A DNA stretch of 59,127 nucleotides, the filler included. It is 3 parts of 3 records of this genome, joined end to end, with 100 filler letters (N's around TTAATTAATTAA, not from the genome) between each part and the next. Parts side by side here need not be neighbours in the genome. Positions count along the whole stretch, not along the records: positions 15,629 to 41,524 come from DRR378314_1644; 2 more parts are not named here. The stretch is one strand, 5' to 3'. Position numbers and translations under genes: made by a program. Shown here one piece after another: positions 1 through 59,127 of the stretch (positions are counted from its first letter, which is position 1; the number at the start of each line of letters is the position of its first letter). The notes beneath the pieces were generated by a model. The model was not told where the DNA came from. It worked only from the letters and a program-made list of their open reading frames with translations, and did not search any database.

Positions 1-267
1 GGTAGCGCAAGGGGGAAAAGCCCGCGCGTACCAGCGCACAGAGGTTCGCAGGACGCGCCTAATGGACGCTATCCAGACTCGTTCCCCAGCCCGGCAGGAC
101 ATCACTTCAACTACATCGCGGCGCAGATGTGCCACCCAAGCGCACACACCGCACAGAAGACTATGGCAAAGTAGCTTGCACACGAAACGATGGGCCGGGG
201 CGCGTACGAGGGGAGGAGCGTAGCCAAACACGAATACCGCACACGCGCGGCAGGAAGAAAAACGCAC

Positions 268-1017
268 CGACTCGATGACCTGGAACACTTCCCGCACGCT
301 CAGCGGAATCACGCCCGGATTCTTGTTATTCCCGATCATCGTGAACGTTTTTCCGGAGCCGGTTTGTCCATACGCAAACACTGACCCATTCACACCCTTG
401 CATGCGTCTTTCACAATTTTGGTGATATAGTACGAGTAAATGTCGCGACTCTCGTCAATCTCCGTGAAAATCTTCCGGAACTGGTACACTGTCTTTTCGA
501 ACCCCTGAACTCCTTCGCCGGGATTCTGCGCCAAGGCATCAAATTGCTGCACAGGGTTGCTGATTTTCCGCCACACAATCTTGTCTCCAGCGGTCATCTG
601 CACGCAGAGGTCAATGGGAGATACAGTTACGAGGCGCCAAAGAATGCTGCTGCTCTTCCTTCACAGTTGCCCGGCGAGCGCAGCACCGAAGGAGTTGCCG
701 GACGCGCGCACGAGTCCTGCTAGCACGTGCTACGCCTCCACCTGTTCCGAAAGCGAACCATTCTCACACAAAACGAGGACCGCACGGCAGCTGTATGTAT
801 CCATGCAAATTCGTTATTATATCTTTCTATCAACAGAGACGGAGTAAGCAACCGGCGGCGGGGAACAGGCCGGGTACAAGGGCTTGTGCACCGCGAGACG
901 AACCTCCTGCGGCATGGGCGGCCGGATCCGAATTGCCACGGATATGCCCTCTTGCTGCGACGCGGCGTCTTCATCTCCCTCGGCGCCGCGATCTTTCTTG
1001 CGGAAAATCCGATCCAT
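268..1017 (-). CDS. Kinesin motor-domain protein (kinesin-7/CENP-E-like), spliced, 3' part not in window
   Basis: Exon 1 (1017-904, MDRIF...ISVAIRIRPPMPQE, GT donor at 903) splices in phase 0 to exon 2 (597-268, CAG acceptor, GT donor at 267). Exon 2 reads MTAGDKIVW...YQFRKIF...GVNGSVFAYGQTGSGKTFTMIGNNKNPGVIPLSVREVFQVIES, with the kinesin VxxRxRP and P-loop GQTGSGKT motifs. Subfamily is a by-eye guess. Confidence 0.9.
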
Positions 1018-4000
1018 CTTTCGCGCAGAGCTTCAGACTGTAATTAGCAAATTTTTGTAATACCAGCACGCGCAATATGGCGTTGAGCAAGGAGGGAGAT
1101 CCTTTCTGCACATGGCAAAGGCTTTGCGGCCTGCCCCTGTTGTCGCACAGCGCAAAGTCGCTTGCTTGGTGCGGTGCGTGAACGCGTAAGAAGCCTGAAG
1201 CCCCGGTAACGGCTAAACGTAGCGACGACCCTTCCAAGGGCGCGCAAAAGTCTTGCATACCAGCCCTCGTAACTTTCGCATGTGCAAGACAGGATAATGC
1301 TAGACGCTATCCGCGCAACGAATTGCGTTGCTGAGCACCACGCAGCACGCAGCGCTGCTAGGCCACGGGAGCGCTATAGAAGAGGAATCGCGCGCTTATC
1401 CCAACGCTGCCGCCGAGCGTGACGGTAACTTGGACCGCCGTTGCGCCCGCACGCATCACACTCCTCCTATGCCGCGCTCCCAATCCTGACCTCTTTCCCG
1501 CATCCTAAAAAAGACATCCAGCTATGAGTACAATTAACAATGCCAAGCATACATAAAATCAGAGGGGGGAAGCTATTCTCTTTCCAGAAGGCGTCACGAG
1601 TATGGGCACTGCCCGCCGCGACTTGCAAGTGAGCACGTTTCGAGGAGCAAACACACGGAGCCAACAAAGGATGGCGGACACTTCTAGGATGCTATCGAAA
1701 TATTACATAGTGAATTGCCTTGTCCAACAAGGAGCTGAAATCATGCCAGGGACTACTTTTTCAATAGCATACCTAGAAGGCGCGGTTCGGACTTTCCCCA
1801 GCTAGCACGCGCCGGTTCGCCACGCACAGAACGCAACACGTTGCTAAAACAAACAAAAGCGCCCTACCCCAGACAATCCCACAGTGCCCACCCAAATGTG
1901 AGATCACAGGTAAACTGAGACACTGTGGGCGAACGGAATCGATGACAAGATTCAAGGCTCTGCGGAAATCGAACACGAAGGGCGCCGAGTGCAAAGACAC
2001 GCACAAGCAACTCTTCACCTCGACTCTGCAGCAGCGGCGTGTCGCCGCAGAAACGCTGGCAGAATGCGAAAATCCACTATATCACTTTGTAAAACTACTA
2101 CACAACTCTTTGATCGGCTTCAGCAGGCGGGGATGCTGGTCACCTCGCGCGCAACTATGCAGACAAAACCCGACCCTCTACCCCAACCCACAGATATCCG
2201 GCGAAGCGAGGTCATCCGTGATTTTGGCTCTTGTCACCCACGAGCAAAGCGCGACCTGTACGAGCGGACACTGCCCTGCCGGAGCGCCGAGCACGCCAAC
2301 CGGCTGCGTTTCTCTCGTCTCTCCGACCCACATCAAAAGCACGGGGTGCCAGTGTAAACTTCCGAGATCACACAATGGATCATCAATACCAGACGAGGAA
2401 GAAAGGAAATCAATCAACATACACTGGGCATTGACTAAGCAGACAAGCTGCCGTCGTTGCACGCGCGAGTGTGGTAGGGCGCACGCGGGCAGCGCGACCT
2501 TCCCGTCTCGCACGCGCAGCGGAACCTAACACAGCGGCGTCCTTCCCCCCGCGCGTAATCCCCGTCCCTTTCTTTTTGAAGAAAAAAGCATACATTGGCT
2601 TACTGCACTCCAGCACCGCAGCGCTATACAAAGCTCGGCACCCGAGCTGCCCACGCACGATTCTGTCAAACCTCCTGGCGCAAAAAAGCGATACAAGGAA
2701 GCGAAGACGACCGCCAGAGCTTGCACGCAGCAACGCAAATCGCCGCCGCGAAGCCCGCTGCGGCTCCAACCACCACGCGATCTGTGAAGGTCGCAGCAAA
2801 TATCCCAGGCGTCTGCTCGCTAGCGCAGTACGAAGAAAAAAAGCTTCCTCCGGGGTAAGCTACTTGCCGAGCGAGTTGATCCACGCCTGCACGGGATCCG
2901 CTTCCGCGTTGCCGTCGCTGCCGTTGGCGTGCGAGTCCGCTGCAAAAGCGCCCACAAAGATAGGGGGAAAAGGAAAAATAGGACAATCAGCGCCATCATA
3001 CGTGCACTCTGCGCACAAATTCAAGCTCTTCAAATATCTTCTTCCCCCCAAAAGGAAGAGAGAACGAGGGAGAGACCCATCAAAGCGTGCGCAAGAGAAC
3101 GTAGAAACACAGTAAATCGAGTCGCGGTCTCCGCACGAGTACCTTTCTAGAGCGAGAACGCCCACCGCGCGCGCAGCAGCGCACACCGGCAACGTCCGCA
3201 AATAGGATTACGTACCAGCAGGCTCCGCTAACTCAGCCGCTGCTGCCTGAGTAGGCGCGTGCTCCGCGTGAGACTGATAGAAAAAGGAAACGCAGAAGAG
3301 ACAACGAGAACAAAGTCGGAAGTATGCAGGAAACCCATCCACACGCGCAGACACCGCGCAAAAGCACGGGGGGAACGCGGCGCTGCTTGCACGTGTACGT
3401 CCAGCTTTCTGCAGCACAGCCCATCTTCCACGACAAAGGTGCACGAAGATACGCATCGTATGCAGTATGCAACGTTGCTGATTCATCGAAGACCAAGATT
3501 GACGTGGCGCCCCAGCCTGCACTCCGTTCCTCCTTCGCATTTCTGCGCTGCTCGTACCTCTGCCTGGTGCGCATCCGCAGGAGCAGACCCGGTCGACGCC
3601 AGCATGCCCGAGCGAACCGCGCCGTACAGCGTCCCGGCGGCAAACGCACCGGCGCCCAAAAACTGCGCGCGTAATGGTAAGAACAACTCATAGCGTTACA
3701 TGGAGCAGCATGGCCACGGACATGCGTTCGCGTCACCTGACACAAGACGGAAGGGGCTCACTCTACCAACACCAGCCAGTGCGCGGCGGCGCCACTGCAG
3801 CAGCAGACGCGCAGACGACAGGGCAGCGCCAGCTGCAAAAACGAAAACCGCCACCCACACCAAAATTTCGCACACAACACGCTCCAATGTGCCGCAGTGC
3901 GACTTGACCAGAACAGAAGCATCGGAAATTTCCGAAAAAAAGGTGCGACATCTTTTCGTTCCTTCCTTCGCGCAACTTTTTATGAGTGCGCACGCAGCAC

Positions 4001-5434
4001 ACGAGGTTGCCAGCGCGAGCTTTCGCGAAGCCCGCGACTGCTCGCGGGTGGCCGGTAGAGCTGCCGTGCACGCGACAAGCCTTTCCTTACTGGTTTGGTT
4101 TTTGGTGCCGGTGGCGTCGCGGACATGATGCATGCACCTCGCAGAAGTATGCCAGATTCCATGCGTATAAGTGTGTAGAGATACACCGATGAAACCCGAG
4201 GACGATGCGGCGCAATTGGCGCGCGCCTGCGCGTTCGCTACGGTGCGCCGCTAGCAAAATGCCTGCGCGCGCACATAGTGCACGAGACGGAGAAGAGCTA
4301 GCACCCTCCGCAATTCGCTGCTCCAGCGTCCACCCGAAAGAGCAAACGCAAGGACACTACCCCTCGCTCCTTCATAGTATATAGGTACTTAATCATCTCG
4401 CGCCTGCTACATGGGATAAGAGCAGCGCTCCGAGACGCGCCCGGCCGTAGCGAGCTCCGTGTGCACCCTGTTGCGCCAGCGCCTGTGCGTCTGAACGGCC
4501 CCGGTGCCCCTCTACAGTGCAACGCCCGAGGCTGCGAAACCGCGTGCGCCTCGCGGAGTAACAACGCGCAGCAATATCGTTGTTATCGCTCTTTCCCCAC
4601 CACGTGCAAACACCCACGTGCCCCAAAGCTATTCATAGTCTGAAATATGCCTTGCGGTATTCCTTATGATTCCCGGGGTACATAATCGGGGGAAAAAAAC
4701 GGTGCTTCCGCCCGTACCTTGGAAACGTGGGAGGAGCAAGCGGACATGGCGGCTGTCGCAGATTTGCGCAACTCGGCTAGGAAGGCTCGATGTGCAGCAG
4801 CTGCCACAGGCAAGCGCGCATTGCATCCAGCGGCAGTGGCAGCGCAGGTTTAGATGAGGGGTACGAATCTAATTAAGAAGAACGTCTGGTATTGACTGTC
4901 AGAGACGCTGGCGCAACAGCCAGATACCGGAACACGCGCAGCTACGGAAAGCGCTACAGCAGGGGTAGCTGATAAAGCAAACTCACCCAAAGAAACCAAG
5001 ATTACCCCTTTATTGATACCAAACTATTGCATGCGCGGTTTGTAACGGATACCGAGACATACAAAGGCGTAGGTGACAATCGCTTGCGTGCGTAGAACAG
5101 TCCGCGCGATCCGACACACCCCAAGGGTTTCGCTTCCCGTCCAGTGTTGTTCGTCTAACAGCGCTCGACAAGTAAGATCACGCTGCACGAGCCCTGCAAA
5201 CGTCAGCAGCAGGCGGATGGCACGGCACAAATACGGCACCGCTGCTGGCGAAAACGCGAGCTGCAGGCCCTACACATTCGTGTCCTCGTCTCCCGGCCCC
5301 CCTGATTACGCCGCGCTTCAAAGCTCTACAGTACGCATTCCCTTGGCCACGAATAGACACGCATACGAGAGTGATTGAGCTCAACTACTGAGGTTAAGCT
5401 TGCGCCCCGCGGAACGGTAGTGCGAACCCCACTC

Positions 5435-8075
5435 ATGGCTGCAGGTTGTACTTCAGTTGTTGTGCGCAGCCCGGTGGGCGGTGACGTGCGCCTGGATGAG
5501 GTTCGTCAAGCGCACACTCGCTCCGCTCTTGCCAACGAGATGAACGAACAGTTGTTTCGGAATTCGGCGCTGATTTTCTGAAATCAATGCAAATTTGGTT
5601 CATGATTGGGTCCAGAAATGCCACTGTTCGGTGTGCGGTTACGCTTTTGTGCCTGCGACGAGAGCTGCTCGTTTTCCGGAACGCATTGTCCCGCCGTGCG
5701 CACCCGTCGTTCCAGCCCCGCGCACGCGCTGCTATCCCTTTCTCCTCCGGTGCAATGAAAAAATGCTACCAGAATTTCTAATCACATGATATTGTAAACA
5801 GAGATTCCCTGTCGGTGCTGAAAAGGGATCAGCCTCTCTATTCTGTGGAGCACCATACCGCCTCGGCGAAGCGCGCTGCCGAGGGACGGCAAAGATCCAT
5901 GCGCAAGCACCGTGGTTTTTTGTTACGCGAAAGGGCACTTGCTTATCCGGACTCGGGCCGCGCCGTATATGCCAGAGTAGACTCACCAAGTATTTCATAT
6001 GCTCCCGTAAATATGTGTTCTCACATTAGGTTCCACTGAGCGAGTCGATCTTGGCGCTCAAGCGCCGCGTATCCGCTGCTTTCGACGAGCGAAACGGAAC
6101 GTCGTCTGCATCCCCTCGTAACGAACAAGGTGAGTTCCTGCCGCGCGTACAATGCCCGCTACGAACGGCTACCGAAGCAAGCGATTTTTCAGACGCGCAA
6201 CGAAAAATAAGCTCCATTTGTATGCACAATGTAATGGTGCTGTGAAAAAAATGCGAAAGGCATAGAAAGGGCCGAAGGGACAGGGAGGGGCGTACGCAAT
6301 TAGTTGCACCGTGGCTCTCGCGGATAGCGGTTCGATCGCAGCAGCGTATCCGCGACTATTCCAAAGTTACCCATGTGACGCGAGGGAATGGGAAACACTG
6401 CTCCCCTTCTTCGATTCGCATTGCACTGCTCATGATACAAGGACAACTTGCGCTGTACCGCATCGTTTGTTAGAAGTGAACAACGCAAGAGTAGCAAGCA
6501 CTGTCGAATTGATTGTCGTGCGAACCTTGTACCGTCGTGGAACTTCTTCCGTGGCAAAGGCGAGCGCGCGGTTCTAATGTTGCTTGTATCCATGCTTTGC
6601 GTCGGTATTGCACATGTAGCGATAAAGATCATATATGCTGGCCGTATTCTACAAAATGACGTTCTTCTTGCGGAGTTGGTCGGTGAGCGAGAAAACTGCA
6701 AGGAAGTGACTGTGCACGTTGTCTTGCCGCCGCGCGAGGTCGCGCCGACGCCGGCTACCAACTCCGATAACCGCGATACGATACAGGATGCAGCGCAGCG
6801 TATTCAACGGGATATGCAAGCCATACAGCAGTTGCTGCAACGTGCCCAGGTAAAGAGCCACCTCGACGATTCTGGTCGGCGGAGTGCATGCTGCAGGGCC
6901 CGGGATGCACATGCAAGCACCTGCTGCTCCTTGGAACAGATTATTCCGGTGAAGAAACGTGTGACGCAGCTTGTCGGCGTGAGCAGTTGCCAAACGTACA
7001 CGCGAACCAGGAACTCATACCTCCACATGTAGCAAGGCGATTCCTTTTTTTCACCTCCCAAGGTGCTGTTCGTGGCGTCTGACTACGAGAGAGTCGCATG
7101 TACTACACCACGATGTCCAGCACACACCGCCTCGTCCCGAGGCGCGCAACGAAGGTCTCCGCGAAGATCCGCCGCAGCCGGCTCAACCCGATGACGCAGA
7201 AGCGCGACGCAGACACCGGGAAGCGATCCAAGATGCTGAGCAAGGACAGGAGCAAGGCCAGAACCGCAGAGTACGTCATGTGACGCGCTCGCGGAGTTGA
7301 GCTGTGCGACTGTAAACCGCAGCACCGCAGAATCCAAATTGGGCTAGGATGGAGTGCTCGTTGCGTTTACAGTAACTTGACAGCGCAGCTCTGTCTCCGC
7401 CCATTCTCGTCCAATCCAATGCATTGCCCATCCTCCTCGCCACCACCCAGTACACGCACAGAGAGGATACAGAAAGATACATGCATGTACCTGATCGCAA
7501 CAGGACAGCCGTCTGCATAGCCGAGGTTCGAGCTTGCTCCTTGTCAGTAAAGTATGGGCGTGTGTTCGATGGTGGAAGGAGGGAGGCGGCGATGGACCTG
7601 CGCTCCACGTAGCGATGCAGAGGTTGCGCGCGGTTCCCAGCGACATGGAGAGTACATCAGAGCATCTCCCCAGCTGTCATGCGGCTTCTTTTTCTTTTCG
7701 TGGCACACGCTGAGCGTGGTATTCTCCGTTCTCTCCATGTCTACCTGTATGTCCGTGCAGATGCTGCTGCGAATCCTGCTGCTGCTGTTTTTATTCTCCC
7801 AGGATCCAGACGGCGATCACCATCGTGTAAAAGTGTTTGGCGTTATTGCGATAGTCTTCTTTCTCTATCGAACGCGGTTCTTCGGCCTGTTTCGACGCGC
7901 CGCGCCGGAGCAATCCGCCGATCAGCCGGCGCGCCGGTTCATCCGAAACCGCCGCAGAACTATCATCCAGGAAGTCGAGCTCTTTCTGGTCGGTTTCTTC
8001 GCTTCGCTGTCGCCAAAGTGGGAAGCGCCTATGCTGGAGCCCGAGCCGCAGGAAGAGCAGGAAGCAGCGTCGTAG
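5435..8075 (+). CDS. HERP/HERPUD-like ubiquitin-like-domain ER membrane protein, spliced
   Basis: Phase-compatible exons 5435-5500, 6030-6129 and 6620-6849 give a UBL domain (VVVRSPVGGDVRLDE|VPLSESILALKRRV...|AIKIIYAGRILQND...VTVHVVL). Probable internal exon 7121-7270; other middle exons uncertain. Last exon 7761-8075 has a hydrophobic hairpin (MLLRILLLLFLFSQD...VIAIVFFLYRT) and a C-terminal GFFASLSP motif like the HERP FFASLLP tail. Confidence 0.75.
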
Positions 8076-8513
8076 TCAAAGCCTTGGCGGTACGCTTCCG
8101 CTGGCAACTGCATATGAGACAATTATGTGCGGTAGAACCGTTTCGTTTTACTCGTCCTGATTCTGTCCACATGCTCGCGGAACAGCATCGCAGGTCGCGC
8201 GAGCTGATCCCGGTACGTGAGCCGATCGAGCCGCCACTCTTCGGCACCTTCCCAGGTTCGGGCGCGCGCGTTTGTCGTGCGATGTGCTGCACAATTTCAG
8301 CGGCGCCCTATTCCTGTGAATCGCGCCTTCGAGTGCCTCAGTGAAACCCGAGAAGGCGCCTTTCGCTTGTGAGGAACGCAAGCGCGGTCCTTTGAGCACC
8401 CTGTCCGTGCGTGCACATGGCTTCCTATGCCATTCGCGCCGCTTCGTGTATTTACCTCCTCTGACACATACATGAAACAAAATATATCGACAAGGATCTC
8501 ATCCTCGCAAGCA

Positions 8514-11500
8514 CTACTTCTCGTCCAGAGCCCGAAAACCTCGCCAGTTGTCGCCAGGAACACCGCTCTCCATGACCGCAAGCAGCGTGTCGCACTGCAT
8601 ATCGGTTCCCCACACCTGCAAGCGCATGACGCGCGCACAAGAGCACAAGCAGCAGCAGCAGAAAAAAAAGATCGCATAAGCACCAGACTCTCGCAGCACA
8701 CCAGCAAAACACGCTCGCAGGGGCAGCAACGCCACGAGGAGACGGCTAACCATAAGCAATCCAGCACAATGGTGTCGACGACACGAGCAACAACGACAGA
8801 ATTAAAAAAGGAAAGAAGAAGAAATGGCAAGCGGATAATCGCGTGCTTGAGCGCGTTCTCGGCCTCGCGCAGCAGCTCCACGCGCCCGATACTGCGGCTC
8901 GTGCTGCCCCCCTTGCGCCTGGCGACCGCGTGAGCGCTGCTTCCGCACCCCCGATCCGTGACAGTGGGCGCGCAGAAGCGAGGAATACAACCTACCAGTT
9001 TGCACTTTTCGATAATTCGGATCGCGTTCTCCCAATCACCCTCTATGTACATTTCAACGGCTTTCGAAAACACCTGCGGAACAGAGACCGAGTGAGCGAG
9101 CAAGCGAGACGACGAGACGGGATTACGTCGGTGAGTGAGCACCGCGAAGGGCATCTCTTCGTTGCGACAGCTGTCGTACTCTCCTCCGAGCGCACGAGCA
9201 GATCGAGCGACGTACTACAAGCAACACTGCTAGCGCCAGCCATTGCGCCCGACGAAAAACGAAAGAATACAGAGCACGGCGAGCAACGCCGCCTGGAAAT
9301 TGGAGCTGTGCGCTCGTGGGAGATACCATTCTCGTGTCAGCAGAAACGAACGCCAAATTACGCCGCTGTTTGAGCCGAAGTGGGAAACCAGCGGAAGCGA
9401 ACGAGAAAATAATAATAATAACGCCGATTGCCTAATCCTATACTTGTACGATCGCGTACGTTTGGCATGCGCGACGACGGCAACTGCAGCGTACCTTGGT
9501 GGTGCGGCGGTTGATCTCTGACGAATCGCGGTGCGCGTCGAGACTGTAGATCCTCATCGGCCGGTTCGAGCCCTGCGTGGCCACACGCGCGGTAAGCACG
9601 GCGCAATCGCGTCGCCGGAGACGCAGTGAGCGGCGCGCGCACGCGCAGAGAGAGGATGCGTCATGCACGATGCGCAAGCGCGCACTGCGCAACGACAGAG
9701 CGGCAGATGTTGCTCCGCGCTCCACAAAACGTCGCGCGCCGGCGCCTTGCCTTGCGTTCCTTGCATAGACTGCCCCGCTATGCAACAGCAAACGAAACTG
9801 TTTCGCGTGTCAACTTTTACGAACAGAACACGATGTGCTGCGGCAAAACGCAGGCGCCTGCACGCGAAAGCGAGCAACGAACACACGCTGCAAATACAAG
9901 CTTCTTCGCTCGCTCGGGCGGCGACCACAGCAAGGGAAACCGCGATTCGCAGAGGACCCCGCTCGCCACGAGCAGCTTCGAACGCGGCACGACGGAGAGA
10001 GAGCCGGCGCGAGAGAACCACACAGCCAAACAAAAGGGGGAAAATGCGCAACGCGCGCCGCGACTGGGGCGAAATGAAGGTTGAGCGCGCGGAGCGAGTG
10101 GTCCAACACGAACGCGGCGCGCGTCGTGCAACAAGCCGAACAGAGGCAGAGCGCGCGGCGCTGCGGCGGCGCGGACGCACCTTGAACGTGACGCGGTCGA
10201 GCAGACGGCACTGCCGCTGACCCGCGCGCGAGAGCAGCGAATGGAACTCGTCGGACAAGAGCACCGGCACGCCAAACTGCTTTGTCGCGGACTCGAGACG
10301 CGAGGCGAGGTTAACGTGCGGTGACAAGTACGAAACATCGATCTTGTACTTGGACCCGATTGCGCCTTGAATCGCTGCAAGGACCGGAGTGAACGTTGGG
10401 CGCAGCGCGCGCGGAGTCGCGGGTGAGTGTCGCGCGAGAGCGGAGACGCGCGGCCGCGGTTCGCGCCAAGGAGCCAGCAGGCGCGTGCACGCACTCGCAC
10501 CGAGTACGACACTGCGACAAGGGGCACTGGAGTGCGACAGCTCAGAGCACCGACCGAAAAAAAATAGTAACGAATAATGCACGGGGCTAGCCGTCGCTCG
10601 ATCAAGCAGCTGGCGTGCTCTAGCAGAGAGTGCACGCCCGCGCATCCGCTGGACGGCTTCCCTCTCCGCGCCCTGCCAGCAGCCCGCTGCGGCAGCGCGA
10701 GAGAAGAGGCGAGCGTCGAGCACGCGCGCGAGACACGGCAAAACACGTTTTTTTATCCCCGCGCGTAGAGGCTACAGCGCAGTGCTGGCGCATACCCCAT
10801 CCGACGTGGAGGCCGAAGCCCATGCCGAGGCCCTTGAACTCTGGCATTCGCGTCTGAATGCTGCACATCCGGTTGAGCTCTTCCAAAACTTGCGGCGCCT
10901 ACAAGGAAAAAACAGCGCCATGGGCAGGCACACATCCACAGTTGTCGTGCTGAGCAGCGAGCGTGGTGGCGGCGAAGGAAGACCGCTGTGTCGCTTCGGC
11001 GTCCGGGACACGAGCCGCCCGCCGACAATAGCAGCACGGAGTTCGCCTCGACATACGGAACCGCATCGCGTGCACGCGACGGCTCACCTCGATCGCCTGC
11101 ACGATCTCGTGGAAGCAGTTCAGGGCGTTGTCAGCCACTGCGCTCTCGTTGTCGCCGTCCTCGAGCTTCCACGTCAGCAGCCACGCGTCGCCGATGTTCT
11201 TGTTCACGTGTCCGCCCCACGTTTTCACTGCAGCCAACCGACAGCCGCCGGCGATAAGCGCGGGAGAAACAGTGCCAAGAACATATGGCATCCAGTTAGG
11301 AAGCAGGAACCGACACCTGACACAAAGAAATCAGTAGGAGCGAATCGCAACCTGCACGGAAGGACTAACCCACACCTGACACGAAGAACATGTTCGGCGC
11401 GAATCGCAACCAAAAAGGAAGAAAACCGACACATGACACGAAGAGCATAGTCCGCGCGAATCGCAATCAGTCCGACGAACGAGTGTAGGACATGCGGACA

Positions 11501-14500
11501 GCGGGAAAAGGTGTGAGACAGCGATGGAGAGCGCCACAACAGCGCCGTTCGCGATGCAATGGCACGACTCGCTCTTGCACACCGACACAGTGGCGTGCTG
11601 GGCAGTCGGAGCCAGGGGCGCGCAAAAGGGCCTCGCTGCTCCGTCTCCGTCAGTTCAAGACGATGCCTCGGATTGCGCGCCGGCCAGAGACGACACAAGG
11701 AGAACCGCGGGGAATCGCGCGCACCGCCTCCGCGAGCTCGTCCGCGAGCGTGATGAGACACAGCGACAGGAAAGGGAGAAGAAGAAGAAGAGAGAGAAAA
11801 CGACGCTCTCCGCCGCGGAGCCGCTCTCGTGATCTTGTGCGACGCACCTGAGCCGTGGACGATCTTCGCGACGTAGTTCACAAACACCATCACGTCTTCC
11901 TCAAGCGACTCGGTGACCGTCGTGAACGAGCGAATATCGCAGAACCCGAAGATCGCGCGGACCTTTTTCCCCGGCACCACCGCCTCGACTTTCCCGGTAG
12001 GCGACACATTGCGCGAGATGATCTCTGCGCCGGCTTCGCCTGCACCGTAAACCATCCGCACCAAGCCGCAGTTCTGTCAGTACACACCACAAGCTTCGCA
12101 GCGAGCTTAGAGCGCATTCGGAGGGAAGAAAACTGCGGAGACGAGAAAGGAGGAAAAGAGTGAAGGGGCGTGAACGCTCGAGCGCGCGAGAGTGCGATTG
12201 CCATGTTCGCAAGCGCACGGTCACCAGTTGGAGCACAACGGAAAGAGCTCGCCAACACGTTCTTCTCCCACTTGAAGCGGCAAGAAGCACACGCAGACGC
12301 TCTAATCCGCAGCGGCCAATGCTGCGTTGACTCATACTCGCTCCTCATTCGCGTCGCTGCGCGCTCGCGCTGCGAGCATTGACACACGAGCACTACCATC
12401 ACGCACCGTACGCGATCTGCAGCAGATTCGTGAGCTTAATCAGCGTTCTTTCGATGAGAACTGCTTCCGTTTTACGGCCCGTTCCGTCGTTGAGCGATCG
12501 GAGAGAGAGAAGCGGATTCCGCGAGAATTCTTGCATGATCATAATCATACGCTCGATCGGAACCACGACAAAGTTATCCGCGTCCTTGTTGAAGAGCATT
12601 GATGCGACCGTTAAGATCACAATCAGCAGAACCGTTCCTATGATGTTGACCAGAGCTCCGTCTTTCACGCGATCTTCAATATCGTAACGGATCAGATTAT
12701 CGCCTCGTTCCACGTCAAAGATGAAGGAGTCGTCCAGCGACGCCAGCGCAGCACGGTCAACATAATAGAACACCGTCCCGAATTTCGCCTCGAGAACCTA
12801 CAAAGACGCGCGGACAATGCATTCGTGAAAGGGAAAATAGGAGGGAGAGGAAAGCGCACAAGAAGTGCACAATAGCCGATGAGATCGATGCAGCGGGGCG
12901 GCGGCCCGACACGGTACAAGGTTTCCTCCGTTCTTCTGCGAACGGAAAGTGCAGCCGCGTGCGCAGCTACGACGCTACAGAACTACGCAAACAAAACAAA
13001 ACTAGCACGATGAGAAAGAATAAAAAAGCATCTGAGCAGTATAGCACGTTCTCAAGAACAACGCTTCCTCGGCGCGCGACGCTCGCGCGCATCACCTCGT
13101 CCAGAAAAAGGGACTGCCCGCGCGCCCCGCCGAAGTCGCGGGGAAAGCGCAGAACTCGTGCACGTTTGCGCAACGAGTGGGAAAAAGTAGCACGCCCCAT
13201 GCAGGTAAGCGCAGGTACGCGTTCGCAACGGCAACTGGGCGCGCCAACCCGCGGTAACTGTGCACGTCGAACGTACGCCGAGATCAGTGCGCGTAAAGTT
13301 GAACACGGTCTCAAACGTTGTGCGACGCATCGGGTCCGTGTCGATATCTGCCGAGAGCGAGATGAGCTCCGACATGGCAAAGTCGTCCGCATTCGTCATT
13401 GTTTCAGCTGGCAGCAGCGACGACATCACAAGCGTCACCATGACGACGAGAATGACCTGCAGCGCACAGGACGAGCGCAAACGTGAGACGGCGTGAAAAC
13501 CGGACACGCTATCAGGAAACGGGAGAACGAGCCCAGCCACACTGTCCTTTCCTAAACGCGCGCGCACCCAAGTGCATAAAAATCTCCTCAAATGAAGCAC
13601 GTACGCGCGTGGCGGATAGTGAGTGGTGACGACGCGTAGTCGAATCCGACGCACCTTGGCCGTTGTCAGGTCGGCGAGGTCTTGGCCAAGCTGTGACACT
13701 TTGAGGTTTCTCCCCTTGAGGAGTTTCGGCTGCTCCAAGAACGACTTTGAGAACGAGGCGCTCGAGTTCTGGGATACCCACCAGCAAAGGAAACGAGGGA
13801 ACGAGCGAGCGCGCACGACTCCTCAGCAACCACATGGCTAAACCAGCTCGTTACGTCACACCTTACGACAATGGCCTGTTCTGACATACAAACGTGAACC
13901 AAGCTTCTCCGCTGTCGAAAAGCGACTACGCCGCACCACCGAGAGCCTCTACTCGTTGCTATATATTCCACAGCGTTGAGTACAGCCAAACTGGTAATGC
14001 AACAGGACGTAACGTCGCAGTCACACACGCAGCGACCGCGCTGCCGCCCAGCTGCTTGGCGCGCTGCGGAGGGGAGCGGACGGGAATACCACGTACCGCG
14101 CCGCCCGGACTCGCGCTGCTGTTCTCCGCATCCACCTTGGAAAACACCGTTCCCGTGCCAGAAGGAACGCTCTGGTGCGTCGCTGGAGCAGCTTCGTTGT
14201 CTTGAGGGCCTACAGGAGCGAGCGCGTCAAGAACAAGGCCGTTTGGGTTCAACAGTGTAACGGCAGAGCGACAATCTTGCACAGCACCGCCCGAATGGGA
14301 TCTCACTACCCAAGAAGCGCCAACCCGGAGAAACATGGGAACAACTATACTCCAGCACGGCTCCAGAAAAGATCCTGCCGAGAACACGCGTACGCATGTA
14401 CACACGAAAAAACTGTCGAGCGCCGCCACGAAGCAAGAGGAAGCGCCCCGGCTCAGCTCAAACGCACTGACTGAGCTTTTCTTCCGGAACGACGCGCTGA

Positions 14501-15256
14501 TTCTGCGCGTGACCGACTGGCGTGGTCGACCTTGCTCGTCAAACTCGCTTGATGCGCTTCCAAACGATTTCAGCTTAGTCAGCATTGTGGACCTGGAAGA
14601 GCAACGCATAGGATGCAAAGTCACCGCCCAAGCACGCACAGTCAACGCGAGGACATGAGGAGATCCATCGAGGCGAGTACGGCGGGGCGCACCAATCTCG
14701 CGCACGCACGACCGATCCTCCAGGATCACGTTGGCCGCCTCAAAGTGCCCAGTGATTCGCCACGCTGATCAACAACCTCTCCGTGCTGGAGAGGTACATA
14801 CTTTGCCGACTTGAACTTCTCGGCGACGGAGCGCTGGAAGCTCTTCGCTGCTCCACCGGAGGAGACGCGCGCAATTTTGGCCGCTCGAACAACCCGAGCA
14901 ATACGCGTGGCCCTGGAAAAGATAATCGAGGAAAACACCGTCGTAGTCCAGAACCGGGAGCGTAAGAGATGCAGCTAGGCTTTGAGGGAAAGCTTTGTCG
15001 CGAATCTGTGTAGAAGGAGCGAGGTACGCCGCGGAGCGCTCGAGGGACAGCGAACATGCAAGTGGCTTCGTCTTGGCGCAGTAAAATTCCACCCATTGTC
15101 TAGAGACGAATAAGCACAAACTATTGTTCAGCGTACCGGATAATTCGAGCCAGCCGGGAAGAGTTCCCAAGCTCCGCATTGATGTCGAGATTGCTGACAA
15201 AGGGAAAGAATGGAATCAGAGAGAGCGTGGCCAGAAACTCGAGCCAGAAGAAGAAG
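8514..15256 (-). CDS. Ion-channel/voltage-sensor-fused class III adenylyl cyclase with C-terminal TPR-like region, spliced, 5' end incomplete
   Basis: Exons include 15256-15137 (FFFWLEFLATLSLIP...SSRLARIIR), about 14913-14730 (ATRIARVVRAAKIAR), 13768-13655, 13456-13277 (TM), 12797-12407 (TM + VVPIERM...QIAYG), 12039-11848 (IFGFCDIRSFT), 11227-11088 (NKNIGDA), 10898-10796 (MGFGLHVGW), 10374-10181 (GAIGSKYKIDVSYLSPHVNLASRLE), 9073-8996 (YIEGDWENA) and 8615-8514 (WRGFRALDEK*). Both metal-binding Asp residues, NxxxR, and the Lys/Asp pair that specifies ATP are present. Confidence 0.88.
11299..11468. repeat. Degenerate 59-bp tandem repeat (about 3 copies) inside a cyclase intron
   Basis: Units start at 11299, 11358 and 11417. 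Each has GGAAG...AACC(G/C)ACAC(C/A)TGACAC(A/G)AAGA...GCGAATCGCAA. Lies in intron 11228-11847. Confidence 0.8.
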
Positions 15257-15502
15257 CTGCGCACACGCAAGCGCACACGATTTGCAAGCAGCCGCACAGC
15301 CACGTGAGACGAGGGAATTTCCTCACAAGGCGCACCATAAGATACCCGTACTGCCAATGGGAAATCGAAAACGAATAAATGCACAAGTAAGTGCGTGTTG
15401 ATCATGGTCACAGGACTAAGAGCGGCTTACTGCATTCAGCCGAAGCATGAAGGAAAACCTGGGAGGCAAGAAGCGCTCGCAGTGTAGCGCAGGGGAGCAC
15501 CA

Positions 15503-15528
15503 CAAACAAACAAACAAACAAACAAACA
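15503..15528 (+). repeat. (CAAA)n microsatellite at contig end
   Basis: 6.5 perfect CAAA units running into the N gap; probably the reason the assembly broke here. Confidence 0.9.
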
Positions 15529-15628
15529 NNNNNNNNNNNNNNNNNNNNNNNNNNNNNNNNNNNNNNNNNNNNTTAATTAATTAANNNNNNNNNNNNNNNN
15601 NNNNNNNNNNNNNNNNNNNNNNNNNNNN
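15529..15628. other. Artificial contig linker
   Basis: 44 N + TTAATTAATTAA (stops in all six frames) + 44 N; gene style changes from spliced eukaryotic to bacterial operon across it. Confidence 0.98.
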
Positions 15629-15629
15629 G

Positions 15630-18600
15630 GGCAGCTATTTCTATTTCAACATCTGCTCGAACCCCGATCTGGTGGATGATGTGGGCATGTTCCTGTTGCG
15701 CCATACCGGCAACGACAAGGATTTCCTGTCAACGCGGGTCAGCCATGTGTTTGACCTCAAAGGCCCGTCGATCAACCTGCAAACCGCCTGTTCGACCTCT
15801 TTGGTGGCGATCCACTATGCCTGTCAGGCCCTACGTGCGGGCGAAATTGACATGGCGCTCGCCGGTGGGGTGACTATCGAATTGCCGCATGGGCGCGGCT
15901 ATGAATTCAAGGAAAATGAGATCCTGTCACCCGACGGGCATTGCCACGCCTTTGACCACCGCGCGCAGGGTACGGTTTTTGGATCGGGGGCAGGGGCGGT
16001 TGCCCTGCGCCGTCTATCGGACGCGATTGCGGATGGGGATCACATCTGGGCCGTGATCAAAGGATCTGCTGTCAACAATGATGGAGCGGCCAAAGCGGGC
16101 TATCTTGCCCCCTCGGTCGACGGTCAGACACAGGCCATTGCGGCGGCACTGGACGCGGCTGGCGTTGCTGCGCAAAGCATCGGTATGGTCGAATGTCATG
16201 GCACAGGCACCTATCTGGGTGATCCGATTGAGGTTGCCGCCCTGACCGAAGCCTACCGTGCGGAAACCGATGCCGTTGATTTCTGTCGCATCGGGTCGGT
16301 GAAAACCAACATCGGCCATCTGGATACCGCTGCAGGTGTTGCGGGGCTCGCCAAGGCGACGCTGGCGTTGCACAACAAACAAATGCCACCTTCGCTGGGG
16401 TATGAGGCACCAAACCCGGCAATCCCGTTTGAGGGCTCTCCCTTCCGCGTCAACGACAGCCTTGCGGATTGGGCTGCCGGTGATACACCACGCCGCGCCG
16501 CGATCAACGCGCTGGGCGTGGGGGGCACCAATGCTCATATGATCCTGGAGGAAGCGCCGGAACGCACAGCCTCCGAGGAAAGCGACTGGCCGTTTCATGC
16601 GCTGGTGGTTTCAGGTGCGTCGAAAGCGGCGCTGGATGCCAATACCGCTGCCCTTGCCGCACATCTACGCGCGCATCCTGAACAGCCATTGGCGGATGTT
16701 GCACATACGTTGAAAAATGGCCGACGTGCCTTTGAAAAACGCCGTGTGGTGGTGGCGGAAACCCATGCCGAAGCCGCCGATCTGCTGGACGGCGCGGATA
16801 CCCGTCGCGTCTTTACCCATGAGGCGCTTGGTGAAAACCCTGAAGTCGTCTTCATGTTCCCCGGTGGCGGGGCGCAATATGCGGGCATGGCACGGGACCT
16901 TTACGAAACCGAGCCGGAATTTGCAGAATGGATGGACCGTGGGTTGGATCATCTGTCGCCGCAGCTGGATTATGACATCCGCGCCCTGTGGCTGCCCGAG
17001 GTGGGGCAGGCTGATGCGGCTGCGGAACGGTTGAAGCAGCCATCGGTGCAACTGCCGCTGATCGCTATTGTCGAATATGCGCTGGCAAAACTCTGGATGT
17101 CATGGGGCGTGCAACCCGCCGCGATGGTAGGCCATTCCATGGGCGAAAATGTTGCGGCCTGCCTTGCCGGTGTGATGACATTTGAAAACCTGATAGATCT
17201 TGTTCTGCTGCGCGGTCGGTTGTTTGACGAGGTGCCCGCCGGTGGCATGTTGTCCATCTCGGCCCCGTTGTCGGCCATTGAGCCACTGCTCGGCGAGGAT
17301 CTTGATATCGCGTCGATCAACGCACCTGAACTGATCGCGGTTTCTGGCTCGCAGGCGGCGCTGGCTGCCATGCAGGGCCGGCTTGACGCGGCTGATATTG
17401 AATATCAGCGCATCGCCATCGATATCGCCGCGCATAGCCGCATGCTAGAGCCGATCCTTGCACGCTACCGCGCCTTTTTGGCCAGCATCGACTTGCAAGC
17501 ACCTAATATGCCGTTTGTCTCCAACCGCAGCGGCGCACAGATTACCGCGCAGGAGGCGACAAGCCCCGACTACTGGGTCGCCCAGCTGCGCAATACCGTC
17601 AACTTTGCCGATTGTATCACCACGCTCGCGGCCCCGCGCAAACGGATCTACCTTGAGGTCGGGCCGGGCAAGGCCCTGTCCGCCCTTGCGCAGATGCACC
17701 CTGATGTTGCGCCCGTACAGGTGCTGTCGACCCTGCGCCATCCCGATCAGGAAATTGCGGATGATGCCTATTTTATTTCGGTGATTGGCCGTCTTTGGGC
17801 CTGTGGGCTTAACGCCGATTGGTCCCAGATCTGGGGAGAGGCGAAGCGCAACCGTGTTATTTTGCCCACCTATCAATTCCAGCGCAGCCGCTATTTCATC
17901 GAAGCAGGGCAAGCGGCGCTTGCACCTGTGGCTGCGCCGCTTACGCGCAGCGATGCCATCGAAGACTGGGGCTCTGTCCCCGCATGGCGTCCGCGATTTG
18001 CCGATACGGATATGGATGTGACACGCGATCTGGGGGATGTCCCCTTGACGTGGTTGATGTTTGCGGATGGTGCGGGTCGTGCTGCGCCCGCCCTTCAACG
18101 TCTGAAAGATGCCGGTCATAGGGTTGTTTCCGTGCGGGCGGGTGATGCTTTCGCCCAGGCGGATGATGCGACCTATACGCTTGCCCCCGAACAGGGCCGT
18201 CAAGGCTATGACCAGCTGATCACCGACCTGAAACAGCGCGACTTGCTGCCTGACCGGATTGGGCATTTCTGGCTGACCGATGATCATCTGCCCCCGCGCG
18301 CAGGATCGTCCGAATTCGACCGCAATCTGGAACAGGGATTCTGGAGCCTGACCTGGCTTGCGCAGGCCCTGTCCGAGGCCGAATTTGATAAACCCCTGCA
18401 CCTCCTCGCCTTTACAGCAGGTGCGGCGCAGGTCCGCGAGGAGGCCGTTCCCCACCCCGAAGAGGCGCTGATTGCCGGACCTGTCGGTGTCTTTGCCCGC
18501 GAAATGCCCGATGTAACCTGTGCGCAGATTGATCTGGAGCCGGTTGCGGCGGCTGTTGCCCCGTCCAAAGGGTGGTTTTCAAAACCTGTCGAAACCCCGC

Positions 18601-21600
18601 CTGATGACAGTCTGACAGAGCCCTTGTTGGAAGAGCTGTTGGCCGTGCCTGCTAATACCATTGCGGCGCTGCGCGGGGCGAAACGTTTTGAACAAACTTA
18701 TCGCGACATTGGATTGCCAGAGGCAGAGGCACCGGCGTTCCGCGATGGCGGCACCTATCTGATCACCGGCGGTTTCGGTGGCATCGGCCTGACCTTGGCA
18801 GCCGATATTCTGGGACAGCATAATGCCCATGTGGTGCTTTTGTCGCGTGACCCGATGCCGGAACGGCAAGCCTGGGAAGGATACCTCAAGACCCACGCGA
18901 CCACCGATCGCACCGCGCGGCGAATGCATTCGGTGATGCGTCTTGAAACACTGGCGCAAGCGCGGGGCGGCACCATTGAGGTGGCGCAGGGCGATGTGGC
19001 CAACCTTGCCCAGATGCGCCGGGTGACACAGGATTTGACCACGCGCCATGGTGGGCTGACGGGGGTGATCCACGCCGCTGGTACACTTGATGATGCGCCT
19101 CTGCTGGCCAAATCGGATGCCAGCATTGACGCGGTATTGTCGCCCAAGGTTCAGGGGCTGCGCGTCCTTGATCAATTGCTGCCCGATGGCACGTTGGAAC
19201 TGATGGTGCTGTTTTCCTCTACCTCGACGGCCACACGGGCCGCAGGGCAGACCGACTATGTCGCCGCCAATGCCTGGCTGAATGCTTTCGCTGCTGCACG
19301 GCGCAACGGCAAAACCAAAGTGGTTGCGATCAATTGGGGCATCTGGTCGGATGTGGGCATGGCCGCCAAGGCGCTGAATGGTGCGGCCAGCGACGTCCTG
19401 CCGCCGCGCCCCGTTGAGGCCGCATTTCTGAAAACCGTGGGTGCGGATGCGGCGGGTGATCTGGTGTTCACTGCCCCTTTCACCACGCAAGATTGGCTGC
19501 TGGACCAGCACCGCACGGCACAAGGGCAGGCGATCCTGCCTGGCACCGGCTATATCGAACTGCTGGCCGAGACGGCCAAGGCACAGGGCATGACTGGGTT
19601 TGACATCCAAGACCTGTATTTCCTGCGCGCCATGCCGGTGGAGGAAGACAGCAGTCGTCAGATGCAGGTCACCCTGCGCCCGGACGGCAAGGGCTTTGCT
19701 GCCGAAATGCGCAGTGATTGCCGGTTGCAGGGCAGGGATGGTTGGCAACTGCACGCGCAAGCCGCCCTGAACCCGCTGACCGGAGTTGCGCCGGAAGATG
19801 TTGATATCGCATCACTTTCCGCGCGATGTGACGTGGCTCAGCAAAGCACTGCCGAGGCCCGTCTGAAATCCCCTCAAGAGGCGCATTTGAAATTCGGCCC
19901 CCACTGGCATGTCCTGTCCGAAACCCGGATGGGCAGGGGCGAGGGGGTGGCCAAGCTGACCTTGCCTGACGCCCTGTGCGGCGCTGAAAACGCGCCAGTG
20001 CTGCATCCCGGACTGATGGACCTGGCCACTGGCTGGGCCATCGCGCTGGTGCCGGGATATGGCGCGACCCACCTTTGGGTGCCGGTGTCTTATGGATCAA
20101 TCCGTGTTTATGCGCCGCTGCCGGATATGGTGTATTCTTGGGTACGCTTGCGCGAAGGGCACGGTGATTTTGCCCGTTTTGATGTGACAGTCTGTGACCC
20201 GGAAGGCCGCGTTCTGGTCGAAGTCAGCGATTTCGCGATGAAACGGCTTGAGGGCGACCTTGCAGCAATGCCTTTGACCACAGCCGAAGTGACTTTCACC
20301 GATGACAGCGCGGATGATGACAACCGCAGTCCCGCCGAGGAACAGCTGGCCTATCTGTTGTCGCAAGGCATCCGCGCCAGTGAGGGGCCGGAAGCCCTGC
20401 GCCGTGCGCTTGCGCTGGGCAAGCCGCAGGTCATGGTTTCATCGCTGCCCTTGCAGGGGTTGATCGAGCGCGCCAATACGCCAGCGGTTGAACAGGCTAC
20501 TTCAGGTCAGAGTTTCGAACGTCCCGATCTGGATGGTTCTTTCGTCGCACCGCGCAACGGTATTGAGGAACGTCTGGCCGGGATCTGGTCGAACCTGCTG
20601 GGCATCAGTCCGGTTGGGGTTGAGGACAGCTTTTTCGACCTTGGCGGGCATTCTCTGATTGCCGTGCGCCTGTTTGCGGCGGTGAAACGTGAGTTCAAGG
20701 TGGAATTCCCGATATCAGTACTTTTCGAGGCCCCTACAATTGCCAAATGCGCTGCCCTGATCGCGGCGGAAACCGGCGATCTGGGAGAAGCTTCGGAGGG
20801 GGAGACCCCCGCCGCTGCGCCAGAGAAATACGAATTTCTTGTGCCGCTGAACCAAAGCAATCAGCGCGATGCGCCACCCTTGTTCATTGTTGCGGGCATG
20901 TTTGGCAACGTGCTGAACCTGCGCCATCTTGCGCTGCCTTTTGCATCGGAACGGCGGGTGTTTGGTGTGCAGGCACGGGGGCTGATCGGGGAAACCGAAC
21001 CGCATCGCGATGTGGCCATCGCTTCCCGTGATTATCTGGCAGAAATGCAGCGTATGCAGCCAGAGGGGCCCTATCTGATTGCAGGGTATTCCGGCGGCGG
21101 GATCACGGCTTATGAAATGGCCAGACAATTGCGCGATGCGGGCCATGAAGTGGCTGTGGTGGCGATGTTTGACACGCCGCTGCCGGTACGCCCGTCGCTC
21201 AGCAGACCCGATAAGGCATTGATCAAGCTGGCTGAGCTGAAATCGAAAGGACCAGCATATCTGGTCGAATGGGCACAGAACCGCTGGGCTTGGGAAATGC
21301 GCCAACGCAACGAAGATGCTGCGCCTGATGCATCTGCGGGGGCGGAGTTCAACAACCTGAAAATTCAGGATGCCTTCCTTGAAGCGGTGGGGAAATACCA
21401 GACACCCGATTGGGACGGCCCGCTCACACTGTTCCGTCCGGCGCTTGATTTGCATTGGCCGGTGACGGGGGGCAGGTTTGTCAGCAAAGAGCGCGAATAT
21501 GTGTTCGAGGACAACGACTGGCGTCGATATGCGCCGCAGACTGAGGTGATCGAGGTGCCCGGTGATCATGACAGTATGATGCTGGCCCCAAATGTCACCA

Positions 21601-21686
21601 CTTTGGCGCAGGAGCTGCGCGAAGTGATCGCACGGGCACTAGACGATGAATCGGATGATTGGCAACAGGCAACGGCGGCACAATGA
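15630..21686 (+). CDS. Type I polyketide synthase KS-AT-KR-DH-ACP-TE, 5'-truncated
   Basis: Frame is open from the contig edge. KS: NDKD, LQTACSTS, HGTGT, GHLDTAAG. AT: GHSMG, IAAHS. KR: GGTYLITGGFGGIG, LDD, YVAAN. DH: WLLDQHRTAQGQAILPGTGY and LMD. ACP: FFDLGGHSL. TE: GYSGG and DHDSM. Confidence 0.95.
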   Translation, partial: GSYFYFNICSNPDLVDDVGMFLLRHTGNDKDFLSTRVSHVFDLKGPSINLQTACSTSLVAIHYACQALRAGEIDMALAGGVTIELPHGRGYEFKENEILSPDGHCHAFDHRAQGTVFGSGAGAVALRRLSDAIADGDHIWAVIKGSAVNNDGAAKAGYLAPSVDGQTQAIAAALDAAGVAAQSIGMVECHGTGTYLGDPIEVAALTEAYRAETDAVDFCRIGSVKTNIGHLDTAAGVAGLAKATLALHNKQMPPSLGYEAPNPAIPFEGSPFRVNDSLADWAAGDTPRRAAINALGVGGTNAHMILEEAPERTASEESDWPFHALVVSGASKAALDANTAALAAHLRAHPEQPLADVAHTLKNGRRAFEKRRVVVAETHAEAADLLDGADTRRVFTHEALGENPEVVFMFPGGGAQYAGMARDLYETEPEFAEWMDRGLDHLSPQLDYDIRALWLPEVGQADAAAERLKQPSVQLPLIAIVEYALAKLWMSWGVQPAAMVGHSMGENVAACLAGVMTFENLIDLVLLRGRLFDEVPAGGMLSISAPLSAIEPLLGEDLDIASINAPELIAVSGSQAALAAMQGRLDAADIEYQRIAIDIAAHSRMLEPILARYRAFLASIDLQAPNMPFVSNRSGAQITAQEATSPDYWVAQLRNTVNFADCITTLAAPRKRIYLEVGPGKALSALAQMHPDVAPVQVLSTLRHPDQEIADDAYFISVIGRLWACGLNADWSQIWGEAKRNRVILPTYQFQRSRYFIEAGQAALAPVAAPLTRSDAIEDWGSVPAWRPRFADTDMDVTRDLGDVPLTWLMFADGAGRAAPALQRLKDAGHRVVSVRAGDAFAQADDATYTLAPEQGRQGYDQLITDLKQRDLLPDRIGHFWLTDDHLPPRAGSSEFDRNLEQGFWSLTWLAQALSEAEFDKPLHLLAFTAGAAQVREEAVPHPEEALIAGPVGVFAREMPDVTCAQIDLEPVAAAVAPSKGWFSKPVETPPDDSLTEPLLEELLAVPANTIAALRGAKRFEQTYRDIGLPEAEAPAFRDGGTYLITGGFGGIGLTLAADILGQHNAHVVLLSRDPMPERQAWEGYLKTHATTDRTARRMHSVMRLETLAQARGGTIEVAQGDVANLAQMRRVTQDLTTRHGGLTGVIHAAGTLDDAPLLAKSDASIDAVLSPKVQGLRVLDQLLPDGTLELMVLFSSTSTATRAAGQTDYVAANAWLNAFAAARRNGKTKVVAINWGIWSDVGMAAKALNGAASDVLPPRPVEAAFLKTVGADAAGDLVFTAPFTTQDWLLDQHRTAQGQAILPGTGYIELLAETAKAQGMTGFDIQDLYFLRAMPVEEDSSRQMQVTLRPDGKGFAAEMRSDCRLQGRDGWQLHAQAALNPLTGVAPEDVDIASLSARCDVAQQSTAEARLKSPQEAHLKFGPHWHVLSETRMGRGEGVAKLTLPDALCGAENAPVLHPGLMDLATGWAIALVPGYGATHLWVPVSYGSIRVYAPLPDMVYSWVRLREGHGDFARFDVTVCDPEGRVLVEVSDFAMKRLEGDLAAMPLTTAEVTFTDDSADDDNRSPAEEQLAYLLSQGIRASEGPEALRRALALGKPQVMVSSLPLQGLIERANTPAVEQATSGQSFERPDLDGSFVAPRNGIEERLAGIWSNLLGISPVGVEDSFFDLGGHSLIAVRLFAAVKREFKVEFPISVLFEAPTIAKCAALIAAETGDLGEASEGETPAAAPEKYEFLVPLNQSNQRDAPPLFIVAGMFGNVLNLRHLALPFASERRVFGVQARGLIGETEPHRDVAIASRDYLAEMQRMQPEGPYLIAGYSGGGITAYEMARQLRDAGHEVAVVAMFDTPLPVRPSLSRPDKALIKLAELKSKGPAYLVEWAQNRWAWEMRQRNEDAAPDASAGAEFNNLKIQDAFLEAVGKYQTPDWDGPLTLFRPALDLHWPVTGGRFVSKEREYVFEDNDWRRYAPQTEVIEVPGDHDSMMLAPNVTTLAQELREVIARALDDESDDWQQATAAQ

Positions 21687-22690
21687 TGGCAGTTTCAAAC
21701 CCTAAAGTACTGGTGGTTTTACTGAACTACCGGACTGCTGAAATGACCCTGCGTGCCGCTGAGGCGGCGCTGGCTGATATGCCTGCGGGGGCTGAACTGG
21801 TGATTGTCGACAATGCCTCTGGTGACGGCTCAGCCGGTGTGCTGACCAACGCCATCACTGAACGGGGATGGGATGCGCAAAGTCGTGTGCGCCTGATCCT
21901 GTCAGAGGTGAACGGCGGTTTCGGCGCAGGCAATAACCTTGGTTTTAAGGCGGGGATGTCGGATGACAGCCGCCCCGATTATTTCTATGTGCTGAACTCG
22001 GATGCCTTTCCTGATCAGGGCTGTTTGCCGCATCTGATCCAGCATTTGGAAACCACACCCAAGGCTGGCATGGTCGGCAGCCATGTGCGCGGCGAGGATG
22101 ATCAGCCCCATACAACTGCCTTTCGCTTTCCGTCCATTGCGGGCGAGTTTGAGGGGGCGGCGCGCACCGGCCCGATTACCCGTTTGCTGAAATCCTATGT
22201 TGTCGCGCCTGATTTGCCGCAGACCGCCACACAGGTGGATTGGGTGGCGGGGGCCAGCGTGTTGATGCGGGCCAGCATGCTGGATGAAATCGGCATTTTC
22301 GACGAAACCTTCTTTCTTTATTTTGAGGAAACAGACCTGTGCAAACGGGCTGCGGTGGCAGGCTGGGAATGCTGGTATCTGCCGCAGGTCGGTGTGGTGC
22401 ATATCGGGTCCGTGTCCACCGGCATGAAAGAATGGCAACGCATCCCTGATTACTGGTTCGCTTCGCGCCGGCATTACTTTGTGAAAAACCACTCTCGCGC
22501 CTATGCGGCGGCGGCTCTTCTTGCCAAACTTGCGGGGGGGGCAATCCACCACCTGCGCTGCAAGATATCTGGCGCAACGCCGCAAGATCCGCCCGGTTTT
22601 AACCGCGACCTTTTGCGTTTCGGCCTTGGCTTGCCCCTGCGCCGTGACACCCCTGTGACCCGCCGTTCCGTATCGAAGGAAAACTCATGA
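21683..22690 (+). CDS. Glycosyltransferase family 2
   Basis: VVLLNY, IVDNASGDGS, NGGFGAGNN, LNSD, FFLYFEETDLC; ATGA overlap with the PKS stop. Confidence 0.92.
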   Translation: MMAVSNPKVLVVLLNYRTAEMTLRAAEAALADMPAGAELVIVDNASGDGSAGVLTNAITERGWDAQSRVRLILSEVNGGFGAGNNLGFKAGMSDDSRPDYFYVLNSDAFPDQGCLPHLIQHLETTPKAGMVGSHVRGEDDQPHTTAFRFPSIAGEFEGAARTGPITRLLKSYVVAPDLPQTATQVDWVAGASVLMRASMLDEIGIFDETFFLYFEETDLCKRAAVAGWECWYLPQVGVVHIGSVSTGMKEWQRIPDYWFASRRHYFVKNHSRAYAAAALLAKLAGGAIHHLRCKISGATPQDPPGFNRDLLRFGLGLPLRRDTPVTRRSVSKENS

Positions 22691-25600
22691 CCGCCACCTT
22701 CAATCCTCAAGCCTTTGATGCCCTTTTGATGGGCGATGAATCCCTGACCATTGCCTGTGGTGATATGATGTTGGCGGGCGGACATCGCCTGTCGGCGGTG
22801 ATTACCCGTGATGCCACGGTGCGCAACTGGGCCGAAGACAAAGGGCTGCCGGTCTTTGATCAGGCCAAGGAAATAGTGGGGGCCGGCCTTGCTGCGGATT
22901 GGTTGCTGTCCATTGCCAACCTGCGGATGATCCCGGCAGATGTGCTGGCGGTACCCACCAAGGGCGCGATTAACTTTCACGATGGTCCTTTGCCGCGCTA
23001 TGCAGGGCTGAACACCCCGGCATGGGCGGTGATCAACGGCGAGACCTCTCATGGCGTCAGCTGGCACATGATCGAGGGTGGCGTGGATGAGGGTGACCTG
23101 CTCGCGCAAAAAGAGGTGGCAATTGCGGCGGATGAGACGGCGTTCAGTCTGAACTCCAAATGTTACGCTGCCGGGATGGAGAGCTTTGCCCGCGTCCTGT
23201 CCCAATTAGAAACCGGTGGCTTGGAGCGCACACCTCAAGACCTGAGCCAGCGCAGCTATTTTGCCCGCGATCAGCGGCCTGAAAATATGGGTGTGCTGAA
23301 TTTCGACAAAGCTGCGGCACAGTTGGATGCATTGGTGCGGGGGCTGGATTTCGGCACCTATTGGAACCCGCTGGGCACAGCCAAACTTGCCCTTGAAAAT
23401 GCGTTTTACAGTATTGGCGGGCTTGAGCCCGTCGCGGGGCAGAGCGGTGCCGCAGGCGAGGTTCTGGCGGTTGATGCAAAGAGCGTCACAATTGCCACTG
23501 CGACCACCGCTGTGCGGCTGCGTGGATTGACCACATTGGACGGCACATCGGTGAACCCGACCAGCCTATGTGCGGTTGGCGATGTTTTGGCGTCGGCAGA
23601 TCTGCCTGAGCTGGAGGTCAAGGACGAAGCCATCTGGCGCAGCGCCCTGAGCAAGACGGCACCGGTTCCCGCCCCCTTTGTGACGGCGCAATCCGGCGAT
23701 GCAAATTGGGGGCAGCGGGCATTGTCGCTGCCTGCCGGGCTGTCTGCTGCGCAGGTAATCACTGCCGCATCCGTGGTCCTGTTGAATGGGGTCGAGGCCG
23801 GGCAGGGTGTGTTTGCATTGAAGTCGGCAAACACCCACCGGTTGGCCGCTGACTGGGTTCCACTGCGCATCGCCGCAGATGGCGCAGACGCTGTGCAAAC
23901 AGTGCATGATGCCGTGGCCCGCCAGCTGGAACGTGCGCAATCCTCTGCCGGTATGGCGCAGGACTTGCTGTCCCGCGATCCGGCGATCGTCGCGCAGGGC
24001 CAGCCGCAGATCGGTTTCTCGCTGGCGGCTGAACCTGTTGCATCCGCTGCGTTGACCTTGTGTCATGACGGCAAAGCGGCGCAGCTGATCTATGATAAAT
24101 CACGCCTGAGCGATGCGGCACTTGATCTGATCTCTGCCCGTATCGAAGCGGCGGCTACTGCCCTTGCCAATGCGCAACGCTGCGACGAACTGCGCCAGAT
24201 GCCCGCAAGCGAAGCGGCGCTGTTGCAAGGCTGGAACGCCACCGAGCGTGCCTATACCCCCAGCACCATCCATGCGGCATTTGAGGCACAGGTGGTGCGG
24301 ACCCCAGAAAGCGAAGCAATTGTTTTCGAAGGCGGAAGCCTTTCTTACGCGGCGCTGGATGCCCGCGCGAACAAACTGGCCCATGTGCTGCGTGCCCAAG
24401 GGGCCAGACCCGGCACACCCATCGGCTTGTTCACCACACGTGGCCTTGATCTGCTGGTCGGTGCGCTGGGCATCCTCAAGGCGGGCGGGGCTTATGTGCC
24501 GCTTGATCCGGCCTATCCTGCGGACCGCATCGCGCATTACATCAGCGACAGCGCCGCACCGTTGATTGTGACGCAAAGCGGCTTGGCCGCACAGCTGCCC
24601 GCCCATAGCGCAGAGGTTATTGCACTGGACAGTGATCCGCGTATCGCGGCGGCCCCTGAGGCAGAGCTTGAGGCTACGGCGACGCCTGATGATCTGGCCT
24701 ATCTGATCTATACTTCCGGTTCCACCGGCACGCCCAAGGGCGTTATGGTCAGCCACGGCAATGTCGCGAACTTCTTTGCCGGGATGGATGATCGCATCGA
24801 CCATGAGGCCGGCGCGGTCTGGCTTGCTGTCACCTCGCTCAGCTTTGATATTTCGGTGCTGGAACTGTTCTGGACCCTTGCACGCGGGTTCAAACTGGTG
24901 CTGGCCGGGGATGAAGCGCGCACTATGGTGTCAAACGGACCCATCGCCGTTTCGGATCGCAAGGTCGATTTTAACCTGATGTATTGGGGCAATGACGATG
25001 GTGTCGGCCCCAAGAAATACGAACTGCTGCTGGAAGGTGCCAAATTCGCGGATGCCAATGGGTTCAACGCGGTCTGGACGCCAGAACGGCATTTCCATGC
25101 CTTTGGTGGTCCTTACCCCAACCCGTCGGTGACCGGCGCAGCGGTGGCTGCGGTGACGCAGAACCTTTCGGTACGTGCCGGGTCTTGCGTGGCGCCGCTG
25201 CACCATCCCGCGCGGATTGCTGAAGAATGGGCGGTGATCGACAATCTGACCAACGGGCGGGTTGGCCTTGCCATCGCCAGCGGCTGGCAGCCGGATGATT
25301 TTGTGCTGCGCCCGGAAAACACACCACCCGCCAACAAGCCCGCGATGTATGCGGCCATCGACCAGCTGCGCCAGATGTGGCGCGGCGAGCCGGTGGAGTT
25401 TCCTAAACAGGACGGCACCATGCACGCTGTTGTCACCCAACCGCGCCCGGTGTCCAAGGAACTCCCGGTCTGGGTGACCACGGCGGGCAATCCGCAGACC
25501 TGGAAAGAGGCGGGCGAGATTGGCGCAAATGTGCTGACCCATCTTCTGGGGCAATCGATTGAAGAGGTCGCGGGCAAGATCAAGATCTATCATCAGGCTT

Positions 25601-27240
25601 TGCGTGATGCGGGCCATGATCCGGCGGATTTCACCGTGACCCTGATGCTGCACAGCTATCTGGCCGAGACTCGTGAACAGGCGGAAGATATCGCGCGGGG
25701 GCCGATGAAGGATTACCTGCGCTCTGCCGCTGCCTTGATCAAGCAATACGCCTGGGCGTTTCCTGCGTTCAAACGGCCTGAAGGCACGTCAAACGCCTTT
25801 GATCTGGACCTTGAAGGGGTGTCAGAGGACGAACTTGACGCGATCCTTGAATTCGCCTTCCTGCGTTATTTCAACGACAGCGGTCTATTCGGCACCGTGG
25901 CCGATGGCGTGGCGCGGGTCGAACAGCTGAAGATGATCGGCGTGGATGAGGTGGCCTGTCTGATCGACTATGGCATTGATCCGGCGCTGGTCATGGACGG
26001 GCTCAAGCCGCTGGCTGAGGTGCTGCGCCTGTCCAATCAGGGCACGGTTCTGGCAGAGGATGATTTCTCGCTTGCGGCACAGATTGTCCGCCACAAGGTC
26101 AGCCACCTGCAATGCACCCCGTCGATGGCACAGATGTTGGTCTCCAACGATGGTGCACGGGCGGCGCTGGGTCAGGTGAAACATCTGATGGTGGGTGGTG
26201 AAGCTTTGCCCGGGTCGCTGGTCAGCGCGTTGCAATCGGCCAGCGGTGCCAGCCTGCAAAATATGTACGGTCCAACGGAAACGACGATCTGGTCGACCAC
26301 CCAGATGATCAAAGATGCGGCGGATGCGACCGCCCCGATTGGCACGCCGATTGCAAATACACAGGCCTTCATCCTTGATGATAAGATGCGCCCGCAACCC
26401 ATTGGTATTGAAGGAGAGTTATGGATTGGCGGTGATGGCGTCACGCAGGGGTATTGGCAGCGCCCCAAGCTGAGTGACGAACGGTTTGTGGACAACCCCT
26501 TTGGTGCGGGCAAGCTCTATCGTACCGGCGATTTGGCGACATGGGATGCGACTGGTACGTTGCATTTTGCAGGCCGCGCCGATGCGCAAGTCAAGATACG
26601 CGGCCACCGGATCGAGCTGGGCGAGATCGAGGCACGGCTGGCCGAATTGCCCGGCGTTACCCAAGCGGTTGTCACCACTGTCGAGGCCTTTGGCAGCGAC
26701 CATCTGGTGGGATATGTCACATCACCAACACCGCTGGACCCGGAGCAGGCCAAGGTGGCGCTTACAGAAGTGCTGCCCGCGATCATGGTGCCGACCTACT
26801 ATGTCACGCTTGATGCCATGCCGCTGACGCCAAACAAGAAAATCGACCGCAAGGCCTTGCCACTGCCCGAACGCCGTCAGACACCGCGTGATGATGCCCC
26901 AAGCGCGCCTGCCAATGCGACACAGGCGACCATCAGCGAGGTTTGGACACGGCTGTTGGGGGTTGCTGATATCCGGGGCGAGGATAACTTCTTTGGTCTG
27001 GGCGGGCACTCCCTGCTGGCCGTGCAGGCGCACCGCGATATCAAGACGGCACTTGGCAGTGACAGCCTTTCGATCACCGATATTTTTCGTTTCCCCACAC
27101 TTGCAGGGTTGGCCGGGCATATCGACAAGGGGACCGGTGGGGCCGCCCCGGCAGCGGTTGCCCCTGCGCAGCCCGCCGCAACAGAGGCGATTTCGAAACG
27201 CCGCGCCATGCGGGCGGGACGCAGCAAGTCGGGTGCATGA
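22687..27240 (+). CDS. NRPS-like protein: formyltransferase, degenerate linker/C-like region, adenylation domain interrupted by a MupA/Atu3671-type luciferase-like monooxygenase, and T domain
   Basis: Formyltransferase: INFHDGPLPRYAG...GVDEGD. A3 YTSGSTGTPKG, A4 SFDISV. LLM insert about 24955-26035 (WTPERHFHAFGGPYPNP, GRVGLAIASGW). Then A5 NMYGPTETTIW, A6, A7 YRTGDL, A8 GRADAQVKIRGHRIELGEIE and A10 NKKIDR. T: FFGLGGHSL. Confidence 0.93.
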   Translation: MTATFNPQAFDALLMGDESLTIACGDMMLAGGHRLSAVITRDATVRNWAEDKGLPVFDQAKEIVGAGLAADWLLSIANLRMIPADVLAVPTKGAINFHDGPLPRYAGLNTPAWAVINGETSHGVSWHMIEGGVDEGDLLAQKEVAIAADETAFSLNSKCYAAGMESFARVLSQLETGGLERTPQDLSQRSYFARDQRPENMGVLNFDKAAAQLDALVRGLDFGTYWNPLGTAKLALENAFYSIGGLEPVAGQSGAAGEVLAVDAKSVTIATATTAVRLRGLTTLDGTSVNPTSLCAVGDVLASADLPELEVKDEAIWRSALSKTAPVPAPFVTAQSGDANWGQRALSLPAGLSAAQVITAASVVLLNGVEAGQGVFALKSANTHRLAADWVPLRIAADGADAVQTVHDAVARQLERAQSSAGMAQDLLSRDPAIVAQGQPQIGFSLAAEPVASAALTLCHDGKAAQLIYDKSRLSDAALDLISARIEAAATALANAQRCDELRQMPASEAALLQGWNATERAYTPSTIHAAFEAQVVRTPESEAIVFEGGSLSYAALDARANKLAHVLRAQGARPGTPIGLFTTRGLDLLVGALGILKAGGAYVPLDPAYPADRIAHYISDSAAPLIVTQSGLAAQLPAHSAEVIALDSDPRIAAAPEAELEATATPDDLAYLIYTSGSTGTPKGVMVSHGNVANFFAGMDDRIDHEAGAVWLAVTSLSFDISVLELFWTLARGFKLVLAGDEARTMVSNGPIAVSDRKVDFNLMYWGNDDGVGPKKYELLLEGAKFADANGFNAVWTPERHFHAFGGPYPNPSVTGAAVAAVTQNLSVRAGSCVAPLHHPARIAEEWAVIDNLTNGRVGLAIASGWQPDDFVLRPENTPPANKPAMYAAIDQLRQMWRGEPVEFPKQDGTMHAVVTQPRPVSKELPVWVTTAGNPQTWKEAGEIGANVLTHLLGQSIEEVAGKIKIYHQALRDAGHDPADFTVTLMLHSYLAETREQAEDIARGPMKDYLRSAAALIKQYAWAFPAFKRPEGTSNAFDLDLEGVSEDELDAILEFAFLRYFNDSGLFGTVADGVARVEQLKMIGVDEVACLIDYGIDPALVMDGLKPLAEVLRLSNQGTVLAEDDFSLAAQIVRHKVSHLQCTPSMAQMLVSNDGARAALGQVKHLMVGGEALPGSLVSALQSASGASLQNMYGPTETTIWSTTQMIKDAADATAPIGTPIANTQAFILDDKMRPQPIGIEGELWIGGDGVTQGYWQRPKLSDERFVDNPFGAGKLYRTGDLATWDATGTLHFAGRADAQVKIRGHRIELGEIEARLAELPGVTQAVVTTVEAFGSDHLVGYVTSPTPLDPEQAKVALTEVLPAIMVPTYYVTLDAMPLTPNKKIDRKALPLPERRQTPRDDAPSAPANATQATISEVWTRLLGVADIRGEDNFFGLGGHSLLAVQAHRDIKTALGSDSLSITDIFRFPTLAGLAGHIDKGTGGAAPAAVAPAQPAATEAISKRRAMRAGRSKSGA

Positions 27241-27944
27241 GCATCATGCCGGGGGCGGTGCATCGGGCGCAGACGCAGGCCGTGATTGCCGCGCTGTTTG
27301 ACGATGCGCATGATATCTCTGTGGCGGTTGGGGTGCGTGATCCACGGGCCCCACAACCGCCGACCCTCGCCGATGAGGCGGCCCATCTGCGACAGGCGCT
27401 TGAACCGCGCCAACGGGAGTTTGCCGCAGGACGGGCCGCGGCGCGGGATGCGATGGCGCAGCTGGGCCTTGACCCTATGGCCATTCCCGCAGCCGCAGAT
27501 CGCGCGCCCCTTTGGCCGCAGGGGGTTCGGGGCAGCATTTCGCATAGCAACTCACTTTGTGCTGCGGTACTTACCCGTGATGCGGCATCGCTGGGCGTTG
27601 ATATCGAAGCAGACATGCCGCTGGATGCGGATCTGCTGTCCACCATCTGTTCAGATCACGAGCAAGCCCGTATCGCCGGACCGGACCAGCTTTGGCTGGC
27701 GAAACTGATCTTTTCCGCCAAAGAAGCCAGCTATAAGGCGCAATACCCGCTGACGCAGATGCTGTTTGGCTTTGACCATCTCGACGTGGCGCTGGACTTG
27801 CCGGGGCGGGCATTTACCGCAACTTTCCTGAAACCGGCGGGGGATTTCGTGGCGGGCGACAAACTGCCCGGGCGGTTCGATCAATTTCAGGGTCACCTTG
27901 TCACGGCAGCTTGGGCTGATAAATCTTTGTTCAAAGGAGCCTGA
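27237..27944 (+). CDS. 4'-phosphopantetheinyl transferase (EntD/Sfp type)
   Basis: EFAAGRAAAR, PLWPQGVRGSISHS, LGVDIE, FSAKEASYKA; ATGA overlap with the NRPS stop. Confidence 0.92.
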   Translation: MSIMPGAVHRAQTQAVIAALFDDAHDISVAVGVRDPRAPQPPTLADEAAHLRQALEPRQREFAAGRAAARDAMAQLGLDPMAIPAAADRAPLWPQGVRGSISHSNSLCAAVLTRDAASLGVDIEADMPLDADLLSTICSDHEQARIAGPDQLWLAKLIFSAKEASYKAQYPLTQMLFGFDHLDVALDLPGRAFTATFLKPAGDFVAGDKLPGRFDQFQGHLVTAAWADKSLFKGA

Positions 27945-27948
27945 GTTG

Positions 27949-28893
27949 ATGCCGTTATTTACCCGTCGTGCTGCCCTTGGTCTTTTGACAGTGGCGCTTG
28001 GAATCGGTGGCTACAGCTATGTTCGCCGCCAGCAACAGGCCAGGTTGGTCCAGTCATTTTATGATCAGCCCTTGCCCAAGCCGGAAGGCGGGTTGCAGGT
28101 CTACCATCTGGGGCATTCTCTGGTGGGGCGCGACATGCCTGCGATGCTGGCGCAGCTGGCGGGTGCGGGGCACACTTACGACAGTCAGCTGGGCTGGGGC
28201 ACCTCCTTGATGCAGCATTGGGAGCCGGATCAGCCGGTCAACGGGTTTGACGTGGAAAACGATCATCCCCGGTTTCGCGCGGTGGAAGGGGCGCTGGCTT
28301 CTGGCAGCTATGACGCCTTGGTGCTGACCGAGATGGTCGAGATCGAAGACGCCATCCGCTATCACGACAGCGCTGACTATCTGGCGAAATGGACGACGCT
28401 GGCACGGGACAGCAACCCGCAGATACGGATCTATCTTTATGAAACCTGGCATCACACCAATGATGCGGCGGGCTGGTTGACACGGATTGACGCGGATTTG
28501 AAAAAGTTTTGGCAGGGGCAGATCATCCATCCGGCCATGGCCAAGACCGATGCGCCGATCCACCTGATCCCTGCCGGTCAGGTGATGGCGGCCTTTATCC
28601 GTGCGCTCACGGCGCTGGGTGGTCTGGACGGGGTGACGGGGGCGGATGATCTGATGGCCGGAAATGCGGATGGCACTGCTGACACCATCCACCTGAATGA
28701 TCTGGGGGCCTATCTGGTGGCACTGACCCATTACGCGGTGCTTTATCACCGCTCGCCCGAGGGGTTGCCCTTTGCATTGAACCGCGCTGATGGCACACTG
28801 GCGGACGCGCCATCGCCCGCGGTGGCGGCCTTGATGCAGCGCAGCGTTTGGGAGGTGGTCCAGCGCCACCCGGAAACAGGAGTAGCGGCATGA
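27949..28893 (+). CDS. SGNH/GDSL-like hydrolase-fold protein with twin-arginine N-terminal anchor
   Basis: AGGAG RBS at 27935-27939; MPLFTRRAALGLLTVALGIGG leader; block I-like GHSL and block V-like DTIH. Confidence 0.65.
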   Translation: MPLFTRRAALGLLTVALGIGGYSYVRRQQQARLVQSFYDQPLPKPEGGLQVYHLGHSLVGRDMPAMLAQLAGAGHTYDSQLGWGTSLMQHWEPDQPVNGFDVENDHPRFRAVEGALASGSYDALVLTEMVEIEDAIRYHDSADYLAKWTTLARDSNPQIRIYLYETWHHTNDAAGWLTRIDADLKKFWQGQIIHPAMAKTDAPIHLIPAGQVMAAFIRALTALGGLDGVTGADDLMAGNADGTADTIHLNDLGAYLVALTHYAVLYHRSPEGLPFALNRADGTLADAPSPAVAALMQRSVWEVVQRHPETGVAA

Positions 28894-31406
28894 CCGGTTT
28901 GGCGACATTGTTTTCAGTGCTGATGGTCGGCCACAGCCTGTTTGGCCCAACGGGGCCCAGTATGCTGGAACAGGCGCTGCTGGCGGGCACCGGCGATGCA
29001 AAGGTTCAGGCGCAGATCATCAACGGGGCACCGCTGCGCTATAATTGGGAGAAATCCGACACAGCCGAAGGAGTTGACGCCCGCGCGGTGCTGCCTGCAG
29101 GGGGCATCAGCCATCTGATCCTGACCGAAGCGGTGCCATTGGAGAACCACACGCAGTTTTCCGAGACAGATGTTTACGCGCAGGCCTTTGCCGGTCTGGC
29201 GACCGCTGCCAATCCGAAGGCACATATCTATGTGCAGGAAACATGGCACAGTTTGAAAAGCGGCACTGGTGAAGCGGTGGAACATGATGCCAAGGCGGAT
29301 ATTCCCTGGCGGGTCCGGCTGGATCAGGATTTGCCGGTCTGGGAAAATATCGTGGCACAGATTGCGGCGGGCACCCGTGCGCAGACCGCTACGGTTTCGC
29401 TGATCCCGGCGGGACAGGCGATGGCACGGTTACATGCTGAAATTGCGGCGGGGCAGGTGGCGGGGATCACGGATATTGCCGCACTTTTTGACGATGACAT
29501 CCACCTCAATGACACGGGCCATTACTTTGTGGCAATGGTGCAATATGCGACGCTGACGGGGCAATCTCCCCTCGGCCTGCCGGTCGATTTCAAAGACCGG
29601 TTTGGCAAGGCCTATGACACCCCGGATGAGGATACGGCCCGTATTTTACAAGCCATCGCATGGGGGGCGGTGCAGGCCTATGGCACCCTGCCTGCAAAAC
29701 CGGTTTCCCTGACAAAAACAACGGGGCGTGCCAGCATGGCCCCTGCGGCACCGACCGGCCCGCCGAAAGACCTGAGCCTGCCCCCTGAAGGGGCGGTGCA
29801 GGGCAGTAACGCTGTAGCGATCGGTTTGGCCTCTGTCGCGGATTGGAGCACGCAACTGCCCTTCCTGGATCTGATGAAAACCGCGCGCCCCTGGATCGGC
29901 CATAAGGCGGGCCAATGGGGCGGTATGGAGCGGGCGCAGATGCGCGCAGAAGGGGTTCTGGATGCTGATGGCTGGCCGCTGAAAATGCCGCGTAGTCTGG
30001 GCAGTATTGGCACATTGATCCTGACCGACATGCCCGAAGCGGCCACATCGTTGAAAGGGCGTTACCGGCTGAAGTTTGACGGGAAAGGCGTGATCGAAGT
30101 TTCAGGGCGTGCTGAAAAGGTGCGCTATGGGAAGGGAGAGGTCACATTTGACTACACACCGGGGCCGGGCAGTGTCGACATTCGCATCCAGCGCATCAAC
30201 ACCACCAACCCGCCACGCAACATCAGCGTGGTGCATGGTGACAATATCCGGCGTTTTGATCAGGGCGCGATATTCAACCCCGCATGGACCGCCCGCATTG
30301 GGCAGTTTCGTGCGTTGCGGTTTATGGACTGGGCAGAAACCAATAACAGTACGCTGTCGGATTGGGCCGAACGGCCGCAGGTCGATGACGTCACCTATGT
30401 GGACGGGGTGCCGGTTGAGGTGATGATTTATCTGGCCAATGAGTTGGAGAATGATGCGTGGTTCAACATGCCCCATCTGGCGGATGATGCCTTTATCCGC
30501 GCCTATGCCGAACTGGTCCGCGACAGGCTGGACCCGGAATTGACCGCCTATGTCGAGTTTTCGAATGAGGTGTGGAACTGGCAATTCTCACAGGCGGTCT
30601 GGGCGGATGAAAGCGGCTTGGCCCGCTGGGGCGAAAAGGACAAATGGATGCAGTACTACGGGCTGCGGGGCGCCGAAGTGGCACGGATCTGGTCAGAGGT
30701 TTTTGCCGGGGAGCCAGAGGATCGGCTGGTCAATGTGGTCTCTTCACAGACCGGTTGGCTGGGCTTGGAGAGTGAAGTCTTCACCGCGCCATTGGCCGTG
30801 GCCGAAGGGCTGGCAGCGCCGGTTGACGCCTTTGATGCCTATGCGGTCACAGGGTATTTTGGCGGGGTTCTGGGTTTGGAGGACCGTCAGGAGATGGTGA
30901 AAACTTGGTTGGCGGACAGTGCTGCTAAGGCGCAAGCTCAGGCAGAGGCGCAGGGGCTCACGGGGGAGGCGTTGCAGACCTATATCGCCACGCACCGCTT
31001 TGACCATGCCACTGAATTGGCAGAGCGCGAGTTGATGAACGGCAGCGTCAGCGGCAACCCCGAGGATACCTTGCAGGATCTGATTGGCCGCGTGTTGCCG
31101 CATCACGCGCAGGTGGCCCGTGCGCATAACCTTGATCTGGTGATGTATGAGGGGGGCACCCATATCGTCGGCATTGGCGGTTTGGTCGAGGATACGGATT
31201 TGACCGAATTTATGCATCACCTGAATTATTCTGCCGCAATGGGCCGTCTTTATAGGGCGCTGCTGGATGGCTGGAAAGCGGTCGGTGGACAGTTGTTCAA
31301 TGCCTATTCAGATGTCTACGCACCGACAAAATGGGGCTCCTGGGGGGCGCTGCGCCATCTGGATGACAGCAACCCGCGCTGGGATGCATTGGTCGATTTC
31401 CAATGA
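28890..31406 (+). CDS. Two-domain protein: SGNH-like domain (paralog of upstream gene), Pro/Ala linker, putative carbohydrate-active TIM barrel
   Basis: N-terminal VGHSL...YVQETWH...LIPAGQAMA...DDIHLND. C-terminal RFMDW, YVEFSNEVWN, LVMYEGGTH, KWGSWG. ATGA overlaps at both ends. Confidence 0.7.
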   Translation: MTGLATLFSVLMVGHSLFGPTGPSMLEQALLAGTGDAKVQAQIINGAPLRYNWEKSDTAEGVDARAVLPAGGISHLILTEAVPLENHTQFSETDVYAQAFAGLATAANPKAHIYVQETWHSLKSGTGEAVEHDAKADIPWRVRLDQDLPVWENIVAQIAAGTRAQTATVSLIPAGQAMARLHAEIAAGQVAGITDIAALFDDDIHLNDTGHYFVAMVQYATLTGQSPLGLPVDFKDRFGKAYDTPDEDTARILQAIAWGAVQAYGTLPAKPVSLTKTTGRASMAPAAPTGPPKDLSLPPEGAVQGSNAVAIGLASVADWSTQLPFLDLMKTARPWIGHKAGQWGGMERAQMRAEGVLDADGWPLKMPRSLGSIGTLILTDMPEAATSLKGRYRLKFDGKGVIEVSGRAEKVRYGKGEVTFDYTPGPGSVDIRIQRINTTNPPRNISVVHGDNIRRFDQGAIFNPAWTARIGQFRALRFMDWAETNNSTLSDWAERPQVDDVTYVDGVPVEVMIYLANELENDAWFNMPHLADDAFIRAYAELVRDRLDPELTAYVEFSNEVWNWQFSQAVWADESGLARWGEKDKWMQYYGLRGAEVARIWSEVFAGEPEDRLVNVVSSQTGWLGLESEVFTAPLAVAEGLAAPVDAFDAYAVTGYFGGVLGLEDRQEMVKTWLADSAAKAQAQAEAQGLTGEALQTYIATHRFDHATELAERELMNGSVSGNPEDTLQDLIGRVLPHHAQVARAHNLDLVMYEGGTHIVGIGGLVEDTDLTEFMHHLNYSAAMGRLYRALLDGWKAVGGQLFNAYSDVYAPTKWGSWGALRHLDDSNPRWDALVDFQ

Positions 31407-32236
31407 AAACCTCGGTTCTGATCCCCGCCCATAACGAAGCGGATTACCTGCCGGCCTGTTTGACGGCCTTGCTGACCTCTGAGCCGGTGGCAGGGGGCGT
31501 GCAGGTGGTGGTGATTGCCAATGGCTGCACGGACAATACCGCAGAGATTGCCCGTGAGTTCACCGCGCAGGCCGAGGAAAAGGGCTGGCAGCTGCTGGTG
31601 CTGGATGTTGCGCAGGGCGGCAAGTTGAATGCCTGGAACAAGGGTGAGGCGGCGGCGTCGGGTGAGGTGTTGATTTATCTGGATGCGGATGTGGTGGTCT
31701 CGCCGCAGGTGGTGGTGCAAATCACCGATGTGTTGGATGTGGACACGCCACGATATGCCAGCGGGCGGGCCAATGTGACCTTGACAGGGGAGGATACGCT
31801 GACGCGGCATTACACGCGGTTCTGGTTGACCACACCCTTCATGGTGCATGGTGTGCCCGGTTTCGGGGTGTTTGCGATGAATCGCGCGGGGCGTGCGCGT
31901 TGGGGCGACTGGCCTGATATTATTTCGGATGATACCTTTGCGCGGCTGAACTTCACACCCGCAGAACGGCATAGTGTGCCCGCAGACTACGACTGGCCAA
32001 TGATCGAAGGGTTCACCCGTCTGGTACAAGTCCGCCGCCGTCAGGACATTGGCGTGGCAGAGATCGAAACCGGCTATCCGGAACTGATGGTCAACGACGA
32101 TACCCATGATCAAACGGTGCCGCTGTGGAAACGCGCGCTGAAAGATCCGGTGGCCTTTGTGGCTTTTGCTGCGGTGCGCCTTGCGATCCGCCTGCCAATC
32201 CTGCGCAGCGGCAATCGCTGGGCACGGGGACGTTAG
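31403..32236 (+). CDS. Glycosyltransferase family 2
   Basis: SVLIPAHNEA, NGCTDNT, GGKLNAWN, YLDAD (DxD); stop overlaps the convergent GT4 stop. Confidence 0.9.
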   Translation: MKTSVLIPAHNEADYLPACLTALLTSEPVAGGVQVVVIANGCTDNTAEIAREFTAQAEEKGWQLLVLDVAQGGKLNAWNKGEAAASGEVLIYLDADVVVSPQVVVQITDVLDVDTPRYASGRANVTLTGEDTLTRHYTRFWLTTPFMVHGVPGFGVFAMNRAGRARWGDWPDIISDDTFARLNFTPAERHSVPADYDWPMIEGFTRLVQVRRRQDIGVAEIETGYPELMVNDDTHDQTVPLWKRALKDPVAFVAFAAVRLAIRLPILRSGNRWARGR

Positions 32237-33423
32237 GAGCCGCTGATATGGGCCGCCAGCTTGGCGGCCTCAGTGCTGATGTCATGGCGTTCCAACACGC
32301 GCTGGCGCGCCGCATCGCCCATGGTGGTCAGCTTCTTCAAGGGCGTTTTGGCAAAGACCTCTATCGTATCGGCCAAGGCATCAACGTCCCCCGCAGGCAC
32401 CAGCCAGCCGTGAGTGCCATGCTGCACCAGCTCTGGTGTGCCAGCGATATAGGTGGCGATGACGGGGCGGGCGGCGGCCATGGCTTCCATCACCACCATC
32501 GGCAGTCCTTCGGCAAAGCTCGGCATGACCAGCGCATGGGCGGCGGCAAGTTCGCCGTTCACCCCGGCCTCGTCAAGCCAGCCGGTCAGGGTGACCCGGT
32601 CCTGTAACTTGTGCTCGGCAATCGCGGCCTCGATCAAGCCGCGCATCTCGCCATCTCCGATCAGGGTCAGCTGCACATTGGCCTGCACCTGCGCCAGCGC
32701 CTTGATCACGGCAAGCTGGCCTTTCTGTTCCACCAGCCGCCCGATGGCGACAAGGCGGCGCGGGCCGTCCGGTATCGGGGCCGGGTCTTTAAATTTTTGC
32801 GGTTCAATCCCGCAATGCACCACTTTGATCTTGTCCCAATCTGCGGGCGCGGCCCAGCGGCACAGCTGCGAGCGGCCAAACTGGGTGATCGCAACGGTGA
32901 AATCGGAATGCGCAATCTTGCTGCCCAAGGACAGGGCGCGGGGGGCGTCATATTCTTCCGGGCCATGTACGGTGAAACTGTATTTCGGGCCGTCCAGAAG
33001 GGCGCTGAACATCGCCACAGCGGCAGAATTGGTGCCAAAATGCGCATGGGCATGGGCGACCCCTTCGGCGCGACAGCGTTCCGCAACAAAGGCGGCTTCG
33101 GCTAGATAGATCAGATGGCGCAGTACGCCGACTTCGGAAACCCGGCCAAGGGTGATGGCGGTTTTGGTCGCTTGCCAGAATTGCGCCGCATCGCGTTTTA
33201 CCGCGCGCCAGCTGGCACCGAGCAGATGCTTTTTACCCTCGGCCAACACATATTCCGTGCGCTCTGCTTCATAGCGGTCCTGTGGATCAACCAGAGGATC
33301 ACCGCTGGGACGCATCGCCATGCGAAACACGTCATGGCCTGTGGCTTCAAGCGCGCGAATCTCGCGGCGGATGAAACTCTGTGACGGCTGCGGGTAGGTG
33401 TTCAGAATATATGCAATTTTCAA
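32233..33423 (-). CDS. Glycosyltransferase family 4 (WcaL-like)
   Basis: TTG start giving MKIAYILNTYPQPSQSFIRREI; HAHAHFG, IGRLVEQKG, EGLPMVVMEAMA (EX7E). Confidence 0.9.
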   Translation of the reverse strand: MKIAYILNTYPQPSQSFIRREIRALEATGHDVFRMAMRPSGDPLVDPQDRYEAERTEYVLAEGKKHLLGASWRAVKRDAAQFWQATKTAITLGRVSEVGVLRHLIYLAEAAFVAERCRAEGVAHAHAHFGTNSAAVAMFSALLDGPKYSFTVHGPEEYDAPRALSLGSKIAHSDFTVAITQFGRSQLCRWAAPADWDKIKVVHCGIEPQKFKDPAPIPDGPRRLVAIGRLVEQKGQLAVIKALAQVQANVQLTLIGDGEMRGLIEAAIAEHKLQDRVTLTGWLDEAGVNGELAAAHALVMPSFAEGLPMVVMEAMAAARPVIATYIAGTPELVQHGTHGWLVPAGDVDALADTIEVFAKTPLKKLTTMGDAARQRVLERHDISTEAAKLAAHISGS

Positions 33424-33436
33424 GGTAGGTTTCCGC

Positions 33437-34747
33437 CTATCGGCTTGCGGGATGGCGGGCCTGTCGTGCGGCACGCCCTTGCAAACCGGCCTCGCTGCGG
33501 TCCTGCCAAAGCTTGGCGATGCCTTTGCGCTTTTTCGGATTACGCGTTTCGGGGATCGAAACCACCGGCAGCAATCCTGTTTCACGCTGCATTTGCCGTG
33601 CGGTGCGGATTACAGGGCGGCGCAGTTCCAGCAGGAATGCCAGCACCAGACCCAGCACTGCGGACGCGGCCACACCCAACAGAAGGCGTTTTTTGCGGCT
33701 CATGCTGACCGGGTATTCCGGCACACGGGCTTCTTCCAGGGTGATAAACCGCTCGCCGCGCGCAGCGTTTTCCAGCGTAAACCCAACCTCGGCTTCGCTG
33801 CGACGGGTTGCAATATCGCTTAGACGCTCGCGCAGTTGCGTTGTGCGCCGTTCAAATTCGGCCAGAGTCCGTTCCACCTCTGGACGGGTTTCGATGCTGG
33901 CGCTCAGGGCGGCGCGGCGGTCCAGCAAAAGCTGGCGTTGGGTGTTCAGACTGTCCAGCAGGCGGCCAAGTTCTTCTTCCTCGCGCTGCACGGTTGCGGC
34001 GCGGGTGTTGCCGCTGCGGTCAATGTTTTCAAGGGCAAGCTGCGCTGAGATGATTTCGCGATCCAGCGTCAGCAACGCGTCATTCAGGCTGCCCAGTTCC
34101 GAGCGGCTGAAATCAAGCGAACCCTCGATGGAAATGTCATTGGCGCTGCGAAACTCTGCCAAAGCAGTGTCCAATGCCGCAATTTCTGCCTGCACGGTTT
34201 TTTCCTGCTCTTCAAAGAAAGCAAGGGTTTCACGGGTTTGCAGCTGGCGCTGCGAGGTTGCAAGGGCGCGGGTCTGATCGGCAAACAGATGGGCGATGGC
34301 CTGCGCAGTTTCGGGCGAATCCATTGTGGCGGTGATGGTCAGAACCGCAATGGCCCCATCATCGGAAAACCCTTCACGTACTGCCGCAACACCGGTGATG
34401 GTGACAGCCTGACGCAACAGGTCAACCTTGTCGGACATGCCGGGCCTGCTGGAGTCGCCATAGAGGCCGAATTGTTCAATGACCTTTACCAGATTGTCAT
34501 GGGCCATCAGCTGTTGTTCGATCAGTTGCAGCCGCCGTGCCGCAGAGCTTTCGACGGTGGAGCGGGCCAGCTCATCAGAGATCTGTGGCTGTTCAATCTG
34601 CAAAACTTCGGAAGATACATAGGTATGGGGCGTGAGGACGGCCCAGATCAGCGATCCGAAACAACCCGCGATGATCACAGCCGAGATCACACCCACGCGA
34701 CGGCGCAGCATGTCCAGAAAGTCGGCCATTGAAAAGATCGGTCCCAT
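33437..34747 (-). CDS. Polysaccharide co-polymerase / chain-length determinant (Wzz/GumC-like, no kinase domain)
   Basis: Two TM helices flanking a long periplasmic coiled coil, with a Pro-rich motif (ARVPEYPVS) before TM2. Confidence 0.85.
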   Translation of the reverse strand: MGPIFSMADFLDMLRRRVGVISAVIIAGCFGSLIWAVLTPHTYVSSEVLQIEQPQISDELARSTVESSAARRLQLIEQQLMAHDNLVKVIEQFGLYGDSSRPGMSDKVDLLRQAVTITGVAAVREGFSDDGAIAVLTITATMDSPETAQAIAHLFADQTRALATSQRQLQTRETLAFFEEQEKTVQAEIAALDTALAEFRSANDISIEGSLDFSRSELGSLNDALLTLDREIISAQLALENIDRSGNTRAATVQREEEELGRLLDSLNTQRQLLLDRRAALSASIETRPEVERTLAEFERRTTQLRERLSDIATRRSEAEVGFTLENAARGERFITLEEARVPEYPVSMSRKKRLLLGVAASAVLGLVLAFLLELRRPVIRTARQMQRETGLLPVVSIPETRNPKKRKGIAKLWQDRSEAGLQGRAARQARHPASR

Positions 34748-34865
34748 CAGTCTCTATCTATCCCAGTTTTGTTTCATCAACAAATGCGTGATGCACCCGA
34801 AGATAGTCCCATTAATCAGAACATTCTGTCCAGAATAGGGCAAAAACAATCAGAAGATGAGGGGC

Positions 34866-34896
34866 AAAAAAGGCGGCCAAGGGAAAAAGGCCGCCT
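34866..34896 (-). terminator. Rho-independent terminator after the CpsD/CapB-like gene
   Basis: Stem AGGCGGCC/GGCCGCCT (34871-34878 with 34889-34896) followed on the minus strand by a U tract. Confidence 0.75.
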
Positions 34897-34922
34897 GATT
34901 GGGGTATGAGTAAGCCCTGAAC

Positions 34923-35879
34923 TTAGGAATAGCGCGGGATGGAGTCTGCGCGTGCCCGGTTCAAGACGACGCCCAGCAGGGGCACTTGATTGTTCAGCAG
35001 ACGTTCGCATTCCATCAGTTCGCGGCCCATTGTCTGGGTGCCATCCGAAACCAGCAGCACACCGTCAAGCTGTGGCAGAAAGGCAGAGACATCATCATGG
35101 GTCAGCATTGCAGGCAGATCGTAAAGAACAATTTCCGGCTGCAACGCGGCGCGCATGCGTTCCATGGTATGGGCGGTCTCGGCTGACTGAAGGGTTTCAG
35201 CCGCTTCAGCGTCCGCGCTATTGTTCAGCCCCAAAGCCAAAGTGTCGCTGACCTTGACCATGTGATCGCCGATGGGCGCATGACCCATCAGAAAATCCCG
35301 CATGGAGCCGCGTGGGGTGATGTCAAACGCCTTGGCGATGCCGGGGCGGCGCAGGTTGAAATCCATCAGCACCGTGCGCGAACCCTTTACCCGTGACAGG
35401 CTAAGCGCGAGGTTCATCGCGGTGAATGTATTGCCGCAGCCCGACGTCGGGGTGGTGATCCCGATATTGGTCCAGCCGTGTTCCTGGGTGATTTGGCGCA
35501 GCCTTGTGCGCAGCTGGTCAAAGGCGCGCACAGATGCGCTGTCGCGGGCCGCATCAACTACGGGCAAGGCGGTGTTATCCTTGCGGCTGGTGCCGGGATC
35601 AACCTGATCCAGCTCGTGCCAGCGGGGCAGGTTGGTGTCAGGTGCATAGCTTTTGGGTGATGCGGGGGCCAAAGCGGTTTGGACATGTGATTTGACCGTT
35701 GCGGGCACAATGCGCGCATCGGTTTTGTCGCCATTGTCATTCACCAGCGCCCGACGTGGACGGATGCTGTGGCGCATGCCGGCTTTCGACATTACGACTG
35801 GCGTGTCCAACATTTCAGCGTGGAGATCCTCTGCGGTATGTAAATCACGCATTTCTGTCTCCTTCGGAGGTTTGGCCAT
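34923..35879 (-). CDS. CpsD/CapB-family BY-kinase-like ATPase with degenerate catalytic motifs
   Basis: AFDQLRTRL, Walker A region TPTSGCGNT, A' MDFNLRRP, Walker B YDLPA, DGVLLV, LLGVVLN. Confidence 0.85.
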   Translation of the reverse strand: MAKPPKETEMRDLHTAEDLHAEMLDTPVVMSKAGMRHSIRPRRALVNDNGDKTDARIVPATVKSHVQTALAPASPKSYAPDTNLPRWHELDQVDPGTSRKDNTALPVVDAARDSASVRAFDQLRTRLRQITQEHGWTNIGITTPTSGCGNTFTAMNLALSLSRVKGSRTVLMDFNLRRPGIAKAFDITPRGSMRDFLMGHAPIGDHMVKVSDTLALGLNNSADAEAAETLQSAETAHTMERMRAALQPEIVLYDLPAMLTHDDVSAFLPQLDGVLLVSDGTQTMGRELMECERLLNNQVPLLGVVLNRARADSIPRYS

Positions 35880-35927
35880 AAGACCTGTTTACACCTTCTT
35901 GTGCCATCTCAACATCATGTCCCATAC

Positions 35928-36671
35928 TTAGTGACCCGTCGGGCGCAAAACCACGCCAATGGTTTTGAAAAGGATGGTCAGATCCAGTTTCAGTGTCAGG
36001 GACCGCTCATAGGCGCTGTCTACTTCGTTGCGATAGGTAAAACGTTCACTGTTGCGCGCCGAGACCTGCCACAGGCCGGTAATGCCGGGCTTCACAGCGT
36101 TGTAATGGGTCGCATCACCATACATTTCCAACTGCTCGGGCATCATTGGGCGCGGGCCGACAAGGCTCATGTCGCCAATCAGGACGTTAAGCAGCTGGGG
36201 CAGCTCGTCCATTGAGGTTTTGCGCAGCAGATGGCCCAGAGGCGTGATGCGCGGATCATTGCGCAGCTTCTGGATCTCGTCCCATTCGCGCCGCATTTCA
36301 GGGTCTTTGGCGAGATATTCTTCAAGAACCTGATCTGCATTCGGCACCATGGTGCGCAGCTTCAGGATCGAGAACCGCTTGCCCGCTGAACCCAGACGCT
36401 CCTGCGTATAGAAAGGATTGCCGCCGCTCACCCAGAGAGCCAGCGCCGACAGGGCGATGATCGGCAGGGAAAAGGGCAGTGTCAGCAAAACAAACAACAC
36501 ATCCATGACACGTTTGCCAAGGTGGCGATACAGGTAGACCGGGTCGGGCTTGGCCGCCAATGCTGCATCCCAAACCGGGCTGCGGCGAACCACGGCAGAG
36601 TCAGCAAAAGCCGTTCCATTGGCAAATGGAAACATGCCAAAATCGGCAGAATTCGTTACATTGTCTTTCAT
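35928..36671 (-). CDS. Priming sugar-phosphate transferase (bacterial sugar transferase family)
   Basis: KRVMDV + TM, KLRTM, DPRIT, LRKTSMDELPQLLNVLIGDMSLVGPRP, KPGITGLWQV. Confidence 0.93.
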   Translation of the reverse strand: MKDNVTNSADFGMFPFANGTAFADSAVVRRSPVWDAALAAKPDPVYLYRHLGKRVMDVLFVLLTLPFSLPIIALSALALWVSGGNPFYTQERLGSAGKRFSILKLRTMVPNADQVLEEYLAKDPEMRREWDEIQKLRNDPRITPLGHLLRKTSMDELPQLLNVLIGDMSLVGPRPMMPEQLEMYGDATHYNAVKPGITGLWQVSARNSERFTYRNEVDSAYERSLTLKLDLTILFKTIGVVLRPTGH

Positions 36672-36977
36672 TCCAACCCCCCAGGGTCAAATACTCACTT
36701 GTTAAACCAGACATCCTCCAGATGCCCGCATACTGCTCTACTGATGTGCTGGGAAGGGGAAAGGTTAACGCAAAGCGCCAAAACCATCCAATTCTTACAG
36801 CGACCCGGGCCTTTTTGGTGACACAACAACGTCAAGATGTACAACGTGGTATTGTCGGATCCGGGACCGGTATAAACAGACGCAATATTCTCAACGCATC
36901 TATAACTCATTTTCGCCGCATTTGATGAAAAGCCGGGGAAACAGTCTGTTTCTAGCAGGTTTTGACAACATTGACCT

Positions 36978-36995
36978 AACAATCATGTGATTGTT
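36978..36995. promoter_or_regulatory. Perfect 18-bp inverted repeat, candidate transcription-factor site
   Basis: AACAATCA-TG-TGATTGTT in the divergent intergenic region between the EPS genes and the LacI gene. Confidence 0.45.
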
Positions 36996-37126
36996 TACAA
37001 AAGCGCTGCTTTACTGCCTAAATTTCTCGTCATGCGGGAATAGCCTATTGCCTCATTTCGGCCATGCAAGTGCAGGCCAAGGGGGCAAAATAGAATCAGT
37101 TAGGTGTAATTTTTCACGTATCTAAA

Positions 37127-37140
37127 TTTCCGCGCGACAA
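37127..37140. promoter_or_regulatory. Candidate LacI-family operator (autoregulatory copy)
   Basis: TTTCCGCGCGACAA matches the copy at 38567 at 12/14 positions; CG-centred pseudo-palindrome. Confidence 0.6.
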
Positions 37141-37206
37141 TTTTGAAATCTTGTTGTAAAGTTTTATTGACCGTATCTTAATGTGCCCTCAGGAAGGTGC
37201 TGCACG

Positions 37207-38238
37207 ATGGAACACACGAAGATCAGGAACATGGAAGAATTCGCCTCGATCAGCGGATTGTCACGCCCCACGGTCTCCAAATATTTTCACGATCCCAGCT
37301 CTGTGCGGGCAACCACCCGTGCAAGGATCGAAGCCGCGCTGGAGAAATACGACTATCGGCCCAACATCTTCGCGATGAACCAGAACCGCAAGTTGACCAA
37401 GAATGTCGGCATTCTGGTGCCCTATCTGGCAGATCCGTTTTTTGCCGAAATTGCCCGCAATATCGAGCAGCGGTGCATTGATGCGGGGTATAGCCCGACA
37501 TTGTACAGTTCGCACGGGGATCCCGCGTTAGAAATCGAGATATTGGAAAACCTGCGCGCGCTGAAACCTGCAGGGGCGCTGATTGCCCCCTTGGGACGAA
37601 TTTCGGACAGCAGCGCGGTGGCCGCGTTCTGTGATGATGTGCCAACTGTTCTGTTTGACAGCAACCTGCCGGACGTCGGCCTTGCCTTTATCGGGTCGGA
37701 CAATCCACAGTTTTCAATGGTTATGGTGGAATACCTCAGCCGCACGGGCGAGCCGCCTTGTTTCTTTGAAATGAAAGACCCGGCCAACCCAAACGCCAAC
37801 AAGCGCCGTCAGGGTTATCTTGATGCGATGGCAAAGCTGGGGTTTGAGCCGTCAATCGTAAAGGTGGACGGGCAGGGGTGGTCGTTTGAGGAAATCGGCC
37901 GTGCCGGGGGCATTCAGACATTGGAGGCAGGGGGTTTTGCGACCAATACGATATTGTGCAGCAATGACCGGCTTGCCATCGGACTATTGGCCGCCTGTTA
38001 TGAGAAAGGTCTGCGGGTAGGGCGTGAGGCTGGCAGTGATCTGCGGGTTGCGGGGCAGGACGATCACCCATTCTCCAGGTTTACCTGTCCGTCATTGACC
38101 ACCATTGCACAGGATTATGAAGCAGTGTCGCGCCGCGCCGTTCGGACCTTGTTTGATGTGGTCGAATCCGGTGAACAGACCCGTCCGCATGAAACCGTGC
38201 TCTATGAAGGCAAGCTGATCATGCGGCAATCCGCCTAA
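37207..38238 (+). CDS. LacI-family transcriptional regulator (polyol utilisation)
   Basis: HTH MEEFASISGLSRPTVSKYF, hinge YRPNIFAMN, DPFFAEI, CSNDRLAIG, PSLTTIAQD; AGGAAGG RBS. Confidence 0.92.
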   Translation: MEHTKIRNMEEFASISGLSRPTVSKYFHDPSSVRATTRARIEAALEKYDYRPNIFAMNQNRKLTKNVGILVPYLADPFFAEIARNIEQRCIDAGYSPTLYSSHGDPALEIEILENLRALKPAGALIAPLGRISDSSAVAAFCDDVPTVLFDSNLPDVGLAFIGSDNPQFSMVMVEYLSRTGEPPCFFEMKDPANPNANKRRQGYLDAMAKLGFEPSIVKVDGQGWSFEEIGRAGGIQTLEAGGFATNTILCSNDRLAIGLLAACYEKGLRVGREAGSDLRVAGQDDHPFSRFTCPSLTTIAQDYEAVSRRAVRTLFDVVESGEQTRPHETVLYEGKLIMRQSA

Positions 38239-38276
38239 CGCCGGCCCTGCTAACAAACCTGTGTCATGAGTTCGCC

Positions 38277-38292
38277 TTAACGGTTTGTTAAC
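38277..38292 (+). promoter_or_regulatory. Canonical CtrA-box match
   Basis: TTAA-CGGTTTG-TTAAC equals TTAA-N7-TTAAC. Confidence 0.45.
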
Positions 38293-38566
38293 CTCAGGGT
38301 CGGTAGTTTCCTCTTGTCCGTGCGTGAAGATATGGCGCTGAACACCCCGGGGCAGATCTTCTTGATGACCCGGTGTGCGGCCCTCTGGTTTCCTTGTTTG
38401 CAGCAGGTCGCGGCCGGATCTTGAGGCTAAAACACCGGCTCCTATGCCTATTCAACCGAATTTCTTTTATGAAATGCAGCTTTGCGGATGTCGTGTTTAA
38501 TTTATTGTTCACAGCAGGATAGGGGGCATTTCAGGTGGCTATCTGCAGAATTTCGATATGAGAAAC

Positions 38567-38617
38567 TTTCCGCGCGTAAATTTTTATTTGACGGCGCGCT
38601 TTGTTTTTGACTAACCT
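38567..38617 (+). promoter_or_regulatory. Operator plus sigma70-like promoter of smoE
   Basis: TTTCCGCGCGTAAA (38567-38580); -35 TTGACG (38588-38593), 18-bp spacer, -10 TAACCT (38612-38617); GGAGG RBS before 38654. Confidence 0.6.
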
Positions 38618-38653
38618 AACGGCACATAACATCTAACTTTAGGGAGGATTCGG

Positions 38654-39955
38654 ATGTCTTTGAGAAACGCACTTGGTGCGGCGACAGCGGTATCGCTGAT
38701 CACTGCAAGTGGCGCATTTGCCGAAACGCTTACAATCGCGACCGTGAACAACGGCGATATGATCCGCATGCAGGGTCTGACCGCTGACTTCACAGAGAAG
38801 ACCGGCCACGAGGTGGAGTGGGTGACCTTGGAAGAAAACGTGTTGCGCCAGCGCGTCACCACGGACATCACCACCAAGGGGGGATCCTTCGACATCATGA
38901 CAATCGGCATGTATGAAACGCCGATCTGGGGCAAAAACGGCTGGTTGATCCCGCTGGATGATCTGTCCGCAGACTATAACGCTGCAGATATCCTGCCTGC
39001 CATGTCCGGTGGCCTGTCATATGATGGCACGCTTTATGCATCACCTTTCTACGGTGAGTCCTCCATGGTTATGTATCGCACAGACCTGATGGAAGCTGCT
39101 GGCATGGAAATGCCAAAAGCCCCAACATGGGAATTCATCCGTGATGCGGCGGCTGCGATGACTGATCGCGAAAAGGAAATCAACGGTATCTGCCTGCGCG
39201 GCAAGGCCGGCTGGGGCGAGGGCGGTGCCTTCATCACAGCGATGTCCAACTCTTTCGGCGCGCGCTGGTTCGACATGGACTGGAACCCGCAGTTTGACAC
39301 CGAAGCATGGGCCAACACGGTCAACTTCTTCAAGGACATGATGGATGCATCCGGTCCTGCCGGTTATGCGACAAACGGGTTTAACGAAAACCTGTCCCTG
39401 TTCAACCAGGGCAAATGTGGCATGTGGATTGACGCAACGGTTGCGGCGTCCTTCGTGACGGGCAAAGACTCCACCGTTGCAGATCATGTTGGTTTCGCCT
39501 TGGCACCGGACAATGGTCTGGGCAAACGCTCCAACTGGCTCTGGGCATGGGCACTGGCCATTCCTGCGGGCACCCAGAAAGAAGCCGCTGCGAAAGAGTT
39601 CATCGAATGGGCCACCGGTACTGGCTACATCGAATTGGTTGCGGCCAACGAAGGCTGGGCAAATGTCCCTCCGGGTGCGCGTACATCCCTGTACGAGAAC
39701 CCAGAGTACCAGAAAGTGCCTTTCGCACAGATGACACTGGACTCGATCCTGTCAGCTGATCCGAACAACTCTACCGTCGAAGAAAGCCCTTATGTTGGTG
39801 TGCAATTTGCAGCGATCCCCGAGTTTGCCGGCATCGCCACTGACGTTAGCCAGGAGTTCTCTGCTGCTTATGCCGGTCAGCAGACCGTTGAAGAGGCTTT
39901 GGCCAAGGCACAGGCGTTGACGAACGACGCCATGGAAGCCGCTGGCTACAAATAA
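38654..39955 (+). CDS. smoE: Sorbitol/mannitol ABC transporter substrate-binding protein
   Basis: Signal peptide then ETLTIATVNNGDMIRMQ, WVTLEENVLRQRVTTDI, PFYGESS, GICLRGKAGWGE, NWLWAW. Confidence 0.88.
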   Translation: MSLRNALGAATAVSLITASGAFAETLTIATVNNGDMIRMQGLTADFTEKTGHEVEWVTLEENVLRQRVTTDITTKGGSFDIMTIGMYETPIWGKNGWLIPLDDLSADYNAADILPAMSGGLSYDGTLYASPFYGESSMVMYRTDLMEAAGMEMPKAPTWEFIRDAAAAMTDREKEINGICLRGKAGWGEGGAFITAMSNSFGARWFDMDWNPQFDTEAWANTVNFFKDMMDASGPAGYATNGFNENLSLFNQGKCGMWIDATVAASFVTGKDSTVADHVGFALAPDNGLGKRSNWLWAWALAIPAGTQKEAAAKEFIEWATGTGYIELVAANEGWANVPPGARTSLYENPEYQKVPFAQMTLDSILSADPNNSTVEESPYVGVQFAAIPEFAGIATDVSQEFSAAYAGQQTVEEALAKAQALTNDAMEAAGYK

Positions 39956-39993
39956 GACCGTACCTGTGTAACTTGTAACGAGTTCACGCGTAC

Positions 39994-40026
39994 TGAAGGG
40001 CGGCGGCCCGGTGCAGCCGCCCTTCA
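39994..40026 (+). other. 11-bp stem-loop after the binding-protein gene
   Basis: TGAAGGGCGGC pairs with GCCGCCCTTCA, no U tract; typical mRNA-stabilising hairpin in ABC operons. Confidence 0.65.
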
Positions 40027-40111
40027 CACCCCCACCATTTCATTCATAATCCGAAATCTCTGACGGCCCACCGCCCTGATGGCTGGCCCGTCCCCGAGAA
40101 AGGTGACTCCA

Positions 40112-40978
40112 ATGGCGACCAAAGCATCCAGATCAGCGGCCCGCGCGATGATGGCACCTGCAGTGATCCTGCTCCTTGGCTGGATGCTGGTGCCGCTTAC
40201 AATGACTCTCTGGTTCTCGTTCCGGAAATATCTGCCGCTGCGCGGTGGGGATCTGGGATGGGCTGGTTTTGACAACTACATTCGTTTTGTCAGCTCCAGC
40301 GCCTTTTGGCCTTCGGTTTTGACCACGCTGCTGATTGTTGGCTCCGTTCTGGTGATCACCGTCTGTCTTGGCATCCTGCTGGCGATGCTGCTGGATCAAC
40401 CGATGTGGGGGCAGGGGGTCGTGCGCATCCTGGTCATTGCCCCGTTCTTTGTGATGCCCACCGTTTCCGCGCTGGTCTGGAAGAACATCTTTATGGACCC
40501 CAACAACGGGCTGTTTGCGCATCTTTGGAAATTCTTCGGTGCGGAGCCGGTGTCCTGGATGTCAGAAGCCTCGCTGCCCTCGATCATTCTGATTGTCAGC
40601 TGGCAATGGCTGCCTTTCGCCACGCTGATCCTGCTGACCGCGATCCAGTCGCTGGACGGCGAGCAGTTGGAAGCTGCTGAAATGGATGGCGCACCACATC
40701 TGAAACGCTTCTGGTTTATCGTGCTGCCGCATCTGAGCCGGGCGATCACCATTGTGATCCTGATCCAGACCATCTTCCTGCTGTCGATCTTTGCAGAGAT
40801 CTTTGTGACCACCGGCGGGGCCTTTGGTACCAAGACACTGACCTATCTGATCTTCCAGCGGGTACTGGAAAGCCAGAATGTTGGCTTGGGATCCGCAGGC
40901 GGTGTCTATGCGATCATCCTTGCCAATATTGTCGCGATCTTCCTGATGCGCATTGTGGGGAAGAATCTTGATGCCTGA
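40112..40978 (+). CDS. smoF: Polyol ABC transporter permease
   Basis: Multi-TM; EAA motif EAAEMDGA; follows smoE. Confidence 0.88.
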   Translation: MATKASRSAARAMMAPAVILLLGWMLVPLTMTLWFSFRKYLPLRGGDLGWAGFDNYIRFVSSSAFWPSVLTTLLIVGSVLVITVCLGILLAMLLDQPMWGQGVVRILVIAPFFVMPTVSALVWKNIFMDPNNGLFAHLWKFFGAEPVSWMSEASLPSIILIVSWQWLPFATLILLTAIQSLDGEQLEAAEMDGAPHLKRFWFIVLPHLSRAITIVILIQTIFLLSIFAEIFVTTGGAFGTKTLTYLIFQRVLESQNVGLGSAGGVYAIILANIVAIFLMRIVGKNLDA

Positions 40979-41065
40979 TCCTGTCACACCCTTGGTGCCA
41001 GCCTTCCGGCTGCGCCAGCCCCGCCCTTCGCTTCTGTCCCGCTTCAAAAATACGAGGACCGCATA

Positions 41066-41524
41066 ATGGCACGTTCCGTCACACCACAACGCAAAGCGAT
41101 CAATACCACCTTTGCATGGGCGATTGGTCTGCTGATCTTTTTCCCGATCCTCTGGACCATCATCACCAGCTTCAAAACCGAAGCGCAGGCGATTTCCGAC
41201 CCACCGGTGTTTCTGTTCTTTGACTGGACGCTGGAAAACTACGCCGCAGTGATGGAGCGTTCCAACTATGGCCGGTTTCTGTGGAATTCGATTATTATCG
41301 CGGGCGGCTCCACCCTGCTGGGTGTGATCGTGGCGGTGCCTGCTGCATGGTCAATGGCCTTTGTGCCGTCGCACCGCACCAAAGATATCCTGCTGTGGAT
41401 GCTGTCGACCAAGATGCTGCCAGCGGTTGGGGTGCTTTACCCGATGTACCTGATCTTTATCAAATTCGGTCTGTTGGATACCCGCACCGGCCTTGTGATC
41501 GTGCTGATGCTGATCAACCTGCCG
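41066..41524 (+). CDS. smoG: Polyol ABC transporter permease, 3'-truncated
   Basis: FFPILWTIITSFKTE, LLWMLSTKMLP; runs into the gap. Confidence 0.85.
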
Positions 41525-41624
41525 NNNNNNNNNNNNNNNNNNNNNNNNNNNNNNNNNNNNNNNNNNNNTTAATTAATTAANNNNNNNNNNNNNNNNNNNN
41601 NNNNNNNNNNNNNNNNNNNNNNNN
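41525..41624. other. Artificial contig linker
   Basis: 44 N + TTAATTAATTAA + 44 N, identical to the first linker. Confidence 0.98.
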
Positions 41625-43178
41625 GACAACTGCGAGGCCTGCGGCGCCACCTATACCCCTGCGGAGCTGATCAATCCCCGCTCGGCGGTTTCCGGCGCCA
41701 CCCCGGTCGAGAAAGAATCCGAGCACTATTTCTTCCGCCTGCCGGAATTTGCAGACTTCCTCGCTAACTGGACCCGCAGTGGTACGCTCCAGCCCCAGGT
41801 AGCCAACAAGCTGGCCGAATGGCTGGACGCCGGTCTGCAGGAGTGGGACATCAGCCGCGATGCGCCCTATTTCGGTTTCGAGATTCCGGACGCACCCGGC
41901 AAGTATTTCTATGTCTGGCTCGACGCGCCTATCGGTTATCTGGCCAGCTTCAAGAACCTGTGCAACCGGGAAGGCATTGATTTCGAGCATTTCTGGAAGG
42001 CGGATTCCACCGCCGAGGTGTACCACTTCATCGGCAAGGACATCATTAACTTCCACGCCCTGTTCTGGCCGTCCATGCTCCACAGTGCCGGGTTCCGCAC
42101 CCCGAGCGCGGTCTGGGCCCATGGCTTTGTGACGGTGAATGGCAAGAAAATGTCCAAGTCCCGGGGCACCTTTATCATGGCCCGCACCTATCTGGATCAC
42201 CTGAATCCGGAATACCTGCGCTACTACTTCGCTGCCAAGCTTACCGGCAGCGTGGATGACATGGACCTGAACCTGGAGGACTTCGCCGCCCGGGTCAATT
42301 CCGACCTGGTGGGCAAGGTGGTCAACATCGCCAGCCGCAGCGCCGGATTTATCACCAAACGCTTCGACGGCCAGCTTGGCACCGTTACCGAGCATGAGAA
42401 GCTGAAGGAATTCATTGAGGCAGGCGACGAGATTGCGGATTTCTACGAAGCCCGGGAGTTCGGCCGTGCCATGCGCCGGATCATGGAGCTGGCGGACATT
42501 GCGAACCAGTACGTGAACGACGAGCAGCCGTGGGTCATCGCCAAGCAGGACGGCCAGGACGGCAACCTGCAGGCCATTTGCACCAATGCCATCAATATGT
42601 TCCGCCTCCTGATGACCTACCTGGCGCCGGTACTGCCGGAAACCGCCAAAGCCTCAGAGGCGTTCCTCAATGCACCGCTGGACTGGAACAAGCGCGATCA
42701 GCGTCTGGAAAACCATAACATCAACAAGTTCAAGCCGCTGATGAACCGTGTGGACATGGCCCAGATCGAGAAAATGCTGGATGCCTCCAAGGAAGAGATG
42801 CCCGCAGCGACAGGTCAAAAGGCCCCGGAAGCCAATCTCGAGCCGATTGCCGATGAAATAGAATTCGGGGATTTCGCGAAGGTGGATCTTAGGGTTGTCA
42901 AGATTGTCAAAGCCGAGCATGTGGAAGGCGCAGACAAGCTTCTCCGCCTCACGCTTGACGTAGGTGAGGGTGAACGCAACGTGTTCGCAGGGATCAAGTC
43001 GGCCTACAAGCCTGCGGATCTTGAAGGGCGTCTGACGGTGATGGTGGCCAACCTCAAGCCCCGGAAGATGAAATTCGGGATGTCCGAGGGCATGGTGCTG
43101 GCTGCCGGCCCCGGCGGAAAGGACATTTTCATCCTGTCACCGGATTCAGGTGCCACGCCCGGCATGCGGATTATGTAA
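41625..43178 (+). CDS. metG: Methionyl-tRNA synthetase, 5'-truncated
   Basis: Frame open from the contig edge ([10 protein letters not shown] zinc knuckle); [17 protein letters not shown]-terminal tRNA-binding OB domain. Confidence 0.97.
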
Positions 43179-43213
43179 TGGCCCGGATGTGTCGTTAATG
43201 GTGGAGCAGGCCG

Positions 43214-43795
43214 ATGACTGAGTATCTGCTGATCCTCGTCAGCACCATACTGGTGAACAACTTTGTGCTGGTTCAGTTTCTCGGGCTGTGCCCCTTCATG
43301 GGTGTGTCCGGGAAACTGGAAACCGCCATGGGCATGTCGCTGGCCACCACGTTCGTGCTGACGCTCGCGTCCGTATGCAGTTACCTGGCCTACACCTACC
43401 TGCTGGAGCCGCTGGACCTGGCGTTCCTCAAGACCATCACATTCATCCTTGTGATCGCCGTTGTTGTGCAGTTCACGGAAATGGTCGTACGCAAGACCAG
43501 CCCCCTGCTCTATCGGGTACTGGGCATCTTCCTGCCGCTGATCACCACCAACTGCGCGGTTCTGGGCGTTGCCCTGCTGAACCTCAACAAGAACAATAAC
43601 TTCGTGGAGTCTGTCCTGTACGGTTTCGGCGCCGCTGCCGGGTTTTCGTTGGTGCTGGTGCTGTTCGCGGCCATGCGTGAACGCATCGCCGTGGCCGATG
43701 TTCCGGTTGCCTTTCGGGGCGCGGCCATTGGCATGGTAACCGCAGGGCTGATGTCGTTGGCTTTTCTGGGCTTCACCGGCCTGGTCAGCGTCTGA
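43214..43795 (+). CDS. rsxA: Rnf/Rsx electron transport complex subunit A
   Basis: [28 protein letters not shown]. Confidence 0.95.
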
Positions 43796-43810
43796 CGGAG
43801 CGTTTGTATT

Positions 43811-44389
43811 ATGTGGACGAGCATATTGATTGCCGTAGTGGTTCTGCTCGCGCTGGCGGTTGTGTTCGGCGGCCTGCTGGGCTTCGCCGCTGAACGTTTC
43901 CGCGTGGAGGGCAACCCGCTGGTGGACCAGATCGACTCCCTGCTGCCCCAGACCCAGTGCGGCCAGTGTGGCTTCCCCGGCTGTCGCCCCTACGCGGAAT
44001 CCATTGCCAACGGCGATGCCATCAATAAATGCCCACCCGGTGGGGAGACAACCATCAAGGCTTTGGCCGACCTGCTGGACGTCGAGCCGCAGCCGCTCGA
44101 CGCGGAACATGGGGTGGAACAGGCCAAACGCGTTGCAGTCATTCGCGAGGACGAGTGCATCGGATGCACCAAATGCATCCAGGCCTGCCCGGTGGACGCC
44201 ATCCTTGGTGCCGCTAAACACATGCATACGGTGATCGAGAGCGAATGCACTGGCTGCGATCTCTGTGTCGAGCCCTGCCCCGTGGACTGCATTGACATGA
44301 TAACGGTGGAGCCTGATATCCGCTCCTGGACCTGGACGCCACCCAAGTCCGGCGTGATTGCCACCGATCGTCAGGGGGCCAATGCCTGA
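43811..44389 (+). CDS. rsxB: Rnf/Rsx subunit B
   Basis: [14 protein letters not shown] and two CxxCxxCxxxCP ferredoxin motifs. Confidence 0.95.
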
Positions 44390-46227
44390 TGACACAGCTT
44401 TGGGATTTTTACGGTGGTATCCATCCCGCCGAAAACAAACACCTTTCCACGGCACGCCCTATTGCTGCCGCAGGCTTGCCAGAGTTTCTGGTGTTGCCCT
44501 TGCAGCAGCACATCGGCGAACCGGCTGAGGCCTGTGTTGCAGTCGGCGATCGAGTCCTCAAAGGCCAGAAAGTTGCCGACGTGACCGGCGGCATGGGCGT
44601 GCCCGTTCACGCCTCCACGTCCGGCGTTATTGAATCCATCAGCCTTCAGCCCGTTCCCCACCCCTCTGGAATGAGCGACTGGTGCATTACCCTGAGGCCC
44701 GATGGCAAGGAAGAATGGGCAACCCTAACCCCGATGTCGAATTACCGGGACCTGGAACGGGAAACCGTACTGGATTTGATCCGCGACGCCGGCATTTCCG
44801 GCATGGGCGGTGCCGGCTTCCCAACGAACATCAAGCTGCGCCCACCCCGGGATCGCAAGGTAAACACGCTGATCCTGAACGGCGCTGAATGCGAGCCCTA
44901 TATCACCGCTGACGATATGGCGATGCGGGAGAAATCGGATGACATCGTCGCCGGTCTGCGGATCATGGCGTGGATACTGCGCCCGGAGCGCGTTGTGATC
45001 GGCGTGGAAGACAACAAGCCGGAGGCCATCGCAGCGCTCAGGAAGGCCGCAGAGGGTACCCAGACCGAAATCGCGGTGATCCCAACCAAGTATCCGTCTG
45101 GTGGCGAAAAGCAGCTGATACAAATCCTGACGGGAATGGAAGTACCCAGTGGCGGCATTCCGGCGGATATCGGGGTGATGTGTCAGAATGTGGGCACCGC
45201 CATCGCCGTGTCCAAGGCCGTTTTTCGGGGTGAACCGCTGATCTCCCGCATCACCACCCTCACCGGCCACGCCCTTTCTCATCCCGGTAATTTCGAGGCC
45301 TTGATCGGCACCCCTATCGAATACCTGCTGAATCAGGCAGGCCTGGATAACGGCGCACTTCATCGCCTGGTGCTGGGTGGCCCGATGATGGGGTATACCC
45401 TGGAAACACCAGCCGTACCGGTGGTCAAAACCACCAACTGCGTGATTGCCGCGACCGCCAAGGAACTGCCTGACCCTGCCCCGGAGCAGCCCTGCATCCG
45501 CTGCAGCATGTGCGCCGAGGCCTGTCCCATGGAACTGCTGCCCCAACAACTGTTCTGGTACTCCAAAGCCGGGGAGTTCGACAAGGCCGAACACCTGAAC
45601 CTGTTCGACTGCATTGAATGCGGCGTTTGCTCCTACGTCTGCCCCAGTTCCATTCCGCTGGTCCAATACTATCGTGCCGCGAAAGGCGACATTCGGGTTC
45701 AGCGGGCCGAACAGCTGAAGGCGGACCGCGCTCGTGTGCGCTTCGAAGCCCGTCAGGCCAGGCTGGAACGGGAACAGCAGGAAAAAGAACAGCGGCGCAA
45801 GGAACGGGCGAAAGCGGCGGCCGAGGCACAAGCCAAGAAGCAGGCCGAGGCTGAAAAGACGGAAGCAGATGGCCAGCCAACCGATGGCCGTGCCGCCAAG
45901 GCAGCCCTGGTTCAGGAAGCCCTGGCACGCAAGAAAGCCAAAGGCCAGCAACAGTCATCAGCTGTCACCAGCGAACCCGATAGTGCTCCGGCTACTGAGC
46001 CGTTACCGGATATAGAAGCCCTGGAAAAGCAACTCAGCCAGGCGACCGCCAAGCTCGATACCATGCAGCGCATGCTGGAAGATGCCAGGGCGGAGAACGC
46101 AGACAACGTCGAAAAGCTTGAACGAGCCGTTACCAAGAACCACGACCGGGTAAAACGGGCGGAGGATGCCCTGACTGAGGCCCGGCAATCCGTGGCGGCC
46201 ACCGATACCCAAACGACTGACTCATGA
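44389..46227 (+). CDS. rsxC: Rnf/Rsx subunit C
   Basis: [27 protein letters not shown], two 4Fe-4S motifs, charged C-terminal coiled coil. Confidence 0.95.
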
Positions 46228-46246
46228 TAAACAGGCTCCAACGCTA

Positions 46247-47299
46247 ATGGCACTTGCGCAACAGTCCTCGCCCCATGCCCGTAATGCCCGCTCCACGTCG
46301 CAGGTCATGCTGTGGGTCATCCTGACCGCCCTGCCCGGCCTGCTGGCGCTGACCCTGTTTTTTGGCTGGGGCAACCTGATAAACGTCGTCTGGTGCATCG
46401 CTGTAGCAGTGGCCGCCGAGGCTGCCATCCTCAAGCTTCGCCATCGCCCGGTTGCTTTTTTCCTGAAAGACAACACAGCTGCGGTGACCGGACTATTGCT
46501 GGGCCTTTCCCTCCCGCAGTTTGCGCCCTGGTGGGTGTCTGCGGTTGCCGTGATCGCCGCGATCGTTATGGCCAAGCAACTCTATGGTGGCCTGGGCTCC
46601 AATCCATTCAATCCCGCCATGGTGGGTTACGCCCTGGTGCTGATCTCGTTCCCCGTGGCCATGACCACCAATTGGGCTCAGCCCGGCCTGCTCTGGGAGA
46701 CCGCCCCGGGGTTTGGCGACACCCTCGGCATCATCGCCTCCGGCCAACAGACGGCCGTCGACGCGTTCACCATGGCCACGCCGCTGGATGAGTACAAGCA
46801 CAAGATCACCACCCATACGGCAGCGGAAGTGCTTGAACATCCAACCTTCGGCGACGGTGTGGCTCAGGGCTGGGAATGGGTCAATGCGGCGTTCCTGACC
46901 GGCGGTCTGATCCTGATCGGCCTGAAGATCATTACCTGGCACATTCCGCTCAGTATGCTGGCGGGCCTGGCTCTTATGAGTCTCGCGTTTGGCAGCAACG
47001 CCGACCAGTATGCGCCGCTGTCCATGCACCTGCTTGCCGGGGGCACCATGCTGGGGGCGTTCTTCATTGCCACGGACCCGGTGTCCGCCGCCTCCAGCCA
47101 TCAGGGCAAGCTGATTTACGGAGCGGGTATCGGCATACTGATCTACCTGATCCGCACCTGGGGCGCCTACCCGGATGCGGTGGCCTTCAGCGTTCTACTG
47201 ATGAACTTCGCAGTGCCCTTTATCGACCACTACACGCCGCCACGCACCTACGGGCATCACAAGCCCCGGCGCGGCCTTCCCGGCAAGAGTCAGGGGTAA
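46247..47299 (+). CDS. rsxD: Rnf/Rsx subunit D
   Basis: [20 protein letters not shown]-binding [15 protein letters not shown]. Confidence 0.95.
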
Positions 47300-47302
47300 G
47301 CC

Positions 47303-48004
47303 ATGGCAGCACTTGCAAAGTCCATCCGTCGTAACGCCATTGGCCTGGGTCTGTTCGCTATCATTACAGGCGGCACCATCGCCATCACCCAGGTCATGAC
47401 AGCCGAGCGCATAAAGGAGCAGGCTGCCAGAGCGGAAGCACAGGCGCTGTTCGAGATCATCCCGGAAAGCCGGCATGACAATAACCTGCTGACCGACACG
47501 GTCCAGCTCCCGGCGGATAACGGCATGAACACCGACGGCCCTGTAACAGCCTGGGTGGCACGTCGCGGTGACCGACCCATAGGCTTGATCATGCCGACGG
47601 TGGCACCCGACGGCTATTCCGGAGATATTCACCTATTGGTGGGTCTGGATTTGAAGGGCAAGGTACTCGGGGTGCGGGTGACGCGCCATCGTGAAACCCC
47701 CGGTCTCGGCGACCGTATCGAAACCAAAAAGTCAGACTGGATAGGCTCGTTTACCGGTCGTTCCCTTGGCAACCCGGAGCCGGAGCGCTGGAATGTCCGA
47801 AAAAACGGAGGGGCGTTTGACCAGTTCACCGGTGCTACCATCACACCCAGAGCCGTGGTCAAGGCAGTGCAGAAAGTCCTGGTCTATTTCCGCCAGAACC
47901 GGGGAGCCATTCGCGAGATTCTCAGGGAACCTGCGTCACCCCGCAAGACCCCACTGACACCCGAGGAAATAGCAGGCCAGACACGAGAACGGGAGCATTC
48001 GTAA
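47303..48004 (+). CDS. rsxG: Rnf/Rsx subunit G
   Basis: APDGYSG, ETPGLG, FMN motif TGATIT. Confidence 0.95.
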
Positions 48005-48005
48005 C

Positions 48006-48716
48006 ATGGCGACCAAATCCAACTCAGAGATCATCCGTGACGGACTGTGGACCAACAACCCCGCTCTCGTTCAGGTTCTGGGCCTATGCCCCCTCCTGGC
48101 GGTGACCAGTACCGTGGTCAATGCCATCGGTCTGGGCCTGGCAACGCTGATGGTACTGATGGGCTCGAATCTGGCGGTGTCACTGATCCGCAACTTTGTC
48201 AGCGAGTCAGTGCGCCTGCCTGCCTTTGTGATGATCATCGCCTCTTTCGTGACCTGCGCCGAGCTGCTGATGCAGGCCTACACCTACGAGCTCTATCAGA
48301 TCCTCGGTATTTTCATCCCACTGATTGTGACCAACTGTGCCATTCTGGGCCGGGCGGATGCGTTCGCCTCCAAGAACCCACCGTTACCCGCCTTGCTGGA
48401 CGGTGTCATGATGGGCGTTGGATTCCTGGTGGTCCTGATAGCCCTGGGCGCCATGCGCGAACTCGTGGGCCAGGGCACCCTGTTTACCGACATGGACCTC
48501 CTACTGGGCCCCATGGCGGCGGACTGGGGGATACGTCCACTGGAACACTACCCGGACGTTCTCTTTATGGTGCTGCCTCCAGGCGCTTTTGTCGGATTGG
48601 GGCTGCTCATCGCCCTGAAAAATGGCATCGACAATCACCTCAAAGCCCGTCGCAAAGTGGCTGATCCCGTCGTGGCCGGCAGCAAGCGAGTGCGGGTAAC
48701 CGGCCATGTGTCCTGA
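48006..48716 (+). CDS. rsxE: Rnf/Rsx subunit E
   Basis: [32 protein letters not shown]. Confidence 0.95.
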
Positions 48717-48752
48717 AAATCCAATGACCACTGTTCACCCAGCGGATAATCC

Positions 48753-49394
48753 ATGAATAAGGTTAAGCGCACGGAAATCTTTACCCGGTTGCGAGACGCG
48801 AACCCGACGCCCACGACCGAGTTGAATTACAGCAATCCGTTCGAACTGCTCATTGCGGTGATTCTATCGGCTCAGGCGACCGATGTCGGCGTGAACAAGG
48901 CGACAGCCAGGCTATATCCCGTTGCCAATACGCCCGAGAAAATCCTGGCATTGGGAGTGGAGGGGTTGAAGGAGTACATCAAGACCATCGGGCTTTTTAA
49001 CAGCAAAGCCGAGAACGTGATCAAGACTTGCCGCGCGCTGATTGAAAAGCACGGCGGGGAGGTTCCGGACAACCGGGAAGACCTGGAAGCCCTGCCGGGT
49101 GTGGGCCGAAAAACCGCCAACGTGGTTCTGAACACTGCGTTTGGGCAGCCCGCCATGGCGGTGGACACGCACATCTTCCGGGTATCAAACAGGACGGGTA
49201 TTGCGCCGGGCAAAAACGTGCTGGAGGTGGAGAAACGCCTGATGCGGCTGGTGCCAAAGGAATTCCTGCTGGATGCCCACCACTGGCTGATCCTTCACGG
49301 GCGCTACACCTGCACGGCCCGGAAGCCTAAATGCGGCGCCTGCATCATCGAAGACCTTTGCGAGTTCAAGCAGAAGCGGGATTACATGGACTGA
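48753..49394 (+). CDS. nth: Endonuclease III
   Basis: HhH LPGVGRKTANVVL, VDTH, C-terminal CxARKPxCxxCxxxxxC 4Fe-4S motif; usual position after rsxE. Confidence 0.97.
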   Translation: MNKVKRTEIFTRLRDANPTPTTELNYSNPFELLIAVILSAQATDVGVNKATARLYPVANTPEKILALGVEGLKEYIKTIGLFNSKAENVIKTCRALIEKHGGEVPDNREDLEALPGVGRKTANVVLNTAFGQPAMAVDTHIFRVSNRTGIAPGKNVLEVEKRLMRLVPKEFLLDAHHWLILHGRYTCTARKPKCGACIIEDLCEFKQKRDYMD

Positions 49395-49438
49395 CACTGG
49401 CCCCGGCCATAAGCCGGAGCCAACGTCATACCGGGCGC

Positions 49439-50014
49439 TTAACGCTGCCCCAGCATCTTTTCTTTCAGATCTTCCTGGGCAGGCTCATCTGACAACCAGA
49501 TGCCAAACAGGGCCTTCTTGAATTCCAGGTCGCCAATGGTGGCACGTTTCTCACCGTTCTTGAGCACTCGTACACCCTCTCCCGGCAGGTAGACCAGATC
49601 AAACACGTCACCGTCCTTGATTTCCTCCGAGAACACATCGAGGAATGAATCAACGTCACTCTTTATCGCAGCCATGTCGCCACCGGTCGAATTCTCGAAC
49701 CCTTCCATGGTGGCAGACTTCATTTTGTCACTGGTGATCATCCCGGAAATAATATGCAGGGTGATCGCCTGGGGCTCATCCGCATTGATAATGGCCTGAC
49801 CATCGTCGATGGTCTCGGGTACGTACAGACCGCCGATGTAGAGATCCATAAACCACTTGGAGCGTGTGCCCGCGCCATTCAGCTTGAGCTCGGTATCCAT
49901 CGCCGAGTAGGTATCCGGAACATCCACGCCTTCCACCGTCAGGGCGGCGGCTGGTGTTGTAAGGGCTGCCGTTAGCAGCAGTGAGGCGAATCCTGTTGAT
50001 AGGGCCTTTTTCAT
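49439..50014 (-). CDS. Secreted chalcone-isomerase-like family protein
   Basis: Signal peptide ending AAA, LNGAGTRSKWFMDLYIGGLY, C-terminal FKKALFGIWLSDEP...LKEKMLG. Confidence 0.8.
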   Translation of the reverse strand: MKKALSTGFASLLLTAALTTPAAALTVEGVDVPDTYSAMDTELKLNGAGTRSKWFMDLYIGGLYVPETIDDGQAIINADEPQAITLHIISGMITSDKMKSATMEGFENSTGGDMAAIKSDVDSFLDVFSEEIKDGDVFDLVYLPGEGVRVLKNGEKRATIGDLEFKKALFGIWLSDEPAQEDLKEKMLGQR

Positions 50015-50150
50015 CGTCCTTTCCTTATTGATCGTTATTATTGAATGTCTGATTGCTACCGGAGTTCGACACCCTTATCCCACTCCGGCCGATCAAGTTT
50101 AACAGGGAGCAAACCGATGCTTACGCCGGCTGGTTCTCATTTGGCAACGC

Positions 50151-50184
50151 AAAAAAAACCGGCCCGCTGTCAACGGGCCGGTTT
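50151..50184 (-). terminator. Rho-independent terminator of rpoS
   Basis: AAACCGGCCCG-N7-CGGGCCGGTTT with an 8-U tail on the minus strand. Confidence 0.85.
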
Positions 50185-50202
50185 ATGGTTGTGCGGAGCC
50201 TC

Positions 50203-51204
50203 TTACTTGAACAGCATGGTTCCCGACAACCCTTCCTTCTCAAGAATTTCGCGCAGGCGGCGAAGAGCCTCCACCTGAATCTGGCGTACCCGCTCACGGG
50301 TCAAGCCAATCTCCTGGCCCACTTCTTCAAGCGTGCTGATGGGATAACCCCTCAAGCCAAAGCGACGGGACAGCACTTCCTGCTGCTTGTCGCTGAGCTG
50401 GTCGATCCACTTTTCGACACAGGAGCACATGTTGTTGTCCTGCAGAAGATCGGCCGGATCGGAGGCGCCTTCGTCGGCGACCGTATCCAACAGGGATTTT
50501 TCACCACCGGTACCGATGGGTGTATCCATGGAGGCAACGCGTTCGTTCAGGCCCAGCATCCGCTTCACGTCCGAAACCGGCTTATCGACCATCCGCGCAA
50601 TTTCTTCCGCGGATGGCTCGTGATCCAGCTTCTGGGTAAGCTCCCGCGCAGCGCGCAGGTACAGGTTCAGTTCTTTCACCACGTGGATGGGGAGGCGAAT
50701 AGTGCGGGTCTGATTCATGATCGCCCGCTCGATGGTCTGGCGGATCCACCAAGTGGCATAAGTTGAGAAGCGGAAACCACGTTCCGGATCAAACTTCTCT
50801 ACCGCGCGTATAAGCCCGAGGTTACCTTCTTCAATCAGGTCCAGCAGTGTCAGGCCGCGGTTCACGTAACGCCGTGCAATCTTTACCACCAGGCGCAGGT
50901 TGCTCTCGATCATACGTTTGCGACCAGACTCCTCTCCCTTGCGGGCGAGCCGAGCAAAATACACTTCTTCTTCGGGTGTTAAGAGAGGAGAAAAACCGAT
51001 TTCGTTGAGATAAAGCTGGGTGGCGTCCAGTTGTTTCTGGCTGGTGAAGTATCGGCCCTGGGCCGGAATGTCTTCGTCTGCTTCAACGGCTTCCACTTCC
51101 GCCGTTTCTTTTTCTTCTACTTTGTCTTCCGCTAACAGCTGATCGTCTGCGTCTTCAACATCAGATACACGATCAATGATGAGTTCTTCATGCTCTGCTG
51201 ACAT
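50203..51204 (-). CDS. rpoS: RNA polymerase sigma factor RpoS
   Basis: [46 protein letters not shown], region 4 TRERVRQIQ; downstream of nlpD. Confidence 0.96.
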
Positions 51205-51418
51205 AACTCTTTGCCCCGCCTTTCAATGATCCTGGAAATTCGCTCACGTCTTCTTGTTATTGCGAGCGCCTGCTTTCTTTGCGTTCTTGTTCAGGACATT
51301 TATTGCTAGCTGTAGACGGTTACCGGAACCGTCGTTTCTTGTTATTTGTCTCGACTGTTATCTTTCGTTGGCTCTGTTCTTTGGTGCCGGACGTCAGGCT
51401 TTGTGCTGCAAGTCCGTT

Positions 51419-52213
51419 TCATCGCGCTGGGAGGTAGTAGGTGGGGTCGACCGGGTTGCCATTTTTCCGGATTTCAAAATGCAACTTGGGCCTGTCCGTT
51501 CCGCTATTTCCCAGTTCAGCGATGACCTGTCCGGCTTTGACGTCCTCCCCTTCCTGCACCAGAATCTTCCGGTTGTGAGCATAAGCACTCAAGTAGTGCT
51601 CATTGTGGTTCACTATGATCAGATTGCCATAGCCGAGCAACCCGCTTCCGGCATAGACGACATTACCACCTGCCGCCGCTCTTACAGAGTCACCCGCTTT
51701 TCCAGCAATATCAATACCTTTATTGACTTTCCCGGATGTTGAATATCCTGCAATTACGGTGCCAACGTGAGGCCAGCGCCAGTTAACGTTGGAGACTGTC
51801 TGGCTTTGGCCCGTTAATGGCGACGTGGTATCAGGCCGCCGCGAGACCGTCGGTTTTGGCTCCGGTTTGGGTGCAGGCTGTCGCGACGCGGTGCGGGTCG
51901 GAGTCCTTGAAGGCGACGCCTTACCGCTGCCGCCAGTCTGAGCGGTGGATGTTACATTTCCGCGAAGATCCAGCCGGAGAACCTGCCCTGCCTTGATATT
52001 GTAAGGGGGGCTTATGCCATTGGCGTTACCCAATTCCCTGTAGTCACGGCCGTACCGCCAGGCGATGCTGTACAGCGTTTCCCCGGGTTTAACCACGTGG
52101 CGCCCCCAGTAAACTGGCGGGTTATAGAGGTCGTCACGGTAGATTGCCTGTGTATTGCAGCCGGTAAGCAACATGGCACTGAGGAGCATGAACAGAAAGG
52201 TGTAGAGGCGCAT
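51419..52213 (-). CDS. nlpD: Lipoprotein NlpD (LysM + M23-like domain)
   Basis: Start moved to ATG 52213, giving lipobox LTGC; LysM VVKPGETLYSIAW; NKGIDI, YAHN, LHFEIR. Confidence 0.92.
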   Translation of the reverse strand: MRLYTFLFMLLSAMLLTGCNTQAIYRDDLYNPPVYWGRHVVKPGETLYSIAWRYGRDYRELGNANGISPPYNIKAGQVLRLDLRGNVTSTAQTGGSGKASPSRTPTRTASRQPAPKPEPKPTVSRRPDTTSPLTGQSQTVSNVNWRWPHVGTVIAGYSTSGKVNKGIDIAGKAGDSVRAAAGGNVVYAGSGLLGYGNLIIVNHNEHYLSAYAHNRKILVQEGEDVKAGQVIAELGNSGTDRPKLHFEIRKNGNPVDPTYYLPAR

Positions 52214-52529
52214 CCGCTTTTTCGAACACGGAGAGACAGGGGCACCGGAGGGGAGCCACGGGAGGACTGCCATCGCAGCAATGATGAACCCACGCACTGA
52301 TCTCAAAAGAATAAAAATATGCCTGTTATTAGTTATTCGTATAAAAAATACGGCGATTTATAAAGTGTTTTGAGTAACTTGCTAATTTATTGCATATTTT
52401 GGGCATGAAACCAAGTTACCCATCTGTTGCATTTGTTACTGCTCGAAACAACCATGCGGATCAAAAAGTAACACTTAGTCTCGATACGCCTGTGACCCCA
52501 TTCACAACATTGAACAAAATCTGACCACG

Positions 52530-53510
52530 TTATCGGGCAGAGCCAAGCTGCCTTTTTCGACCGACCCATTCAACCAGCACGACCAGCAGTAGGCCCGCCA
52601 ACGCGCAGGTCATCGCCAACAGCAGTTGTGATTCTTCACCAGTCAACTCAGCATAGCCCATCGGGCTAACGCTTGCTTCGCTCAGAGGCACCTGTTCGCC
52701 AGCACTGTTGGTGCGCCAACTGAGTGTCTCTTTCCAGGGCCAGACCTTGTTCAGCGCGCCCACCATAAAGCCGGTCAGCAGTGACAGCACCAGATCATGG
52801 AAGCGGTGGAACGCCCAGGTGATAAGCCGCGCAACCGATAGCAGGCCGGCCAGGCAACCCACAGCGAAAACCCCGAGGATGGCTGCATCCAGGGAACGTA
52901 TCGCGTCCAGTACAGGAACATACATCCCCAGGATCACCAGGATAAAACTGCCTGAGATACCCGGCAGGATCATGGCGCAGATCGCCAGGGCTCCGGCACC
53001 AAAAAACACCGGCATTGAGGGCGACAAAGGGCTGCCGGACAGGGTGGTTACCCACCAGGCAAAGACGGTCCCCACCGCAAAGGGCAACAGAAGCAACAAC
53101 TCATAACGGCGAACCTGGCGGCCAATGTGCCACACCGAGGCCACGATCAGGCCGAAGAAAAAGCTCCAGATCAGAATCGGATAGGTCGCAAGGGCATGAC
53201 TGATCGCGGACGCGAGGGTGACGATACTGCCAAGGATGCCAGCCAGCAGGCACAGCAGAAAGGTGCCGTCACACGTTACCCAGAATTGCCGAACCTGCCC
53301 ACGGATTAGCTGGCGGTAGAACGCTTGTGGAACCGCACTGACCGCTTCCAGCAACCGAAAGTAAATGCCGGTAATGAATGCAATGGTGCCACCAGACACG
53401 CCCGGTACGATATCAGCTGCCCCCATGGCCATCCCCCTCAGGAAGACCGCAAAGGGGTGATGGGAACGAGGCACGTCTGCAGAAGAGTCAGAGGGGCGTT
53501 CTGCCGTCAC
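52530..53510 (-). CDS. DUF368 family membrane protein (undecaprenyl-phosphate translocase family)
   Basis: Repeated motifs GAADIVPGVSGGT and AMILPGISGS; multi-TM. Confidence 0.88.
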   Translation of the reverse strand: MTAERPSDSSADVPRSHHPFAVFLRGMAMGAADIVPGVSGGTIAFITGIYFRLLEAVSAVPQAFYRQLIRGQVRQFWVTCDGTFLLCLLAGILGSIVTLASAISHALATYPILIWSFFFGLIVASVWHIGRQVRRYELLLLLPFAVGTVFAWWVTTLSGSPLSPSMPVFFGAGALAICAMILPGISGSFILVILGMYVPVLDAIRSLDAAILGVFAVGCLAGLLSVARLITWAFHRFHDLVLSLLTGFMVGALNKVWPWKETLSWRTNSAGEQVPLSEASVSPMGYAELTGEESQLLLAMTCALAGLLLVVLVEWVGRKRQLGSAR

Positions 53511-54163
53511 CGTACAACTCCGCCAAGCAAGGGCACAAAACGCACCGGCTCAATATCCCTGGTCTCGAAACGATCGCCCTGGCGGACCATCTCCACCAAC
53601 ATCTGCGTACCCTCACCAATCGGCGCCACAATAACACCACCATCCGCAAGCTGGTCTTTCAATTCCGCGGGGATTTCACGAGGCGCCGCCGTAACAATGA
53701 TGCCATCAAAAGGCCCCTGCTCCGGCCATCCCATTCCTCCGTCTGCGTGCTTGAGCATCACGTTACGGAGGCCAATCTGGCGAAGCCGGTCACGGGCCCT
53801 GTCCTGGAGAGGCTTAATACGCTCAACGCTGAAAACCTGATCCACCAGTCGAGCAAGGATCGCGGTTTGGTAACCTGAGCCGGTGCCCAGTTCCAACACT
53901 TTGCGTGGCTTGTGACGCATCAGGGATTCAGTCATTCGTGCGACAATATAGGGCTGCGAGAGTGTCTGGCTGTAGCCGATGGGCAATGCAGTGTCTTCAT
54001 AGGCCCTGTGTGACAGGGCTTCGTCCAGGAATATATGACGCGGCACGTCGGACATGGCCGTCAGCACCTGCTCATCACCAATACCGGCTTCCCGGAGCCT
54101 CTGTATCAGTCGCATTCGGGTTCGGCGGGACGTCATTCCGATACCGTCAATCTCTGCCACCAT
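53507..54163 (-). CDS. pcm: Protein-L-isoaspartate O-methyltransferase
   Basis: QTLSQPYIVARM, VLELGTGSGYQ, PFDGIIVTAA, VRFVPL. Confidence 0.96.
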   Translation of the reverse strand: MVAEIDGIGMTSRRTRMRLIQRLREAGIGDEQVLTAMSDVPRHIFLDEALSHRAYEDTALPIGYSQTLSQPYIVARMTESLMRHKPRKVLELGTGSGYQTAILARLVDQVFSVERIKPLQDRARDRLRQIGLRNVMLKHADGGMGWPEQGPFDGIIVTAAPREIPAELKDQLADGGVIVAPIGEGTQMLVEMVRQGDRFETRDIEPVRFVPLLGGVVR

Positions 54164-54927
54164 CAACGCCCCTCCCGACCGGACATCGACTCAACCCACT
54201 CACGCAAGGGTGAGAGCACCTCATGGCGCGTCATATCCACATGGACCGGGGTAATCGACACATAATTCTCACGAACCGCGTTGAAATCGGTACCCGGCCC
54301 CGCGTCACTGCCCTTGCCCGCGGCTCCGATCCAGTACCGGGCCTTGCCCCTGGGGCAGGTCATCGGCACGGCACCCTCAGCCCGGTCACGATGACCAAGC
54401 CGGGTAACACGAAAACCGGCAATGTCGTCCCAGGGGACGTCGGGAACGTTCACATTGAGAATGCAGCGAGGCCCGAGGGTAAGCGGCTGATCGCCTTCCA
54501 GCAACGCCCGCACAACTCTGGCCGCCGTTTCGTAGTGGAAGCGACCTTCGTTTACCAGCGATACCGCAATCGCTGGTAGCCCCAGGTTTCTACCCTCAGT
54601 GGCCGCAGCCACGGTACCCGAGTAGATGATATCGTCGCCCAGATTGGCGTGGGTGTTGATGCCAGACACCACACGATCAAATGGCTCATCAAACAGCCCG
54701 TTAACCGCCAGATGAACGCAGTCCGTCGGGGTTCCATCCACGGAACGGAAGCCATTGGGGTGCGCCTCCACCGTTAAAGGGCGGCTCAGCGTTAGCGCGT
54801 TACTGGCACCGCTGTGATCCCGATCCGGCGCCACAACCTCAAGGTGGCCCAGTCCCTCAAGCCCCTTGTACAGAGCCTGCAGACCAGGCGAATGAACGCC
54901 ATCATCATTGGACAACAGAATTCGCAC
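54163..54927 (-). CDS. surE: 5'/3'-nucleotidase SurE
   Basis: GTG start with [31 protein letters not shown]. Confidence 0.95.
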   Translation of the reverse strand: MRILLSNDDGVHSPGLQALYKGLEGLGHLEVVAPDRDHSGASNALTLSRPLTVEAHPNGFRSVDGTPTDCVHLAVNGLFDEPFDRVVSGINTHANLGDDIIYSGTVAAATEGRNLGLPAIAVSLVNEGRFHYETAARVVRALLEGDQPLTLGPRCILNVNVPDVPWDDIAGFRVTRLGHRDRAEGAVPMTCPRGKARYWIGAAGKGSDAGPGTDFNAVRENYVSITPVHVDMTRHEVLSPLREWVESMSGREGR

Positions 54928-56005
54928 AATTTTCTCCAATAAACGTGGTTGAGTCCGTTATATCGAACACATCGTCCAGCAAACTGGTTGCGTACTGGCC
55001 CGGGGCAAGCTGGAATGCCAGCCTCAACTGGTCGTTACCATCCCAATGCCATTCCAGGCCTTGCGGTTTCATGTTCAGAGGCCGACGCTCCGGTTTCATG
55101 CGGGTGGTTGCGAACACCGCCGCCAGTTGCGGGTGAGCCGCAACCACGGAACGCTCAAGCTCGCCCTGGACTGACACCGCTTCAGTGCCACCGTCGCCCC
55201 ACAGAGGCCCGGTCACAAGTATATTCTGGTTTTCACACGCGCCCGGCTCCCCTTCCAGGGATTCAAGCCAGGTACCGTTCTGGACACGATACGCAAGCAC
55301 TTCGTTGAATAACCACGAACGTGCCGCCGAAAAGTACAATACGTTTTTACTGTCGCTACTGCCAGAGGTTGAACGCCCTCGCCCCCGTTTTTTGCCAGCG
55401 CGACTGCCCCGCCGGTTCAGTGCGGTTGGATCCATGGTCAGGGCCCTGTCCAGATTGGCACCGCCATGGCCAAACCGTTGCGGCCCGAAATAGTTGGGAC
55501 AGCCGATATCCCGCACTCGCGCCAGCGCCGTATCGATGGCGCTGGCATCACCGGCCACATCCTTCAACACCAGTTCAAACCGGTTTCCCCGGTGGTCACC
55601 CCGCCTCAGTTTGCGGGCCAGGCGTTGCTGGGCAAGTACGAGCCAATGTTCGGCCACTTCCTGAATGAACCTTGCGTCGTCGTCTTCCATACCCGGCCGA
55701 TAGAGACTGAACCATTGCCGGGTAACCGCGTGACGGTCCTTCAGGCCGCAGAATCCCACGTCGAAATGCCGACAACCACAAAGTTTGGCCAGCTGCCTTG
55801 CGACATAGTCCGTGTTGTCCCCGACTTTTTCCAAACGCAGACAGAGGTGCTCGCCACCGTTGTCGCTAATGCCGGGCAGACACAGATCTTCATCCACAAA
55901 AAAATCGGCAGGCAGGGATTTGATGCGCGCCGCCCCTACCCGTCGCCCGAATGACGTAGGCCAGTCAAGTCGCCAGCGTTGGGCGCCATGCAGAGGATCG
56001 CTCAT
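54905..56005 (-). CDS. truD: tRNA pseudouridine(13) synthase
   Basis: [38 protein letters not shown]. Confidence 0.93.
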
Positions 56006-56481
56006 GATATAACCGGCTCAAGCAGGCAGACCGCCTGGCACGCAATACCCTCACCGCGGCCGGTAAAACCCAGCTTTTCCGTGGTGGTCGCCTTGACGCT
56101 GACCCGGCTCGCCGGGATCGCAAGATCCTCGGCAATGATCAATCGCATGGATTCGATGTGGGGGGCCATCTTCGGGGCCTGAGCAACAATTGTGGCGTCC
56201 ACGTTACCGACGCTATACCCTTCCCCGGCCACTCGCTCCATCACCCGGCGCAGCAAGTCCCGGCTGTCGGCGCCAGCCCACTCATCACTGGTGTCGGGAA
56301 ACAGGTGGCCAATATCGCCCAGAGCCACCGCGCCCAGTAATGCATCTGCAAGGGCGTGCAACAGGACATCGCCATCGGAATGGGCCTTGAGGGCATGGGT
56401 GTGGGGAATGGTCACGCCACCAATGGTTATCTGATCGCCCTCACAGAACGCATGGACATCAAAGCCCTGCCCGATTCGCAT
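56002..56481 (-). CDS. ispF: 2-C-methyl-D-erythritol 2,4-cyclodiphosphate synthase
   Basis: [36 protein letters not shown]. Confidence 0.97.
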
Positions 56482-56523
56482 AATGCTGTTTCCTTATTTG
56501 ATCGATCCGATGACGGCTCACCG

Positions 56524-57222
56524 CTAAACGCGACCGAGAATGAAACCGGCGAGCGCCAGGTCGGCGGGTACAGTAATCTTTATATTATCCGGTCGCCCCT
56601 CAACGATACAGGGCCTGTGGCCAGCATGCTCCATTGCCGACGCTTCGTCCGTCACTGGGTACCCTGACGCAATGGCCGTTTCCAGGGCGTGGCTCAACGC
56701 CGAAAAACGGAACATCTGGGGTGTTAACGCCCGCCACAAGTGGCGACGGTCAACCGTCGTTTCTACTTCGTTGCTGTCGCTGGCCTGACGTTTGAGGGTA
56801 TCGGCCACTGGCGTGGCCAGCAAACCTCCTACCGGATGATCCCTCAGATCCGCTATCAGGCGATGCAGGTCCGTCGGATGAAGGCAGGGCCTGGCAGCGT
56901 CGTGAACCAATACCCAGTCATCCTCATGAGCTCGTCCCGACAGAGCCGTAAGCGCAGCCAGTACCGAATCCCCCCGCTCCGATCCCCCGTCACAGGTATC
57001 AACACGTTCGTCCATACTGCAATCGGTTTTCGACCACCAGGGGTCACCAGCACGGATGGGGACCATACAACCGGAGAAATCGGCGTTCTCCAGCAAACGG
57101 GACAGCGTGACATCGAGGATATAGCGGTGATCCAACTGAAGATACTGCTTGGGGCAGTCAGCTTTCATTCTCTGGCCGGAGCCGGCGGCGGGAACAATCA
57201 ACCAATAACGAGGTTTACTCAT
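56524..57222 (-). CDS. ispD: 2-C-methyl-D-erythritol 4-phosphate cytidylyltransferase
   Basis: PAAGSGQRM, PKQY, VLVHDAARP, TPQMF, NIKIT. Confidence 0.96.
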   Translation of the reverse strand: MSKPRYWLIVPAAGSGQRMKADCPKQYLQLDHRYILDVTLSRLLENADFSGCMVPIRAGDPWWSKTDCSMDERVDTCDGGSERGDSVLAALTALSGRAHEDDWVLVHDAARPCLHPTDLHRLIADLRDHPVGGLLATPVADTLKRQASDSNEVETTVDRRHLWRALTPQMFRFSALSHALETAIASGYPVTDEASAMEHAGHRPCIVEGRPDNIKITVPADLALAGFILGRV

Positions 57223-57260
57223 GGACGTGGCCAGCTTTAATCGGCCTGGTTTGCGGCGGC

Positions 57261-57533
57261 TTACTGCTCGACCACCAGGAAGAAGGTTTCATCGTTACGG
57301 ATCAGGCCCAGGTTCATACGGGCACGCTCTTCAACCGCGCCTTTTTCCCCGCGAAGGTTACGGACTTCCGCATAGAGACGCTCATTGCGGACTGACAACT
57401 CGGCGTTTTCCTCGCGCTGCTCGGCAACGGCGTTCTCCAGCCCCCATACCTGGGCAAAGCTACCCTCCCCAACCCACAGGCGCACCTGCAGCAGGAGAAT
57501 AAGAATAATCATGATGGACCAGAGCAACTTCAT
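57261..57533 (-). CDS. ftsB: Cell division protein FtsB
   Basis: TM then LWVGEGS, coiled coil, EERARMNLGLIRNDETFF; lies between eno and ispD. Confidence 0.93.
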   Translation of the reverse strand: MKLLWSIMIILILLLQVRLWVGEGSFAQVWGLENAVAEQREENAELSVRNERLYAEVRNLRGEKGAVEERARMNLGLIRNDETFFLVVEQ

Positions 57534-57676
57534 TGCGAATTCCGTTTACGATGCATCAACCGGACAGTCAGTATAGACCTTAGTGTAGTTTAGCAACAAG
57601 TTCTGCTAACCAGTTGTACAAAAAGGCCATCATGCCTCACATTTTTGAGGATCACGATGGCCAGTCCGGATCTGTT

Positions 57677-57701
57677 ACCTGTCAGCGTCCTGCTGACAGG
57701 T
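57677..57701. other. 10-bp stem-loop downstream of eno
   Basis: ACCTGTCAGC-N5-GCTGACAGGT, no U tract. Confidence 0.55.
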
Positions 57702-57719
57702 CATCCTGATACCGGGCGA

Positions 57720-59033
<1,314 letters not shown>

Positions 59034-59127
59034 TTAAAAGTGTCTAGAAGGTTATGACTTATAGTTTGATCAAGAGCAGGCGGGGTAGGACTTTACGAAA
59101 CTGTGCGGAGCCATGGATGGCGGAGCT

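Follow-up and report, generated by a model that had tools for sequence, protein, structure and literature searches.

A Sulfitobacter PKS/NRPS assembly line in a predicted exopolysaccharide locus most likely builds a glycine-derived acyl group for an attachment polysaccharide

Gene content of the Sulfitobacter locus

The stretch of DNA analysed here (the window, 59,127 nt) is composed of three unrelated pieces separated by N spacers at positions 15529-15628 and 41525-41624, and the Sulfitobacter locus is carried on the piece at positions 15,629 to 41,524 (DRR378314_1644, 25,896 bases). The nearest genome, G001, matched this entire piece at 98.8% without gaps. The following genes were distinguished, with the evidence for each given in brackets.

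15630..21686, + strand: type I PKS, KS-AT-KR-DH-ACP-TE (KR precedes DH), truncated 5' at the contig edge (Pfam, open frame, full ORF in G001, motifs kept in 84 homologues)
21683..22690, + strand: GT2 glycosyltransferase GT2a, which accompanies the assembly line more constantly than any other neighbour (Pfam; 68/69 long loci)
22687..27240, + strand: single-module NRPS with, in order, a formyltransferase (F), the remnant of a degenerate C domain, an A domain interrupted by a luciferase-like monooxygenase (LLM), and a PCP (Pfam; TIGR04020 over cut-off)
27237..27944, + strand: 4'-phosphopantetheinyl transferase, PPTase (Pfam, NCBIfam)
27949..28893, + strand: probable SGNH-fold (DUF4886-like) esterase with a hydrophobic leader at its N-terminus, here containing twin Arg; motifs GHSL and DxxH invariant (sequence comparison)
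28890..31406, + strand: leaderless SGNH domain fused to a predicted clan-A-type glycoside hydrolase barrel (SGNH-GH); E560 and E754 invariant (structure model, homologues)
31403..32236, + strand: GT2 glycosyltransferase GT2b (Pfam)
32233..33585, - strand: GT4 glycosyltransferase, EpsE-like; ORF limits given, start probably near 33423 (Pfam, NCBIfam)
33437..34747, - strand: Wzz/PCP-like chain-length protein (TIGR03007 E 7e-24, below cut-off)
34923..35879, - strand: BY-kinase-like protein; Walker A is GCGNT, lysine missing (profile match below curated cut-off)
35928..36671, - strand: priming phosphoglycosyl transferase, orthologue of the chromosomal exoY of Phaeobacter inhibens (Pfam; exoY primer mapping in orthologous loci)

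The gene set, order and strands, as proposed in a sequence-only reading of this DNA, were borne out by open reading frames and family profiles, as were ATGA stop/start overlaps at 21683, 22687, 27237, 28890 and 31403 and the stop-to-stop convergence of GT2b and GT4, which share the bases TTAG at 32233-32236. The PPTase and SGNH genes do not overlap, the stop of the former ending at 27944 and the ATG of the latter lying at 27949, a gap of 4 nt. The reading frame of the PKS is already open at the contig edge, its N-terminus being absent from the window, whilst the G001 PKS is a full ORF of 2165 codons. A reading of the locus as a pseudogene was rejected, all catalytic motifs being intact. No Wzx, Wzy or Wza was found in the window; in G001, Wzy-like, WecG and one further GT2-like gene lie immediately past the window's contig edge. 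A promoter and terminator scan of the locus yielded matches at chance level only.

Predicted chemistry of the assembly line

The NRPS A domain carries the Gly-type code DILQMGMIWK, which we read as specifying glycine. The inserted monooxygenase scored 469 bits against TIGR04020 (cut-off 244), was invariant among homologues, and has as its best solved relative PuwE (6KET, E 1e-97), the oxygenase domain of which presumably has a hydroxylating role. In the PKS, the single KS is of the hybrid type with Cys-His-His intact. The lid motif of the AT was IAAH or VAAH in 84/84 homologues, which is not of the malonyl type, and its top PDB match was ZmaA, a hydroxymalonyl-ACP acyltransferase with the motif GAAH. 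The AAH motif is thus common to both, but no extender-synthesis genes were found among the conserved neighbours of the cluster. Together, the Gly-type code, the active-site motifs and the hybrid-type KS support one NRPS step followed by one PKS step, as had been proposed, whereas the plain aminobutenoyl product suggested at the same time is doubtful in view of the AT motif and the invariant monooxygenase. The thioesterase, with its Ser-Asp-His triad intact, is the only universal off-loading candidate; its best solved relatives are ordinary NRPS/PKS thioesterases, and it bears no mark of a transferase.

The available text of PMC11411415 describes the C-A-MOX-A-T-TE modules of MtaG and MelG, which are amide-forming and have an A domain split by a monooxygenase. 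As described there, these share with the Sulfitobacter NRPS a split Gly-type A domain, the insertion site being the same in the fetched modules; they differ in being terminal, whereas the module here is a starter with formyl as N-acyl group, an F domain, a C remnant, no TE of its own and a PKS next in line. The alpha-hydroxylases MupA and OocM belong to the same LLM family (TIGR04020), but MupA is a trans-acting enzyme whose substrate is a beta-ketoacyl-ACP, and both are served by an ACP-KS0 bimodule, whereas here the LLM is in cis inside the A domain, one KS is present, and the LLM is kept where no PKS follows. The one-module layout of the starter recurred in 74 of the best 150 representatives (50% clustering), making the starter module part of a large family as yet unstudied.

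Relationship to the roseobacter PKS/NRPS cluster and the exoY module

A roseobacter cluster of PKS, glycosyltransferase, NRPS and PPTase genes had been named in the sequence-only reading as one with no known assigned product, and the four adjacent genes here match the description in PMC4337385, the available text of which restates Martens et al. in treating it as a secondary-metabolite cluster with an uncharacterised product, gives its occurrence as 28/57, and leaves surrounding EPS genes unmentioned. The available portions of PMC5030684, PMC13392355 and PMC4359443 contained nothing on the cluster, and no structure was found in the literature for the polymer or for any product of the assembly line. 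Amongst 301 genomes of the family, the cluster was found in 101, representing approximately one third of the sampled roseobacter-family genera.

The chromosomal exoY wzx/wzy EPS module of P. inhibens was defined as c05260-c05310, c05360 and c05380-c05410 (Lipsman et al. 2024, PMC10984933). The tags skipped by this definition are exactly the positions of the SGNH-GH, SGNH, PPTase, NRPS and PKS genes, and c05350 is given as a PKS/NRPS tag in a second source. Published exoY primers mapped with 0-1 mismatch to the priming gene in G1273 and G1275, with the same 16-gene order, and 14 of the 16 genes of the order c05260-c05410 were present in G001. Judged from the orthologous priming gene and this gene order, the locus is orthologous to the P. 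inhibens module. It differs in that the lineage of the window lacks the Wzx (c05290) and one GT2 (c05400), both absent from the G001 locus; a feature test found the same absence in L029, L034, L036 and L062. The Wzx orthologue had no match anywhere in the G001 genome with this query, and one PF13440 flippase and two PF02563 genes located elsewhere in G001 are candidates only for the pathway. The parts of a Wzx/Wzy-type pathway within the locus are a priming transferase, several glycosyltransferases and a PCP, with the PCP and kinase matches below curated cut-offs; the Wzy-like protein matched Wzy_C at E 1e-4, also below cut-off, and its P. inhibens orthologue was assigned to COG3307 in PMC10984933. 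That study found lower attachment and loss of the ConA/SBA-stained matrix upon deletion of exoY; it detected no sugar-modification genes in the module, and the word 'polyketide' occurs nowhere in it.

Association of the assembly line with glycan genes

Across the 301 family genomes, 94 encoded both the NRPS and the Wzy-like protein, 7 the NRPS only, 16 the Wzy-like protein only and 184 neither, although these genomes are related and the counts overstate independence, for which reason a Fisher p value calculated for the association was set aside. Both genes were on one contig and at most 60 kb apart in 77 of the 94. In a comparison of 80 loci, which represent the closest relatives only, at least two glycan genes besides GT2a lay within 10 kb in 68 of 69 long loci. 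Outside the family, 10 of 11 examined loci were glycan loci, a count that omits L128 for want of usable context; a metagenome scan with the G561 NRPS returned three short contigs, likewise without context that could be used. Among the glycan loci is a Deinococcus locus in which a formyltransferase, A(LLM)-PCP and KS-AT-KR-DH-ACP-C adjoin amino-sugar genes, and for which the PKS as query retrieved a single close cluster.

The first reading had asked whether the line always travels with EPS and SGNH genes. This was upheld for Wzy in most genomes, but the query used did not detect the SGNH pair in 45 of the 101 NRPS genomes and Wzx was missing in G001. Lines without EPS genes exist as a minority. 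In G191 and G262 (99-100% complete), PKS and NRPS genes that retain every motif sit between cobalamin genes and terC, and the queries used detected no orthologue of Wzy, GT2a or WecG (G262 retains an SGNH gene at this site). Glycan genes are also lacking in the neighbourhood of the line in one clade, whose PKS-NRPS hybrid is longer (L007, G035, G177 and G1235). Such intact copies would be expected if the line released a free small molecule, perhaps glycosylated by GT2a and serving in signalling or defence, its placement in EPS loci reflecting co-regulation with the sessile state. The resemblance of the intact thioesterase to releasing enzymes and the movement of PKS-GT2a-NRPS, as a unit, to glycan loci of different kinds (L009 and G1238) also favour this explanation. 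We nonetheless consider it unlikely: the glycan-free copies are nested among glycan-linked ones, and the linkage to glycan genes persists when gene order is shuffled and reappears alongside other downstream modules and in other phyla. The loci moreover contained no conserved transporter, resistance or regulator family, and a profile search of the 11 locus proteins, in agreement with the first reading, gave zero matches to efflux, receptor or resistance families. A siderophore or antibiotic cluster was rejected as the default reading, there being no conserved receptor, pump or resistance gene.

The type I PKSs RkpA and WcbR are encoded in capsule loci and make lipids iteratively with no NRPS partner, and the Pks13 thioesterase transfers an acyl chain to trehalose, a precedent for TE-to-sugar transfer. 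All serve a cell-surface glycan, as is predicted here, but are without the formyl-Gly NRPS starter and LLM. By analogy with RkpA/WcbR, the unit could be structural: a primer, linker or aglycone, glycosylated by GT2a, through which the chain is anchored or joined. The GT2a gene lies between those for the PKS and the NRPS and was present in 68/69 long loci, and all 92 genomes with Wzy orthologues above 320 bits encoded the NRPS (92/92, a cut chosen after the data were seen), as if the polymerase were dependent upon the unit. However, a standard priming transferase is present, a single short module with no ER or fatty-acyl loader would not easily make a lipid, GT2a homologues occur in NRPS-free loci also, and in L003 and G915 the line has no GT2a gene in its vicinity, rendering a structural role improbable in our estimation. 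The assembly line instead behaves as an add-on, because related EPS loci without the NRPS exist and some have acylating genes of another kind (AT3 in 2 of the 9 retrieved).

The SGNH proteins

Neither 'SGNH' protein had a Pfam, NCBIfam or PDB sequence match at default limits. In a structure model of the 838-aa protein (pLDDT 87.5), the N-domain resembled the DUF4886/SGNH structure 4I8I (Z 21.5, rmsd 2.9, 229 aligned) and the C-domain GH51-type barrels (Z 23.9, rmsd 3.4, 292 aligned). The SGNH fold, as proposed earlier, is therefore predicted by the model, with Ser-Asp-His present, and the small SGNH protein is 34% identical to the modelled N-domain.

In the O-acylation systems AlgI/J/X and PatA/PatB, SGNH-fold Ser-Asp-His proteins are likewise encoded in a polysaccharide locus. 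An acyl group exported and then transferred to the polymer by the SGNH proteins in the periplasm, as AlgJ/AlgX or PatB do, would accord with the fold and triad, with the hydrophobic leader on 39/39 small SGNH proteins and with the strict nesting of SGNH in NRPS-positive genomes (56 of 56 SGNH-positive genomes encode the NRPS). In contrast to those systems, the locus has no MBOAT/AT3 translocator, and the pair is optional and hydrolase-fused; the glycoside hydrolase fusion and the RTX repeats carried by SGNH paralogues fit removal better. The transferase role first ascribed to these proteins is accordingly very improbable, and as an obligatory role was rejected. Because the pair is absent from 45/101 NRPS genomes, it probably comprises an esterase/hydrolase rather than a transferase.

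Proposed role and significance

With a probability that we place at roughly 0.6, the locus directs synthesis of a surface polysaccharide of the Wzx/Wzy type, the repeat unit of which receives a small acyl group (an oxidised formyl-glycine plus one extender) made by the embedded line. The PPTase, in the established function of its family, would prime both carriers. Judging from code and motifs, glycine would then be loaded by the A domain and N-formylated by the F domain, and the LLM would hydroxylate a carrier-bound intermediate, with C-alpha of formyl-Gly-PCP somewhat favoured over the later beta-ketoacyl-ACP. One KS extension, with an extender that is perhaps not plain malonyl, and the action of KR and DH may give an acyl-ACP with a C4 backbone. 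In the weakest step, the TE might transfer this acyl group, on the cytoplasmic side, to a hydroxyl on a sugar of the lipid-linked repeat unit or of its nucleotide-sugar donor; the acylated sugar would most likely be handled by GT2a. The polymer would be exported by a flippase, Wzy, PCP and an unlinked OPX, and the optional SGNH and SGNH-GH proteins may de-acylate and cleave it for remodelling or release.

A far more speculative extension, which we hold to be a long shot, is that F-A(LLM)-PCP is an undescribed starter that converts glycine to a masked aldehyde (N-formyl-alpha-hydroxyglycyl, which could lose formamide to give glyoxylyl). Following a single PKS round, a polymer with a 4-formamido-4-hydroxy-enoyl ester would yield a reactive 4-oxo-enoyl, and the EPS could form covalent cross-links to amines and thiols on algae and surfaces as a curing marine glue, with release by SGNH-GH; the starter would also feed a C-terminated PKS and an oxidising NRPS for other glycans across phyla.

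The joining of an acyl unit to a glycan, as originally put forward, is supported in part: synteny, co-occurrence and the orthology with an EPS module already studied by experiment all favour the link to a glycan, whereas G191, G262 and the one hybrid clade, which have no glycan genes at the line, count against it. The line's most likely product is a small acyl group derived from glycine and destined for an attachment polysaccharide. The cluster has been product-less since its description, and placement in an EPS module explains how searches of solvent extracts could miss the product. As this module has an existing mutant, a lectin read-out and an attachment assay, the question is testable in P. 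inhibens. If true, the assembly line would be a modular route by which PKS and NRPS enzymes supply substituents for a polysaccharide, here one implicated in the aggregation of algae with bacteria.

Setting of the locus

The locus takes up the left-hand portion of the middle piece of the window, whose three unrelated pieces are separated by N spacers at 15529-15628 and 41525-41624. Its NRPS shared 99% identity with a protein named from Sulfitobacter pacificus, whilst the nearest genome compared (G001) matched the whole middle piece at 98.8% without gaps. Inspection of ORFs and protein families confirmed the genes described in the sequence-only reading, together with its five ATGA overlaps and its stop-to-stop junction; the PPTase-SGNH junction is a 4-nt gap. 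The PKS lacks its N-terminus solely because the contig ends there, and the missing portion is present in G001, with a Wzy-like gene, a WecG-family glycosyltransferase (GT) and a GT2-like gene upstream.

Other features of the window
1-15528: unrelated piece that looks eukaryotic or non-coding; 36 ORFs tested, none with a Pfam match below E 9e-4; (CAAA)n repeat at its end
34923-35879: BY-kinase-like protein, Walker A GCGNT, catalytic lysine absent
37183-41524: LacI regulator and polyol/sugar ABC transporter after the locus, not conserved with it
41625-59127: unrelated housekeeping piece of gammaproteobacterial type (metG end, rnfCDGE-nth, rpoS-nlpD-pcm-surE-truD-ispF-ispD, eno)

Linkage to exopolysaccharide genes

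The 80 closest of 589 confirmed relatives were retrieved, providing 69 loci of at least 20 kb. Within the fetched 10-kb flanks, and using profiles built from these same loci, 68 of the 69 harboured at least two glycan genes besides the glycosyltransferase gene GT2a, with GT2a itself found in 68, SGNH in 60, Wzy in 54 and Wzx in 53. The cognate Wzx has been lost in the lineage of G001, which encodes another flippase and two OPX genes elsewhere. Several loci of this EPS family adjoin an XrtD exosortase homologue (L002, L007, L104, L107, L109 and L110).

An evenly drawn sample of 301 family genomes contained the NRPS in 101 and a Wzy-like gene in 110 (both, 94; NRPS only, 7; Wzy only, 16; neither, 184). 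A Wzy-like gene accompanied the NRPS in 94 of its 101 genomes, and the SGNH query had no match in 45 of the 101. The two genes were within 60 kb of each other in 77 of the 94 genomes, farther apart in five and on separate contigs in 12; sequence was retrieved for three of the five distant pairs, all of which remained amid 7-9 glycan gene families. Among the 16 loci with Wzy only, the nine retrieved encoded the same GT families and no NRPS of this kind, with AT3 acyltransferases in two, a carbamoyltransferase in one and an A-PCP4 protein in one.

Other NRPS-like proteins inside related EPS loci
L106:142-3552: A-PCP x4
L004:665-4543: C-A-T-TE

The four-gene cluster has been described as conserved, with product unknown, in the available part of one study (PMC4337385), and Lipsman et al. 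(2024) studied the chromosomal exoY module of P. inhibens (PMC10984933). Their module table includes c05260-c05310, c05360 and c05380-c05410, and one methods sentence gives the exoY tag as c05320, also within the locus; c05350 is among the PKS/NRPS tags of another paper, where tags look partly swapped (PMC4062626). The published exoY primers matched, with 0-1 mismatch, the priming gene in the 16-gene locus of two genomes (G1273 and G1275), whose gene order agrees with that of the 16 tags c05260-c05410 and of the window locus. Deletion of exoY reduced attachment, abolished ConA/SBA staining and eliminated SBA-positive filaments in algal co-culture (PMC10984933). In the accessible sections of that paper the authors reported finding no modification genes, and the word 'polyketide' is absent from its text and searched supplement. 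A literature search, with subscription journals (including the 2007 description) outside its scope, retrieved neither a product assignment nor any report of a PKS/NRPS-EPS link. Both the cluster and the EPS module are known, and the link between them is apparently unpublished in the literature searched.

Domain architecture and candidate product

The PKS has the Pfam domain order KS-AT-KR-DH-ACP-TE. The KS motifs GNDKDF and QTACSTS, typical of KSs accepting amino-acyl units, were conserved in all 84 aligned homologues, as were the DH His/Asp, the KR Tyr/Asn and the AT motif AAH; the TE triad was present in nearly all rows covering that domain. Malonyl- and methylmalonyl-specific ATs carry HAFH and YASH, respectively, and AAH differs from both. 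The best solved-structure match to the AT was ZmaA, which has the motif GAAH and uses hydroxymalonyl-ACP (PMC4207774); the likeness lies in the AAH motif, whereas no extender genes are conserved around the PKS here.

The NRPS consists of a formyltransferase, the decayed remnant of a C domain, an A domain interrupted by a luciferase-like monooxygenase (LLM; TIGR04020) and a PCP. The A-domain code DILQxGM(I/V)WK, presumably specifying glycine, was found in 91/91 homologues. The LLM shares its insertion site with those of three fetched C-A(LLM) modules, each of which has a Gly-like code, and is retained in two loci where no PKS follows (G561 and P0205). For MtaG/MelG, C-alpha hydroxylation of N-acyl-Gly has been proposed (PMC11411415), and MupA requires a beta-ketoacyl-ACP (PMC10952193), as far as the available portions of these sources describe. 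The LLM is predicted, with somewhat better than even odds, to hydroxylate the C-alpha of formyl-Gly-PCP; its best solved relative is PuwE, so the beta-ketoacyl-ACP may be the target instead. The product would be a 4-formamido-4-hydroxy-enoyl group or its aldehyde, or alternatively a 2,3-dihydroxy-4-formamido acyl group, possibly 2-substituted.

SGNH proteins and off-loading

In a structure model, SGNH-GH (838 aa) folds as an SGNH domain plus a clan-A-type hydrolase barrel, and the small SGNH protein is a paralogue of its N-domain. A hydrophobic leader was present in 39/39 small SGNH proteins (with twin Arg in 25) and absent from 33/33 SGNH-GH proteins with a clear start. The NRPS was encoded in all 56 SGNH-positive genomes of the 301-genome sample. 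The proposal that these proteins are the O-acyltransferases was not upheld: the query used did not detect them in 45/101 NRPS genomes, a family scan identified no MBOAT or AT3 genes in the locus, and RTX paralogues occur. G001 encodes such a paralogue, and in another genome (G216) a GH-RTX form with an altered SGNH motif adjoins the locus. The pair therefore fits an accessory esterase/hydrolase acting on the acylated polymer.

Second SGNH-GH paralogue of G001
L161:4491-8057: 1189 aa, leaderless, RTX repeats, two DUF4214 domains, unlinked to the locus

The TE appears to be the sole constant off-loading part of the assembly line, and may hand the acyl unit to a sugar, a transfer for which Pks13 is a precedent. 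Comparison of its sequence with solved relatives does not tell a transferase from a releasing TE.

Distribution beyond the family and glycan-free copies

Beyond the family the module was rare (5/351 class genomes, three of these five within the family; 4/301 genomes of one other order, with the LLM absent from one), and 10 of 11 loci examined outside the family were glycan loci. In Deinococcus actinosclerus, free formyltransferase, A(LLM)-PCP and KS-AT-KR-DH-ACP-C proteins neighbour Wzy, flippase-like, PglF-like, DegT and priming genes; a close-homologue search with this PKS gave one close cluster only. The terminal C domain of the Deinococcus PKS, with the motif HHLAAD, would suit transfer to an acceptor. 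In G561, whose EPS locus contains no PKS within 40 kb, the same starter is followed by a pair of NRPS modules plus an alpha/beta-hydrolase.

Divergent loci
Deinococcus polysaccharide locus (L121/L126, CP029777.1, 283768-313506): formyltransferase, A(LLM)-PCP, PKS ending in condensation domain
G561 EPS locus (L122-L123): F-A(LLM)-T, C-A-T-nitroreductase, C-A-T, alpha/beta-hydrolase, carbamoyltransferase, two GDSL proteins, heparinase II/III
Hybrid clade (L007, L096-L097, L100-L101, L139-L140): F-A(LLM)-T plus KS-AT-KR-DH-ACP-C-A-T-TE plus alpha/beta-hydrolase

Loci were retrieved from six of the seven genomes with the NRPS but no Wzy-like gene (G286, G095, G035, G177, G191 and G262). G286 harbours PKS-GT2a-NRPS on a 5.7-kb contig, and the G095 line adjoins DegT, GT2 and acyltransferase genes. 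The longer PKS-NRPS hybrid was found in G035, G177, L007 and G1235, in loci with no glycan genes, and a free metabolite is its candidate product; two members encode a second hybrid nearby, with an aminotransferase domain. In G191 and G262 (L092-L095), a normal PKS/NRPS pair with intact motifs lies between cobalamin genes and terC, and the queries used detected no Wzy, GT2a or WecG orthologue; their A domains have TPY in place of TPS.

In a midpoint-rooted tree of 36 rows, with a long Deinococcus branch, G191 and G262 were sisters within a glycan-linked clade (100/99). A single clade (100/96), with glycan-linked nearest rows, contained the four hybrids. Given this nesting, copies lacking glycan genes seem to represent two derived cases. 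Frequent occurrence of the PKS/NRPS without EPS genes would speak against the main reading, that the line makes a small glycine-derived acyl group placed on EPS; such copies do exist, but as a minority (G191, G262 and the hybrid clade), and they show that the assembly line can persist without this polymer.

Follow-up and report, generated by a model that had tools for sequence, protein, structure and literature searches.

Monooxygenases inserted into glycine-activating adenylation (A) domains are known from the NRPS modules of MtaG and MelG, which hydroxylate C-alpha of glycine to give a terminal amide (PMC10204066). A related module in the solanimycin enzyme SolF can leave a retained alpha-hydroxyglycine. 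By description, these are elongation or termination modules in which the N-acyl group comes from a C domain. Formylating initiation modules are represented by LgrA, an F-A-T protein (PDB 5es5, 6mfz) whose N-terminal formyltransferase (F) domain acts on the carrier-bound amino acid. Further, passages of PMC4504003 and PMC5764310 describe F-A(Gly)-PCP loaders that feed PKSs as established in OzmO, CongA, and PtxE; as presented there, PtxE is an F-A-PCP protein lacking an inserted monooxygenase. A passage of PMC5014874 credits Martens et al. 2007 with a conserved PKS/glycosyltransferase/NRPS/PPTase cluster of the Roseobacter lineage, and a passage of PMC4337385, which gives Martens et al. 2006, counts it in 28 of 57 genomes with its product unknown. 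These passages contain no domain map of the cluster NRPS. Our literature search found no characterized product, mutant, or biochemical data for cluster members, only genome-mining mentions.

We analyzed a stretch of DNA of 59,127 nucleotides (the window) that contains one such orphan roseobacter PKS-glycosyltransferase-NRPS-PPTase cluster, which differs in nothing from the known members. For the closest proteins, the sources give the name Sulfitobacter, which places the cluster in the Roseobacter lineage; the closest named protein to the NRPS is 99% identical and carries the source name Sulfitobacter pacificus. The four genes (15630-27944) all lie on the plus strand with overlapping stops and starts: the NRPS ATG and the stop of the preceding GT2 gene overlap, as do the NRPS stop and the PPTase start. 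Coordinates of all features are collected in Table 1. Of 301 genomes of the family, 98 carry the cluster (97 of 300 genera), and within the genus 19 of 25 genomes do so. Among 20 loci from other genera, the PKS gene is found in all 20 and adjacent GT2 and PPTase genes in 19 each, with all four genes in the same order in 18.

Table 1. Features of the cluster and its neighborhood, in window coordinates (res, residues of the NRPS).
Feature	Position	Strand	Basis or remark
Type I PKS, KS-AT-KR-DH-ACP-TE	15630-21686	+	5' end lost at contig junction in window
GT2 glycosyltransferase between PKS and NRPS	21659-22690	+	Pfam
NRPS gene, predicted loading module	22687-27240	+	F - C-lobe relic - A(Gly, LLM-interrupted) - T - basic tail
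Formyltransferase, ArnA/FMT type, two subdomains (res 10-302)	22714-23592	+	Pfam, fold match; N96, H98, D134
Relic C-terminal lobe of condensation domain (res 307-522)	23605-24252	+	Fold match; no N-lobe, no HHxxxDG
A domain, N-terminal part	24259-24966	+	A3 SGSTGTPKG res 677; A4 FDIS res 720
Luciferase-like FMN monooxygenase (LLM), MupA/Atu3671 family	24970-26022	+	TIGR04020, PuwE 6ket match
A domain, C-terminal part	26023-26871	+	A5 NMYGPTE res 1192, A7 YRTGD, A8, A10 NKKIDRK
T (carrier) domain	26929-27123	+	Pfam; phosphopantetheine Ser1442 in GGHSL
Basic C-terminal tail	27184-27225	+	M(S/A)(K/R)RRxMRAxR-like; in query and all 19 orthologues printed
Sfp-type 4'-phosphopantetheinyl transferase (PPTase)	27237-27944	+	Pfam, NCBIfam
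Membrane-anchored SGNH/DUF4886-fold protein (accessory)	27949-28893	+	In 6/20 loci
852-aa protein (accessory)	28848-31406	+	N-terminal paralogue of SGNH-like protein plus C-terminal part without family assignment; in 6/20 loci
GT2 of polysaccharide genes	31403-32236	+	
GT4, EpsE-like	32233-33585	-	
Chain-length determinant	33437-34747	-	
Tyrosine autokinase	34923-35879	-	
Priming sugar-phosphate transferase	35928-36671	-	

The NRPS gene is an open reading frame of 1,517 codons for amino acids. A first-pass annotation made from the sequence had described it as a formyltransferase combined with an A domain split by a luciferase-like monooxygenase, and the Pfam and NCBIfam domain boundaries bear this out. 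Pfam identifies Formyl_trans_N (residues 64 to 170; 1.4e-18), Formyl_trans_C (200 to 293), AMP-binding in two stretches (1.3e-88), Bac_luciferase (776 to 1033; 1.6e-44), AMP-binding_C (1313 to 1385), and PP-binding (1415 to 1479). The monooxygenase matches NCBIfam TIGR04020 (MupA/Atu3671 LLM) at residues 762 to 1112 with 469.5 bits against a cut-off of 244.45. It lies between motifs A4 and A5, as had been proposed (FDIS at residue 720, NMYGPTE at 1192), and the TIGR04020 limits in Table 1 refine the earlier estimate of about 24955-26035. This is the arrangement of MtaG, MelG, and SolF module 4, whose Gly A domains are interrupted at the same place by a luciferase-like monooxygenase. The closest solved relative of the insert is the PuwE LLM (PDB 6ket), matched end to end with 325 bits; the PuwE structure is a separate 362-residue chain, whereas here the LLM is an insert within the A domain.

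The substrate code of the A domain was placed by GrsA numbering. Motif anchors give D721, I722, L725, Q1142, M1168, G1170, M1193, I1201, W1202, and K1385, the same ten letters, DILQMGMIWK, that had been read by eye. A match of protein residues 1163 to 1395 to residues 294 to 527 of the 1AMU chain agrees with M1168 at position 299 and K1385 at position 517. The annotation had further cited DILQxGxIWK as the glycine code. Nine of the ten residues are identical to the published DILQLGMIWK, the single difference falling at position 299. In passages of a 2025 survey (PMC12283262), DILQLGMIWK occurs in all four MOX-bearing Gly A domains examined there, and position 299 is among the variable positions of Gly codes. 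The 19 orthologues from other genera carry DILQMGMIWK (11), DILQLGMIWK (5), DILQFGMIWK (2), or DILQYGMIWK (1). We also considered LgrA module 2 as a glycine reference and rejected it: its code positions differ (N, L, and C versus Q, M, and G in the query), and it scored barely above module 1 (168.8 versus 156.6 bits), giving no substrate inference.

The F domain has an intact Asn-His-Asp triad that is invariant (35/35, and 19/19 orthologues) and lines up with the WbkC and LgrA motifs. In PDB sequence searches, it scores 77 bits with WbkC, 66 bits with ArnA, and about 35 to 36 bits with the LgrA F domain, so that by bit score it is closer to sugar N-formyltransferases than to LgrA. The model of residues 10 to 302 superposes best on ArnA (1z7e; VIA-align Z 27.0, rmsd 2.4, 284 aligned), whereas the LgrA F domain has a fold Z of 17.7 and aligns only to model residues 9 to 225. 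Like LgrA, the protein begins with a formyltransferase; unlike LgrA, it has an FMT/ArnA-type second subdomain (residues 200 to 302), a glycine code, and a monooxygenase insert, and its F domain is not fused directly to the A domain, being separated from it by the second subdomain and a 215-residue C-lobe. The sugar-enzyme matches, together with the position of the gene within a polysaccharide locus, would fit an F domain whose formylation target is an amino sugar from the polysaccharide pathway rather than glycyl-S-T. We consider this very unlikely. The F domain is fused to A-T in one chain in every orthologue, and the scanned ORFs of the locus include no gene for an aminotransferase or a sugar dehydratase. 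Moreover, the F - C-lobe - A head (residues 8 to 749) also opens the multimodular NRPSs P0124, P0132, P0147, and P0185 at 30 to 36% identity. These came from a search of residues 1 to 760 against 1.84 billion representatives, whose list is dominated by giant NRPSs because many A domains sum up; we examined 8 of the 150 listed matches, plus P0234, a sixth F-domain match.

Between the F and A domains, the first-pass annotation had noted the lack of HHxxxDG and had named an active C domain accepting an upstream chain as a finding that would overturn its reading. A regular-expression search found no HHxxxDG in the entire protein, the sole HH being residue 839, within the LLM. The linker alone (residues 295 to 531) matched no Pfam family at E values up to 10, and a PDB sequence search with residues 1 to 531 returned formyltransferases and no C-domain match. 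Its identity came from a fold search rather than from sequence. The AF2 model (pLDDT 92) matches by VIA-align only the C-terminal half of condensation domains, McyB (8hlk, chain residues 191 to 465; Z 17.6) and SrfA-C (2vsq, chain residues 187 to 459; Z 17.1), and residues 464 to 524 match, by profile, the closing stretch of the LgrA C domain. The linker is thus a C-terminal lobe without the catalytic motif, not an active C domain.

The PKS of the window is truncated at its 5' end, and its start is read from an intact 2,165-aa orthologue in a 98%-identical relative. This protein runs from a KS at residue 28 to a TE at its end and has no loading domain. The KS retains the Cys and both His motifs. 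KR precedes DH, an unusual order, so iterative use of the PKS is possible. The fit between the NRPS and the PKS is architectural: the PKS begins with a KS. The C-lobe linker and the KS-to-TE course of the intact relative support the earlier proposal of an initiation module. An MtaG-like terminal module, in which glycine accepts the PKS chain and is then hydroxylated to free a terminal amide, would agree with the gene order PKS, GT, NRPS and with a MOx-Gly unit that is the amide-forming one of MtaG and MelG. It is nonetheless extremely improbable, since a linker without N-lobe and HHxxxDG leaves no condensation catalyst, the TE is on the PKS and not on the NRPS, and the PKS lacks a loading domain. 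The MtaG/MelG precedent invoked by the annotation is restated in PMC10204066 and holds as such, but the terminal amide is not the sole precedent, given the alpha-hydroxyglycine retained by SolF.

On balance, and with only modest confidence, we favor a reading in which the NRPS would serve as the loading module of the PKS-GT-NRPS-PPTase cluster, passing a formylated, hydroxylated glycine to the PKS for a product that may be glycosylated or glycan-bound. Sequence and fold provide its basis: the A domain carries a glycine code and keeps its core motifs, the carrier Ser and the F triad are present, the inserted LLM is intact and highly conserved, and a catalytic C domain is lacking. Glycine would be adenylated and loaded on Ser1442, and its amine would be formylated by the F domain, as happens in LgrA, OzmO, and CongA. 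An N-acyl-glycyl thioester formed in this way would be the kind of substrate that is hydroxylated at C-alpha by the MOx of MtaG, MelG, and SolF, with a formyltransferase here replacing the active C domain and the module starting the line. An N-formyl-alpha-hydroxyglycyl (or collapsed glyoxylyl) unit could then enter the neighboring KS-AT-KR-DH-ACP-TE synthase at its KS, be extended once with malonyl, reduced, and dehydrated, and leave through the TE. Which of the two tailoring steps comes first, how stable the carbinolamide is, and what becomes of the product are inferred.

In the collapsed variant, formylation would mimic peptide-bound Gly, the carbinolamide would break down with loss of formamide, and glyoxylyl-S-T would be the true PKS starter. 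The same architecture accommodates it, and the sequence does not discriminate between glyoxylyl and retained-hydroxyglycyl variants. We nevertheless judge it rather improbable: solanimycin B keeps the alpha-hydroxyglycine from its MOx-Gly module, so cleavage is not obligatory, and spending a formyl group only to discard it would be wasteful. Returning to the formylated, hydroxylated glycine loader, passages of the cited reports show a resemblance to OzmO, CongA, PtxE, and the rhizopodin loader, which are stand-alone loaders combining an F domain with a Gly A domain and a carrier and feeding a PKS. The oxazole-polyketide loaders described there are paired with a PP-loop cyclodehydratase (SGGKDS). 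A six-frame search for SGG[KR]DS (OzmP/CongE-type) found no match in the window or in any of 22 related loci; an oxazole is therefore not expected here.

Conservation across the 19 orthologues, all from other genera (one further locus was left out of the counts because it had no intact ORF by our filter), is uneven. Mean identity to the query is 77% for the LLM, about 60% for the A domain, 47% for the F domain, and 27% for the C-lobe, and the carrier Ser is kept in 19 of 19. Because the LLM is the best-conserved domain and the F triad and carrier Ser are invariant, all activities of the NRPS look to be under selection. The basic C-terminal tail is a possible docking element.

The four-gene cluster sits in a polysaccharide locus, as it does in most relatives examined. 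Downstream, Pfam and NCBIfam assign a block of polysaccharide genes (31403-36671). The two accessory genes before it are less readily classified. The SGNH/DUF4886-fold protein (AF2 pLDDT 85) matches 4i8i (DUF4886; E 4e-8) in Foldseek, followed by SGNH esterases and O-acetyltransferases. The N-terminal part of the 852-aa protein is 34% identical to it (BLASTP E 9e-32); this protein has no Pfam, NCBIfam, or PDB sequence match, and the only match in an Atlas search is probably its own cluster. The GT2 encoded between the PKS and NRPS has no PDB sequence match, and its best NCBIfam match, MftF, is weak (49 bits against a cut-off of 280). Of the 20 loci from other genera, examined over 20 kb, 15 contain homologues of the window polysaccharide genes, against 0 of 20 control regions 200 to 300 kb away in the same genomes. 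This linkage may be inherited, because related genomes are not independent.

Together, the co-conservation of the GT2 and the polysaccharide genes beside the cluster hint at a small C4 acid that would be glycosylated or become joined to a glycan of the cell surface, and would not be a free antibiotic. Genome-mining papers class the cluster as T1PKS/NRPS-like, and five of the 20 loci have none of the window's polysaccharide genes within 20 kb, as would fit a diffusible metabolite (signal or antibiotic) with polysaccharide genes as merely inherited neighbors. Against this reading, which we regard as unlikely, stand the GT2 in the conserved core, the 15-to-0 difference between loci and controls, and the operon itself, in which no transporter or resistance gene was seen. 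More tentatively, and as a speculative extension of the glycan-bound reading, the four-gene unit might be a glycan-tailoring or priming line that makes a formyl-alpha-hydroxyglycine-derived C4 acid, the hydroxyl installed by the monooxygenase (or the KR) being the acceptor for the GT2. In this proposal, the formyl group would turn the starter glycine into the N-acyl substrate needed by the monooxygenase.

The Roseobacter group ranks with the most abundant heterotrophs of the sea, and its members are common algal partners. About a third of the genera of the Roseobacter family carry this PKS/NRPS cluster, for which the literature searched reports no product. Its loader joins predicted N-formylation with predicted C-alpha hydroxylation, which in the literature examined occur only in separate modules; with both tailoring activities in one loader, the product would be a chemically unusual N,O-acetal-type unit. 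Should the glycan-tailoring proposal be true, an NRPS-PKS product would lie within the surface polysaccharide of roughly one in three genera of the Roseobacter family, and a unit ending in surface polysaccharide would link assembly-line chemistry to the glycans of biofilm formation and host attachment.

The window is read as three joined contigs because N runs flank TTAATTAATTAA spacers at both junctions; the NRPS lies on the middle piece (15629-41524). Its ORF shares a start-stop overlap with the GT2 gene before it and a stop-start overlap with the PPTase gene after it, so we read PKS, GT2, NRPS, and PPTase as a single operon. The window's copy of the PKS, cut at the first junction, retains the KS cysteine (TACSTS) and both His motifs.

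Features of the cluster and its neighborhood, in window positions unless a locus is named (L009, cluster locus of G001, the nearest of the genomes compared)
Feature	Position	Strand	Remarks
(CAAA)n run	15500-15528		end of contig preceding first junction
First junction	15529-15628		N runs and spacer
PKS	15630-21686		5' end cut by contig edge; first ~160 codons lost
PKS, intact copy	L009:3230-9727	-	KS-AT-KR-DH-ACP-TE
H-NOX/GGDEF pair	L009:13730-15369	-	~4 kb upstream of PKS
NRPS	22687-27240	+	open, 1517 aa
NRPS basic C-terminal motif	27184-27225		residues 1500-1513
SGNH-like protein	27949-28893		membrane-anchor helix
Paralogue of SGNH-like protein	28848-31406		about 550 further residues
Second junction	41525-41624		N runs and spacer
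Locus L021	G179:C5:1089833-1109832		NRPS and PKS matches partial only

Pfam assigns to the NRPS Formyl_trans_N, Formyl_trans_C, a split AMP-binding domain, Bac_luciferase, AMP-binding_C, and PP-binding. The NCBIfam model TIGR04020 (MupA/Atu3671 luciferase-like monooxygenase) matches residues 762 to 1112 at 469.5 bits (cut-off, 244.45), and the closest solved structure to this insert is PuwE (6ket; 325 bits, end-to-end alignment). The core motifs of the A domain are preserved (A3, 677; A4 FDIS, 720; A5 NMYGPTE, 1192; A7, 1278; A8, 1296; A10, 1383), placing the monooxygenase between A4 and A5, as the first-pass annotation had reported. The specificity code given there, DILQMGMIWK, is also obtained from the A-domain motif anchors, with code positions placed by GrsA numbering; match ranges to GrsA (1AMU) are consistent with code positions 299 and 517. 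In the available portion of a 2025 survey of A-domain codes, DILQLGMIWK is common to all four monooxygenase-bearing glycine domains examined, and 299, 322, and 330 are given as the variable positions of glycine codes; the code of our NRPS differs from the surveyed one only at 299 (PMC12283262).

An active condensation domain between the formyltransferase and A domains would speak against a starter role, and this linker had been described as devoid of HHxxxDG. Sequence methods gave no match for residues 295 to 531, save that residues 464 to 524 align, through a 35-orthologue profile, with the end of the LgrA condensation domain. We modeled residues 1 to 540 with AlphaFold2 from a 39-row alignment (query, 34 orthologues, and 4 distant formyltransferase-starting NRPSs; pLDDT 92) and compared the model against 48,161 chains with VIA-align. 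In this predicted model, residues 10 to 302 make up an entire formyltransferase with both subdomains (ArnA; Z 27.0, rmsd 2.4, 284 aligned), and residues 307 to 522 superpose on the C-terminal lobe seen in condensation domains of NRPSs, for example McyB (8hlk, chain 191-465; Z 17.6, 210 aligned), SrfA-C (2vsq, chain 187-459; Z 17.1), and the SrfA-C C domain (8f7f, chain 191-441; Z 16.9). Missing from the model is the N-lobe, which bears HHxxxDG, and an HH...DG string is absent from the query protein and from 19 orthologues. The linker therefore cannot be an active condensation domain, and the starter reading survives.

In G001, whose NRPS is 98% identical to the query, the PKS is intact (2165 aa), opens with its KS at residue 28, lacks a loading domain, and bears the only thioesterase. 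On this architecture, the NRPS would be the first and the PKS the last enzyme of the line; together with the missing catalytic C domain, this layout supports the proposed initiation-module role. Because placing KR before DH departs from the usual modular order, iterative use of the PKS is possible. Among NCBIfam models, PKS_plus_SDR fits the PKS best but scores below cut-off.

Among the protein representatives, four multimodular NRPSs (P0124, P0132, P0147, and P0185) open with the same formyltransferase, C-lobe, and A-domain head, 30 to 36% identical to the query over residues 8 to 749. Their A4 residues depart from the glycine pattern; the first A domain is uninterrupted in P0124, P0132, and P0185. 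Two other large NRPSs (P0171 and P0206) hold internal monooxygenases 45 to 49% identical to that of the query. Judging from these sequences, the loader looks like a formyltransferase-starter scaffold joined with a monooxygenase-bearing glycine A domain.

We compared 20 loci, each taken from a different additional genome of the family; 19 of these genomes represent other genera and one belongs to the query's own genus. Orthologue counts (n = 19) leave out L021, in genome G179, where no intact ORF passed the filter; its open frame is 1288 aa, and its NRPS copy may be broken or masked. The formyltransferase triad (N96, H98, and D134), carrier Ser1442, and nine of ten code positions are kept in all 19 orthologues, with DILQMGMIWK in 11, DILQLGMIWK in 5, DILQFGMIWK in 2, and DILQYGMIWK in 1. 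Mean identity to the query is 77% for the monooxygenase, 62% and 58% for the N- and C-terminal parts of the A domain, 60% for the T domain, 47% for the formyltransferase, and 27% for the C-lobe. By this measure, the monooxygenase is the most constrained domain and the C-lobe behaves scaffold-like. The query and all 19 orthologues end in a basic M(S/A)(K/R)RRxMRAxR-like motif, preceded by a poorly conserved Pro/Ala-rich spacer. This tail may be a docking element; comparison of PKS N termini revealed no conserved partner for it.

The proteins closest to the query are from Sulfitobacter by source name and share its full set of Pfam domains down to 61% identity, and 19 of the 25 genomes from this genus carry a full-length NRPS. 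A formyltransferase-plus-C-lobe query (E <= 1e-40) matched 98 of the family's 301 genomes (97 of 300 genera) and 14 of 401 genomes in a phylum sample, of which ten belong to that family and four to three further families within the class. Homologues of the window's PKS occur in 20/20 loci, of the intervening GT2 and of the PPTase in 19/20 each, of the GT4 in 11/20, the chain-length determinant in 10/20, the tyrosine kinase in 8/20, the SGNH-like protein and its 852-aa paralogue in 6/20 each, the second GT2 in 5/20, and the priming transferase in 1/20. Fifteen of the 20 loci contain at least one of the seven polysaccharide genes, versus 0 of 20 control regions (same genomes, 200 to 300 kb away); none was found within reach in the other five. 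Because related genomes are not independent, we read this association as linkage rather than repeated acquisition.

Upstream of its PKS, G001 encodes a Wzy-like protein, a WecG-type GT, and a GT2, which separate the PKS from an H-NOX haem-NO-binding protein and a GGDEF diguanylate cyclase; this pair may point to regulation of the polysaccharide locus by NO/c-di-GMP. Within the window, the SGNH-like protein (SGNH/DUF4886 fold; invariant G-H-S and D..H blocks) and its paralogue (34% identity, E 9e-32), whose additional residues lack a family assignment and contain NEVWNW, may act on the glycan as esterases or acyltransferases.

We infer that glycine would be loaded on the NRPS carrier and then N-formylated, the formyl group supplying the N-acyl-glycyl thioester that is the substrate of such monooxygenase domains elsewhere. 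The N-formyl-glycyl unit would then be alpha-hydroxylated and passed to the KS for one extension, reduction, dehydration, and release by the thioesterase. Known monooxygenase-glycine modules hydroxylate C-alpha, and the carbinolamide then cleaves in MtaG and MelG (PMC10204066); solanimycin B keeps its hydroxyglycine. Here, the carbinolamide may either survive or collapse to glyoxylyl-S-T, the sequence being compatible with both. Counting against a formylating loader, the formyltransferase domain is closer to sugar N-formyltransferases (WbkC, 77 bits; ArnA, 66 bits) than to the corresponding domain of LgrA (36 bits); the atypical PKS order and the five loci lacking a polysaccharide homologue also weigh against the proposed scheme. 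Overall, the first-pass observation is confirmed and its interpretation is partly supported.

According to the available text of PMC4504003 and PMC5764310, F-A(Gly)-PCP loaders feed the PKSs for conglobatin, oxazolomycin, phthoxazolin, and rhizopodin, and loaders of this type adjoin a PP-loop cyclodehydratase. In contrast, the SGGKDS motif of that enzyme is absent from the window and 22 related loci. An orphan roseobacter cluster of PKS, glycosyl transferase, NRPS, and PPTase is in print, its product described as not identified (PMC5014874); the accessible part of one report places it in 28 of 57 genomes, uncharacterized as to product (PMC4337385), and later genome papers still enter it as unmatched T1PKS/NRPS-like. 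Our cluster is a member of this orphan cluster, and its loader is new in combining two known module types. With a GT2 in the conserved core and polysaccharide genes as neighbors, a glycan-linked fate of the product, the weakest step of the scheme, is the more likely one.
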